In this document: in pieces, positions 1-64,000 of the stretch
Layout of the letters: the number at the start of each line of letters is the position of its first letter
How positions within the stretch are numbered: the first letter of the stretch is position 1
Assembly (NCBI GenBank): GCA_977017645.1
Contig: OZ360223.1
Span: forward strand, 170,996,001 to 171,060,000
Direction: 5' to 3'
DNA: 64,000 nt
DNA from: Torpedo marmorata
Taxonomy: Eukaryota
Program-made: the position numbers and the translations under genes
Notes under the pieces: generated by a model
The model's input: only the letters and a program-made list of their open reading frames with translations
Databases searched by the model: none
What the model was told of the DNA's origin: nothing

Positions 1-699
1 ATGAGGTTGCAGGGCTTCAAATACCAGAGGCTCAATTTGTATTCAAGAAGTCAAGAAAATGGAGGTTTAATTTCCTCGAAGGTTGTCAGAAACCATGGTT
101 ATATGGGCATCAGGTGTCAGCTGATGCATACATGAATAATGGACAATAAGGTAAGGCTGACATCTTTGCATGAATGTATATCCCCAGGAGAATTAAGGTG
201 GTAGAAATTGTATATTTCATGTAAATAAAAAATGTAGCTTACTTCATCCTCACAGTTCATCCTCCTATCAACTAGATTTGCTGCAGTGATTTGGAATTAC
301 TAGACCACCGTTTTAAATGACTATGTGATTTTTGCCTCGTCTGAAATATTGAATTTTAATTATTTTCTTCTGAATAAATTAAACTTGAAAAATTGTGCAA
401 GAGGATCTTGCTTTACTGGTGGCTAAGATATTAGAAGTGCAACAACTCTATAATTTTCACCTGTCTGCGGTTAAATAATCTGGCAATTGAAGTCTGGGTG
501 GAAAGGATAAAGAATACAAATCAGAGTGCTGCTATCCAAACCAAGTTGGTATGTACAATATGAGTTAAATTAATTTTCTTTGTAATAAATACAAGTTCAT
601 GCTGCTAGTAAGCAGCACATTCTGAAGTGGAGTCAGAATTCTTTTCCTGGATACTTTGCTGTAAAACCTTCATCTCATTTTAATTTTGTACTTAAACAG

Positions 700-806
700 G
701 TTTGATGGAAATTTCAACACCAATGTTTCAAAAACAATCAGCTGTGACAGACTTTCCACAACTGTCAATAGCCGAGCATTTAATCCTGGGCGAGACTTAA
801 ACACAG
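700..806 (+). CDS. CACHD1: CACHD1 exon A
   Basis: cag|G TTT GAT...ACA G|gt; FDGNFNTNVSKTISCDRLSTTVNSRAFNPGRDLNT. Confidence 0.95.
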
Positions 807-1926
807 GTTAGTGTACTGGTGTGCTGCATTTAATTAATTTGATTTGTTTTCACTCTTAAATTTATATGGAACAAAAGTCATAATTTTACTTCTTCCCTCT
901 CTCTCCTCACCCCTCCTACCCCACATCCCACTCCTTAGAAGTCCTTATTGTTTAACCATTATATCCTGATATACAATCATTTTTGAAACTGTGAGTATTT
1001 TGTGACACCATCCATTCATCTCTGAATACTAGAATCAAGTTCGTGCAGGATTTATAGGATGGAAGTTTTTCTCATAATGTCAAGGATACCCTCAAACAAA
1101 ATGAACCCAGTATTTTGTGATCCCTAATCCAGAACTAAATCAACAGTCTCATCTCTGGGAGCAAAGTGTGTTAGTATAGTTATACCTGAAGAAGGCAGCT
1201 ACAGGTCCAGTTGAACAATGGAACACTGCCCCTGGACAAATGTAGGAACCCAAACTCCTGCAATACTATGGTTTGCCTCCCTATATGCAGTTCCACACTC
1301 CTATCTTTGAACATGGGTCAAATCCACAATCTTTATAGGATATTGACTACCTCTTGGAGCAAATGGTCCAGGTGACTTTCTGTTTCCCTCATGTCTTCCA
1401 GTTCTTCAAGATGGATCCCAATGTTCGAGAGTTGCAGACATATACTGCAGATGTAGCTTTGGACAAAAATCTATAAACTTATACATATTGTAGCAGCAAC
1501 ACATTTCCTGACTATTTTATGTGTTTAACTTAACTATATTAATGATAATCAAGTTTGTCTTGCACAGTTTAAATTAATTTGATGATCATTTCCCTCGGAA
1601 GTGCATACTTGATGTTATTGATCAGTCCAAACTATAAAAGCAAAGGAAACCATAAAAGCATAGGAGATCATTGTGTGACCTTGTTTTCAGCCGAAGGCTG
1701 CCAGCATATAGTATATTTTAAGTTGACTTCATCATTTTTGTTTTCCATATATAAACAGTGGGTTAATGTATTCTCTTTGCTGGGTTTTTTTTTGGGATCA
1801 GCTTGGGGATGGGGAGGAGCAGTGCTGGTGGAAAGATGAGGTGCATAGAAGCTGCATCTTTCTGAAGCTAGTGAATGTCTGGAATTTTCTGCTCTAGATG
1901 TATTTAAGATGCAGATGGATAAATAT

Positions 1927-2190
1927 GGGCAGCCCGGTTAGCGAAGCAGTTAACGCAACACTATTACAGTGCCAGTGACCTGGTTTCGAATCTGGCGCTG
2001 TCTGTAAAGAGTTTGTATGTTCTCCCCGTGCCTGTGTGGGTTTCCTCCGTGTGCTCTGCTTTTCTCCTACCCTTCAAAACATATGGGGGTTGTAGGTTAA
2101 TTAGGGTATTTGGGTGGCATGGGCCCGTGAGTCAGAAGGGCCTGTTACCGTGCTGTATGTCTAAATTTAAAAAAAAAAATAATAATTTAA
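1927..2190 (+). mobile_element. tRNA-derived V-SINE (HE1-like)
   Basis: A/B-box-like head, V-core GAGTTTGTATGTTCTCCCCGTG..GTGGGTTTCCTCC, CR1-like tail GAAGGGCCTGTTACCGTGCTGT, A-rich end; putative TSD ATAAATAT at 1919-1926 and 2191-2198. Confidence 0.85.
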
Positions 2191-2290
2191 ATAAATATTT
2201 AAATTGTGTGAAAGGAGACAATTAACTAATAAAAAGTTACAGTATAATATGTTACAGACTTGTAGAACGGAAAAAACTATTATAAGAACT

Positions 2291-4954
2291 GGTGATGATG
2301 GATTTCCGATAGAGTTTTATAAGAAGTTTAAAGATTTACTGATACCTATATATATGGAAGTATTGACTCAAATAAAGGAAACTCATTTATTACCGAAAAC
2401 ATTTTTAAATGCTGTTATTACAGTTATACCAAAGAAAGATAGAGATGTATTAAAAACTGAGTCATACAGACCTATATCACTGTTGAATGTAGATTATAAA
2501 TTAATGGCAAAAATTTTGACAAACAGATTAGCTGTTTTTACCGCTTTTAATACATTCAGATCAAGCAGGATTTATTAAAAATAGATATTTGAAGGATAAT
2601 ATAGCAAGATTAATAAGTTTAATTAATTTGCAAAAAAGGAAACAGGATTTACCGTTGGTGATAACATTAGATGCAGAAAAAGCATTTGATAGATTAGAAT
2701 GGAATTTTTTATTTAAGGTTTTAGAGAAATATGGGTTTGGAAATACTTTTATAAATTGGATTAAGACTATATATAAGGAACCTACAGCTAGAGTAATTAC
2801 AAATGGTCAGATATCATCTAAATTTTCCTTGATGCGATCAACAAGACAAGGATGTCCTTTATCACCTGCTTTATTTGTATTGGCAATAGAACCGCTGGCT
2901 GAAATGATTAGGAAAGATATCAATATAAATGGGATTAAAGTAGGTGCAGAAGAGCATAAAATTAGTTTATTTGCAGATGATGTATTAATATATATGACGA
3001 AATCTATTGGATCGCTTCAACAATTAGCTAAGATACTGAGGGAGTATGGTGAGATATCTGGTTATAAAATAAATTCAGATAAGAGTGAAATAATGGCTTT
3101 ATCTCAAGGAGATTATACTAAATGTAAAGAAGTTACAGGATTTAAATGGGCTAAAGAAGCAATTAAATAATTGGGAGTTAAAGTAGATACAAAATTGGAA
3201 AATTTATATAAATTAAATTATATACCTCTATTTCAGAAAATAAAGAAAGATTTGGAAAATTGGAAAGATTTACCTATAACCCTAATGGGAAGAGTGAATT
3301 GTATTAAAATGAATATCTTTCCAAGAGTTCAATACCTTTTTCAATCTATACCTTTTGGAATTCCTCAAAAAATTTTTAAAGATTTAAAAATCATTGTTAG
3401 AAAATTTTTATGGAAAGGAAAATTAGCAAGGGTAAGTATGGATAAATTAACTTGGGAATATGAGATGGGTGGATTACAACTCCCCAATTTTCAATATTAT
3501 TATAAGGCAGCACAATTAAAGTTTATTAATGAATTTTTTGATTTAACTAAATCTACTGCTTGGATTAATATAGAATTGAATAATATAGGGGAAAGATATA
3601 AGGAAGATATTATTTATAAATGGAATTCTAAATTATTATTAGTTAAAAAGAAAAAAACACCGATTATTAAACATTTACTGGAAATCTGGACTCAGTTAGA
3701 CAATGAGATAGGACGAAAAGGGTCATTATCTTTGAATATGCCATTGTATCAGAATTTATTGTTACCTTTTTCTATTGATAATCAATTTTTAAAACTATGG
3801 TTTCAAAAAGGAATTAAGAAGATTAAAGATTGTTTTGAGGCTGGAAGATTTGTTACATTCTCTAGGTTGAAAGAAAAATTTAGAATAATGGATAATACGA
3901 TTTTGGCTTATTATCAGGTTAAAGGATTTTTAGTTGAGAAATTGGGGAATCAATTAATAACTCCAAGACAGGATGGATTAGAATTATTAATTACTAATGG
4001 AAATGTTAACAAGTTTATATCACAAATGTATAGATTACTTCAGAGAAAGATGCCTAAGGTAGGATTGCATAAATCAAGATTAAATTGGGAATCAGATTTA
4101 AATATTAATATAGATGAAAAACATTGGAAAGAATTATGTAAATTGAGTATGACCAAAATTATTAATGTTAGATATAGATTAGTACAATATAATTTTTTTC
4201 ATCAATTATATTTAACACCTAAAAAATTAAAGAAATTTAATCCGGCACTATCAGATATGTGTTTTAGATGTAGGGATGAAATAGGTTCTTTTGTACACTG
4301 TACATGGTCATGTTTAAAAATTCAAAATTTTTGGTCTAAAGTTAAGGATTTTTTGGATAGAATTTTTAATATTACGGTTCCAATGGACCCTATGTTATTT
4401 TTATTTGGAGATATAAAAAAATTTAGTATTAGAAATAGATTGAATATGTATCAAATAGAATTTTTACGAATTGTTTTAGCGGTTTCAAAAAAATGTATCG
4501 CTATTACTTGGAAATCAGATTTAGATTTGAGTTTAGATAGATTACATGCAGAATTACGTTCTTGTATACCATTGGAAAAAATTACATATAATTTACATGA
4601 TAAATATCATTTCTTTTTGAAAATTTGGAGCCCATATATGAGAATTATGGGTATGAATTAATTCTCTAGAAGTTGGTACCGCTGGCAAAAATAACTTCCA
4701 ATATATAAATAGTATTAGCTTGTAATTTGTTTTCTCCTCACTTTAACTCTTTAATTCTTTATTATTCAACTCTTTTTTTTTCTTCTTTATAACTAACATT
4801 CTTTTTTTTTCTTCTTTTTTTTTAGAATAGCGCTGGGGGGGTTGGGGAGGGGAGGGGGGGAGGTAATATATCACATGTATTTTAAATGATATACTATTTT
4901 TGATTCATGTATTTTGTGATTTTAAAATTTAAATAAAATTATTTTAAAAAAAAA
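2291..4954 (+). mobile_element. L1-B: 5'-truncated L1-clade LINE nested in L1-A
   Basis: ORF2 from GDDGFP through RT (LFADD) to the C-terminus (4661), with a frameshift and a stop; G-rich 3'UTR, AATAAA, poly-A; TSD AAGAACT at 2284-2290 and 4955-4961. Confidence 0.93.
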
Positions 4955-5070
4955 AAGAACTAAGCAAAGATATTATGAGTTAGGTGAACGTGCACACAAT
5001 GTATTAGCATGGCAATTAAAAACAGAACAAGTATCAAGAACAATCAATGCAGTTAAAACTGAGACTGATG

Positions 5071-5926
5071 TGTTACAAAATCAAACCAGCAACGACAGAA
5101 GACGTAATGCAAAAGGGGTAAAATTGAAATTATTATTTATTAAACACAAGTAAACATATAATTTCACAACAATTAACCCCACTATAAACGTCTATACTCT
5201 CTATTCTTATCTAAAAGGTGTATGTGTGTGTGTGTAAAGCCCAGACCATTACAGTCTGTGCCCAACCCTTATGTAAAAATGGAAAAACTTTCTCCAAAAA
5301 CCCCAGGTCAGTCATAAAAAAACAAGTCAGTCAAAAAAAAGATAAACAGTCAACAAATTCACTCTCTAAGTTCAGGCTTCAATTCAGCTCTGGGTCTGGT
5401 AGAAGTACTTCTGAATGAACGTTGGAGAGAGACAATGACTGTTATGCTTACAAATACTTGTTTTCTTCTCTGATGACGTCCCCTTCTTGTAGGTTCATAA
5501 GGATTGCAAGTTCCAGATCAGTATACCACTGATTTAGGCGTGTGCTTGAATCTCACAGCTAGTCTCGCTGATCTCACGCCTGTTCTCCACAGAAGTTGCT
5601 TTTCTCAGAATTTCTCTGAGACAGGAGGCCATGTGCTATTCTTCCAGTTTTCTCTGACTGCACAAGCCTGCATCTGGCTGTGTTCGGTAGCCTTTGCAAC
5701 TCACAACTGACTGTCTGCTTTGCAGAGATCTGCCCCTGCTTTTTGCAAAAGTGCAACAATGTATCTTTTCCACAGTCTGTCTCTCTCTGCTCTCTCTCTC
5801 TCTCTGGGTACACCAAGTCCTGGGGAAGTTAACTTTTTCAGTACCTGGCCCCAGTGTGTACTCCAAAAGACTTCATCCTTCCTGCTGACCGTCCGCAGTC
5901 CAAATGGTCAGTCATGGTCCATAACA
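5071..5926 (-). repeat. E1 3' LTR (856 bp)
   Basis: Direct repeat of 9987-10844, about 5 substitutions plus a TG-repeat indel by eye; PPT complement CCTCCCACCC adjacent at 5927-5936. Confidence 0.95.
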
Positions 5927-6058
5927 CCTCCCACCCACAAAGGAAATTTTGGTCTGCAAGAACAAAATTTAGGAAAGTAAGTGAGGTGTCAGAATATAAA
6001 CAAAATCTACAATGTTCATCCACAAATACAAAATATGAACTATTTTCATTGATAAAGT

Positions 6059-9000
6059 TTAACATCTAGAAAGACAATCAGCAATTACATTATCTCTCCC
6101 TTTTAAATGAGTGATTACCAAATTATATTCTTGCAAAATTAGACTCCAATTCAACAACTGTCGATTCTTATTTTTCATTTTACAAAGAAAAACCAATGGA
6201 TTATGGTCAGTATACACTATGAGTGGTTTTTGAGCTGTACATATATACACATCAAAATGTTGTAGAGCCAACACAAGAGCCAACAACTCTTTCTCTATAG
6301 TTGAATAATTTCTTTGATGATCATTGAACTTCTTTGAGAAGTAGGATACCGGATGTTCAATGTCCTCTTCGTTCTTCTTCTGTAACAGCACCGCACCCAC
6401 AGCTTCATCGCTCGCATCCACGGCTAAAGAAAACGACTGTTCTAAATTAGGTGACTTAAGCACAGGTTGGTGGCATAACATGGCTTTCAATTTGACAAAT
6501 GCTTCCTGACAACCTGTTGACCATACAAATTTCTCTTTCTTTCTAAGCAAATTTGTGAGAGGGAGCGCAAGATCAGCAAAGTTTTTACAGAACTTGCGGT
6601 AGTAGCCAATCATTCCCAGGAACCTCCTCAGAGTTTTCTTACCAGTTGGAACAGGGAACTCGGAAATAGCGACAACCTTTGCCTCTACTGGCGCCAAATT
6701 CCCCTGTCCTACTACATAACCCCGAGAATTAACAGTACCATTACCCTCTCTGAAACTGGTTTTATCTGTCTCCTCCTTACCCTGATCAATAACCAGTACC
6801 TCTGGTACATTTTCAGTCCCTTTGTGTGCCACCTGTTCAAAATATGGCTTAATCATATTCACATGACAGACCTGTGTGTGTCGTCTGCGATTAGGTGTTT
6901 CTATGACATAGGTAACATCATTAATTTTTGACTTAACTCTATAGGGTCCTGAAAATCTAGCCCTAAGAGGATTTGAATGGATGGGAAACAGAACTAATAC
7001 GTTCTCACCAGGTTTAAAAGTTCTCATCTTCGCCTTTCGATCATACCAAACCTTCATTTTCTGTTGAGTGGCCATTAAATTCTCCTTTGCCATCTCACAA
7101 GCCCTATGTAACCGATCCTTAAATTTGGAAACATAATCTAACAGATTTAAATGCACATCACGATGAATCCACTGTTCTTTTAATAATCTTAAAGGACCTC
7201 TCACCTCATGTCCGAAAACTAACTCAAATGGACTAAAACCAAGCGAATCTTGGACAGTCTCCCTCGCTGCAAATAACAACAAATGAACCCCCTCATCCCA
7301 ATCCTTTTCCTTCTCACAACAATAGGTTCTAATCATGTTTTTCAAAGTCGAATGGAACCTCTCCAAGGCCCCTTGACTTTCTGGATGGTACGCAGAGGAT
7401 ACAATCTGTTTAACTCCTAGTCCATCAACCACTTGTTGGAAAACGCCTGACATGAAATTACTGCCCTGATCTGATTGAATTTCCCTTGGCAAACCTACCA
7501 AGGTGAAAAACTTTACCATAGCCTTTACAATTGACTTTGCTTTTATGTTTCTCAGAGGAATGGCCTCTGGAAATCTGGTGGCTGCACACATAATTGTTAA
7601 CAAATATTCATTCCCCGCTTTGGTTTTGGGCAATGGGCCAACACAGTCCACAATTACTCTCGAGAAAGGCTCACTGAAAGCAGGGATAGGTTGCAAGGGT
7701 GCCACCGGGGGACCCTGATTAGGTTTACCCACTACCTGACAAGTGTGACAGGCCCGGCAAAAGCTTACAACCTCCCTTCTCAAACTGGGCCAATAAAACT
7801 GTTTCATTATCTTACTTATAGTTTTCTTCACCCCAAGATGACCACCTAAGGGTGTACTATGAGCCAAAGTTATTATTTCATCCCTATATACTTTAGGGAT
7901 TACAATCTGCTGCACTACTGCCCATTCTTCATTGGCAGGAACATCACGTGGTCTCCACTTTCTCATCAACACCCCATCTTTTTCATAATAACCTACTGGC
8001 ACCTTTTTAATCTCCTCTTCAGAGAGAACCTTATCCCTCACCTCAACAAGATCAGGATCGTCCTTTTGCCTTGCTATTAGCTCCTGTTGGGATAATGACA
8101 AATCTGTGCCTTTAGGTGTCTTATCAGTGGATGGGTGTAACATAGGAGATAGCTCAACCTTTTCCAGGTTTCCTTGATTATCAGTTTCTTTTTCTTTTAC
8201 CAAGTTATTTCCCACTGCCTTCTCTACAGTGACATTTTTCTTAGACATGGCCCTGGTTATGGCACATGCCGGATAAATATCAGAGTCTTTCTCTGACTTA
8301 TCAATGACTGGCTTAGTGGTCATTCGCACTGCAGGAACTACTTTACCCTTGGCCAAGTCATTGCCTAACAACAGTGAGACTCCTTCTACTGACAACTCTG
8401 ATCTCACTCCTATTATAACTGGTCCTTCCACCAAGTCTGAGTCCAATACTATTTTGTGCAAAGGAATGGACTCTACCTCACCACCAATTCCTTTAATTAA
8501 ATTTATGTCACCGGTGTCAGTAGCTTCACAAAATTCCAAGACACTATCTAACACAAGTGACTGAGCAGCTCCAGTATCTCTCAAGATTTTCACTGGCACT
8601 TGTTTTGATCCTGCATTAACTGAAACAAAACCATCAGTCACAAAAGGTTTAAATACATCTTTAACTTTGTCAGTAAATTTATCTCCTTCCTGGGTGTTAT
8701 GCATCTTCTCACTCTGAATACAAGCATTAGGTGTTGCATCCTTTTCTCTCTTCTTTTTCAACACTGGACAGCTTGCTATCATATGACCAACCTTCCTACA
8801 GTAGTGGCAAATGGGACCCGAATTGCTTTCCCGTTTCCACTTTCCTTCATCCCTTTCCTTAACACCACTTCCAAATTTACTTTCCACTTGCTTCTGATTA
8901 TCCACCGTGACATTTTGGAAAATTCTACCTGACGTCCACTTAGGCTTGTGGGTTAAAGCATATCCATCTGCCAACTTAGCTGAATCTCGCCAAGTTTTCA

Positions 9001-9854
9001 CCTCCTTTTCATCTAAGTATACCTTAATATCCTCAGGAACACACCTTTTTAACTCCTCGATTATTATCAATTCTCTCAATTGATTGTAATCATTGTTTAC
9101 TGCCTTAGATGTGCACCACCTGTCAAAACACACAACCTTTTCATAGGCAAACTCTGTATAAGATTGGGTTGCTGATCTTTTTAAATTTCTAAACTTCTGT
9201 CTATAAGCCTCTGGAACTAACTCATAAGCCTGGAGTATAGCCTTTTTCACCGTTTCATAATCAGCAGCTTGCTCTGTGGTAAGAGTAGAATAAGCTTGCT
9301 GAGCTTTTCCTTTTATTACACTTTGCAACATAAGAGACTATTGGTCTTGTGGCCATTTTAATTTCACAGCCACTTTCTCAAAATGTTGGAAGTACTTATC
9401 TATTTCTGCCTCCTCAAATGGAGGAACCAACCTAACTTCCCTACTAGCCAAAAACCCCTCAGCAGGATGACGAATTTGATCTTGGCGCTCTTCTTGTCTC
9501 CTCTCATTTTCCAACCTCATCTTTTCCAACTCATATTTCCTATTTTTCTCCTCGTTCTCATATCTCTTTTGTTCTCTGTCTATCTCCATGTCTAATCTCT
9601 TTCGTTCCAATTCTAATTTCTTTTGTTCCCTGTCTGCCTCCAATTCTAATTTCTTTTGTTCTCTGGCTGCCTCCAATTCCAATTTCTTTAATTCCAACTG
9701 TATGTTTTCAGAAGGTTTACCCAAACTCTGCCTTTTTCATAGATGGTTTTACAGAAGCAATGCCCAACTCTGTTGCTATAGCCACTAACTGTTCCTTTTT
9801 CGCCTTTTTTAAAGTATCAGGTTCAGGTGATTCCAAAAAATGTTCTACATCCAT
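6059..9854 (-). pseudogene. E1 gag-pol (SCAN-like capsid, CCHC, DTG protease, HHCC/DDE integrase, GPY/F, RT thumb, RNase H)
   Basis: 1090-aa open segment 6059-9331; ~70-bp frameshifting deletion near 9722 relative to E2; TGG>TAG at 9338-9340; no YxDD. Confidence 0.92.
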
Positions 9855-9959
9855 TGTTGCTGGTTTTTTGTTACACACACACTAGCTTTTAATTAGCTTT
9901 ACCAAAAGGAATGCCTTAAACCAAACTGGGATTCCTTCAATTACCAAGATGGATTTTGA

Positions 9960-9983
9960 TTCAAATCCCGCAACGAGCCCCCA
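9960..9983 (-). promoter_or_regulatory. E1 primer-binding site, tRNA-Pro type (variant)
   Basis: TGGGGGCTCGTTGCGGGATTTGAA, 3 nt from the LTR, versus the tRNA-Pro complement TGGGGGCTCGTCCGGGATTTGAA. Confidence 0.85.
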
Positions 9984-9986
9984 ATT

Positions 9987-10844
9987 TGTTACAAAATCAA
10001 ACCAGCAACGACAGAAGACGTAATGCAAAAGGGGTAAAATTGAAATTATTATTTATTAAACACAAGTAAACATATAATTTCACAACAATTAACCCCACTA
10101 TAAACGTCTATACTCTCTATTCTTATCTAAAAGGTGTATGTGTGTGTGTGTGTAAAGCCCAGACCATTACAGTCTGTGCCTAACCCTTATGTAAAAATGG
10201 AAAAACTTTCCCCAAAAACCCCAGGTCAGTCATAAAAAAACAAGTCAGTCAAAAAAAAGATAAACAGTCTACAAATTCACTCTCTAAGTTCAGGCTTCAA
10301 TTCAGCTCTGGGTCTAGTAGAAGTACTTCTGAATGAACGTTGGAGAGAGACAATGACTGTTATGCTTACAAATACTTGTTTTCTTCTCTGATGACGTCCC
10401 CTTCTTGTAGGTTCATAAGGATTGCAAGTTCCAGATCAGTATACTACTGATTTAGGCGTGTGCTTGAATCTCACAGCTAGTCTCGCTGATCTCACGCCTG
10501 TTCTCCACAGAAGTTGCTTTTCTCAGAATTTCTCTGAGACAGGAGGCCATGTGCTATTCTTCCAGTTTTCTCTGACTGCACAAGCCTGCATCTGGCTGTG
10601 TTCGGTAGCCTTTGCAACTCACAACTGACTGTCTGCTTTGCAGAGATCTGCCCCTGCTTTTTGCAAAAGTGCAACAATGTATCTTTTCCACAGTCTGTCT
10701 CTCTCTGCTCTCTCTCTCTCTCTGGGTACACCAAGTCCTGGGGAAGTTAACTTTTTCAGTACCTGGCCCCAGTGTGTACTCCAAAAGACTTCATCCTTCC
10801 TGCTGACCGTCCGCAGTCCAAATGGTCAGTCATGGTCCATAACA
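9987..10844 (-). repeat. E1 5' LTR (858 bp)
   Basis: TGTTA...TAACA termini; PBS adjacent. Confidence 0.95.
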
Positions 10845-13770
10845 GATGTTATTAGTTATAAACCTCAAACAATAAATGATTCTTTAAAAATTTTTTATTC
10901 TGATTTATATAAATCAGAATCTTTACAAGACGATAGTAGAATTGATGATCACCTATCGCAAATAAATTTACCAAGATTAAATACACAAGAGCGATTAGAA
11001 CTAAGTACACAGTTTACGCAGAGGGAAGTAAAGGATGCAATTAGCTCATTACAAAGTAATAAAGCGCCGGGAGGGGATGGTTTTCCACCAGAGTTTTCTA
11101 AAGAATTTAAGGAATTATTAATTCCTATTTTTATGGATATGTTACAGCAAGCTTCAGTGACCAACACACTTCCGGAATCTTTTTCCACTGCAATAATTAC
11201 AGTAATACCAAAAAAAGATAGAGACCCATTGAAACCCTCATCATATAGACCAATTTCATTATTGAACGCAGATTATAAGATTGTGGCAAAAATTTTGGCA
11301 AATAGGATAACAAAATTTTTGCCAAAATTAGTAAATATGGATCAAACAGGTTTTATAAAAAAAAGACAAGCAGCTGATAATGTGGCAAGGTTACTTAGTA
11401 TTATGCATTTAGCCCAAAAAAGGAAAATACCAAGTATAGCAGTGGCATTAGATGCAGAGAAAGCTTTTGACAGGTTGGAATGGGACTTTTTATTTAAAGT
11501 TTTGGAGAAATTTGGATTTGGGAAGACTTATATAGATTGGATTAAAGCATTATATAATGCTCCAAAAGCTAAAGTAGTGACCAATGGACAAATATCAACT
11601 TCGTTTTGTTTAACAAGATCTAGTCGGCAAGGGTGCCCATTGTCACCAGCTTTATTTGTATTAGCTATAGAACCGTTAGCTGAGGCTATTAGAAGTGATT
11701 TGGCAATTAAGGGATTTACAGTTGGTCAAGAGCAACATAAAATTAGTTTATTTGCGGATGATGTTTTAATATACTTGACAGAGCCTGAGACTTCTTTGCA
11801 AAGACTACATTTCAAGCTGGAGGAATATGGAAAAGTCTCTGGTTATAAGATAAATTGGGATAAAAGTGAAGTTATGCCTCTTACAGAGGGAGACTATACT
11901 GTATGTAAAAGAACTACTCAGTTTAAATGGCCACATAATGGAATAAAATATCTTGGGGTTCGGACAGATAATAAATTAAAAAATTTATATAAATGGAACT
12001 ATGTACCTTTACTTAACAAAATTAAGGAGGATTTAGAAAAGTGGATTAATTTACCAATTACACTGATAGGAAGAGTTAACTGTATCAAAATGAATATATT
12101 TCCAAGGATACAGTATTTGTATCAGACTATACCTATTTTATTACCACAGGTTTTCTTTCAGGATTTAAATAAACAAGTGCGAAAATTTTTATGGAAAGGT
12201 AAAATGTCAAGAGTTTCAATGGAACGTTTAACATGGAAATATGAATTGGGGGGTTTGCAACTCCCTAATTTTAAGAATTATTATCGAGTGGCACAAATGC
12301 GATTTGTTGCTTCTTTTTTTGAAACTGAAGAAAGACCTGCGTGGGTTGGAATAGAACTAGGAGAAATAGGAGAAAAGATACCACAAGAATTTATATACAA
12401 ATTGAATTCAAAACTGCTGATAGGGGTTAAAGAAACGCCGTTATTAAAACATTTGATTAATGCTTGGAATAAAGTTAGGGTTGAAAGGAAGTATATCACC
12501 CAAAATGCCTTTGATACAGAATAATCTTATACCATTTACAAAAGATAATCAATTTTTAAATACTTGGTCATTAAAAGGAATAAAGAAGATAGAAGATTGT
12601 TATGAAGGAAATCAAATGATGTCATTTATACAATTACAGAATAAATATGGAATACCTAATAATACTCTTTTTTGTTATTTTCAATTAAGAGGTTATTTAA
12701 GAGAAAAATTAGGTCCAGACTTCTTGTTACATGATTGTAGTGAGGTAGAAACTCTCATTAGGAAAGGAAATACTAAGAAATTTACTTCTATAGTGTATTC
12801 TTTGCTACAAAGGGGAGCTTTAAAACGAGGACTTCATAAATCTAGACAAAGATGGGAACAAGATCTCAATGTTATAATTGATGAAAAAAGGTGGTCGGAT
12901 CTATGTTTAGATAGTATGACTAATACTGTTAATGTAAGATATAGATTGGTACAATTAACTTTTTACATCAACTATATCTTACACCACAAAAATTGAACAA
13001 GATAAACTCTACGATATCAAATAGATGCTTTAGATGTGGTGAAGAAGAGGGAACCTTTTTACACTCAACGTGGTCATGTTCAAAAGTTAAAGGTTTTTGG
13101 ATAGAGTTAGGAAATCGGTTAAAACAAATTACAGGTGTTACATTTCCACAGAATCCTGACTTATTTTTATTGGGAAACGTGGAAGGAACTAGACCAAAAT
13201 TGAAGTTATCTACATGGCAATTGAAATTTGTAAAAATTGCATTAGCAGTAGCAAGGAAATGTATAGCAGTAACTTGGAAATCGGATACAGATTTAAGTAT
13301 GGATAGATGGAATTCAGAGATGCGGAGTTGTATTCCATTGGAAAGAATAACATATAATATGAGGAATAAATATGGGGTATTTTTGCAAATTTGGCGTCCA
13401 TTTATCCAATTATTAGGAATGAATATTTAAATGTGTTGCCCTACATCCTAGACCCTACTGACTCTCTTAAATTTAAATTTAAAGAACGAACATTATTGAA
13501 TATCTTGCATCGAGCCGTGGACCCGTACAGATATTTTTCTTCCTCTATCTTTCTTTTCTTATTTTTAGTAAGGGAAGGGAATAAGGGACGGGAAGGGTGG
13601 AGGGTGGGTTGTCTTAGTGAGGGTGGGTTTAGAGGGGGTTAGAATCACGGTAATACAAATTTGTATGTATTGAATTTATTAATGTTTATTATGTATCTTG
13701 CACTATTCTGTATTATTGTGAAAAATTTGAAAATTTAAAATAAAATATTTTAAAAAAATTGTGTGAAAGG

Positions 13771-13880
13771 GAACTGGCAAAAAGGAGTCAAGGCCAGCAG
13801 AGATCAACCATGATCATGTTGAATGGTGGTGCTGACGTGAAAGGCCCAGTGGCCTACTCCTACTCCTATTGTGTTGTTAT
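13771..13880 (+). mobile_element. Old CR1 3'-end remnant (other part ~1860-1926)
   Basis: GATCAACCATGATCATGTTGAATGGTGG...GGCCTACTCCTACTCCTATT resembles CR1 3' tails; continuous once the SINE and L1-A are removed. Confidence 0.55.
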
Positions 13881-15013
13881 GAGCCAAAATAAATTTAAAA
13901 TACATTTTCCCCATTCATGGTTATAGTAGGCTATGCAGCAAAATAACCATCTCTTCTCAAAGTTTATTTGAGGAAGAAAGTGGGAATTTAAATTTCAACT
14001 TTTTAAAAAGGCAAATCATGGTTAAGTGGGATGACACTAGGTGATGGTCAGGTTTGTGAATGTGATCACAGAATGGACATAGTGACTTGTTTTTATTACC
14101 AAAATAAATTAAAAATAGGCTCCTGGGAAAGTATAATAGGAAAATGTATAGATAAATAAATAAAATGTACTGACAAAAGAACAGTTAAGTGATACAATTA
14201 GTTATTTCCTCCTTATTTTAGGTGGTAGGGAGAGAAAGCGGGAAGTGTTGGTAAAGGATCCGTTTTCCACATCTCATTTCGTGAGCACAACTGGATTTTA
14301 GTTTGTTAAATACCATTGCTCTGTCACTTGATACTGGCTGTATGGGGTTGACTTTACATCTCCCAGCTGTTGTTGATCTTCAGCATTTGAAAATAAGAGT
14401 TCAGCAATTCCATCTTCCAACAGACTCTCCTATGCGTTTTGTCTTTCAACTGACATCTATAGGTTATGTTTGACTGTAGATTTTAATTCGCATTTGAAAA
14501 TAGCAAATGAACTCTAGACAACTGAGCTTGCATGTTTTAAAATAAAAATTTGTTTCCTACTTACTGCTTTTTCTTGTTGCGAGGAGGCTGTGACTGCTAG
14601 TGAATTCTCAGCTAAAATAGAGCTGAAATCCAGAATCTAGGTCCTCCGATTGCCCTCATCCTGAAATCTTCTTGGTGCTCATCTGAATTATATCACAAGG
14701 GTCAATTTTTTCTTGATGCAACGAGCTGGTAGGGTATTAGGCCTGGGGGTGGGGGTGGGGGTGGTGGTGGAGGGAGTGTATAGCAGTTCCACTTTGAAAG
14801 TTTCTAAATATTAAGAGACGATCAGCAACGTTCAAAGTTCTGACAGCTGGCTGCGCCAGGGGATGAGATTTCTCCAGCTGTCAATTCTCTCAGTGGGCAG
14901 GATTTATACTGAATCTACCTGAGTAGTAAAGCTAAGCTGAATATTTAGTGTGAGATATCCCAGCAATTTTTCATCTTTTTTTTTAAACTATCCTACTTTT
15001 TTTAACCCAACAG

Positions 15014-15140
15014 TTCTTGCTGACAACTTCAAATCAAATCCTGGTATAAAGTGGCAATATTTCAGTTCAGAAGAAGGGATTTTCACCATTTTCCCAGCAC
15101 ATAAGTTCCGCTGCAAGGGTAGTTATGAACATCGGAGCAG
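15014..15140 (+). CDS. CACHD1: CACHD1 exon B
   Basis: cag|..AG|gtaag; VLADNFKSNPGIKWQYFSSEEGIFTIFPAHKFRCKGSYEHRSR. Confidence 0.95.
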
Positions 15141-15516
15141 GTAAGAATTTGGAGTTTCGTTTGCAAAGGCTTTGAGTTTTCTCTTTAATCGTTTGTTATC
15201 TGAGATTTCTCACTTAGTTTTAATGATAAAGCTAAATATTATTGTTACAAAATATGTTTATAGTTTAAGTAGATGAGTGCATGGAGGAATGTATTGAGAA
15301 AAGTAGGCAGAAATGGTTAGTTTTGAGACTGGCATACGGGACCTCCAGTTGAAGATGAAACTGCAACATCAAAAGATTTATCTTTTTCGTTAGATCACTG
15401 AAAAAATAGATAATAATGAGTATGGTCTTTAACTAGTTGTTTGTAACATTCAGTGCAACTTCTTTTTGCTCAGTTTAAATAATTCCTGCGATGTTCTTTT
15501 AACTTTAAAAAAAAAA

Positions 15517-18500
15517 ATGGCGCCGGCGACCCACGGCGATTTTCTGCGGCATGCAGAACCTTTGTTAAATACTCCTTGAAAATACTCACCTTCCCAGCTG
15601 CTTTCGTTACAATCAACTGCATGTAGTTTTTTCATGACTGACCAGCTGCTGAACACAGCTGATGATCGACAAATCTCCCGGGTAACCGCTAAGTCAGGAA
15701 CAGGCCGGCTGGTAGGCCGAGGCCTTAAATGCCAGGCCACCACCAAGGTCGAGGTCGGAAACGTGGAGTGAGGACCGGGATCCAAACAAGACTGAAGCAC
15801 AGGGGTCTGAGACCTCCCCTACCGTCCATATTACTGGCGAATGTCCAGTCACTGGAGAATAAAATTAACGACCTGAGGGCAAGGCTGCTTTATCAGAGAC
15901 GGGTAAGACAAATCTCAGTTGTTTGTTGCACCGAGACATGGCTAACAGACACCAGACACCACTATCCGACCAGATGGTTTCACTATTCATAGACTGGATC
16001 GGAACTCGGATTCTGGAAAAGGGAGAGGGGGCGGTATGTGCTTTTACGTTAATACTGGGTAGTGCACGGACATTGGGTTATGTCGACCTCCTGCTCTACT
16101 GCCATAGAGAAAATCTCGATGAAATGCAGACCCTTCTATCTACCCCGAGAGTTCTCATCAATGATTCTCACCAGTTTATATCCCTCCCGATGCCGATTAC
16201 AAACAGACACTTGCGGAGCTGCATGATGTGGTCAGTAAATGAGATGGCCCAGCCCGATGCACTACAAATCTTAGTTGGCGACTTTAACCAGGCCTGTGTC
16301 AAGAAAACCCTGCCCAACTACCACCAGCATGTAACCTGCTGTACCAGAGGTCCCAGCACACACGATTATTGCTACACCAAGATAAGGAAGGCTGACCGTT
16401 CTTTCCCGAGACCGCATTTTGGCAAGTCGGATCACCTGGCTGTGCTCCTTCTGCCTTCATACAGACAGAGCCTAAAAAGAGAGGCTCCGTAGATCAGGAC
16501 AGCTAGAAGGTGGTCACAGGAGGCTGAAAAACGGTTACAGGACTTGCTCGAGTCAGCGGATTGGGCGGTGTTCAAGGATTCAGCTGAAGATCTGAACGAT
16601 TACACCAGGGCTGTCACAGACTTTATCAAAACAGCTGTGGATGAGTGTGTCCCCACCAAATTGTTCTGGGTTTCCCCAACCAGAAGCCCTGGATGAACAA
16701 TGAAATCCAGAACCTTCTGAGAGCCAGATCACAGGCATTTAAGTCCGGAGGTCCTGATCATTACAGAACGAGCAGGTATGACCTGCAAAAAGCTATCTCC
16801 CAGGTGAAGTGGAGATTCCAGATGAAAATGGAAACAACAAGGGACACCTGACAGCTGTGGCAGGGCCTAAATGCCATAACCTGCTACAAAACCAAATTCA
16901 GTGAAGTAGCAGACGGCAAAGCTTCGCTCCCAGAGCAACTCAATGCCTTCTACGCCCGATTTGACAAAATTAACAGTGAAGAACCACCCCTCCGCACCCC
17001 TACGTCCCCTGATGATCCCATCCTCTCCGTATCTGAGGATAACGTGCGTGCTGTCTTCAGGAGAGTGAATCCAAGGAAAGCATCTGGCCCAGACGGAGTA
17101 CCTGGCCGAGTATTAAAAATCTGTGCTGACCAACTTACCAATGTATTCACGGATATCTTCAATATCTCACTCCAGCAGGGTGTGGTACCCACCTGCTTCA
17201 AAAGGGCATCAATCATCCCGGTACCCAAGAAGAGTAGTGTGAGCTGCCTCAACGACTACCACCCAGTAGCACTAACTTCTACTGTGATGAAATGCTTTGA
17301 GAGGCTGGTCATGGCCAGAATTAACACATACCTAAGCAAAGATCTGGACCCACTGCAATTCGCCTATCGCCACAATCGCTCCACAGCAGATGCAATATCG
17401 CTGGCTCTCCACTCAGCTCTGGACCACCTCGAAAACAGCAATTCCTACATACGGTTGCTCTTCATCGACTACAGCTCGGCCTTCAACACCATTATTCCCT
17501 CAGTGCTGGTCAAGAAGCTACAAACTCTAGGCCTCTGTACCCCCCTCTGCAATTGGATCCTTGACTTTCTCATCGGAAGACCACAGTCAGTACGAATTGG
17601 AAACAACGTCTCCTCCTCACTGATTATCAACACAGGCGCACCCCAAGGATGCGTGCTTAGTCCACTGCTCTACTCGTTATACACTCACGACTGTGTGGCC
17701 AGGCTCAATTCCAGTGCCATATACAAGTTTGCCGATGACACCACAGTTGCCGGCAGAATCATAAACGGCAATGAGGAAGCGTACAGGAGGGAGATAGATC
17801 AGCTCGTTGAATGATGTAATGGCAACAACCTTGAGCTCAACGTCAGCAAAACCAAGGAGATGATTGTGGACTTCAGGAGGAAGTCAGGGGAACACGACCC
17901 AGTCCTCATCGAGGGCTCAGTCATGGAGAGGGTCAAGAACTTCAAATTCCTGGGTGTCAACATCTCCGAGGATCTGTCCTGGAGCATCCACGTGGATGCA
18001 ATCACAAAGAAGGCTCGTCAGCGGCTATACTTTGTGAGGTGTTTGCGGAGATTCGGTATGTCACCAAAGACTCTCGTAAACTTCTACAGGTGTACCGTGG
18101 AGAGCATTCTGGCTGGTTGCATCACTGCCTGGTATGGAGGCGCCAACTCCCAGGACAAGAGTAAACTCCAGAAGGTTGTTAACTCGGCCTGTGACATCAC
18201 AGGCACCAAACTTCACTCCATCGAGGACATCTACATGAGGCGGTGTCTTAAAAAAGCAGCCTCTATCCTCAAGGACCCCCACCACCCAGGCCATGCCCTC
18301 TTCACTCTGCTTCCATCGGGAAAAAGTACAGGAGCCTAAAGACGAGCACTCAACGGCACAAGGACAGCTTCTTCCCGGCTGCCATCAAATTCCTGAATAA
18401 TCAATGAACCAAAGACACTGCCTTACTTTTCGTGCACTATTGTTTATAATTTTTTATAGTAATGTCGTTAGATGGTTAATATGAATGTTAATTGCACTAT

Positions 18501-18570
18501 GATGCTGCCGCAAAACACCGAATTTCATGACTTGTTCATGACAATAAATTCTGATTCTGATTCTGATTCT
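15517..18570 (+). mobile_element. Rex1/Babar LINE, near full length, decayed
   Basis: APE endonuclease (PSILLANVQSLENK, TETWL, VGDFN, SDH), RT ([19 protein letters not shown]), AATAAA plus (TTCTGA)n tail. Confidence 0.88.
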
Positions 18571-19887
18571 AAATGACTGTCGACCAGTAGCACTTACATC
18601 AACAATGATGAAGTGTTTTGAAAGGCTGGTGTTGAAGCAGATCAGCTCCTGCCTGAGCAGTGACATGGATACGTTCCAGTTTGTCTATCGTAGCAACAGG
18701 TCTACGGCGGATGCCATCTCACTGGCTCTACACAAAGCCCTGGAACACCTGGACAGTAAAGATTCATTAATCAGGATGCTCTTTATCGAATACAGTTCGG
18801 CATTTAACAACATCATCCCCTTAAAAATGATCAGCAAACTCCAAGACCTGGGCCTCAACACCCCACTGTGTAATTGGATCCTGGATTTCCTCACCTCCAG
18901 ACCACAAATAGTGAGGATTGGTAAGAACATCTCCTCCACAATCTCCATCAGTACCAGAGCACCACAGGGCTGTGTTCTTAGCCCCCTGCTCTACTCACCT
19001 TACACCTACGACTGTGTGGCTCGGTATGACAATAACACCATCTACAAAGTTGCTGCCGATACCACAGTAGTGGGTTGTATAAAGAAAGGTGATGAGTCAG
19101 CATACAGGATGGAGATTGAAAACTTGGCTGAATGGTGCACCAACAACAACCTTGCACTCAATGTCAGCAAAACTAAGGAGCTGATTGTTGACTTAAGGAA
19201 AGGAAAGCCAGAGGTATACAATCCAGTGATCATTGGGGAATCAGAGGTGGAGAGGGTGAGCAAATTTTAAGTTCTTGGGAGTCACTATCTCAGAGGATCT
19301 TTCCTGGACCCAACACACTAATGGCATTGTGGCGAAAGCACATCAGTGCCTTTACTTCCTCAGGAGTTTGCGGAGGTTTGATATGACACCAGAAACCCTC
19401 ACAAATTTCTACAGATGTGTGGTGGAAAGTGTGCTGACCAGCTGCATATAGGTCTGGTATGGGGATACCAATACCCCTGAGCGTAAAGCCCTCCAAAAGG
19501 TATTGGACACAGCCCAGGACATCACAGGCAAAACCCTCCCCACTATCGAGAACATCTACAGGGAGCGCTGCTGACATCAGGAAAGAGGTATAGACTTGCA
19601 CCACCAGGTTCAGGAACAGCTGCTACCCCTCCACCATCAGACTCCTCAAACAGGGACTCATTTAAGGACTGATTTTTTAAAAACTTTTCTCTGTATTGCG
19701 CAGTCTATTTGTTTACATTCGTTACCGGTTTACCGTTCCTTATTTGTTTACATGTGTACGCTGTGTACAGTTGTTTTTGCACTACCAATAAGTGTTAATT
19801 CTGTCTCGCCCGTAGAAAAAAGAATCTCAGGGTTGTATGTGATGTCATGTATGTACTCTGATAATAAATCTGAAATCTAAATCTGAA
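18571..19887 (+). mobile_element. Second Rex1/Babar LINE, 5'-truncated
   Basis: [10 protein letters not shown]...[11 protein letters not shown]; AATAAA plus (TCTGAAA)-like tail. Confidence 0.85.
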
Positions 19888-20116
19888 AAAAAATCTAACT
19901 TCCTGATCAACCAGTGTTATTTTCCTTAAATTTGAATAATTTCAGATTAAGAAAAAATAAACCTGTGCATGTGCACAGGTCGTACCTTCAAAGAGGAGGA
20001 ACATGTGTGAGGGAACAATGATTAGATATAGATAAAATATGGTAGAATCATTTTATTGGTTCTTTATTGTCTATCATTCTTCACTTACAAATATTTTTGG
20101 GATTCTATTGGTACAG

Positions 20117-20261
20117 GGCTGTTTATGTCTCGACGGTGAGGCCACAATCAAAGCACATTGTGGTAATGGTGGATCATGGGGCTTCGGCCACAGATACACA
20201 GCTTCAAATAGCCAAAGATGCTGCACAAGTAATATTAACCTCTATCGATGAGCACGACAAG
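20117..20261 (+). CDS. CACHD1: CACHD1 exon C (VWA start, DHGAS motif)
   Basis: cag|..AAG|gtgag; AVYVSTVRPQSKHIVVMVDHGASATDTQLQIAKDAAQVILTSIDEHDK. Confidence 0.95.
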
Positions 20262-20537
20262 GTGAGTTCCTCTGATCCTCACCTGTATGCTTCATGTAGA
20301 TAATATCCCACAGCATATTGTTGTACAAAAAAAAACACACAACTGATCTCTGGAAATCAACTGATTCAGGTCTTTGAAGCACAGAGGATGAATAAAGTTG
20401 GTACAAATTAGTTACTTTATTTGGACTGTAGGAATTTTGATTCTGCTCAGTGATCATTCAAACATTGCGGTAATGCAGAATCTCCTCTGTATCCATTCTA
20501 TCATGTATTTGCGAAGGAAGCACACATTTGTTAAATT

Positions 20538-20662
20538 TTGACGAAGGATTACGGACCAAAAATGTTGATTGCTTATTTTTTCATAGATTCTGCCTCACCT
20601 GCTAGATTTTCTCCAGCCTTTTCTGTTTTTGTTATTATCAGATTTCCAGCATCTGCAGTTTC
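20538..20662 (+). mobile_element. Degraded Penelope-like 3' remnant
   Basis: TTGACGAAGG..CCAAAATGTTG..CCTGCT..TTCTCCAGC resembles the copy at 41.5 kb. Confidence 0.45.
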
Positions 20663-21060
20663 TCATCATTTTTCACAAATTTATTCTATGTTTCTAATTT
20701 TACACTCCATAGCTCACTCACTTACACAGCTGCCCACCCACTTAGACACTTGCCCAAAACAGCATGCATATCCGATGACAAGCACCACGTTCTCAGTAAA
20801 GATTTGATATAATCCTTAAAAACCAATCATAAATAAAGTGGTAAATGATATGGGTAAGTACAAAGAGAATGATGTATCATTGAAAGCAGTGTTGGTTTAT
20901 ATCTGTATATTCCTTGTATTTAGTGACCCATCAGTTACGAAGGATGACCTATTGGGATTGAGAAACCAGGCTAATTAAGTAGTAATTTTCAGAGGTGGGA
21001 GGAAGATGATGAGAAAATTGAAGGGTACAAAAATAAGTACAAGTAGGAATCCAAATTCTT

Positions 21061-24000
21061 TTTTAAAATTTTTTTTATTATTTTATTTAAACTTTTAAAT
21101 CACAAAATACATGAGATAAAATATAAAATTATCAAAATACATGTGATACATTTTCACCCCCCCACCCTCCCTCCCCTCCCCAACCCCCCCATCCCCACTA
21201 ATCTAATAAAAAATTAAAATTAAAGTAAAATAGAAAAAAGAAAGAAAAGAATAGAAAGAAAAGAATAGAATGAGGGGAATACCTTCTAAACTAATTCTAT
21301 TATGGAGGTCAAGTATGCCAGCAGATCTGATATCTAGAGATCTTCAAATCCTTAAACCCACAGCTCTCATATATGGGCTCCAAATTTTCAAGAAAAAATT
21401 ATATTTATTACGTAAATTATAAGTAATTTTTTCCAGTGGTATACACGAACGGAGTTCTGCATGCCATCTTTCTAATCCTAAATCTAAGTCAGATTTCCAA
21501 GTAATAGCAATGCATTTTTTTGAAACAGCTAAAGCAATTCGCAAAAATTCTACTTGAAACATATTTAATTTCTTTTTAATACTAAATTTTTTAATATCTC
21601 CAAATAAAAATAACATAGGATCCATTGGAAATGCAATATTAAATACTTTATCTAAAAATTTTTTAACTTTCAACCAAAAATCTTGAATTTTTGGACAAAA
21701 CCATGTATAATGAACAAAAGAACCTTCCTCTCTATTGCATCTAAAACATAAGCCTGATAATGTCGGATTAAATTTCTTTAATTTTTTAGGTGTTAAATAT
21801 AATTGATGAAAAAAATTATATTGTACTAATCTATATCTAACATTGATAATCTTCGTCATACTTAATTTACATAAATCTTTCCAATGATTTTCATCTATAT
21901 TTACATTTAAATCTAATTCCCATTTTAATCTTGATTTATGCAATCCTATTTTAGGCATTTTCCTCTGAAACAATTTATACATTTGAGAAATGAATTTATT
22001 AACATCTCCATTAGTAACTAATAATTCTAATTCATTTTGTCTCGGTAAAATCAAAGCATAACCTAACTTCTCAGTCAAAAAAGCTTAACTTGATAATAAG
22101 CTAAAAATGTATTATCTGGTATATTAAATTTATCTTTCATTCTTTGAAACGTAATAAATTTTCCAGCTTCAAAACAATCATTAATCTTCTTAATACCTTT
22201 TTGAAACCAAATTTTAAGTAACTGATTATTAACAGTAAATGATATAAGTCCATTTTGATTTCATGGCATATTTGAAGAAATTAATCCTCTTCCACCTATC
22301 TCTTTATCCATCTTACCCCATATTTCTAACAAATGTTTAATAATCGGTGAATATTTCTTTTTTAATGATATTAATTTAGAATCCCATTTATAAATAATTT
22401 CTTCTTTAAGATTTTCTCCTATATTATTTAATTCTATTTTAATCCAAGCAGAAGATTTAGTTGAATCAAAAAATTCATTGACAAATTTAAATTGAGCTGC
22501 TTTATAATAATTTTGAAAATTAGGAAGTTGCAATCCACCCATCTCATAATTCCAGGTTAACTTTTCCATACTTACTCTTGCTAACTTTCCTTTCCATAAA
22601 AATTTCCTAATAATAAAATTTAAATCTTTTTAAAAATTTTGAGGAATTCCAAAAGGAATTGATTGAAAAAGATACTGAACTCTTGGAAAAATATTCATTT
22701 TAATACAATTTACCCTTCCCATTAAAGTTATGGGTAAATCTTTCCAATTTTGTAAATCTTTCTTTATTTTCACAAATAATGGTAGATAATTTAATTTATA
22801 TAAATTTTCCAATTTTGTATCAGCTTAACCCCCAAATATTTAATTCCTTCTTTAGCCCATTTAAATTGTGTAATTTCTTTACATCTAGTATAATCGCCTT
22901 GAGATAAAGCCATTATTTCACTTTTATCAGAATTAATTTTATATCCAGATATTTCACCATATTCTCTTAATATAATAGATAGTTGTTGAAGTGATATAAT
23001 AGATTTTGTCATATATATCAATACATCATCTGCAAACAAACTAATCTTATGTTCTTCCATACCAACTTTAATACCCACTATCTTAGGATCTTTTCTAACT
23101 AATTCAGCCAAGGGTTCTATCGCCAAAACAAATAAAGCTGGTGACAGGGGACATCCCTGTCTCGTAGAACGTGTCAAAGAAAATTTTGGCGATATTTGTC
23201 CATTTGTAATTACTTTAGCTGATGGTTCTTTATATATAGTTTTAATCCAATTTATAAATGTATTTCCAAAACCAAATTTTTCTAATACCTTAAATAAAAA
23301 ATTCCATTCTTTTCAGCGTCTAATGTTACAACTAATGGTAAATCTTGTTTCTTTTTATGCAAACTAATTAAACTAATTAATCTAGCTATATTATCCTTTG
23401 AATATCTATTTTTAATAAAACCAGCTTGGTCTATTATGTATCAAATCTGGCAAATATTTAGCCATTCTGTTTGCTAAAATTTTTGCCAATATTTTATAAT
23501 CTACATTTAATAATGAAATAGGTCTATATGATTCATTTTTTAATACATCTCTATCCTTCTTTGGTATAACTGTAATTATAGCATTTAAGAATGTTTTCGG
23601 TAATGAATGAGTTTCCGTAATTTGATCTAATACTTCCATATATGGAGGTATTAATAAATCTTTAAATTCTTTATAAAATTCTGATGGAAACCCGTCATCA
23701 CCCGGAGATTTACCACTCTTCAGCGAAGAAAAAACTTCACTAACTTCCCTCATTGTGAAAGGCAAATCTAAAGAGTCTCTACTCCGAATATTCAATTTAG
23801 GTAATATGATTTTAGATAGGAATCTATTAATTTTAGAATCATCTTGGTCGACCTGCGATTTATATAAATTCTGATAATAATCTTTAAAAGATTCATTTAT
23901 CTCTTGAGGTTTATAAGTTATTTCTCCAGTATTTTTCTTCCTTATAGCATTTATAGTTTTAGAAACTTGTTCTTTTTTCAATTGCCATGCCAAAACCTTA

Positions 24001-24542
24001 TGTGCTCTTTCTCCTAATTCATAATATCTTTGTTTAGTTTTCTCAATTAATTTTTCCATTTTATATGTTTGTAACAAATTATAATGTAATTTCTTCCCTA
24101 TTAAACGATTTCTTTTTTGAATTGATCTATTTCTCTGTAAGTCCTTCTCCATAAGTTCAATTTCCTTCTCAAGTTTTTCTGATTCCTTAAGATAATCTTT
24201 CTTAATTTTAACTGAATAGCTTATTATTAGACCCCTTAAATAAGCTTTTAAAGCTTCCCACACTGTAAATTTATCATTAATAGAATTAACATTTATTCGT
24301 AAAATTCCTGAATTTCTCTTCTTATATATTCACAAAAATCTTTCCTTTTTAATAACGACGAATCAAATCTCCAATTATATATAGATTTTTCTTTTTCCGG
24401 AATTATACAAGACAATAACAAAGGTGAATGATCAGAGATTACTCTCGCTTTATAGGATGCTTGCGTTATTCTATCTTGAACCTGTGATGATAATAGAAAT
24501 AAATCTATCCTAGAGTATAAATCATGTCTAAAAGAATAAAAT
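21061..24542 (-). mobile_element. L1-C: 5'-truncated L1-clade LINE (same family as L1-B)
   Basis: ORF2 fragments from endonuclease end (ISDH) through RT to C-terminus; TSD GG(A/G)ATCCAAATTCTT at 21046-21060 and 24543-24557. Confidence 0.93.
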
Positions 24543-24686
24543 GGGATCCAAATTCTTCATGTTTTCTTCATGGTTTTAATATCTGGTTATTGTAGTGTGA
24601 CTGATAAAAGTAAAATGTTTTGTCATTAAAATAAATATAAAGTGAGAAATAATTTTTCAGGGATAATATATTTGTTTTGTGCATAG

Positions 24687-24903
24687 ATTTCTGTACTGGC
24701 TGTGGCAGATGCAGTCCGTACATGTTCTCTGGACCAATGCTACAAGACGTACTTGTCTCCAGCCACCAGTGAGACCAAAAGAAAAATGACCACATTCCTT
24801 AATGGCATAAAGTCGGTGGATGGTGCCACCCAACATGCACTGGGATTTCACAAAGCATTCCAGTTACTTCAGAGTACAAACAACAGCACAAGGACCCATT
24901 TGC
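24687..24903 (+). CDS. CACHD1: CACHD1 exon D (VWA)
   Basis: tag|..C|gtgag; ISVLAVADAVRTCSLDQCYKTYLSPATSETKRKM...STNNSTRTHL. Confidence 0.95.
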
Positions 24904-25135
24904 GTGAGTGCACATAAGAGTTTGAATATTTGTTTTTCCTTTAAGACTGTAAATTGAGCCTCAACAATCATCATTAGTATGCTCCAATTTGACTGGAAAA
25001 GTGTGAAAAAATATATCAGTGTTCAGATGCCTTCGCTTTTTCCAGTTTGTTCACTGGACGATGCTGCTAAGTTGAAGGTCCTCTTAAAGCTTGCTCATAT
25101 ATAAACTTTGATTTCTATTGTTAGCAGATTGCTTA

Positions 25136-26045
25136 ATAGAACATAGAACATTACAGCACAGTACAGGCCCTTTGGCCCATGATGTTGTGCCGACCGATAG
25201 AAACCTACTCAACAAACTAAACCTTCCCTACCTTACACCCACAACCCTCTATTTTTCTTGTATCCATGTGCCTGTCTAGGAGTTGTTTAAATGGCCCTAT
25301 TGTACCAGCCTCCACACCACCCCTAGCAATGCATTCCAAGCACCCACTACTCTCTGTGTAAAAAAAACTTACTCCTGACGTCTCCCCTAAACTTTCCTCC
25401 CCTCACCTTGTACAAATGTCCTCTGGTGTTTGCTAGTCTCACCCCAGGAAAAAGGTGCTTTCTGTCCACCTATCCATACCTCTCATAATCTTGTAGACCT
25501 CTATTAAGTCAGCTTTCATCTTTCTTCGCTCAAAAGAGAAAAGCCCTAGCTCTGTTAACCTTGCCTCATAAGATACATTCTCCAATCCAGGCATCATTCT
25601 GGTAAATCTCCATAGCTTCCACATCCTTCCTGTGATGAGGTGACCAGAACTGAGGGGGAACTTCTTCACACAGAGAGTTGGTGGGAGTGTGGAACGAGCT
25701 GCCAGCTGAGGTGGTGAATGCGAGCTCAATTTTAACATGTATGAAGAATTTGGACAGGTACATGGATGGGAGAGGAATGGAGGGCTATGTACTGGGTTCA
25801 GGTCAGTGGGACCAGCCAAAGAAATGGTTCGGCACAGACTAGAAGGGCCGAAGGGGCCTGTTTCTGTGCTGTAGTGTTCTATGGTTCGAATATTCCAAGT
25901 GTGGTCGAACCAGAGTTTTGTAGAGCTGCAACATTACCTCTTGACCTTTGAACTCAATACCCCGACTAATGATGGCCAGCATGCCATAAGCCTTTTTAAC
26001 TCCACTATCAACCAGCGCGGCAACCTTGAGAGAGCTATGGATTTG
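25136..26045 (-). mobile_element. CR1 3' fragment interrupted by an opposite-strand CR1 3' fragment (25653-25887, +)
   Basis: LYKTLVRPHLEY motif, (TTCTATG)-type tails on both pieces; uninterrupted copy at 44521-45226. Confidence 0.85.
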
Positions 26046-28646
26046 GATTATTGCATGGATTACTTGGTGCTGAGCAACATTAGAGACTCTGAGTTGTGAT
26101 TTTTTTTCCATTCCTAACAATCCCTCACGACTCCACCCTAGCCCAGGTACTCCAAATCCAACGTAGTGCTCCAACTGCTATCACAGTTGAGCTCAGTTCC
26201 CCAGTACAAGCATGTGACTAAACTTAGAATGTTCAAATCTGAATGGTTTGTGTTATGTGAGGTATTGCCCACATCCACTTGACTATCTTTTTACCAGCTG
26301 GTTTATGTTCAGCCTGTAAATGATCTTTCACATTTGTGAAGATCCATTTTCAAGTTAATGCTCAGTGCTTCCTGCATAGTCTGTGGATATTTATACTTCT
26401 TCATATGAATTACCAGACCAGGGAATTGCATGCTTTGAATAGTCCAGTTTTGTTCACACAGTGCTCAATCTATTAAAGTATAGAGTTTCAAACTGGCATC
26501 TCCACACCCGAGACTATCTACAAAGTCATCACATTTTTGTCTGATCACATTATTTGACTGATATTTAATTTCCTTTTGACATTCTGGTACTCTTTTATAA
26601 ATTGGGTCTCAGTTGTAACATGTTAATAGAGTCCAGGGTTTCCATTGGAATCTCTGTTGAATTATGAAGGTAGTCATTACCAGTTTAAAGGATGTCCCCA
26701 GGTGGTTGGTTACCAATTCCAACCAACTTTGAGTAGTTGAGAGCTTTCCTCTGCACATTGCATACAATGGTAATCTCAGTGTTTAGTGAATTGTTACTAA
26801 ATTATTTCTTCACCTTTTACAAGAATATTTCCAGATTCCAATTTGCTTCTCAGAAATGCTGCTAAATAATATTTCTTAAAATCTGGTAATCGCAAACCCC
26901 CGAAAGTGTAATCCCATGTCAGCTTCTCCATGGAAACTCTGGAGACCTTACCACTCCAGATAAATTGCCTTACATGTCCGTTAAGTGCTTTAAAAAAGAC
27001 CCGCGGCAATGGGATTGGCAAGGACTGAAAGAGGTATTGCAGTCTCGGCATCACCTTCATTTTAATGCAGTTCACCCTGCCCACTAGAGTAATGGGCAGG
27101 TCCCTCCACCTAGTAAATCGTCTTCGATCTTTCCAGGCATAGGGAGGTAGCAAATCATTGTCAATCATTATTCCCACTTAAAGCGACTCTTTTGTTGATA
27201 TTCCCCATAATCAAATTTTGTCAACGGCATGATCTCACTTTTTTCTAAATTGATTTTGTAACCCGAAATCATGCTGTAATCTTCCAGTGTGGTCCACAAC
27301 CTGGCCAAGGACTCGGCAGGGTCTGTCAAATACAACAGCACATCATCTGCAAATAAATTAATTTTATGTTCCACCTGGTCCACCCTGAATCCTTTTATGT
27401 CTGGGTCCTGCCTAATAGATTCTGCCAGTGGCTCAATTGCCAAGATAAAAAGACCTGGAGACAGTGGATAGCCCTGTCTGCTAGACCTACTTAAGGGGAA
27501 TGTCGACGATATCTGGCCATTCGTAATGATCTTGGTCCGAGGTTTGTAATGGAGCGTTCTTACCCAATTAATAAATGATTCTCCCAATCCAAATTTCTCC
27601 AGTACCTTGAATAAGAAAGGCCATTCCAGCCTATCGAAAGCTTTTTCCGCATCCAAAGACACAGCTATACTTGGGTCTGCCTTTGATTGTGCCAAATGTA
27701 TAATACTCAATAGTCTTCCCAAATTGTTGGCCGAGTGTCTCTTCTTAATAAAGCCGACTTGGTCCGAATTTATCAATTTTGGTAAATATTGACCCAATCT
27801 ATTAGCCAATGCCTTGGCTATTATTTTGTAGTCCGTATTTAATAATGAAATGGGCCTGTATGAAGAAGGTTTTAATGGGTCTCTATTTTCCTTTGGTATA
27901 ACCGTAATAATAGCTGTTGAAAAGGATTCCGGGAGAGTCCGTGTTTCCGCTGCCTGGATAACTACATTTATAATAAGAGGCATCAAAAGATCCTTAAACT
28001 CTGTGTAGAACTCAGGAGGGAAACCATCTTCTCCCGGCGACTTATCCGCCTGTAGAGAACCCAAGGCTTTTTCAATCTCCTCTTTGGAGAAGGGGGCATC
28101 TAATTCCATCCGATCCTCCTGGTCCAACTTTGGCAATTCAATCGTGGACAGCAACTCATCTATTGTAGTTGAGTCACTTGGCGACTCTGACTCGTACAAT
28201 TTTGCATAAAACTGTTTAAAAGTGTCACTGATCTCTTTTGGATTGTACGATATCTTATCCGGTCCCGACCGCACTGCGTTAATTGTCCTCGAAGTCTCCT
28301 CTGTCCTCAATTGCCAAGACAAAACATTATGTGCTCTTTCCCCTAATTCATAGTATTTCTGCTTAGATCTTAAAATGTCCTTCTCCATTTTGTATGTTTG
28401 TAAAGTATTATATTTAAGTTTCTTATTTACCAAAGTTTGATATTTATCTTTTGATCCCGACTGTTGGTATTCTTTTTCCAATTTTAAAACCTCCCCTTCC
28501 AAATTGTTTATTTCCGCCATATATTTTTTGACATTTTTGGTGTATGAAATTATTTGCCCTCTTAGATACGCCTTCAATGTGTCCCATATTAGAAAACTAT
28601 TATTAGTAGAGGGGCAGTTTGTTTCGCAAAACAAACTTATCTGACC

Positions 28647-29541
28647 TGTTATGGACCATGACTGACCATTTGGACTGCGGACGGTTAGCAGGAAGGATGA
28701 ATTCTTTTGGAGTATACACTGGGGCCAGGTACTGAAAGAGTTAACTTCCCCAGCTACTTGGTGTACCCAGACAAGATACATTGTTGCACTTTTGGTGTAC
28801 CCAGACAGAGAGAGACAGAGACAGCCTGGACAAGATACATTTGTTTCACTTCTGCAAAAAGCAGGGGCAGATCTCTGCAAAGCAGACACAGTTGTGAGTT
28901 GCAAGGCTACAGAACACAGCCAGATCCAGGTTTGTGTGCAGTCAGAGAAAATCTGGCAAAATAGCACATGGCCTCCTGTCTCAGAGAGAAATTCTGAGGA
29001 AAAAGCAACTTCTGTGGAGAACAGGCGTGAGATCAGCGAGACTAGCTGTGAGATTCAAGCATACGCCTAAATCAGTGGTATACTGATCTGGAACTTGCAA
29101 TCCTTATGAACCTACAAGAAGGGGACGTCATCAGAGAAGAAAACAAGTATTTGTAAGCATAACAGTCATTGTCTCTCTCCAACGTTCATTCAGAAGTACT
29201 TCTACCAGACCCAGAGCTGAATTGAAGCCTGAACTTAGAGAGTGAATCTTGTGGACTGAATTATTCTTTTGTTTTTTTTGACTGACTTGTTTTTTTATGA
29301 CTGACCTGGGGTTTTTGGGGAAAGTTTTTCCATTTTTACATAAGGGTTGGGCACAGACTGTAATGGTCTGGGCTTTACACACACACACATACACCTTTTA
29401 GATAAGAATAGAGTTTATAGACGTTTATAGTGGGGTTAATTGTTGTGAAATTATATGTTTACTTGTGTTTAATAAATAATAATTTCAATTTTACCCCTTT
29501 TGCATTGCGTCTTCTGTCGTTGCTGGTTTGATTTTGTAACA
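28647..29541 (+). repeat. E2 5' LTR (895 bp)
   Basis: About 2 substitutions and one T-run indel versus the 3' LTR by eye; AATAAA at 29471. Confidence 0.95.
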
Positions 29542-29673
29542 AATTGGGGGCTCGTTGCGGGATTTGAATCAAAATCTATCTTGGTAATTGAAGGATTCCC
29601 AGTTTGGTTTAAGGCATTCCTTTTGGTAAAGCTAATTAAAAGCTAGTGTGTGTGTAACAAAAAACCAGCAACA

Positions 29674-32600
29674 ATGGATATAGAACATTTTTTAGAATCA
29701 CCTGAATCTGATACTTTAAAAAAGGCGAAAAAGGAACAGTTAGTGGCTATAGCAACAGAGTTGGGCATTGCTTCTGTAAAACCATCTATGAAAAAGGCAG
29801 ATATTGGGAGAAAAATTGTCAAGTACTATATAAAAGAAAAAAAGTTTGAGGAGAGCATGTTAGAGCAGTTTCCCAAGGGTAAACCTTCTGAAAACATACA
29901 ATTGGAAATAAAGAAATTGGAATTGGAACAAAATAAATTGGAATTGGAACAAAAGAAATTGGAGGCAGCTATGGAACAGAAGAGATTAGACTTAGAGAGC
30001 GATGAGAAAAATAGGAGATATGAGCTGGAAAAGATGAGGTTGGAAAATGAGAAGAGACAAGAAGAGCGCCAAGATCAAATTCGTCATCCTGCTGAGGGGT
30101 TTTTGGCTAGTAGAGAAGTTAGGTTGGTTCCTCCATTTGAGGAGGCAGAAATAGATAAGTACTTCCAACATTTTGAGAAAGTGGCTGTGAAATTAAAATG
30201 GCCACAAGACCAATGGTCTCTTATGTTGCAAAGTGTAATAAAAGGAAAAGCTCAGCAAGCTTATTCTACTCTCACCACAGAGCAAGCTACTGATTATGAA
30301 ACAGTGAAAAAGGCTATACTCCAAGCTTATGAGTTAGTTCCAGAGGCTGAAAGACAGAAGTTTAGAAATCTAAAAAGATCAGCAACCCAATCTTATACAG
30401 AGTTTGCCTATGAAAAAGTCGTGTGTTTTGACAGATGGTGCACATCTAAGGAAGTAAACAATGATTACAATCAATTGAGAGAATTGATAATAATCGAGGA
30501 GATAAAAAGGTGTGTTCCTGAGGATATTAAGGTATACTTAGATGAAAAGGAGGTGAAAACTTGGCGAGATTCAGCTAAGTTGGCAGATGGATATGCTTTA
30601 ACCCACAAGCCTAAGTGGACGTCAGGTAGAATTTTCCAAAAAGTCACGGTGGATGATCAGAAGCAAGTGGAAAGTAAATTTGGAAGTGGTGTTAAGGAAA
30701 GGGATGAAGGAAAGTGGAAACGGGAAAGCAATTCGGGTCCCATTTGCCACCACTGTAGAAAGGCTGGTCATATGCGAGCAAGCTGTCCAGTGTTGAAAAA
30801 GAAGAGAGAAAAGGATGCAACACCTAATGCTTGTATTCAGAGTGAGAAGATGCATAACACCCAGGAAGGAGATAAATTTACTGACAAAGTTAAAGATGTA
30901 TTTAAACCTTTTGTGACTGATGGTTTTGTTTCAGTTAAGGCAAGATCAAAACAAGTTCCAGTGAAAATCTTGCAAGATACTGGAGCTGCTCAGTCACTTG
31001 TGTTAGATAGTGTCTTGGAATTTTGTGAAGCTACTGACACCGGTGACATAAATTTAATAAAAGGAATTGGTGGTGAGGTAGAGTCCATTCCTTTGCACAA
31101 AATAGTATTGGACTCAGACTTGGTGGAAGGACCAGTTATAATAGGAGTGAGATCAGAGTGGCCCGTAGAAGGAGTCTCACTGTTGTTAGGCAATGACTTG
31201 GCCAAGGGTAAAGTAGTTCCTGCAGTGCGAATGACCACTAAGCCAGTTATTGATAAGTCAGAGAAAGACTCTGATATTTATCCGGCATGTGCCATAACCA
31301 GGGCCATGTCTAAGAAAAATGTCACTGTAGAGAAGGCAGTGGAAAATAACTTGGTAAAAGAAAAAGACACTGATAATCAAGAAAACCTGGAAAAGGTTGA
31401 GCAATCTCCTATGTTACACCCATCCACTGATAAGACACCTAAAGGCACAGATTTGTCACTATCCCGACAGGAGTTAATAGCAAGGCAAAAGGACGATCCT
31501 GATCTTGCTGAGGTGAGGGATAAGGTTCTCTCTGAAGAGGAGATTAAAAAGGTGCCAGTAGGGTATTATGAAAAAGATGGGGTGTTGATGAGAAAGTGGA
31601 GACCACGTGATGTTCCTGCCAATGAAGAATGGGCAGTAGTGCAGCAGGTTGTGATCCCTAAAGTATATAGGGATGAAATAATAACTTTGGCTCATAGTAC
31701 ACCCTGAGGTGGTCACCTTGGGGTGAAGAAAACTATAAGGAAGATAATGAAACAATTTTATTGGCCCAGTTTGAGAAGGGAGGTTGTAAGCTTTTGCCGG
31801 GCCTGTCACACTTGTCAAGTGGTGGGTAAACCTAATCAGGGTCCCCCAGTGGCACCCTTGCAACCTATCCCTGCTTTCAGTGAGCCTTTCTCGAGAGTAA
31901 TTGTGGATTGTGTTGGCCCCTTGCCCAAAACCAAGGCGGGGAATGAGTATTTGTTAACAATTATGTGTGCAGCCACCAGATTTCCAGAGGCCATTCCTCT
32001 GAGAAACATAAAAGCAAAGTCAATTGTAAAGGCTATGGTAAAGTTTTTCACCTTGGTAGGTTTGCCAAGGGAAATTCAATCAGATCAGGGCAGTAATTTC
32101 ATGTCAGGCGTTTTCCAACAAGTGGTTGATGGACTAGGAGTTAAACAGATTGTATCCTCTGCGTACCATCCAGAAAGTCAAGGGGCCTTGGAGAGGTTCC
32201 ATTCGACTTTGAAAACCATGATTAGAACCTATTGTTGTGAGAAGGAAAAGGATTGGGATGAGGGGGTTCATTTGTTGTTATTTGCAGCGAGGGAGTCTGT
32301 CTAAGACTCACTCGGTTTTAGTCCATTCGAGTTAGTTTTCGGACATGAGGTGAGAGGTCCTTTAAGATTATTAAAAGAACAGTGGATTAATCGTGATGTG
32401 CATTTAAATTTGTTAGATTATGTTTCCCAAATTTAAGGATCGATTGCATAGGGCTTGTGAGATGGCAAAGGAGAATTTAAAGGCCACTCAACGGAGAATG
32501 AAGGTTTGGTATGATCGAAAGGCGAAGATGAGAAATTTTAAACCTGGTGAGAACGTATTAGTTCTGTTTCCCATCCATTCAAATCCTCTTAGGGCTAGAT

Positions 32601-33496
32601 TTTCAGGACCCTATAGAGTTAAGTCAAAAATTAATGATGTCACCTATGTCATAGAAACACCTAATCGCAGACGAGACACACAGGTCTGTCATGTGAATAT
32701 GATTAAGCCGTATATTGAACAGGTGCCACACAAAGGGACTGAAAATGTACCAGAGGTATTGGTTATTGACAGGGGTAAGGAGGAGACAGATAAAACCAGT
32801 TTCAGAGAGGGTCATGGAACTGTTAATTCTCTGAGTTATGTTGTAGGACAGGTGAAGTTGGCGCCAGTAGAGGCAAAGGTTGTCGATATTTCCGAGTTCC
32901 CTGTTCCAAATGGTAAGAAAACTCTGAGGAGGTTCCTGGGAATGATTGGCTACTACCGCAAGTTCTGTAAAAACTTTGCTGATCTTGCGCTCCCTCTCAC
33001 AAATTTGCTTAGAAAGAAAGAGAAATTTGTATGGTCAACAGGTTGTCAGGAAGCATTTGTCAAATTGAAAGCCATGTTATGCCACCAACCTGTGCTTAAG
33101 TCACCTAATTTAGAACAGTCGTTTTCTTTAGCCGTGGATGCCAGCGATGAAGCTGTGGGTGCGGTGCTGTTACAGAAGAAGAACGAAGAGGACATTGAAC
33201 ATCCGGTATCCTACTTCTCAAAGAAGTTCAATGATCATCAAAGGAATTATTCATCTATAGAGAAAGAGTTGTTGGCTCTTGTGTTGGCTCTACAACATTT
33301 TGATGTGTATATCTGTACAGCTCAAAAACCACTCATAGTGTATACTGACCATAATCCATTGGTTTTTCTTTGTAAAATGAAAAATAAGAATCGACGGTTG
33401 TTGAATTGGAGTCTAATTTTGCAAGAATATAATTTGGTAATCACTCATATAAAAGGGAGAGATAATGTAATTGCTGATTGTCTTTCTAGATGTTAA
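29674..33496 (+). pseudogene. E2 gag-pol without RT core
   Basis: ATG at 29674; stops at 31705 and 32302; +1 frameshift near 32427; same domains as E1. Confidence 0.92.
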
Positions 33497-33628
33497 ACTT
33501 TATCAATGAAAATAGTTCATATTTTGTATTTGTGGATAAACATTGTAGATTTTGTTTATATTCTGACACCTCACTTACTTTCCTAAATTTTTTTCTTGCA
33601 GACCAAAATTTCCTTTGTGGGTGGGAGG

Positions 33629-34522
33629 TGTTATGGACCATGATTGACCATTTGGACTGCGGACGGTTAGCAGGAAGGATGAATTCTTTTGGAGTATACA
33701 CTGGGGCCAGGTACTGAAAGAGTTAACTTCCCCAGCTACTTGGTGTACCCAGACAAGATACATTGTTGCACTTTTGGTGTACCCAGACAGAGAGAGACAG
33801 AGACAGCCTGGACAAGATACATTTGTTTCACTTCTGCAAAAAGCAGGGGCAGATCTCTGCAAAGCAGACACAGTTGTGAGTTGCAAGGCTACAGAACACA
33901 GCCAGATCCAGGTTTGTGTGCAGTCAGAGAAAATCTGGCAAAATAGCACATGGCCTCCTGTCTCAGAGAGAAATTCTGAGGAAAAAGCAACTTCTGTGGA
34001 GAACAGGCGTGAGATCAGCGAGACTAGCTGTGAGATTCAAGCATACGCCTAAATCAGTGGTATACTGATCTGGAACTTGCAATCCTTATGAACCTACAAG
34101 AAGGGGACGTCATCAGAGAAGAAAACAAGTATTTGTAAGCATAACAGTCATTGTCTCTCTCCAACGTTCATTCAGAAGTACTTCTACCAGACCCAGAGCT
34201 GAATTGAAGCCTGAACTTAGAGAGTGAATCTTGTGGACTGAATTATTCTTTTGTTTTTTTGACTGACTTGTTTTTTTATGACTGACCTGGGGTTTTTGGG
34301 GAAAGTTTTTCCATTTTTACATAAGGGTTGGGCACAGACTGTAATAGTCTGGGCTTTACACACACACACATACACCTTTTAGATAAGAATAGAGTTTATA
34401 GACGTTTATAGTGGGGTTAATTGTTGTGAAATTATATGTTTACTTGTGTTTAATAAATAATAATTTCAATTTTACCCCTTTTGCATTGCGTCTTCTGTCG
34501 TTGCTGGTTTGATTTTGTAACA
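33629..34522 (+). repeat. E2 3' LTR (894 bp)
   Basis: TG..CA termini; AATAAA at 34452. Confidence 0.95.
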
Positions 34523-35479
34523 GACCCCTTATAAAACTACAGAAATCTGTTCTTTTCAACAGCGTAGAATTAAGGCGCCATCTGTACGCATTAGCTTGTT
34601 TATCTGGCATTACCATAGACAAAATCAAGGGTGCGTGGTCCGATAAAAGTCTGGCTTGATATTCCAATTCAATCACTCTGCCTTCTAATTGTGCAGACAT
34701 CAGGAAATAGTCAATCCTGGTGTAAGAATCATAGGGCTTTGAATAAAAGGAGTAGTCTCTAGCTTGAGGGTGCAACATTCTCCATATATCTATTAGGTTT
34801 AAATCTTTCATGAAAGCCAAGGTTGTTTTAGCCGCCCTGGCTTTCTTAACTGTCTTTGCTGATTTATCCAGAATGGGATCCAGACAGAAGTTAAAATCCC
34901 CACCAATCAAAACGTTTTGTCGTCCTCCTGTCACTCTCAAAAAAATATTCTGCATAAATGACTCGTCGTCAAAATTTGGTGCGTAGAGATTCAAGAGTGT
35001 CCAGGGTTCTGAGTAAATCTGACAATGTACCATCACATATCTTCCCGCCGAGTCAACAACCGTGTCTCCAACCACCACCTGAACATTTTTATTTATTAAG
35101 ATAGCTACCCCCCTGGCTTTGGAGTTAAAAGAAGATGCAGCTACCTGTCCCACCCAACAACCTCTTTTTAATTTGCTATGCTCCTGCTTTGTAAGATGCG
35201 TTTCCTGTAAGAAAACTATATCTGCCTGTAGCTTTTTAAGGTGTGCCAAGACTCTTTTTGTGAGCTGCACTCTTTTGAGAAAGTTGACAAGGGTCCTGTT
35301 GTGGGAAATAGAAATAGAAGTGGCACTTTGATACAGGAATAAAGTGTGCATTTCTGAATTTTGGGGCTAGTTTGGGTTAATTGACTATGACTGTGAGTTT
35401 GATGGTTGTATAAAGTAGTACTTAAGCAAACCCTTTGACAAGCTCCTGCATGGTAGGCTAGTCCGGTCGGTGAGTACAC

Positions 35480-36345
35480 ATGGAATCTAGGTTTAGCTGG
35501 CTAATCAGATACAAAATTGGCTTGGTAGTAGGAGGCAGAGAATGATAATGAAGAGTTGTTTCTCAAACTGGAGGCCTGTGACCAGTGGAGTGCTGCAAGG
35601 ATTGGAGCTGGGTCCACTGTTGTATGTCACGTTATTTTATTAGTAATGAATTAGGTGACATGATTAGTAAGCTTGGGGTAACTTTAAAATTCATGGTATA
35701 GGAGACCAAGAAGAAGGTAGTCTAAGGTTACAACTGGAAAAGTGGGCAAAGGAAAGGCAGATGGAATTTAACTTGGACACGTGTGAAATGATGCATTTTG
35801 GGAAGTTAAACCAAGGCAAGACGTTCACAGTAAATGGCAGGACTCAGGAGTTTTGTTGAGCAGAAGGGTCTCGGGGTACAAGTAGATAGTTTACTGAAAT
35901 TTGCAGAATAGCTGGGCAGGGTGGTGAAGAAAGCATATGGCATTTCTTCCTTTGTCATTCAGAGCATTGAGTAAGGGAGTTGTGACGTCATGTTACAGCT
36001 GTACAAGATGGTGATGAGGGTGTACTTGGAATATGTGTAGTTCTAGTTGCCACACAGTGGAAAGGATGTCATTAATATGGACAGAGTGCAAAAAGATTCA
36101 CAAGGATGTGACTGGGACTGGGGAGCTTGAGTAATGAGGAGAGACTAGATAGGCTGAGATTGTTTTTTGTTGGAGCGAAGGAGGCTGAGGGTGATCTTAT
36201 CGAGATTTATAAAATTGTGAAGGGCATAGATATGGTAAATGGTCTTTTTCCAGGATTGCAAATGGGACTACCTTGGGTAGGCACCTAGTCGGCATGGACA
36301 AATTGGGCAGAAGGGCCTGTTTCTGCATTCCATGACTCTATGACT
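35480..36345 (+). mobile_element. Old CR1 ORF2 3' fragment
   Basis: Decayed VTSGVxQG..LGPLL and WQMEFN motifs; tail GAAGGGCCTGTTTCTG..CATGACTCTATGACT. Confidence 0.8.
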
Positions 36346-36687
36346 ACCAATAATGGAGACTTTGCAGAAAAGCTATTGGGGTGCAAATGCAAAATAGCTG
36401 TTTATAAAGCTGGTGATAGTGGAAGATCTGCAAAGAGATCTGAGGGCATGTTTTATTTATAAAGCCTCAACTGACATCATCTTGGAACAGATAAGAGCTC
36501 AAGTGTGTGATCTTTCTTTTCCATTTGCTTCAGTGGTTTGCACTGTGATTCAGCAGCATGTAATACTGTGCCTTTTGCCATATGATAGCACTGATAGAAG
36601 AATACTGGACTAAATATAGTAGGGACAAATCAGAATGTAGAATAGAGTCATTTGAAAATAACTAAAAATGTCCTTTTAAAATCATAG

Positions 36688-36837
36688 CCACTGACATGGT
36701 GATAATCTACTTATCATCTGGCATCACCTCAAAAGATTCCTCTGAAGAAGAAAAGAAGGCAACCCTGGGTGTTATTAATGAGGAAAACAGATATCTCAAT
36801 AACTCTGTGATGATCCTTACTTATGCCCTTATGAATG
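36688..36837 (+). CDS. CACHD1: CACHD1 exon E (VWA)
   Basis: tag|..G|gtaag; TDMVIIYLSSGITSKDSSEEEKKATLGVINEENRYLNNSVMILTYALMN. Confidence 0.95.
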
Positions 36838-37203
36838 GTAAGACATTGGTTTACTTGTCTGGCAGTTTGTCTTGAATACTAATGCTCATAAAGTTTTAAT
36901 AACCATTTGTAAAGCCGAGTAAATTTGAACGATTTGTTCTCTGTATGAAAGTGATAATATAATTGTTTGGAAAGCAATCATGTTTTAGATGGCTTAACTG
37001 AAACTTGCTATTGGCATCGACAGAAGATCACTTTAGGATTCAGTGCCACAGTGCTTTCCTTAAGCCCCCTGCAAAAGTTTGAGCTAAGGCAAAACTTTGG
37101 GAGGTGGCACTTCTGCTTTTCAATTTACTGCTTTCCAATTTCTTTTGGAGCTGAGAATTCATACTTTATCTTCAGCTCTTCGATGGGCTTCTGGTTAATG
37201 GAC

Positions 37204-40200
37204 TAGAACATAGAACACTACATCACAGTACTACAGCACAATACAGGCCCTTCGGCCCTCAATGTTGGGCCGATCCATATATTCCTTCTAAAAAAAAAAA
37301 TACTAAACCCTCCCTACCCCGTAACCCTCTATTTTTCTTTCATCCATTTGCCTGTCTAAGACTCTTAAATGCCCCTAATGTTTCAGCCTCCACCACCATC
37401 CCCAGCAAGGCATTCCAGGCACCCACAACTCTCTGTGTGAAATACTTACCCCTGATGTCTCCCCGAAACTGCCCTCCCTTCACTTTGTACATACGTCCTC
37501 TGGTGTTTGCTGTTCCTGCCCTGGGAAACAGGTGTTGGCTCTCATAATCTTGTTGACCTCTATCAAGTCTCCTCTCATCCTTCTACGCTCCAAAGAGAAA
37601 AGTCCCAGCTCTGCTAACCTTGCCTCATAAGACTTGTTTCCAATCCAGGCAACATCCTGGTAAATCTCCTCTGCACCCTCCCCATAGCTTCCACATCCTT
37701 CCTATAATGAGGTGACCAGAACTGAACACAATACTCTAAGTGTGGTCTTACCAGAGATTTGTAGAGTTGCAACATGACCTCTCTACTCCTGAACTCAATC
37801 CCCCTATTAATGAAGCCCAGCATCCCATAGGCCTTCTTAACTATCCTATCAACCTGTACGGCAACCTTGAGGATGTATGGATTTGAATCCCAAGGTCCCT
37901 CTGTTCATCCACACTCTTAAGTAACCGACCATTAACCCTGTACTCAGCCTTCTGGTTTGTCCTTCCCAAATGCATCACCTCACACTTATCCGGATTGAAC
38001 TCCATCTGCCACTTCTCTGCCCAACTCTGCATCCTGTCTATATCGTCTTGTAACCTTCGACAACCTTGAGCTCCCATCCACAACTCCTCCAACCTTCGTG
38101 TCATCTGCAAACTTACTGACCCATCCTTCTGCCTCTTCATCCAGGTCATTTATAAAAATCACAAAGAGCAGGGGTCCCAGAACAGATCCTTGCGGCACTC
38201 CACTAGTCACCGACCTCCAGGCAGAATACTTTCCTTCCACTACTACTCTCTGCTTTCTTCCTAAAAGCCAAGGTTCCACTGATCCCGTGCCTCATGACTT
38301 TCTGGATGAGTCTCTTGTGGGGGACCTTTGCTAAATGCCGTGCTAAAATCCATGTAGACCACCTCTACCGCCCTACCCTCATCAATTTATTTTTGTTACC
38401 TCCTCAAAAAACTCAATTAGGCCCTTGAGGCACGACCTTCCCATCACAAAGCCATGCTGACTATCTTTGAGTAGACGGTACTTCTCCAAATGCTCATAGA
38501 TCCTATCCTTAAGAATCCTCTCCAATAGTTTGCACACCACTAACGTAAGACTCACCGGTCTATAATTCCCAGGATTCTCCCTATTACCTTTTTTAAGCAA
38601 GGGGAATACATTTGCCATTCTCCAATCCTCCGGCACCTCCCCTGCGGCCAAAGAGGATTCAAAGATTATAGCTACTACCCCAGCTATCTCTTCTCTCACT
38701 TCCCACAGCAACCTGGTTATATCGTGTCTGGCCCCGGGAACTTATCAATCTTGATGTTTTTAAGAAGATCCAACACTTCCTCTTCCTTAATCTACACATT
38801 GTCCAGCACACAGGCCTGCTCAATTTCGACCTCACTGTGATCAAGGTCCTTTTCTCTTGTGAATACTGACGCAAAGTATTCATTTAGGACCTCCAAGCAC
38901 ATGTTGCCTCCTTTATCGGCCCCACCTTCATTCTCGTCATCCTTCTGTTCTTCACATACGCATAGAACGCCTTGGGGTTCTCCTTAATCCTACATGCCAA
39001 GGCCTTCTCATGCCCCCTTCGTGCTCTCCTAAGTCCTTTCTTAAGCTCCTTCCTGGCTACCATATATTTCTCATGAGCCCTTCCTGTTTCTTGCTTCCTA
39101 TATCTAACATATGCTTCCTTCTTCCTCTTGACTAGTTGCCTGACCTGTTTCATCAGCCACGGTTCCCTTTTCCTACCATCCTTTCCTTGTCCCAGTGGGA
39201 CAAACCTATCCTGAACCCTGCGCAAGTGGTCCCTGAACTTCCTCCACATTACTTCTGTGCTTTCACCCTTAAACATCTGTTTCCAATTTACTCTTGCTAG
39301 TTCCTGCCTCATCCCTTCATAATTAGACCTTCCCCTTTTAAGCACTTTCCCATTTTGTCTGTTTTTATCCTTTTCCATAGCTATGTTGAAGCTAAGGGAG
39401 TTGTGGTCACTCTCACCAAAATGCTCCCCCACCGAGAGGTCCACCACCTGACCAGGTTCATTACCCAGAACCAGATCCAGTATGGCCTCTCCTCTCGTCG
39501 GCCGGTCCACATACTGTGTCAGGAATCCTTCTTGAACACACCTGGCAAATTCAGCCCCATCTATCCCTCTTGCAGTCAGGAGGTGCCAGTCAATATTAGG
39601 GAAGTTGAAATCACCGATAACTACAACTCTGTATTTCCTGCACCATTCCAAAATCTGCCTGCTTATCTGCTCCTCATTTGGGGGCCTATAGACTATTCCC
39701 AGCACAGTGATAGCTCCCTTCCTATTTCTGACTTCCACCCACACCGACTCAGTGGACACTCCCTCTGCAGCGTCCTCTCTTTCTATAGCCGTGATACTAT
39801 CCCTGATCAGTAATGCTACTCCCCCTCCATTTTCTACCTCCCATCCTATTCCTTTTAAAACACCTAAACCCCGGTATCTGCATCAGCCAATCTTGCCCTT
39901 CTCCAGCCAAGTCTCTGTAACGGCCACAACATCGTAGTTCCACGTACTGATCCATGCTCTGTTCATCCCCTTTATTCCTAATACTCCTAGTGTTGAAATA
40001 GACACATTTCAACCCCTCTAACTGGCTACATTTATGTTTTGTCCCCTGCCTGTCCTTCCTCACCAACTCAGAACACATAGCGTCATGCTTTTGTCCTTTT
40101 ACCCTAATCTCTGCACTCACATTCTGATTCCCACCCCCCTGCCAAACTAGTTTAAACCCTCCCCAACAGCTCTAGCAAACCTGCCCGCCAGGATATTGGT

Positions 40201-41270
40201 CCCTTTGCAGTTCAGGTGCAGCCTGTCCTTTTGAAACAGGTCAGACCTTCCCCAGAAGAGATTCCAATGATCCAGAAATCTGAACCCCTGCATTCATCTG
40301 CCACAACTTCCTGTTCCTACACTCTCTGGCGCGTGGCACAGGCAGCAATCCTGAGATTACCACCCTTGAGGTCCTGCTTTTTCACTTCTTTCCTAACTCC
40401 CTATATTCCCTCTTCAGGACATCATCCCTACTCCTATCTATGTCATTGGTCCCCACGTGGACCAAGACATCTGGTTGCTCGCCCTCCCCCTCCAGAATGC
40501 TATGAACTCGATCAGAGACATCCCTGACACTGGCACCTGGGAGGCAACATACCATCCGGGTGCCCTCGATCATGTTCACCAAACCTCCTATCTGCTCTCC
40601 TAACCAATGAGTCCCCAATTACCATAGCTCTCTTCTTCTCCCCCCTTCCCTTCTGAGCTGAGGGGCCAGCCTCTGTGCCAGAGACAACTTGTTCCTGGTA
40701 GATCGTTCCCCCGTCCCCCCAACAGTACCCAAAACAGTATACTTGTTGTTGAGGGGAACGGCCACAGGGGTGCTCTGCCCTGTCTGCCTCTTCCCCTTCC
40801 CTCTCCTAACAGTCACCCAGTTATCGGTCTCCTAACTTTTAGGGGTGACTGTCTCCCTGAAGGTCCTCTCTATAACTACCTCTGCCTCCCGAATGATCCG
40901 GAGTTCATCCAGCTCCAGTTCCTGAACACGGTCTCCCAGGAGCTGCAGCTGGATGCACCTCTTGCAGGTGTAGGCATCAGGGACAATTGTGCTGCCCCAG
41001 ATTTCCCACATCCTGCAATCGGAGCATTCCACTGCCCTAGCTGCTGTCTCCATTAACCCTTCCTACCTTAAAATCAAAGATCTTACATTTGTGGAATCAA
41101 GCTCTTCCTCTGTCACTCACACACTGGCCGCTCCGCTTGATCTTCCCCTCTTTTTATTGGTTAGAACTAATTGGCCCAATGGAGAGATCCAAAAGAACAC
41201 TGACCGATCACACTGCCGATTTATCTGCTTGGAACCTGTTTGCTCCGCCCCTCGCTCGCAGCTTGTTCCC
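37204..41270 (-). mobile_element. Near full-length CR1 LINE (ORF1 zinc finger plus SGNH esterase; ORF2 EN-RT), decayed
   Basis: ORF1 VECSDCRMWE..CKRC, LPGA, HVGTNDI; ORF2 [28 protein letters not shown]; 3' (TTCTATG) tail. Confidence 0.92.
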
Positions 41271-41638
41271 ACAGTCATTTTCCGTCTGGGCACTCTCCAG
41301 CCAGATGGCATTAACATTGACTTTTTTGCTTTCCACTAAACCTGCTTGTCGTTTCCTTCCCCTCCCCCCTCACCTGTCCTTCTTGTTTTTTTCCACCCAC
41401 CCAGCCATCCCTCCTCCCCCTCTTTGCTGCTGTCCCCTCCCTCCTTTCTCCACCTATCATCTCCTGCCTTCGCCGCCACCCCCCCCTTTCCCCCCTCACT
41501 GTTTTGTTCGGACGCCTGCCGGCATTTTCTCATACTTTGATGAAGGGCTCAAGCCCGAAAGGTCGGTTATGTATTTCTACCTTTGCTACATAAAAGACAC
41601 TGTTTGACCTGCTGAGTTTCTCCAGCATTTGTGTTTTT
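41271..41638 (+). mobile_element. Penelope-like element 3' fragment with hammerhead motif
   Basis: IFRLGTLQPDGINIDF (GIY-YIG C-terminus), pyrimidine-rich UTR, TTGATGAAGGGCTCAAGCCCGAAA, GACCTGCTGAGTTTCTCCAGCA. Confidence 0.8.
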
Positions 41639-42973
41639 AATTTTTTTAATTTTAATTCTTCAAATTCTCATGGGTTAGTCTCAGCTGCTTATGCCTTTGA
41701 GGTCAGTGGATGTTCAAGACCAGAAGTCCGTCCAGCAGCTGAAAATAAAGAATGAGCTCTTGGGTCTGAAGGGAATTGGAAAGTAGTTATTTGATTGAAG
41801 TGCGATATCCCAGCACTAATGTATATTATATTATATATAAAATATGTATTTTATATTTTGTACATATGTTTATTTATGTGCTGTGCATTGTGTGTATATG
41901 TGTGCATCATGGTCCAGAAAAGCGCTGTTTCATCTGGTTGTATATGTACAGTTAGATGATAATAAACTTGGACATATGAGACCTTTAATAGACAATGGTA
42001 GAAATTTTTGAGTAGGAAGTTGGTGAAGCAGGTAAAAGACATGATGTTCTTTGCCACCACCCCTAAAATTACAGATGATGCTCAGTTCTCCAGTGTCTTT
42101 GAAGAATTGAAAGCTGCAGTATGCTAATCTACCTAAAAAAAGAAATAGCATGACAAGAGTTTTAGCAGTAACAGCCATCCATTGTATAAGGGGTCTGAAG
42201 GTTAAGTGCAGTCTGAAATAACTTTATGGAAATCAAGTGGAAAGTCCAGCAGAAACATGGATAGTAGTTACATGAATAATGATGGGGATTATTGAAGTGG
42301 CAGGTAGAGAAGCATCAAGGGGATCCTTCTGTTGAAGCAAATGTCAAAATCTGAACTATCATCTGCACCACTGAGTAATTTGAAAGCTAATTGGACAGCT
42401 CTCACAGCTGCATGATGGGAGTACTTCTGTTGGTAACTTGTTTGAAGAATATTGTCTAGCTATGTCAAATGATTTGGTGTTGTCCAAAGTAATGGCACAA
42501 ATAATTCATCGAAGTGTTCAGAGGTAGAGTTCTGGAGATGTGGAGTATTAAAATCACCAGTGGATCAGTTGTCATATTAATTTATTGACAATCATTATTT
42601 AACTTGAGCAAATTAACAATTTGAGAGTTAACACCAAGACTGCTTGGCTGGCATCTCAAAACCTAAGCATTGACTCACTCCACTACCATAGATGTCATAT
42701 GTAAAAATGCATCCCAACCATGCCATGTTGAGGTGGTACATTTTTGGGTATTGGTCAATTAGTGACAGTCCCCTCAGCCAGCATTTACACAAGCGATTGC
42801 AAAATAACTGGACTTTGTGAGTGGTTTGAAGCTAAGGTGGGATGATAGAGGGTTTTTAGAAGCTCTTTTCCACTTTTCTTTCATTTCAAATATGTATTAC
42901 ATAGCGCAGAATCTAATTGCTTTATCAATAACATAACAATTTTCAGCTTTCATATATTTTTATTTTATTTTAG

Positions 42974-43207
42974 AAGGCATAACTGGTCTGAAGGAGCTAG
43001 CCTTTCTTCGAGATTTAGCAGAACAGAATTCTGCAAAATATGGAGTTCCAGACCGCACATCACTCCCTGTTGTAAAAGGAACAATGATGGTATTGAACCA
43101 GTTGAGTAACTTGGAGACCACTGTGGGACGGTTTTACACAAACCTGCCAAACCGAATGATAGATGAAGCTGTGTTTAGTCTGCCATACACTGACGAAATG
43201 GGTGATG
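42974..43207 (+). CDS. CACHD1: CACHD1 exon F
   Basis: tag|..G|gtatg; GITGLKELAFLRDLAEQNSAKYGVPDR...LPYTDEMGD. Confidence 0.95.
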
Positions 43208-43696
43208 GTATGTCTTTTTCTTTCTTTTGAGAGGAAGCTTTTTGTCTTTTCTCCTCTTCCCAATATTTCAATAGTTCCTGTTATCATCCCGATCAAAGAT
43301 TATGTATCTCTTTCGCTGACCTCAGAAATGCCAGTTGCATTATCAGTGCAATATTTAGAACATAACGTTTAGAATGAGACTGAGCCCAGTGAACCAGTCA
43401 GTTCTGCACTGAACTACATGGAGGAAAGGTATCCATTTTGAGGTTCATCCATATTTACCTGAACTAATTGATACAAATAAAATATTCAAAAAAAAAAAAG
43501 AAATAGTTCGACTGTTTGTGGAGGTAAAATTATTCAAGATGTCCACTCAAGATTTTGGTCCACTGGAAGGGAAAGGAAATAAAAGAAGAGCCCGTATTTA
43601 AAATGTGTCTTTCAAATCTTCAAGATGTCCCCGAGTGGTTCATGGCAATTTGTTATAGGCAATATTGCATATTTAAATCGGCTGGTTAAATTGTCC

Positions 43697-44110
43697 ATAG
43701 AACATTACAGCACAGAAACAGGCCCTTCTGGTCTGTGCCGAACTATAATTCTACCTAGTCCCACTGACTTGCACCCAGTCCATATACCTCCATACGCCTT
43801 CCATCCATGTACTTGTCCAAATTGTTCTGAAATGTTAAAATTGAGCCCGTATTCACCACTTCAGCTGGCAGTTCATTCTACACTGCCACCATTCTCTGTC
43901 TGAAGAAATTCCTCCAAATGTTCCCCCTAAACTTATTTACTTTGACCCTTAACCCATGTTTTCTGCTTTGTATCTCACTTAACCTCAGTGGAAAAAGCCT
44001 ACTTGCATTTACTCTATCTATACCCATCATTATTTTATATATCTCAATCAAATCTCCTCTCATTCTTCTAACCTGTTTAACCTATCCCTATTGCTCAGTT
44101 CCTCAAGTCC
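43697..44110 (-). mobile_element. CR1 3' fragment
   Basis: MRGDLIEIYKIMMGIDRVNASRLFP; CR1 tail. Confidence 0.85.
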
Positions 44111-44520
44111 CTGAGGTAACACTTTGATAAATAACCAGATAAGCTCTTATAATGTTGCTGGTAGATAAATGTGGGGCAGAACTACGGTACTTTGAACAAT
44201 GCTGTTGACTTTTTTGTGTCCACCTTTCGGAGGAATTGGAAGAAGGCACTTCTAACAATAGTGTAGCAGCCTATTAGTGCTGCTTTTAACTGTCAGCTTG
44301 CATTACCTGATGATATCTTTGGAGTGGTTCACAAATTTGTAACCTCTGAGGATGAAACCACTGAGTGAAGAATCGCATTAAAACTACGTATGCACTTTGT
44401 AATTGGCTACGGTGATATTAAGTTCACTGAACGATACTGCTAAGGTAGTGTGGCGGGTGAAGATCCTCTTAAAGCTTGCTCATATATGAACTTTGATTTC
44501 TATTGTCAGCCGATTGCTTT

Positions 44521-45226
44521 ATAGAACATTACAGCACAGTACAGGCCCTTTGGCCCATGATGTTGTTCCGACCGATGGAAACCTGCTCAACAAACTAAAC
44601 CTTTCCTACCTTACACCCATAACCCTTTATTTTTCTTGTATCCATGTGCCTGTCTATGTGTCGTTTACATGTTCCTATTGTACCAGCCTCCACCACCACC
44701 CCTGGCAATGCATTCCAAGTGCCCAATACTCCGTGTAAAATAAATAAATAAATAGATAGATAGAACCTTACCCCGACATCTCCCTTAAACTTTGCTCCCC
44801 TCACCTTGTACAGATGTCCTCTGGTGTTTGCTAGTCTCAACCCAGGAAAAAGGTGCTTGCTGTCCACCTATCCATACCTCTCATAATCTTGTAGACCTCT
44901 ATTAAGTCACCTCTCACTGTTCTTCGCTCAAAAAAGAAAAAGCCCTAGCTCTGTTAACCTTGCCTCATAAGACACATTCTCCATTCCAGGCATCATCCTG
45001 GTAAATGTCCTCTGCACCCTCTCCATAGCTTCCACATCCTTCCTGTGATGAGGTGACCAGAACTGAACACAATATTCCAAGTGTGGTCTAACCAGAGTTT
45101 TGTAGAGCTGCAACATTACCTCTTGACTCTTGAACTCAATCCCCTGACTACTGACGGCCAGCATGCCATAAGCCTTTTTAACTACCCTATCAACCAGTGT
45201 GGCAACCTTGAGAGAGCTATGGATTT
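44521..45226 (-). mobile_element. CR1 3' fragment inside a duplicated segment
   Basis: LYKTLVRPHLEYCVQFWSP; same truncation point and flanks as 25136-26045. Confidence 0.87.
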
Positions 45227-45590
45227 GGATTATTGCATGGATTACTTGGTGCTGAGCAACATTAGAGTTGTGATTTTTTTTTTTCCATTCCTAACAATCC
45301 CTCAAAATCCCTAAAAAATACATATGCACTTTGTAATTGGATAAGGCGATATTAAGTTTGGCTATGGGGTATTCCATGAGCAAGTAGATTTGGCTCTCAA
45401 TTTGGTGTCGCCTATGGCCTCAAGGTACTGAAGGTCCACTGGTGATTGTAGAACCCATTCATGAGACCCAACAATCTTTCTCGAATATGTACACATTATT
45501 AAACCAAATTAACACTCCATTCTGCATCTGTCTTGTTCTTTTCTCTTCATTTAATGATAAATAACATCGTTTTTAAATTTAATTTTGCAG

Positions 45591-45740
45591 GACTGATCAT
45601 GACTGTTAGTAAACCTTGCTACTTTGGAAACATGCTATTGGGAATTGTGGGAGTAGATGTGAATTTGGCTTACATTCTGGAGGATGTAACTTACTATCGT
45701 GATTCTTCTGCCTCCTACACTTTCTTAATTGATAATAAAG
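45591..45740 (+). CDS. CACHD1: CACHD1 exon G (Cache)
   Basis: cag|..G|gtgag; LIMTVSKPCYFGNMLLGIVGVDVNLAYILEDVTYYRDSSASYTFLIDNK. Confidence 0.95.
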
Positions 45741-46115
45741 GTGAGAGAACTGTGATTTTCACCACTATCAGTGTTAGAGCTGCAGACCAACATTATCTAA
45801 CTGCACAGGAGCAAAGACTTCCATGTTTTACCCATCACACAGGAACTTACTGAATTCTACACGAGAGTTCAACTGGATTGCAGATTTACCCAAATGTGCA
45901 GAGGGAACAAGAGGTCACTTTGAAGTGGTTGTTCCAGACTTGATCAGCAGTAAAACGTCAGGGCCAATTTGATTATCTTGTAATCTGCGTAACTCACCAC
46001 ATTATTAAACTGTTTGTTAATCAGCTCCTTTTGTGAAAATTGGAAACTGTTCTGAATATTCTACAGCATTGTAAATACAATTGAAATCTTTTGATGCTTT
46101 TCTTTTCCATATCAG

Positions 46116-46239
46116 GTTACACCCTTATGCACCCATCCTTGACTCGGCCATATCTGCTCACAGAACCGCCACTTCACACTGATATCATTCACTATGAAAA
46201 TATTCCAAGATTTCAGCTCGTCAGGCAGAACATTCTCAG
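46116..46239 (+). CDS. CACHD1: CACHD1 exon H
   Basis: cag|..AG|gtaaa; YTLMHPSLTRPYLLTEPPLHTDIIHYENIPRFQLVRQNIL. Confidence 0.95.
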
Positions 46240-46967
46240 GTAAAAAAAAAACAAGAGTTAGTTATTAAATAGAATAAGTAGCTCTTAATTGTCCAGAGTG
46301 AACAGCCCATACTCGGAAATCATTTGAATTGATCTCCTGATCTGCACTAAGTTAGCTGATCCCACCTTAGCCAGATTAGCTATTCCATTAATAATTTTGA
46401 GTCACTAAAGTGGAGAGTTGTCATATATATATCAAAATGATTTATTTCATTTTAGTTGAGGAGCTTCAAACTGGCCCACAAATCATGGCATATCAATGGC
46501 ATTTTTCTGATAATGGTTCTATCCATCGTCTCCCATGCTGGTCCAATGATCTGACCCCTATTGCGAAGAGTCAGCAGAGAAGTAGGGTCCTTCTTGTCTG
46601 ATGGTTTAATCCCTTGGATAAAGCCTTGGGTTTCCATTCAACTAGGAATTATTATCTTCAAACAACAAAGACCTTGAATAAAAGTTGAAACACTGCTGGG
46701 AATTGGAATTAAAAAAAGAAAATGCTGGAGTTGCTCAAATTAGCCAGCATCTGTGAAAAGAAGAGTTCTTGTTTTGGACAGTAATTTTCAGCAATCCTTT
46801 GAATATCGGCAAAAACAAATGATTCCAGTTGACTTTGTTCATGCTCTGTAAATTGTCCTCACATTTATTTTTCATCGTTATAGATTTTGCTAGGTGTAAT
46901 TTGGAATTTATGACAATGTTAATTGTAAACATGCAATAATGACTTTTTTCTTTAAATCTCTGTGCAG

Positions 46968-47085
46968 TCTCCCCTTGGGCAGTCAGGTTATTACTGTACC
47001 TGTCAACTCCTCTTTGTCTTGGCACATAAATCGATTGCGAGAAACTAGCAAGGAGGCCTACAATGTCAGTTATGCTTGGAAATTG
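46968..47085 (+). CDS. CACHD1: CACHD1 exon I
   Basis: cag|..TTG|gtagg; LPLGSQVITVPVNSSLSWHINRLRETSKEAYNVSYAWKL. Confidence 0.95.
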
Positions 47086-47295
47086 GTAGGTTGTTCTATG
47101 CTGAGTATGCCTTTGAATTTTGTTTTTCTCTGATCTGCGGAGATGTATAGAATTGTGGTTAAAAACCAGAAGAGCATGGGAAAAGTATCCTTGATTTTAA
47201 AAAAAAGTACTCTATTTATCTCTTTAATGGTTTACCACTAAGTTTTTGAATGTTGTAATCAAATTTGATCTGAGTAAACAGCTTTTAAAATAAAA

Positions 47296-47580
47296 AGTAA
47301 ATCACGAAAATCTGTAGACACCGTGGTTGAAGTAAAAACACAAATGCTGGAGAAGCTCAGCAGGTCAAACAGTGTATTTTATGTAGCAAAGGTAGAAATA
47401 CATAACCGACGTTTCGGGCTTGAGCCCTTCATCAAAGTATGAGAAAATGCCGGCAGGCGTCCGAACAAAAGAGTTGGGGGGGAGGTGGGGAAAGGGGAGG
47501 CAAAGGCAGGAGATGATAGGTGGAGAAAGGAGGGAGGGGACAGCAGTAATGAGGGGGAGGAGGGATGGCTGGGTGGGTGG
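47296..47580 (-). mobile_element. Penelope-like 3' fragment with hammerhead motif
   Basis: Reverse complement of 41395-41636 over most of its length. Confidence 0.8.
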
Positions 47581-47714
47581 AAGGACTGGATTTTAAAATA
47601 ATGAATGCTGATAAATTATCCAATTATAGGCTAAATGCATATTTTTCGGATACTGTGTTATTTTGAATTTTCAAATCCAGGAAACAGGGTTCCTTATATC
47701 AAGCATTTCCAATA

Positions 47715-48092
47715 CAGGTCCTTATCCTTTTATCCGAAATCCTTGGGACCGGACACTTTTTGGAATTCGGATTTTTTCGGATTATAGAATTATTTTAATG
47801 GCGGTACTTTTAAATAATTGCGTTGCTTCAGATTCGCAAAAACAAAGACACACTCCAACTAGAAGGGTTTCTGGATGGCGGCGTTGGATGGTGGGGGGTT
47901 GCGGTGGCGCTGGATTGGGGGGGTTGTGGCGATGCTGGACGGGGGTGTTCGCAGCGGCGCTGGACGGGGGTGTTTGCTGCGGTGCTGCACTGGGGTGTTC
48001 GCGGCGGGGGTGTTCGCGGCGGCACTGGACCTGAAAATATACTGGAAAAAATGTTCGGTTTTCGGAATTTCGAATAAAAAGATAAGCACCTG
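47715..48092. mobile_element. Tc1/mariner (pogo/Tigger-like) MITE with internal GC-rich minisatellite
   Basis: TIRs CAGGTCCTTATCCTTTTATCCGAAAT and ATTTCGAATAAAAAGATAAGCACCTG; TA on both sides. Confidence 0.8.
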
Positions 48093-48951
48093 TATAGAAA
48101 TTCAGACATTTGCAGTCCCTTCCACCTTCTACATTTTCTTATCTTACTGCTGTCTCCAGGAGCCTCAGTTGTAACATTGTAAGATTCCTCCTGATGCATC
48201 AGACCTTGTTGAAAAAGTATCTGCACCACTTAAGTTAATGGCAGCAGGATACCAAGAGCAGTCCATTGGAAGAGGGTGGCCTACCTGAATATGTGACCCA
48301 ATGCTGCACATACTTTTCTCATTGATTGTAGAAATCTTCCACAGAAATTGAGAGAAGTCTACTGGGCAGAAATAAATTTACATATTTATTTGAAGGGTTA
48401 GTCGTGAAACAGAATCTTCAAATGATACAAATGGAGTATTGTAAACCCCAGGATGTTTTGAAATGTACTTTGATTAAAAATGCAGGGAAGATGCAGAGGT
48501 GCTTCAGTGCTTCCACTACCACAGACTAGGAGAGTGATTAGGTATCGGGGAAGGGGTGGGGAGTGTGAACCCTTCTTGGAATTCTTTTTAATCCTTGATC
48601 TGCGGCAATGTAAAGGTATCAGCGACTAAGATTCATAATGCTACTCCATGAAGATTAAACCCCTACTTTTCAACTCCTTTGAGTGTGCATAACTGACATG
48701 AACTAATGTTTTTTTCCTTTTTTTTCTGATTTTTATTTCACTGATTAATTTTGAACTCAATCCTGCTTTTTTTCAAACAGTATAACTTGAAACAGTGTCA
48801 TGTTCAGCATGGATTTATTGTATTGATAGGGAACTTGATTGTTCAGTGAAATCTCTTCCTCTATTTTGCTGTGGTTCACTCGAAATAATGAACTGACAGT
48901 TGAAATGAGAATTGATTACAAAATGTTCTGGACACTTCTTTGTCTCTGCAG

Positions 48952-49120
48952 GTGCAGGACACATCATTTATTCTCTGCATTGTAATAGTCCAACCTGAGG
49001 TGCCAGTCAGACACCTGAAGAATTTGAATACTGCCCCTAGTAGCAAGCTTCTCTACCACAGGCTGGATCTTCTGGGTCAGCCAACCAACTGTTTGCATTT
49101 CAAGCAGTTAGCAACACTCG
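48952..49120 (+). CDS. CACHD1: CACHD1 exon J
   Basis: cag|..G|gtaag; VQDTSFILCIVIVQPEVPVRHLKNLNTAPSSKLLYHRLDLLGQPTNCLHFKQLATL. Confidence 0.95.
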
Positions 49121-50382
49121 GTAAGAAATGCTTTAACTCTCAGGAAATATTTGTCCTGATATTCCGCATTGCTCTTCCACATGCAATTTCCCTCCCACTC
49201 CCCATCCACAGCTGCACCAAATATAATGAAGAAAGCAATTGGATTACAATACCACAGATCTTTGCCAATTTTATTCTGAAGTGATTACAAGCCTCGCATA
49301 GAAGAAGCTTGATTTTTGAGCTCCTTTAGTCAGTTTCCTTGGTTTGTGTAGGGAAGTAAATAACTTTCAGAAAATGTCTTCCAAATGTATACTCCCTCTT
49401 GTGTTTGTGTGCAAGATTGGGATTAAACTATCTAGCTCTTATTGAGCTTTGTGTTGATATTCTACAAAGCAAGGAGGTTTTATGGAACACAGTGTTGCTA
49501 ATTTATGGCATTTTGTCAACTGTTAAGAAATAAAGATACGAGATCCCACAATTAATTTGTCATCATTTATGTTAGTAGTATAGCTGTGAAGTCCATTTCT
49601 CAATTTCTCAGTCCCAGTTCCCAACTAAATACAATGCTGGAAATAGCTGGTCAGAGAGAAATGGTCAATGACTTTATTTCTCGCTCCACAGATGCTCTAT
49701 GACACATTGAGTATTTCCAACATTCCTATCAGATTTCCAGCATTGCAGTATTTAACTTTTGGATTAGTCCCATTTTCTGAAGCGCAGCATTTATACTTAG
49801 TCCCCCACATGAGCTCCCAAGTCATATAGAACAGGAACTGGAAGGCTTCTGTTCATATCACAGCCCTGATAGTGGATGCCTTGGTTTCTTTGTGCATTTC
49901 TTTAGATATTAGGCATGTTAGGTAGTTGCAATTACAAATTAACATGAAAGCATCAGTACCGCACATTAAAAAAGATTTTTCAAAAAGTGTGAAGCTTTTA
50001 ATAAATTCTGCTTTGTGTGAAGATTTAATAAATTCTCCTTCTGTTGGCCACATTTAGTATTTATTCTGTATTAAGTAAAACCACCCCCCCCCCCCCCCAC
50101 AATCTTTACTCATGCAGCTAAACTCTCACTGTACGATCTGGACAGCATTGCTCCCACCACCAGTAAGCTTTCAAAGCCAAGTATTAAACAATTGCTCATG
50201 GCACCATTTTCTAACTTGAGTAAGAATTTGTGAAAGGAAAGGGAGAAAATTGGGGGACAAAATTAATTCAGCAGGCTTTGCTTTGATCATTTTTAATCTC
50301 AGTGATCTTTTGTGTCGGATGTGAATCTGATTAATATTAATTGGACAAGTGGTCCTTGTATTCAAGCAAACATTCCTGTTTT

Positions 50383-50618
50383 ACCAATAGCCTGAATACG
50401 ACTGGAATTGTCTGATCTCGGAAGCTAAGCAGGCACAGGACTGGTCAGTACTTGGAGGGGAGACCGCCAAAGAACACCAGGTGCTGTAGGTTTCTGTGAG
50501 GGGTGCTGGACAAAGTAGCGACCCTCTGTCTGCCTTACGGTAGACAAAAATTAAAGAATTTCATGTATGTTACATTCTAAATGTAGTATTACGTGACAAT
50601 AATGGAACCTTTACCTTT
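50383..50618 (+). mobile_element. 5S rRNA-derived SINE (SINE3-type)
   Basis: GTCTGATCTCGGAAGCTAAGCAGG..AGTACTTGGAGGGGAGACCGCC..CCAGGTGCTGTAGG matches 5S rRNA; followed by ~125 bp of non-5S body ending (ACCTTT)2. Confidence 0.8.
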
Positions 50619-50726
50619 AATTTTGCGTCATAATGACCACCAGCAATTGCGATAGGTATTGAAAGAATTGTCGCCTCATTAATGCAAGGTTTTACCTGTT
50701 GATAATGGTGTTGATTGTTCTTGCAG

Positions 50727-50869
50727 AGAGCCCCACAGTTATGCTATCTGCAGGTAGCTTTTCATCTCCATTCGAGCATCTGAGTCAAGCAGAGACCAAA
50801 CGCATGGTGGAGCACTACACGGCTTATCTGAGTGACAACACTCGTCTTATTGCCAATCCAGGACTCAAA
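50727..50869 (+). CDS. CACHD1: CACHD1 exon K
   Basis: cag|..AAA|gtgag; SPTVMLSAGSFSSPFEHLSQAETKRMVEHYTAYLSDNTRLIANPGLK. Confidence 0.95.
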
Positions 50870-51880
50870 GTGAGGTTTTATTTTTATTAAAGAATATGCT
50901 ATCAACTTGAATGTGTGTAACTTTATTTTTAAACCATACATGGCTTGGAGTTTAAAACTCAATTCACAATCAAACAGGATGTCAAGACAAGAGTTTTGTT
51001 TAATTTCTTCATGCATCATGGGAAGAGGGTGGCGTGAACTGTGCTTTGATGCATAGAAACAGAGATAACTGTCTACTCGTAACATCCTCTTGTTGAACAG
51101 TACTGAAATTTCACAGCTGCCCAAGCTCAGAGACAAGTGGTGCAGCAATTCTTTCATATGCCAAAGGTGAAGAGATAATGTTCTGTAGACAGTATTATAT
51201 TTAGTTTATTGAACAGAAATGTAAAATTGGATCCTTTATTCCAATGTGTGGGTGGTTAATTGTTTTATTAATGTCAGACAGAAGATAAATCAGTGACTGG
51301 ACAGATCATAGTTGTACTCAATGAGCTTTTAGAGAACAAGGTTTGTGAAACAAGTGACAGGTTTTCCAATAATTATAGTTCCAGTTTAGAGAATGGATAA
51401 TCTGTATGTCCTGCAGAAAGCTTTCTAATCAAATGTTGTGAATTGTTGGGAGGTACTCCATCACAAATGTGATCATTTGACCTTTTTCACTGTAGCTGTA
51501 GGTTTAATGGCCATTTTGCAACTTGCTTCAAACTTTCTGTAAACTGTTTGTGGAGTAATCATTTACTCTTCATGTATTGGATCATTAACTATAGTTGAGC
51601 TATAGCTGAGATGTTGTGATTATAGTTCTTGTTTGTGCCTTGAATTCAATCTACTCTTATTTAGTACCTTGCTGTTGAAAGTCCTCTCACAAATAAAAAA
51701 AAGACCAGATCTGTAATTGAACTGCTGAGTGAAGTGGGTTCAGGATGGATTTCTATCCACCATTGAATCCTCAGCCATTCAATAAAATTGAAACTAGTAT
51801 TAGCAGGGAGTTATTAGAGCAGATAAGAATTAAAACCTGTTTGTCAAAAATGTCCTTAGGCACTCACACTTTGTGAAATA

Positions 51881-52083
51881 CAGTAAAACCTCTGGTATCC
51901 GGCACCTATGGGGTTTGGTAGATGCCGGATAAGTGAATTTTACGGTTGCTTGTGATTGTGTGGTGCGTGATTGGCGAACTAACGGTAAGGTGCACCAATT
52001 TTAAACTTCCGTATTTTTTACCTATTTATTTTCCGTGATTTTCTTGCCGGTTGCTTGAATTCCGGATAACAGGGGTTTTATTG
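51881..52083. mobile_element. pogo/Tigger-like MITE
   Basis: TIRs CAGTAAAACCTCTGGTATCCGG and CCGGATAACAGGGGTTTTATTG; TA TSD. Confidence 0.82.
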
Positions 52084-52642
52084 TATAAATGTTGACAGTG
52101 AATAAACTTTTGTTTCTTGCTTCTCCTGTACCAAAATAAATTACTTTTATATGATTGATCCTCTTTGCATCCTCACTGTATTCATTATGACTTCTTGAAT
52201 TATTTTTAAACAGACTTTCTTCCGAGGGTCTCAAAACTGCTCTTAGTTACCTCCTTCTGTTATTTTCCTGTATTCGATATGTTCGATATGCTTCACTTCA
52301 CATAATTGCATTTCATGATATTCAAAGCTCTCCTTGATCCTTGTGGTATCCAGCATTGTGACCTTTCATCTTTCATTAGGTTTCTCAATTTTTAAAATGT
52401 TCTTAAAGGGAATCCCTTCAGGTGTTCATGTGTGAAATTAAGCTTATTATCTTTCCCTTGTCCGAATAAATTGGAAATCTAAAATCGGCACAGAATATTT
52501 TTTGTATATATGAGGGAACCTGTCCTTGCAATTTTATACAGTCTGACTAAGAAAGCATATTAACAGGATTGATTCACAGCTTTGAAAGGTTTCAGGCCTA
52601 TCTTTAAGAAGCTCTGTTTTTATTTTCTCTGCCTCTGTGTAG

Positions 52643-52824
52643 TCCTCTGTCAGAAACGAAGTCATGGCTACCAGTCACGTAACAGATGAATGGATGTCAC
52701 AAATGGAAATCAGCATCCTCAACAGTTACATTGTTCGTCGTTACATAGCAACGCCCAATGGGGTGCTTCGGATTTACCCTGGCTCTCTCATGGATAAAGC
52801 ATTTGATCCCACCAGGAGACAGTG
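52643..52824 (+). CDS. CACHD1: CACHD1 exon L
   Basis: tag|..TG|gtgag; SSVRNEVMATSHVTDEWMSQMEISILNSYIVRRYIATPNGVLRIYPGSLMDKAFDPTRRQ. Confidence 0.95.
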
Positions 52825-53752
52825 GTGAGTTTTGCAGGATCCACAGGAAGAGTTTTACAAGTAGACACTAAAGCAAAGCCTCTCTTTTGAAAAAATGTTT
52901 GCTTCTCACCACAGTAAACAGAGTCTGTTTGAACACTGAAATGATTAATGTTGTTATTTGTGTTCGTATAGTTAATTTATTTTGTTGATGTTGCAGAAAA
53001 ACTTGCTTGTTGCTTTATTTGTATGTTTTGAATTCAATGATTCCCTTGGTTGTTTGTTTTTATGCTTGAGGATGCTGCATAAAAAATTCTGAATGTATTT
53101 CTTCTGCGATTGAGGACTGCTTGTGCAATTGCAACCCAAAAGTAACAAGCTCTCTGACAAAATTGGAGTTACTGTTGTATTCAACAAATTGCTTTTCAGG
53201 TATTACTTTGACTCCACTCCCAAATTCTTCCTTTCTGTCACCCAATGTTGCCAGTCTTCACGTGAGTTTGTGAGCTGCTTAACTGTGCTGGCAAATCAAT
53301 CAAGCTCACTTGTTCACTTTACAAGGGGCTCTTCCTTCTTGAGCCCAAGCATTGAGGCCAGTTTTAATGTCCCTGTATTGCTCGTGAATGTGCCAGTAGT
53401 CAAACCAATGTGAGCAAAAAGAATTCAAATGTATGCGAGTGATGTGCCAGAGGTTATGATGCACGTGGTCCTAGTGTAGTGGTTTGCTCAGTTTGTTTTT
53501 GGGGGCAAGCCCACATTTAAGCTATTCATAATCTGTTGGAAAGAAAGTGTGAAGAAACATTGTCAATTTGGTGGCTCCTATTTGCTTCCTGAAGAGCAAG
53601 ATTCATCAAAATCTGTAAGCAGCATGGTGTGGGACAACGTAACTGTTGGGGAAATTAATGTGTTGCCTTTTAATCAGTAGAGTATCTCCGAACATTTTAA
53701 TCATGCCCTTCAAAAGTATGCTAATTCTGTGAAATTGGACTGTTTTTGCAAG

Positions 53753-53863
53753 GTATCTCCATGCAATGGCAAATCCAGCTCTGATTACCTTCACTGGCCC
53801 ATATCTTGATGTCGGAGGAGCTGGTTATGTTGTTACACTGAGCCACACTATTCATTCTTCCAG
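53753..53863 (+). CDS. CACHD1: CACHD1 exon M
   Basis: aag|..AG|gtaac; [36 protein letters not shown]. Confidence 0.95.
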
Positions 53864-54812
53864 GTAACATTCAGACTTTAAGATCTATTGTGATGTTAAC
53901 ATCAAGCACTTATGTCATGATGTTCATCTGCAAATAATGTTGTTTAAGAATGTACCAATTGTTGATTGCTTCACCAGAAAAGTTGTGGCAATATTTTGAC
54001 AAGAGAAATTACTCTTTAGAAACTTGCATCTACTTCCTGTGTTTAGAACTCTGGCACGACTGAAGTAAGCCTGGTGCTTCTGTTCTTTGAAGTAATCTAA
54101 TTTCACTCAGCCATTGGGTGCCTCGTACAAAGATTACAAATGTTTCCCAACACTTAAATTGCTTGAGTATTTAGCTTTGCAGTGATTTTAATGTGTAAAT
54201 ATAGTAGAACATCACTGTAAACTGGCAATGGAACTAATCAAAGTTACAACTGTTGATTTCAATGGAGAGGAGTGGCTGCGAGAGGCTGTTTCTTTGGCTG
54301 AGACCAATCTCAACGTTTTTTAGCATTTCTATGCGTCCTGTTTTTTGCCCCACCATATATTGAGGTTGATATCTGTTGGAGGGATGCGAGAAGATGAAGA
54401 TTGAAACAATTCCTTCAGTAATTTCTTACTGGGTGAGTCGTGAGTATTGGTGGCCCACTGCTAGCAAGAAATTCTGAGCTGTTTTTAGAGCAAAAATAAA
54501 GAGGTAACAATAATTTTACTTCAGATTTAAATCAATGATATCTCAGTTACATCCTCATCAGATGGGTCATTTATTTTGATTTAAAAAAATTGAAGTTGAA
54601 ATGTAGCCGTATAGTTGGTCATGTTACTGTGAGTATTAAATCTACTTGCCTCATTATTGATTTATTTCTAACTGAATATTGGTTTTCTTTGGATCTGTCA
54701 GAAAATTGAGATAAAATGAAATATGGCAATAAAATCCAAATGGAGCTTTTGGTCAGGTAGATATTAGTGATAAATGTGTCAAAGTGATGTTTTTGTTAAT
54801 CTTCCTCCCAAG

Positions 54813-54935
54813 GTCTCTTTTGGCACCGGGACATGCTGTGGCAGTAATGGGTGTGGACTTCACTCTGCGATACTTTTACAAAGTTCTTTTGGATTTGCTT
54901 CCCATCTGCAATCAAGATGGAGGCAACAAAATCAG
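54813..54935 (+). CDS. CACHD1: CACHD1 exon N
   Basis: aag|..AG|gtaat; SLLAPGHAVAVMGVDFTLRYFYKVLLDLLPICNQDGGNKI. Confidence 0.93.
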
Positions 54936-55923
54936 GTAATTCCAACCCATGAATAGTGAAATCCCAGGATCTCAAGAATATTTTGATTTTGATCCCATTT
55001 GGCATTTTAATAAAAGCCAGTTCTATAATCATGTAGGTATATAGGAGGAACGCATAGATTGGTCATCTTTCATCTCTTCAGATTGGCACATTTATTATGC
55101 AAATTTACTTTAATATAACCTGGATATTTAAATTTGACTGGTTTGCTGCTGCTGTTTTATGATTTGAATTAGTGTATTTTTTCACAATATTTTATTAATC
55201 ATTTGAAATATATTTAACAACCAACAATCATACCAAATACAAAACATCAAGAGAACCCATCCCTCCACCCCCTCCCCTCAGTATAAGTCCTATTAAACAG
55301 AGAAAGAACGAAGAAAAAGAAACACAAAAAAAGAGCATCCCATTGTCAGTGCGTACAGTAAAACATATGGAGACACGATAATACCACAGTGTTAAAATCT
55401 TTAGAGGTCTACTGGCTAGCCAGTAGCGATCGTAACCCTATATTGGTGCCAGTGAGGTACCTATATGCTGTAAATAAGGCTGCCAGATTTTTAGGAAGGT
55501 GTTATATCCCTTCCTGAGATTGTATGTGACCTTTTCAAGTGGGATGCTGCAATTCATCTCCGAAGACCACCTATCCATGAATAGATGGGAGTCAGACTTC
55601 CATGTTACTACTATGCATTTCATGGCCACACAAGGCAATTTCTGTGAACTTAATTTTAGAATTAGTTAGCGATCTACCAACCGTGGTAAAGTTCCCCAGA
55701 AGACAAAGCTCTGGGTCTACTGGGAAGGTGACTCCCGTGATTTTGGTTAGTATGTCACAGAGGTCAAAGCAGAAGGGCCTCACCTTCGTGCAAAGCCAGG
55801 TAGAATGTAAGAAGGAACCAACCTCTATACCACACCTAAAACACATCTCTGATAATTCAGGTTAATATTGGTGTAATTTCTGTGGGATGAGGAGAAAATT
55901 ATAATGGACCAATCTATACCTGA

Positions 55924-58900
55924 TGTTACAAATTCAAATCAGCAACGACAGAAGAGCAATGCAAAAGGGGCAAAATTGAAATTTATATTTATTAACGACA
56001 ATTAAACATAATTTCACAACAATCAACCCCACTATAAACATCTATAAACACTTCTTATCTAAAGATTGTGTGTGTAAAGCCCAGACCATTAAAGTCTGTG
56101 CCCAACCCTCAAGAAAAAAAAATAACAAACCTTCCCCAAAACCCCCAGGTCAGTCATAAAAATAAGTCAGTCCCAAAAATACAATCCACAAAAATCACTC
56201 TCTATGTTCAGGGTCAAAATTCAGTTCTGTGTGCTGGCACGAAGCACTTCTTAATGAACGTTGGAGAGAGAGAGAGAGACAATGACTGTTTAAGCTTACG
56301 AATGCTTGGTCTGCTATATCCTTCCGATGACTTTCCTTTTGTAGGTGCACAAGGGTTGCTGTTCAAATCCACTGATGAAGGCGTGTACGTGGATCTCACA
56401 CCTGTTAACCACGAAAGTAGCTTTAATCAGTCTTTTACTGATAAAGGAGGCCATGTGCTCTTCTCTACAGCCTTTCTAGCTGGAATGCACAAGCCTCTGG
56501 TTTTGCTGTTGTTGTTCCAGCCTTTTGCAACTCCAAACTGAATGCTTTTTGCAGAGGTTTGCACCTGCTTTTGCAAAAGTGCAACAAAGTATCTTTTCCA
56601 CAGCCTCTCTCTCTCTCTATGTGTCTCTCTCTCTGAGCACAGCCAGCCCTGGGCAAGTTAACTCTTTCAGTACCTGGTCCCAGTGTGTATTCAAAAGACT
56701 TCATCTTTCCTGTTGACCGTCCACAGTCCAAATGGTCAGTCATGGTCCATAACACCTCCCACCCACAAAGAAAATTTTGGTCTGCAAGAACAAAATTTTG
56801 GAAATTAATTGAAGTGTCACAATATAAACAAAACCCACAATGTTCATCCACAAACACAAAAATATGATTATTTTCATTTATAAAGTTTAGGATCCAGAAA
56901 GACAATCACCGATTACATTATCTTTCCCTTTTATATGTGTTATCATTAAATCATATTCTTGCAAAATTAGACTCCAATTTAACAACCGTCGATTCTTATT
57001 TTTCATTTTACGAAGAAAAACCAATGGATTATGGTCAGTATACACTATGAGTGGTTTTTGAGCTGTACAGATATACACATCAAAGTGTTGCAGAGCCAAC
57101 ACAAGAGCTAACAACTCTTTTTCTATGGTTGAATAATTCCTTTGATGATCATTGAACTTCTTCGAGAAGTAGGATACCGGATGGTCAATGTCCTCTTCGT
57201 TCTTCCTCTGTAACAGCACCGGACCCACAGCTTCATCGCTGGCATCCACGGCTAAAGAAAATGGTTTTTCTAAATCAGGTGACTTAAGCACAGGTTGGTG
57301 GCATAAAATGGCTTTCAATTTGACAAATGCTTCCTGACAACCTGTCGACCATACAAATTTTTCTCCCTTTCTAAGCAAATTTGTGAGAGGGAGCGCAAGT
57401 TCTGCAAAATTTTTACAGAGCTTGCAGTAGTAGCCAATCATTCCCAGGAACCTCCTGAGAGTTTTCTTACCAGTTGGAACAGGGAACTCGGAAATAGTCA
57501 CAACCATGGCCTCCACTGGCGCCAACTGCCCCTGTCCTACTACATAACCAAGATAACTAACAGTCCCATGACCCTCTCTGAAACTGCTTTTATCTGTCTC
57601 CTCCTTACCCTGGTCGATAACCAGCACCTCTGGTAAATGTTCAGTCTCTTTGTGAGGCACCTGTTCAAAATATGGCTTAATCATATTCACATGACAGACC
57701 TGAGTGTCTCGTTTGCGATTAGGTGTTTCTATGACATAGGTGACATCATTAATTTTAGACTTAACTCTATAGGGTCCTGAAAATCTAGCCCTAAGAGGAT
57801 TTGAATGTGTGGGAAACAGAACTAATATGTTCTCACCAGGTTTAAGTTCTCATCTCATCATACAAAACCTTCATTCTCTGTTGAGTGGCCTTTAAAGTCT
57901 CCTTTGCATCTCACAAGCTTTATGCAACCGATCCTTAAATTTGGAAACATAATCCAACAAATTTAAATGCACATCACTATTAATCCACTGTTCTTTTAAT
58001 AACCTTAAATGACCTCTCACCTCATGTCCGAAAACTAACTCGAATGGACTATAACCAAGTGATTCTTGGACAGACTCCCTCGCTGCAAATAACAGCAAAT
58101 GAACCTCCTCATCCCAATCCTTTTCCTTATCACAACAATAAGTTCTAATCATGTTTTTCAAAGTTGAATGGAACCTCTCCAAGGCCCCTTGAATTTCTGT
58201 TTGGTACGCAGAGGATACAATCTGTTTAATTCCCAGTCTATCAACCACTTGTTGGAATACGCCTGACATGAAATTATTACCCTGATCTGATTGAATTTCC
58301 CTTGTCAAAACCTACCAAGGTGAAAAACTTTACCATAGCCTTTACAATTGCCTTTGCTTTAATGTTTCTCAGAGGAATGGCCTCTCGAAATCTGGTGGCT
58401 GCACACATAATTGTTAACAAATACTCATTCCCCTCTTTGGTTTTGGGCAATGGGCCAACACAGTTCACAATCACTCTCGAGAAAGGCTCACTGAAAGCAG
58501 GGATAGGTTGCAAGGGTGCCACCAGGGGACCCTGATTAGTGTGACAGGCCCGACAAAAGCTTACAACCTCCCTTCTCAAACTGGGCCAATAAAATTGTTT
58601 CATTATCTTCTGTATAGTTTTCTTCACCCCAAAGTGACCATGACCATGTGCTATGAGCCAAAGTTATTATTTTGTCTCCATATACTTTAGGGATCACAAC
58701 CTGCTGCACTGGCAGGAACATCACATGGTCTCCACTTTCTCATCAACACCCCATCTTTTTCATAACCCACTGGCACCTTCTTAATCTCCTCTTCAGAGAG
58801 AACCTTATCCCTCACCTCAGCAAGATCAGGATCCTCCTTTTGCCTTGCTATTAGCTCCTGTTGGGAGAGTGACAAATCTGTGCCTTTAGGTGTCTTATTA

Positions 58901-61624
58901 GTGTATGGGTCTAACACAAGAGATTGCTCAACCTTTTCCAGGTGTTTTTAATTATCACCATCTTTTTCTTTCACCAATTTATTTTCCACTGCCTTCTCTA
59001 AAGTGACATTTTTCTTAGACATGGCCCTGGTTATGGCACAAGCCGGATAAATATCAGAGTCCTTCTCTGACTTATCAATGACTGGCTTAGTGGACATTCA
59101 ACTACTTTACCCTCAGCCAAGTCATTGTCTAGCAACAGTGAGACTCCTTCTACTGGCAACTCTGATTTCACTCCTATTATAACAGGTCCTTCCACCAAGG
59201 CTGAGTTCAACACTATTTTGTGCAAAGGAATGGACTCAACATCACCCCCAATTCCTTTAATTAAATTCATTTTACCGGTGTCAGTGGCTTCACAAAATTC
59301 CAAGACACTATCCAACACAAGTGACTGAGCAGCTCCCGTATCTCGCAAGATTTTCACTAGAACTTGCTTTGAAACTTGCCTTAACTGAAACAAAACCATC
59401 AGTTACATACCTAACTTTGTCAGTAAATTTGTCTCCTACCTGGGTGTTATGCCTCTTCTCACTCTGAATACAAGCATTAGGTGTTGCATCCTTTTCTCTC
59501 TTCTTTTTCAACACTGGACAGCTTGCTAGCATATGACCAGCCTTCCTACAGCAGTGGCAAATGGGACCCGAAGGGTTTTCCCTTTTCCACTTTCCTTCAT
59601 TTCTTTCCTTAACACCACTTTCATATTTACTTTCCACTTGCTTGGGATTATCCACAGTGACCTTTTGGAAAATTCTGCCTGACGTCCACTTTGGCTTGTG
59701 GGTTAAAGCATATTCATCTGCTAACTTAGCTGAATTTTGCCAAGTTTTCACCTCCTTTTCATCTAAGTATGCCTTAATATTCTCAGGAACACACTTTTTT
59801 ATCTCCTCAATTAATATCAATTCTCTCAATTGATTGTAATCATTGTTTACCACCTTAGATATGCACCACCGGTCAAAACACACAACCTTTTCATAGGCAA
59901 ACTCTGTGTAAGATTGGGTTGCTGATCTTTTTAAATTACTAAACTTCTGTCTATAAACCTCTGGAACTAACTCATAAGCCTGGAGTATAGCCTTTTTCAC
60001 CGTTTCATAATCAGCAGCTTGCTCTGTGGTAAGAGTAGAATAAGCTTGCTGAGCTTTTCCTTTAATTACACTTTGTAACATAAGAGACCATTGGTCTTGT
60101 GGCCATTTTAATTTCACAGTCACCTTTTCAAAATGCTGGAAGTACTTATCTATTTCTGCCTCCTCAAATGGAGGAACCAACCTAACTTCTCTACTGACCA
60201 AAAACCTCTCAACAAGACCACGAATTTGATCTTGGTGCTCTTCTTGTCTCCTCTCATTTTCCAACTTAATCTTTTCGATCTTAATCTTTTCCAGCTCATA
60301 TTGCCTAATGTTCTCCTCTCTCTCTCAGTCTAATCTCTTTTTTTCTCTGGCTGCCTCCAAGTCTAATCTCTTTTGATCCAATTCCAATTTCTTTAGTTCC
60401 AATTCCCTGTCTACTCTCCTTTGTTCCAACTGTATGTTCTCAGAAGGTTTACCCTTGGGAAACTGCTCTAACATGCTCTCCTCAAACTTTTTGCCTTTTA
60501 TATAGTATTTGGAAATTTTTCTCCCAATCTCTGCCTTTTTCATTGATGGTTTTACAGAAGCAATGCCCAACTCTGTTGCTACAGCCACTAACTGTTCCTT
60601 TTTAGCCTTTTTTAAAGTATCAGGTTCGGATGATTCCAAAAAAAATTCTATCTCCATTGTTGCTGGTTTATGTTACACACACACTAGCTTTTAATTAGCT
60701 TTACAAAAGGAATGTTTTAAACCAGACTGGGATTCCTTCAATTATCAAGCTGGCGCTTGATTCAAACTCGGACGAGCCCTCAATTTGTTACAAATTGAAA
60801 CCAGCAATGACAGAAGACGCAATGCAAAAGGGGCAAAATTGAAATTTATATTTATTAATGACAATTAAACATATAATTTCACTACAATCAACCCGACTAT
60901 AAACGTCTATAAATACTTCTTATCTAAAGAGTGTGTGTGTGTAAAGCCCAGACCATTGCAAGTGTGCCCAACCCTCAAGAAAAAAAAATAGAAAACCTTC
61001 CCCAAAACCCCAGGTCAGTCATAAAAATAAGTCAGTCCCAAAAGTGCAGTCCACAAAAATCACTCTCTATGTTCAGGGTCAAAATTCAGCTCTGTGTGCT
61101 GGCATGAAGAACTTCTTAATGAACGTTGGAGAGAGAGAGACAATGACTGTTTAAGCTTACGAATGCTTGGTCTGCTATATCCTTCCGATGACTTTCCTTT
61201 TGTAGGTGCACGAGGGTTGCTGTTCAAATCCACTGATGAAGGCGTGTACGTGGATCTCACACCTGTTATCCATAAAAGTTGCTTTAAATCAGTCTTTGAC
61301 TGATAAAGGAGGCCATGTGCTCTTCTCCACAGCCTTTCTAGCTGGAATGCACAAGCCTCTGGTTTTGCTGTTGTTGCTGCAGCCTTTTGCAACTCCAATC
61401 TGAATGCTTTTTGCAGAGGTTTGCACCTGCTTTTGCAAAAGTGCAACAAAGTATCTTTTCCACAGCCTGTCTCTCTCTCTCTATGTCTCTCTCTCTCTCT
61501 CTCTGAGCACAGCCAGCCTTGGGCAATTTAACTCTTTCAGTACCTGGTCCCAGTGTGTACTCAAAAGACTTCATCCTTCCTGCTGACGGTCTGCAGTCCA
61601 AATGGTTTGTCATGGTCCATAACA
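55924..61624 (-). mobile_element. E3: older Gmr1-like LTR retrotransposon lacking RT core
   Basis: LTRs 55924-56754 and 60786-61624, visibly more diverged; imperfect TSD CTGA/CTGG; PBS 60761-60782; PPT at 56755-56764. Confidence 0.94.
56887..60657 (-). pseudogene. E3 gag-pol without RT core, multiple frameshifts
   Basis: Fragments colinear with E1/E2; integrase first Asp changed to Asn (VIVNCVGP); same IN-thumb junction. Confidence 0.9.
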
Positions 61625-61703
61625 CTGGCATTGATAGTAGCCAAGAGCATTAGCTTTTGCTTTGCTTAGAATTTCTTTGAACTTGTTTACTTTCTTTCAA
61701 TAG

Positions 61704-61803
61704 GTGCTTCATCATGGAGGATAAAGGTTATCTCCTGGCACATCCAACTCTGATTGACCCAAAAGGCCATGCACCTGTGGAGCAGCAACACATCACCCAC
61801 AAG
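61704..61803 (+). CDS. CACHD1: CACHD1 exon O
   Basis: tag|..AAG|gtaat; CFIMEDKGYLLAHPTLIDPKGHAPVEQQHITHK. Confidence 0.95.
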
Positions 61804-62650
61804 GTAATAAAACAAAAATCACTTGAGCATTTTGCTTTGCAGCAACTTAATTTATAAATGCAGTAGAACGTCACTGTAAACTGACAATGGAAATTGTCAA
61901 TACTTGGTCGATATAGTGGATGGTTGGTTTATCAAGTATCTCTGGGTTGACATGGTGCTTGGGGATTTTGGGGGGAAAAAAGCAGTGAAGTAATTTACAT
62001 TTGTTGCTGGAGATAAAATATTGGATTGATTCTAAATCTGTGTGGCAGACTATCCAGACTGTCTAATTGATGGATCCGAGAAAGGCATGCCTTTTACCTG
62101 GGGTGGGGAGTGAGGGGGTGGCGGTTGGATATTCCCAGTGAATTTGAATAACCTAATTTTGTAATTCAATGTTGCCTAGTCCTTTAGCTATCAGTTAGAT
62201 TGGAAATCCAGATGTCTGTTGCATCTCTGAATAATAAAAATAGCCACGGAGCACACAATCACAATACTCGTAATTTAATGCCATGTCCATATTCTGTTCA
62301 ACATTTTTATGCATTTGTTGTTAAAGTGGTAAGCCTAACACCTCAGTACGCAAGCTTTTCCTTTCTTAAATAGTTGTATATGTTAAGTTAATATATTGAT
62401 TTACCTGCATTATGTGCAACTGAAAATAATGCATTTGGTTAAAATAGTGCTACCATAGCTGTATCTGTTATTACAAAGTGCAATTCTATCTTTTAAGTAG
62501 AATCAGTTGGAAAAGTGCCCTTTGTGATTTAAATAATAAAGCTCCAGCAATAACCCTGTGAATAATGAGAGCTAATTAACCCCATTGTAATCTTTAAGAA
62601 ATGGAATATGCCCCAAAAGGAGACTATGTGCCCATGTAAGACAAATGAAA

Positions 62651-62893
62651 GGGCGGCACGGTTAGTGTAGTGGTTAGCGCAACGCTATTACAGGGCCAGC
62701 GACCTGGGTTCGAATCCGGCGCTGAGTGTAAGGAGTTTTTACGTTCTCCCCATGTCTGCGTGGGTTTCCTTCGGGTGCTCTGGTTTCTTCCCACCCTTCT
62801 AAAACGTATGGAGGTTGTAGGTTAATTGGGGTATTTGGGCGGCACGGGTTCGTGGGCCGGAAGGGCCTAGTACCGTGCTGTATGTCTAAATTT
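62651..62893 (+). mobile_element. tRNA-derived V-SINE (HE1-like)
   Basis: B-box GGTTCGAATCC, V-core, GAAGGGCC..GTGCTGT tail; same family as 1927-2190. Confidence 0.87.
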
Positions 62894-63090
62894 ACATTTC
62901 GAAAGCAAATATGTGGTAAGTCAGCAATATGATTTGGATACTAACCAATAGGAAGGATTTGTGCTGTAAGAAATAAGATTAAGTAATAACAACTCTTCAG
63001 AGTGTCGATGAAATCATGAAATGTACATCTTTCTTTGCTTTCCTGGCACGTCCCATAGAATTAAAACTAAATATCTTTCTTTTCTATCAG

Positions 63091-63207
63091 GAACCTCTGG
63101 TGGCGAATGACATTCTAAACCATCCCAATTTTGTGAAAAAAAATCTTTGCAACAGCTTCAGTGACAGGACAGTGCAGCGATTCTACAAATTTAACACCAG
63201 CATTGTA
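63091..63207 (+). CDS. CACHD1: CACHD1 exon P
   Basis: cag|..GTA|gtaag; [39 protein letters not shown]. Confidence 0.95.
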
Positions 63208-63710
63208 GTAAGTCTGCTTTTAAACAACATGGTTTAGAAATTATTTCAAGGCTCCAAGGACACACTGTGTCCACAGGCATTGCATGTTAGAACAGACTTA
63301 CTCTTGTGTTTGCCAAAGGCATGATTCCCACTGTAGCAGAAAGTTGAGTGTGGGTGGATAAGTTTTGAGTATGGAGGCATTGGGATGGCATGCACACGTT
63401 AAGGATGGGAATGGTAAGAAGAGACTGGGGAAACAATTGTAGCTGATGATGTTGCATTTCGAAGGGCTGCTGAGAAGTTTGGAGTAGAGATCAGGGAGAA
63501 AAAAGATATTTGGGACTGAAGGGTGTTTGGGCTCATCAATCATAGCCTTTCTGGCCAGGAGTAATGGGACTAGGTATAGCACCCTAATAAGAATGCCTGA
63601 ACCACAGTTTGAATATGGGACATGATCTGCAACAATGCAGTAATATAAACCATTGACCTAATTGAAAATGTTTTGTTTTTCTGATATTACCGTGTACTTT
63701 CTTTCAATAG

Positions 63711-63871
63711 GGTGATCTGACCAATCTTGTTCATGGTAGCCATTGTTCAAAGTATCGATTGACTAGGATTCCTGGCACCAATGCATTTCTTGGCATTGTT
63801 AATGAAACATGTGATGCACTTGCTTTCTGTGCCTGCAGCATGGTTGACAGACTTTGCCTGAACTGTCACAG
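63711..63871 (+). CDS. CACHD1: CACHD1 exon Q
   Basis: tag|..AG|gtcag; [53 protein letters not shown]. Confidence 0.95.
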
Positions 63872-64000
63872 GTCAGTAATGTGTCACTTTGCGGTACAGA
63901 TTACCACGTTCACCTTCAGTTCCTTTTCACATGACAGGTTACAAGGAAACCTGTTGGGTTTGAGCTGCACCTTAAATTGTGAAATACAACCCTCTCTGCC

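Follow-up and report, generated by a model that had tools for sequence, protein, structure and literature searches.

Introduction

Gmr1-like elements are relatives of Ty3/gypsy whose coding domains are arranged in the order SCAN, PR, IN and then RT/RNase H, as given in the accessible text of the description (bioRxiv 10.1101/2025.03.03.638093). The LTR family analysed here follows the order reported there, and differs in that one of its copies, E1, is without about 255 aa of RT and in that a single genome contains no fewer than 47,909 of the family's insertion ends. Its target sites recall those of the Drosophila Gypsy group (412 and Idefix clades), for which the available portion of the report describes 4-bp TSDs and a palindromic, AT-rich motif extending past the TSD (PMC3276498). 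The 4-bp TSD, the AT-rich palindrome and an ATAT-like core are common to both; unlike the fly elements, as far as that portion describes them, the present family favours ATAC/GTAT and GTAC as it does ATAT, with T at -3 and A at +3. Nesting of LTR elements is common in repeat-rich plant genomes, where it correlates with composition, weak palindromes and chromatin, according to the accessible part of that study (PMC6911290); the nesting described there is LTR-in-LTR, whereas the hosts considered below are LINEs.

A narrow search of the open-access literature found no LTR element that is targeted to L1; one part of it led to a paper on a telomere-specific non-LTR element. An L1-homing LTR element, if real, would represent an unusual safe-haven strategy linking the dynamics of two transposon classes, but our data do not show one. 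Tethered or site-specific retroelements include chromoviruses, Ty3, Ty5, Tf1 and members of the Tx1-clade. With these the present family has only a short sequence preference in common; unlike them, it lacks a chromodomain, leaves most of its copies off target and uses no fixed position or orientation.

Results and Discussion

The window, a 64,000-nucleotide stretch of a Torpedo marmorata contig, contains three LTR elements whose relatedness was seen by self-comparison. E1 (5071-10844, minus strand) has LTRs at 5071-5926 and 9987-10844 that are 99.2% identical, perfect copies of the TSD GATG (plus strand) at 5067-5070 and 10845-10848, and an open frame (6059-9337) of 1092 aa encoding SCAN, zinc knuckle, IN and RNase H. 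E2 (28647-34522, plus strand) belongs to the same LTR family; its LTRs (28647-29541 and 33629-34522) are 99.7% identical and it lies between perfect copies of GACC at 28643-28646 and 34523-34526. E3 (55924-61624, minus strand) is an older copy, with LTRs at 55924-56754 and 60786-61624 that are 92.8% identical. Its TSD, first read as CTGG, is in fact CTGA at 55920-55923 and CTGG at 61625-61628, a single mismatch, and 8/9 uninterrupted L1 relatives have CTGG; the other two TSDs were read correctly.

A Pfam scan found SCAN (PF02023) in the frames of all three elements and established the order SCAN, zinc knuckle, integrase, RNase H. In the frame designated P0002 the scan placed IN at aa 480-832, upstream of RNase H at aa 939-1071, and the alignment to the relative P0004 gave the same order; the protease was positioned by its DTG motif. 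The family is 45-64% identical to SCAN/IN/RT-bearing relatives among those listed. The 285 aa that span RT in P0004 correspond to 30 aa in E1, so the window copies have no RT of their own and are not autonomous. The LTRs have TG...CA ends and the TSDs are short, and 101 paired insertions across the genome carry a perfect 4-bp TSD. Judged by their predicted SCAN domain, the placement of IN before RNase H, and the form of LTRs and TSDs, the elements are Gmr1-like. No chromodomain was found by Pfam in the window elements or in the domains of the 120 relatives listed, as the sequence-only reading had noted.

The family is very abundant. In the genome, 76,274 sites match a 27-base LTR end exactly. 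Requiring a 16-base LTR end and, after it, a first base that is not internal gave 47,909 exact 5′-end junctions, a lower bound on insertion ends; after correction, external 5′ ends number about 63,000. Tens of thousands of insertions allow the target preference of a Gmr1-like integrase to be mapped at high resolution. RT is present in other members (for example L004, L010 and L072), and the LTRs of L004 and L010 are 98.7-98.8% identical to those of E1. RT-deleted copies thus coexist in this genome with RT-bearing copies of nearly identical LTRs, and we infer that the latter supply RT in trans. On C1, four LTRs follow one another at intervals of about 4.97 kb, and the two outer ends share a TSD (G000:C1:5289694-5304637; L198-L201); they are a tandem array of the element in which LTRs are shared.

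All three elements lie within L1 ORF2, as had been claimed from the sequence, and the junctions are real, each with a 4-bp TSD (one mismatch in E3). The host of E1 is a 5′-truncated ORF2 on the plus strand (4955-13427), present as 4955-5070 and then, in three frames, 10845-13427. Both flanks are collinear with one uninterrupted L1 (L064; 92% and 89%), overlapping there by exactly the 4-bp TSD, and the upstream part is short, only about 112 bp (4955-5066). A separate L1 copy, running from RT to the 3′ end (2210-4959, plus strand), lies directly upstream, and the start of the host (4955-4959) falls at the 3′ end of this same-orientation copy. E2 splits the endonuclease (34523-35366) of its host from the RT (26848-28646), both frames running into the junction on the minus strand; the C-terminal part of this ORF2 (host 26848-35366) was not found, and CR1 sequence adjoins the host at 35422. 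The host of E3, also on the minus strand, comprises C-terminal ORF2 (55450-55923) and 3′ sequence from 55300, which is the query start rather than the host limit, together with an upstream remnant of only 20 bp (61625-61644) at the 5′ end of the fragment. Exactly these 20 bp match in 9/9 close L1 relatives before the match ends, so that E3 lies 20 bp inside a short L1 fragment, at its 5′ edge. One further L1 copy (21056-24541, minus strand) has no LTR insertion.

Each insertion was said to break an L1 ORF. ORF2 is indeed interrupted in every case, but because all three hosts are partial copies, the insertions did not necessarily cause inactivation. The hosts belong to different subfamilies and are interrupted at different L1 positions. 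Segmental duplication as the source of the three junctions was rejected, since positions, hosts and LTR ages all differ.

The window has 46,649 non-LTR bases, of which 11,457 (24.6%) are L1 ORF2; the earlier figure of about 27% for L1 presumably includes UTRs. With this composition the probability of three in three is about 0.01-0.02 for one window, in agreement with the earlier estimate of about 0.02. The estimate holds per window only: because of the family's genome-wide insertion density, we estimate that even without targeting 24-141 windows should contain three insertions and no more, every one of them in L1 ORF2. Three of three would thus be a selected draw, made by chance where L1 ORF2 makes up 25% of the window.

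A genome-wide measure was obtained from 192 insertion records outside the window, one end per record, among which a few unpaired ends may belong to one element. The 300-base outer flank of each served as a blastx query against LINE, Penelope and gypsy frames, which had been collected in the window and at random loci; a junction was scored when a match lay ≤30 bases from it. Background came from 40 random 10-kb stretches on 9 large contigs and was scored in the same way; in neither set were L1 UTRs or fragments as short as the right flank of E3 scored. L1 ORF2 was the target of 42/192 insertions (22%), compared with 147/1440 random points (10.2%; per base 11.2%, 95% CI 6.8-15.9%). This two-fold, family-wide excess is real: tested against 15.9%, the upper limit of that interval, it still has p=0.018. 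The sequence-only reading had named equality of these two fractions as grounds for abandoning L1 targeting, and 22% is well apart from 10-11%. The remaining 150 insertions lie elsewhere, contrary to the idea that most are inside L1: Rex-like LINEs (13), CR1 (7), Penelope (4), another gypsy (3), L1 ORF1 (1), the family itself (1) and no assignment (121). The first set and a separately drawn C1 set, selected with a young-LTR tag, gave similar values (23/105 and 19/87). By subfamily, L1 ORF2 received 8/23 E1-like, 6/22 E2-like and 1/28 E3-like insertions, the last being the closest relatives of E3; by age, it received 23/93 young and 19/99 older copies.

The excess was then examined against its surroundings. 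Long flanks were available for 65 C1 insertions, and in these L1 ORF2 was found at 16% of junctions (17/104 ends) and at 13.5-18.4% per bin from 0.25 to 9.5 kb, a flat profile. For the genome-wide young insertions, regional stretches were also taken in 40/44 cases, 20 being 10 kb long and 20 being 3 kb. In a matched test of 94 insertions (these 65 and 40 together, minus 11 with <4 regional points, two of them L1 matches), 20 were in L1 ORF2, against 18.1% expected from the region (p=0.25) or 23.8% from region and motif (p=0.75). The C1 subset gave 7/56 against 16.1% regional, and the genome-wide young subset 13/38 against 21% (p=0.041; p=0.21 with the motif added). Regional L1 was 27% beside L1 junctions, 15.7% beside non-L1 junctions and 11% genome-wide, and since the first of these exceeds the second, the host copies themselves add to the matched background and inflate it in part. 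Starting instead from 15.7% and applying the motif odds by hand predicts about 21%, near the observed 22%. There is no fixed position or orientation within L1: of 45 records that have one end or both in L1, 24 are in the same and 21 in the opposite orientation, and positions along ORF2 resemble background L1 density (KS p=0.12).

The motif was derived from the 101 insertions for which both ends were available and the TSD is perfect. One symmetric pattern is common to 74 non-L1 and 27 L1 sites, with A/T at -5, T at -3, TA at the TSD centre, A at +3 and A/T at +5. The commonest TSDs are ATAC/GTAT, ATAT and GTAC, with enrichments of 17.7x for ATAC, 15.4x for ATAT and 13.2x for GTAC. The weak AT-rich palindrome was invisible in the three TSDs of the window, from which it had been concluded that they share no clear motif. 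At 0.30, the GC content of L1 ORF2 is the lowest of any class measured (0.39-0.57 for other non-family classes), and for this reason a position-weight model built on the 74 non-L1 sites predicts about 15% of insertions in L1 (16% with the first 37 sites), starting from a background of 11%. The motif by itself was therefore rejected as the cause of 22%, as was a four-class model based on TSDs only, which predicts just 13%. GC matching gave an expectation of 17-19/101, compared with 22 observed when both ends were required (p=0.23) or 27 when either end sufficed (p=0.027), and leaves room for a small residual preference for L1.

Three sampled insertions share one position near the C-terminus of L1 ORF2, with the TSD ATAC/GTAT. 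Genome-wide, this recurrent site (examined copies L160, L193, L209 and L331-L338) has 48 junction matches in the orientation of those three, against 66,304 intact 20-base sites, and accounts for 0.1% of the 47,909 junctions. Its occupancy is 76-96x that of an average base, compared with 25-45x for the same 7-mer elsewhere (123 junctions, the denominator being based on 47 occurrences counted in 400 kb), a residual of about 2-3x. Most of the effect is thus one of sequence, and the residual could come from the wider sequence context, from the region or from a genuine influence of L1. Eleven of the 48 copies were examined: their LTRs are 70-99% mutually identical, 5 are solo and 6 have internal or other sequence, and their L1 hosts are 82-96% identical. 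Because they differ in LTR subtype, in being solo or not and in host divergence, these copies are, on sequence comparison, independent events, and amplification of one L1+LTR composite as the source of the recurrent site was rejected on these differences. On C45 (G000, 17334773-17440414), three of four recurrent-site junctions are spaced about 52.8 kb apart, probably by tandem segmental duplication. Further pairs at identical offsets were seen in a Rex-like LINE and in L1 (L147/L152 with L230; L018 with L242; L159 with L052), which suggests additional sequence-driven hot sites in abundant repeats.

Comparison with an RT-bearing gypsy family had been suggested, and was carried out with one that has 253-bp LTRs and a 5-bp TSD (L100:891-5571, L067 and L061; L161-L190). 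None of 24 sampled insertions, from one subfamily, was in L1 (Fisher p=0.006 against the Gmr1-like family), and L1 ORF2 was absent at all 170 flank points within 1.5 kb. The flanks are GC-richer (0.45) and L1-poor, making this co-resident family a useful contrast. It is very young, with many identical copies.

We consider it probable, at roughly 0.78, that these abundant RT-less Gmr1-like copies are nested in L1 through short AT-rich integrase sites and L1-rich regions, with no recognition of L1. The integrase would select short AT-rich palindromic sites, insertion would occur in L1-rich neighbourhoods irrespective of L1 itself, and the two-fold excess would be the product of about 1.3x from site sequence and about 1.5x from neighbourhood, with RT arriving in trans. 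Five observations sit less easily with this account: the young subset, the either-end GC-matched excess, the part of the matched background that comes from host copies, the recurrent site and the control family. The young subset, the recurrent site and the control family also favour an integration complex drawn weakly to L1, beyond the motif, by chromatin particular to L1 or a host protein bound to it, as do the two-fold excess itself, the fall of L1 in the first young set, where it goes from 32% to 16% within 1.2 kb, and the differences in LTR subtype and solo/internal state among the 11 recurrent-site copies. We regard such a draw as unlikely, given that 150/192 insertions are outside L1 ORF2, the C1 set does not exceed its neighbourhood, the distance profile is flat, orientation and position are unbiased, a chromodomain is absent, and the window's hosts represent three L1 subfamilies and positions. 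The original reading of L1 targeting was right that an excess exists; with most of it gone after neighbourhood and motif are considered, and with no junction peak or bias, the data do not support targeting through a factor bound to L1, while a region-scale effect of chromatin or retention shared with L1 is possible.

Selective retention would have insertion near-blind beyond the motif, with selection purging gene-rich DNA so that survivors lie in L1-rich regions and dead repeats. The 15.7% L1 ORF2 around non-L1 junctions, against 11% genome-wide, is in its favour, and it is compatible with our preferred account, whose regional term it might explain. We nonetheless find it improbable as the full explanation: it predicts growth with age, which the young and older copies do not show (though older L1 hosts that are poorly detectable, or younger L1, could mask the trend), and the very young control family has no L1 association. 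Multiplication of a few LTR-in-L1 composites by L1 retrotransposition or segmental duplication is highly improbable. Identical junctions do recur among sampled insertions, and the C45 spacing is as expected of tandem duplication; the divergence among the 11 recurrent-site copies largely refutes it there, and the window's junctions are at three different L1 positions. It is doubtful, finally, that recently active subfamilies weakly prefer L1 DNA beyond region and motif, through an L1-associated factor or DNA shape; if they do, site-level hot spots like the 48-junction site would result.

Other repeats surround the three elements in the window. Pieces of a Rex-like LINE, with two RT copies, occupy 15952-19604, and CR1 pieces extend over 35422-40060. 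A further repeat is present in three copies, including 25049-26127 and 44422-45304. A 250-bp inverted pair (41391-41642 and 47330-47582, 93%) lies beside a GC-rich 25-bp tandem repeat at 47877-48022.

Follow-up and report, generated by a model that had tools for sequence, protein, structure and literature searches.

Three LTR elements, E1, E2 and E3, lie in the 64-kb stretch of Torpedo marmorata DNA analysed here (the window), and all three lack the same 771 bp, the core of the RT. In the reading that we favour, with a probability of roughly 0.8, this is one shared deletion that likely arose in a single template jump, and the deleted copies have likely been copied by the RT of their complete parent in mixed particles. 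The deletion has a single junction in at least 17,361 places of the genome and recombines with RT-bearing copies of the same family.

Three elements with the same internal deletion

The preliminary description placed three LTR elements in the window, and all three were recovered there, E1 and E2 with exact TSDs and E3 with nearly matching flanks (Table 1). Both E1 and E2 are inserted in a LINE ORF2, and the LINE reading frame resumes on the far side of E1. As had been reported, the LTR pairs of E1 and E2 are more than 99% identical (5/856 and 2/894 mismatches) and E3 is older (38-39/824, K ~0.05). No tRNA genes were found within the 64-kb window.

Table 1. Elements E1 to E3 and the parts of E1 (positions in the 64-kb window)
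Feature	Position	Strand	Details
E1, RT-deleted Gmr1-like LTR element	5071..10844	-	TSD GATG/GATG; youngest junction haplotype
E1 5' LTR	9987..10844	-	TG...CA
E1 PBS region	9965..9986	-	directly 3' of 5' LTR
E1 gag, 5' part	9338..9854	-	start codon at 9854; frameshifting deletion and premature stop
E1 Gag capsid C-terminal (SCAN) domain and CCHC knuckle	8765..9214	-	Pfam
E1 aspartic protease	8230..8650 (approximate limits)	-	DTG at ~8578; motif scan, alignment to relatives
E1 integrase: H2C2, DDE core, SH3-like C-terminal domain	6842..7900	-	PF17921, PF00665, PF22938, PF24626
E1 deletion junction	6735..6736	-	771 bp = 257 codons absent
E1 decaying last RT motif, thumb, connection, RNase H	6062..6734	-	RNase H with acidic residues
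E1 polypurine tract (PPT)	5927..5945	-	
E1 3' LTR	5071..5926	-	
E2, RT-deleted copy	28647..34522	+	TSD GACC/GACC; junction ~32819-32820
E3, older RT-deleted copy	55924..61624	-	flanks CTGA/CTGG, 3/4 bases match; junction 57563-57564

In the 1092-aa frame of E1, Pfam detected SCAN (PF02023, residues 42-131), a zinc knuckle (PF00098/PF21890, residues 176-192), integrase (IN; H2C2, rve and p58_C/SH3), which lies upstream of the RT remnant, and RNase H. No RVT_1 match was obtained in this frame at E<=0.1, and a motif scan found no [YF]xDD in any sense frame of E1, E2 or E3. Together with the 771-bp gap, these results bear out the earlier claim of an RT core deleted in frame, with no YxDD. The accompanying claim of a retained Gag, protease (PR), IN and RNase H is correct for the domains but not for the reading frames, since none of the three elements is intact (0/3). 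E1 carries both of its gag lesions upstream of the 1092-aa frame, so that the frame of about 1090 aa described earlier is only part of the ORF; E2 has a stop in the integrase and one frameshift, and the E3 frame has several breaks.

Alignment to seven full-length relatives sets the limits of the deletion, which begins in frame just past the tail of the integrase and reaches the last RT motif. It takes the RT N-terminus, fingers and palm (YIDD); what remains around it is Gag, PR, IN, thumb and RNase H, and the kept C-terminal part corresponds to Ty3 RT residues 260-475 (4OL8, E 3.8e-36). The junction is the same in E1, E2 and E3 (3/3), is ambiguous by 2 bp and lies inside an imperfect Gly-His microhomology. 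An origin in one template jump at this short microhomology is likely. Splicing was rejected as the source, because the skipped segment starts with AC and ends with CT rather than with GT-AG. When the junction region was searched at the protein level, none of 13 candidates (714-2,274 aa) matched at E<=0.001, which does not imply absence. The exact junction flank of E3 has only two matches and appears to be near-private.

A Gmr1-like family with complete members

Judged by domain order and by RT/RNase H sequence, the family is assigned to the Gmr1-like Ty3/gypsy elements. These are described as having a SCAN-type capsid, PR, IN and RT/RNase H, and fishes as being rich in them (10.1101/2025.03.03.638093). 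The order found here is Gag (SCAN), PR, then IN upstream of RT/RNase H; the best solved match of the RT/RNase H is Ty3 RT, and homologues have the same IN-RT order. The IN-before-RT order, on which the first assignment relied, was thus recovered from Pfam, from relatives and from complete copies, in which IN is followed by RVT_1. RVT_1 was present in 120/120 homologues among the matches listed, the best being a Pristis pectinata protein (76% over the aligned part). The present family differs from other Gmr1-like elements in that about three-quarters of its copies are without the polymerase core, owing to one inherited in-frame deletion.

Genome-wide, the junction has at least 17,361 (16,334 + 1,027) exact matches and the RT-bearing form has 4,852; reversed-pattern controls gave none. 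The shared junction is therefore not a matter of chance, nor is it rare. A sample of 60 family members taken by position from the first 9.2 Mb of contig C1 contained 46 copies with the junction and 14 with an intact RT end, 13 of which gave the RT core by tblastn. Full-length samples likewise came mostly from C1. Tandem neighbours L110 and L124, and L152, where the anchor was not found, were left out of the counts, and partial loci L002-L030 were excluded from the linkage and tree analyses.

The RT-bearing relative with the same LTRs that the preliminary description proposed to search for was found, and it belongs to the same family as the deleted form. Most of its copies are 91-97% identical to E1 over the coding region. 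Among the best 150 RT matches, 18 lie inside open frames of at least 1,500 codons, and 17 of 20 long-frame RT-bearing copies have an LTR pair, with K of 0-0.016. There is thus a source from which RT could be borrowed, as the preliminary description had supposed, in complete copies some of which are young and have whole open frames. These young complete copies came solely from selecting long open frames: of 24 complete copies that were sampled by position and dated, none has K <0.0085, a value below which several deleted copies fall. The deleted form has the features of a non-autonomous partner, namely a missing polymerase, shared PBS, LTR ends and promoter, and an overlapping period of activity.

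The deletion as a probable allele

Linkage to the deletion was calculated on 120 copies. The r2 value was 1.0 at +10 bp, 0.71 at +13 and 0.55 at -24, and linkage was gone by ~70 bp; in 300-bp bins, mean r2 was <=0.02 everywhere except in two at the junction. An integrase tree of 140 copies, in which 89/135 branches are open and starred branches force three changes only, required 35 changes of label (deleted or complete), compared to 43.9 in shuffles. One deleted and one complete copy were identical across 1,200 columns of this tree; the same two differ at 1/1,230 positions in IN and 2/862 in the LTR, and at 11/149 around the junction. E1 itself diverges less from a complete copy (1.8%) than from E2 (2.6%) or E3 (7.3%).

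We take the rapid loss of linkage and the interleaved integrase tree to mean that the deletion acts like one allele of a single recombining pool, rather than as the mark of a separate family. Nearly all polymorphisms, the LTRs and the PBS are common to deleted and RT-bearing copies, and outside the missing part the deleted form has no lineage of its own of the kind known for Quinta and Sabrina. Of the long-lived semi-autonomous family proposed earlier, long persistence stands, with LTR divergence from 0.066 down to 0 among deleted copies; separateness does not.

Such a pattern would be expected if deleted and complete RNAs were packaged together, complete members of the family likely supplying RT within the mixed particles, and if template switching in reverse transcription reshuffled everything but the junction. 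The family appears to encode Gag and Pol in one ORF, in which case RT would be overproduced, and complete copies could provide enough of it even as a minority.

A probable single origin followed by transposition

The junction haplotypes are ordered by LTR age. Median LTR K is 0.055 for the parental-type flank (n=7) and 0.052 for the next haplotype (n=3), then 0.021 (n=17), 0.017 (n=14) and 0.0023 for the youngest (n=21), these ages being based on the part of the copies that have LTR pairs (7/20 for the oldest haplotype). It is therefore most likely that the deletion had one origin, from which copying has continued, and, as had been claimed from the joint that E1 to E3 share, it is older than their insertions. 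Elements with LTRs of the TG...CA type, PBS and PPT have exact 4-bp TSDs in 70 of 101 LTR pairs.

Two other origins of so many identical junctions were weighed. If the same deletion recurred at the microhomology in complete elements, deleted copies being dead ends, one would understand the imperfect repeat on both sides of the deletion, the parental-type flank in 1,027 copies and the intermixing of deleted and complete copies on the tree. However, a derived base adjacent to the junction is present in 16,334 of the 17,361 junction matches and in 0/64 complete copies, all seven datable copies with the parental flank are old (K 0.043-0.066), and derived states accumulate by age. Recurrence is thus largely refuted, and we regard it as very improbable. 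Still less credible is that host gene conversion, an assembly artefact or duplication, whether segmental or tandem, produced the copies in place of transposition. Certain head-to-tail arrays do have a common LTR, but of the 60 deleted copies with LTR pairs, 44 are each flanked by an exact 4-bp TSD of their own (automatic boundaries), and copies are spread over many contigs. The 771-bp joint was also seen in two further public runs. Ages of segments follow the LTR age (Spearman 0.83-0.88, n=93), and since the older copies show their age in every segment, conversion after insertion is argued against. This second route, by which the preliminary description could have failed, is refuted as the main one, and repeated genuine transposition is upheld.

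Do the deleted copies use their own proteins?

Two accounts are compatible with a single deletion copied by parental RT; they differ solely in whether the proteins of deleted copies matter. In one, the deleted polyprotein would be translated and selected, giving Gag, protease and integrase, or promoting the cis packaging of its own RNA in the manner of the IAP 1-Delta-1 fusion. In the other, the deleted RNA would need no more than a packaging signal and its LTRs, PBS and PPT, and its coding region would be intact only through refreshment from complete copies. From sequence data we give the contribution of the deleted polyprotein about even odds, and hold each account to be nearly, and equally, an even bet.

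A role for the polyprotein is suggested by a deletion that is in frame and unchanged so across the whole haplotype series, by core domains without stop or frameshift in 10/21 full-length copies of the youngest haplotype, by the lack of any common stop among 54 young copies, and by the retention of catalytic residues, which for IN and RNase H holds in 112-121 of 114-122 deleted copies and for PR in 84/85. Variants present in at least three deleted and no complete copies (36 N/24 S) have an omega of 0.51, compared with 1.16 for private ones. The dN/dS per domain that had been proposed as a check is ~0.2 in the core domains and so not near 1, but the parent gives the same signal. Intact frames and low dN/dS are ambiguous, because exchange with a selected parent gives both equally; the Gag, PR, IN and RNase H of deleted copies would be intact at least partly through such renewal. 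Moreover, an in-frame deletion has a prior of 1 in 3, the tightly linked zone holds too few changes for a stop to be expected, and young deleted-only variants (14 N to 7 S) are not distinguished from singletons (170 to 39; p 0.15).

Free recombination past the linked zone is what a passenger would show. Domain dN/dS of the oldest deleted copies is alike against young deleted and young complete copies (0.20 against 0.23), and neutral evolution is seen in the sole zone tied to the deletion: its 16 codons have a pN/pS of 1.08 on the deleted lineage, with no change on the complete lineage, and core domains changed at 0.14-0.37. Yet this zone is the orphaned RT motif, of no use under either account. 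Positive selection on this decaying motif was considered and rejected, its rate not exceeding the synonymous yardstick (p 0.20). It also speaks against a mere passenger that single-copy deletions (e.g. L115, L132) were not found shared while the in-frame 771-bp one dominates, and that inherited lesions common to young copies are rare.

A 7-bp frameshifting deletion in RNase H, between short direct repeats, matches exactly at 1,007 places and occurs in 12/66 older deleted copies, which counts against use of the polyprotein. Its carriers tend to have old alleles and no common private variant. A first sample gave nine deleted carriers, two with an 11-bp gap included, and no clean complete one. 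The lesion is nonetheless not confined to deleted copies: 30 position-sampled carriers comprised 21 deleted, 6 complete and 3 unclassifiable (2/27 classed by eye; 5/30 already in earlier samples), a ratio in line with that of the genome (p 1.0). It may be a recurrent hotspot, and we do not use it to argue that RNase H can be dispensed with.

A stable division of labour, in which an RT-null majority allele would give capsid, protease, integrase and perhaps a free thumb-RNase H module and a complete minority would give polymerase as a public good, the RT-null allele having been the majority form over the family's entire visible history, is taken as a whole an unlikely extension. If true, the Gag-to-RT ratio of a single-ORF element would be set by allele frequency, not by frameshifting or splicing.

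Comparison with known systems

A literature search, of which Repbase, Dfam and GyDB were not part, found no earlier description of the RT-deleted form. Among the systems in the sources consulted, its closest analogue is mouse IAP 1-Delta-1, which has an internal deletion, one open frame and proteins supplied in trans by full-length copies, and which exceeds these in new insertions (PMC6466679, PMC7411935). This precedent favours a working polyprotein. Unlike in IAP 1-Delta-1, Gag, PR and IN are whole here and the RT core alone is missing. A cis role of the fusion is reported as demonstrated for IAP, and would be a candidate role in the present form.

Plant pairs such as RLG_Quinta/Cereba and RLG_Sabrina_SA/Wilma, together with TR-GAG and BARE-2 (PMC11302176, PMC9744471, 10.64898/2026.03.01.708851), resemble our case in their shared PBS and LTR ends, overlapping ages and some remaining coding capacity. 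As these sources present them, the plant partners are distinct families; both RT and IN are missing from Quinta, Sabrina_SA and TR-GAG, which retain Gag and in some cases PR, and BARE-2 is without Gag. The present form, in contrast, retains IN, thumb and RNase H and has a single gene pool in common with its complete counterpart. TR-GAG, TRIM and LARD are defined by the lack of IN, RT and RNase H coding, while IN and RNase H are present here with catalytic residues kept. A sugar beet study within the same group of sources reports 15 families with partly decayed pol remnants, among which a similar layout may occur. Ty1 proteins package RNA in trans, and elements that are defective are mobilised as efficiently as competent ones (PMC3945221); that system is copia-type and from yeast, and the part of the source consulted describes no deletion allele that is fixed and dominant.

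If matches correspond to full-length copies, the deleted form makes up at least ~100 Mb, or 1.6% of the 6.2-Gb genome, and TE surveys based on RT would overlook or misclassify it. Its thousands of datable copies are a natural record, kept over a long time, of an allele that acts as cheater or helper in an LTR retrotransposon of a vertebrate. The junction is a fixed marker for template-switch recombination and for cis/trans balance, which are hard to gauge in vertebrate germlines. Use of the deleted protein, if true, would be a new route to the balance of capsid and polymerase in single-ORF elements.

The PBS motif extends beyond the family. Matches to a sawfish RT query, rejected as the parent, belong to sister RT-bearing families that are ~75% identical to E1 and have other LTRs but the same PBS motif, and these could be an additional source of RT.

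The RT polymerase core is missing from three elements in the window

E1, E2 and E3 had been described as Gmr1-like LTR elements that lost the RT core while keeping integrase (IN) and RNase H, and this was borne out. A Pfam search of the element reading frame detected SCAN, zinc knuckle, integrase and RNase H domains and did not detect RVT_1, which is present in 120/120 of the homologues listed. The best match among these, a sawfish protein, suggests a ray-like host. A motif scan found no YxDD in the sense frames of the three elements, and the segment retained after the gap aligns with Ty3 RT residues 260-475. The polymerase-core deletion is thus real. The domain order agrees with that of Gmr1-like elements in the available portion of 10.1101/2025.03.03.638093.

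E1 and E2 each interrupt a LINE ORF2 whose frame resumes across the element's flanks. The LTR comparison confirms the earlier reading by eye (E1 and E2 pairs >99% identical, E3 older); the claim that each element has its own TSD holds exactly for E1 and E2 and only in part for E3. None of the three is intact: E1 gag carries a frameshifting deletion and a stop, E2 an IN stop and one frameshift, and the E3 frame is broken at several points.

Coordinates of the elements and other repeats in the window
Feature	Position	Strand	Observation
E1	5071-10844	-	LTR pair 5/856 sites differ; exact 4-bp TSD
E2	28647-34522	+	LTR pair 2/894 sites differ; exact 4-bp TSD
E3	55924-61624	-	LTR pair 38-39/824 sites differ; TSD match 3/4
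LINE ORF2 pieces	2532-4661, 10845-13430, 16852-19270, 21344-24329, 27168-28646, 34523-35366, 38884-39882		broken; several types
Dispersed repeat (families D1, D5, D16, D17)	25143-26030, 37223-37871, 44521-45212		3 copies, 61-93% identity
Gag repeat region	~9480-9700		codons ~75-110; Glu/Lys/Arg-rich

Complete copies of the same family

In the genome, 17,449 sites match exactly a family-specific 33-mer that lies immediately downstream of the junction. Sixty loci were fetched from the first 61 places listed, all in the first 9.2 Mb of contig C1: 46 carry the junction (deleted copies) and 14 an intact RT end (complete copies), 13 of these with the RT core. The RT-bearing relative sought in the preliminary description therefore exists: most such copies are 91-97% identical to E1 over the coding region, have LTRs in common with it, and encode YIDD within a single ORF. 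Open frames of at least 1,500 codons contain 18 of the best 150 RT matches, and 17 of 20 long-frame complete copies fetched have an LTR pair, with a divergence K of 0-0.016.

Nor is the junction rare. Exact matches number 16,334 + 1,027 for junctions versus 4,852 for complete ends, all lower bounds from search patterns of differing degeneracy; the resulting ratio, 3.6, is in line with the 3.3 of the 60-copy sample.

RT-bearing copies closest to the sawfish protein were rejected as parent, being ~75% identical with different LTRs, that is, sister families. Several older families of this kind occur at loci L031-L080 (~75% to E1, same PBS motif, unrelated LTRs), and the best 150 matches to the sawfish RT query included no whole open frame. 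E1-family LTRs lie inside or adjoining sister-family copies at two loci (L044, L065). The deleted form also occurs in head-to-tail arrays with a common LTR (L109/L110 and L123/L124, C1); RT-bearing runs spaced ~5.8 kb on contigs C47 and C60 are apparently similar arrays of the complete form.

A probable single origin and a long life

The deletion removes 771 bp in frame and lies between two Gly-His codon pairs that form an imperfect repeat; 2 bp at the joint could belong to either side. The flank haplotype resembling complete copies is confined to old deleted copies (K 0.043-0.066; 7 datable of 20). Derived flanks follow in sequence with median K of 0.052 (n=3), 0.021 (n=17), 0.017 (n=14) and 0.0023 (n=21), and the first derived base was found in 0/64 complete copies. 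The deletion most likely has one origin, followed by a long life. Among copies with LTR pairs, exact TSDs flank 44/60 deleted and 26/41 complete ones. The identical 771-bp joint, with contigs covering RT alongside, recurs in two of four other public runs (X2, X7), whose organism codes are different ones; as the codes are opaque, they do not in themselves prove other species. Three sampled copies with LTR pairs and TSDs (L115, L132, L177) each carry a further internal deletion, seen in no other copy of the sample.

Deleted and complete copies form one gene pool

Across 120 copies (56 deleted, 64 complete, without the parental-flank set), linkage to the deletion, measured as r2, drops from 1.0 at +10 bp to 0.71 at +13, stands at 0.55 at -24 and is ~0 past about 70 bp. 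Both classes carry 246 of the variants, while 60 are restricted to one class and 20 to the other. A deleted copy and a complete copy, each with an identical LTR pair, differ at 1/1,230 IN, 2/624 thumb-RNase H and 2/862 LTR sites, and at 11/149 sites around the junction. A 140-row integrase tree, weakly resolved, has 35 label changes between classes versus 43.9 in shuffles, its starred branches forcing 3. The two classes are one gene pool. Co-packaged retroviral RNAs undergo template switching; since segment age tracks LTR age (93 copies), mixing most likely happens during replication.

Selection and supply of RT

Among private variants omega is neutral, at 1.16 and 1.40 by a site count made for this analysis. 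Variants common to both classes give omega 0.15-0.25 for the capsid, PR, IN and RNase H domains, with the thumb at 0.42. The per-domain rates called for earlier lie well below 1 from oldest to youngest deleted copies (core-domain pN/pS 0.14-0.37), but they are the same toward young complete copies. Deleted-only variants provide weak tests (omega 0.51 overall; young copies p 0.15).

We consider it probable (about 0.8) that complete copies furnish RT in trans inside mixed particles, where deleted RNA, retaining all cis signals, would be copied, integrated and recombined like an allele of the same family. With Gag and Pol encoded in a single ORF, more RT than needed would be expected. A helping role for the deleted polyprotein and a mere passenger role appear about equally likely. 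Catalytic residues are retained in deleted copies, and 10/21 full-length youngest ones have core domains free of stops and frameshifts; these intact frames are not creditable to their own use, because core rates are the same toward complete copies and the deleted-only tests are weak. The 16 junction-linked codons have pN/pS 1.08 on the deleted side and zero change on the complete side. A hydrophobic stretch past integrase, a possible protease site, is retained upstream of the junction, so that free IN and a thumb-RNase H piece may be released. In Ty3 RT, polymerase and RNase H are performed by different subunits, a division that motivates the idea of a free RNase H without supporting it.

The nearest working analogue of the deleted form is mouse IAP 1-Delta-1, in which a deletion creates a gag-pol fusion that acts in cis, with proteins arriving in trans (available parts of PMC6466679, PMC7411935). 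In the accessible text on plant partner elements, Gag with or without PR is retained and RT and IN are lost, or Gag is lost (PMC11302176, PMC9744471, 10.64898/2026.03.01.708851); Ty1 proteins act in trans to mobilise defective copies (PMC3945221, in the part available). The prior description suggested as a check was not found: the literature, as accessible, yielded none of a polymerase-core-only deletion allele, though Repbase, Dfam and GyDB, outside this scope, subscription papers and preprint supplements may hold one. The main text of a shark/ray genome-size preprint, where accessible, leaves Gmr1 unmentioned (10.1101/2025.06.08.657570).

Other variation and repeats

A 7-bp frameshifting RNase H deletion between short direct repeats (1,007 exact matches; codon 1171 in the L121 frame; loci L203-L232) occurs proportionately on deleted and complete backgrounds, mostly in older copies, and may be a hotspot. 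The Gag repeat region varies widely in length between copies, mostly by in-frame steps. The LINE pieces crowd the window, and 5/5 LINE frames scanned there match RVT_1 or endonuclease families. The three-copy dispersed repeat probably represents either a SINE or the 3' portion of a further LINE.
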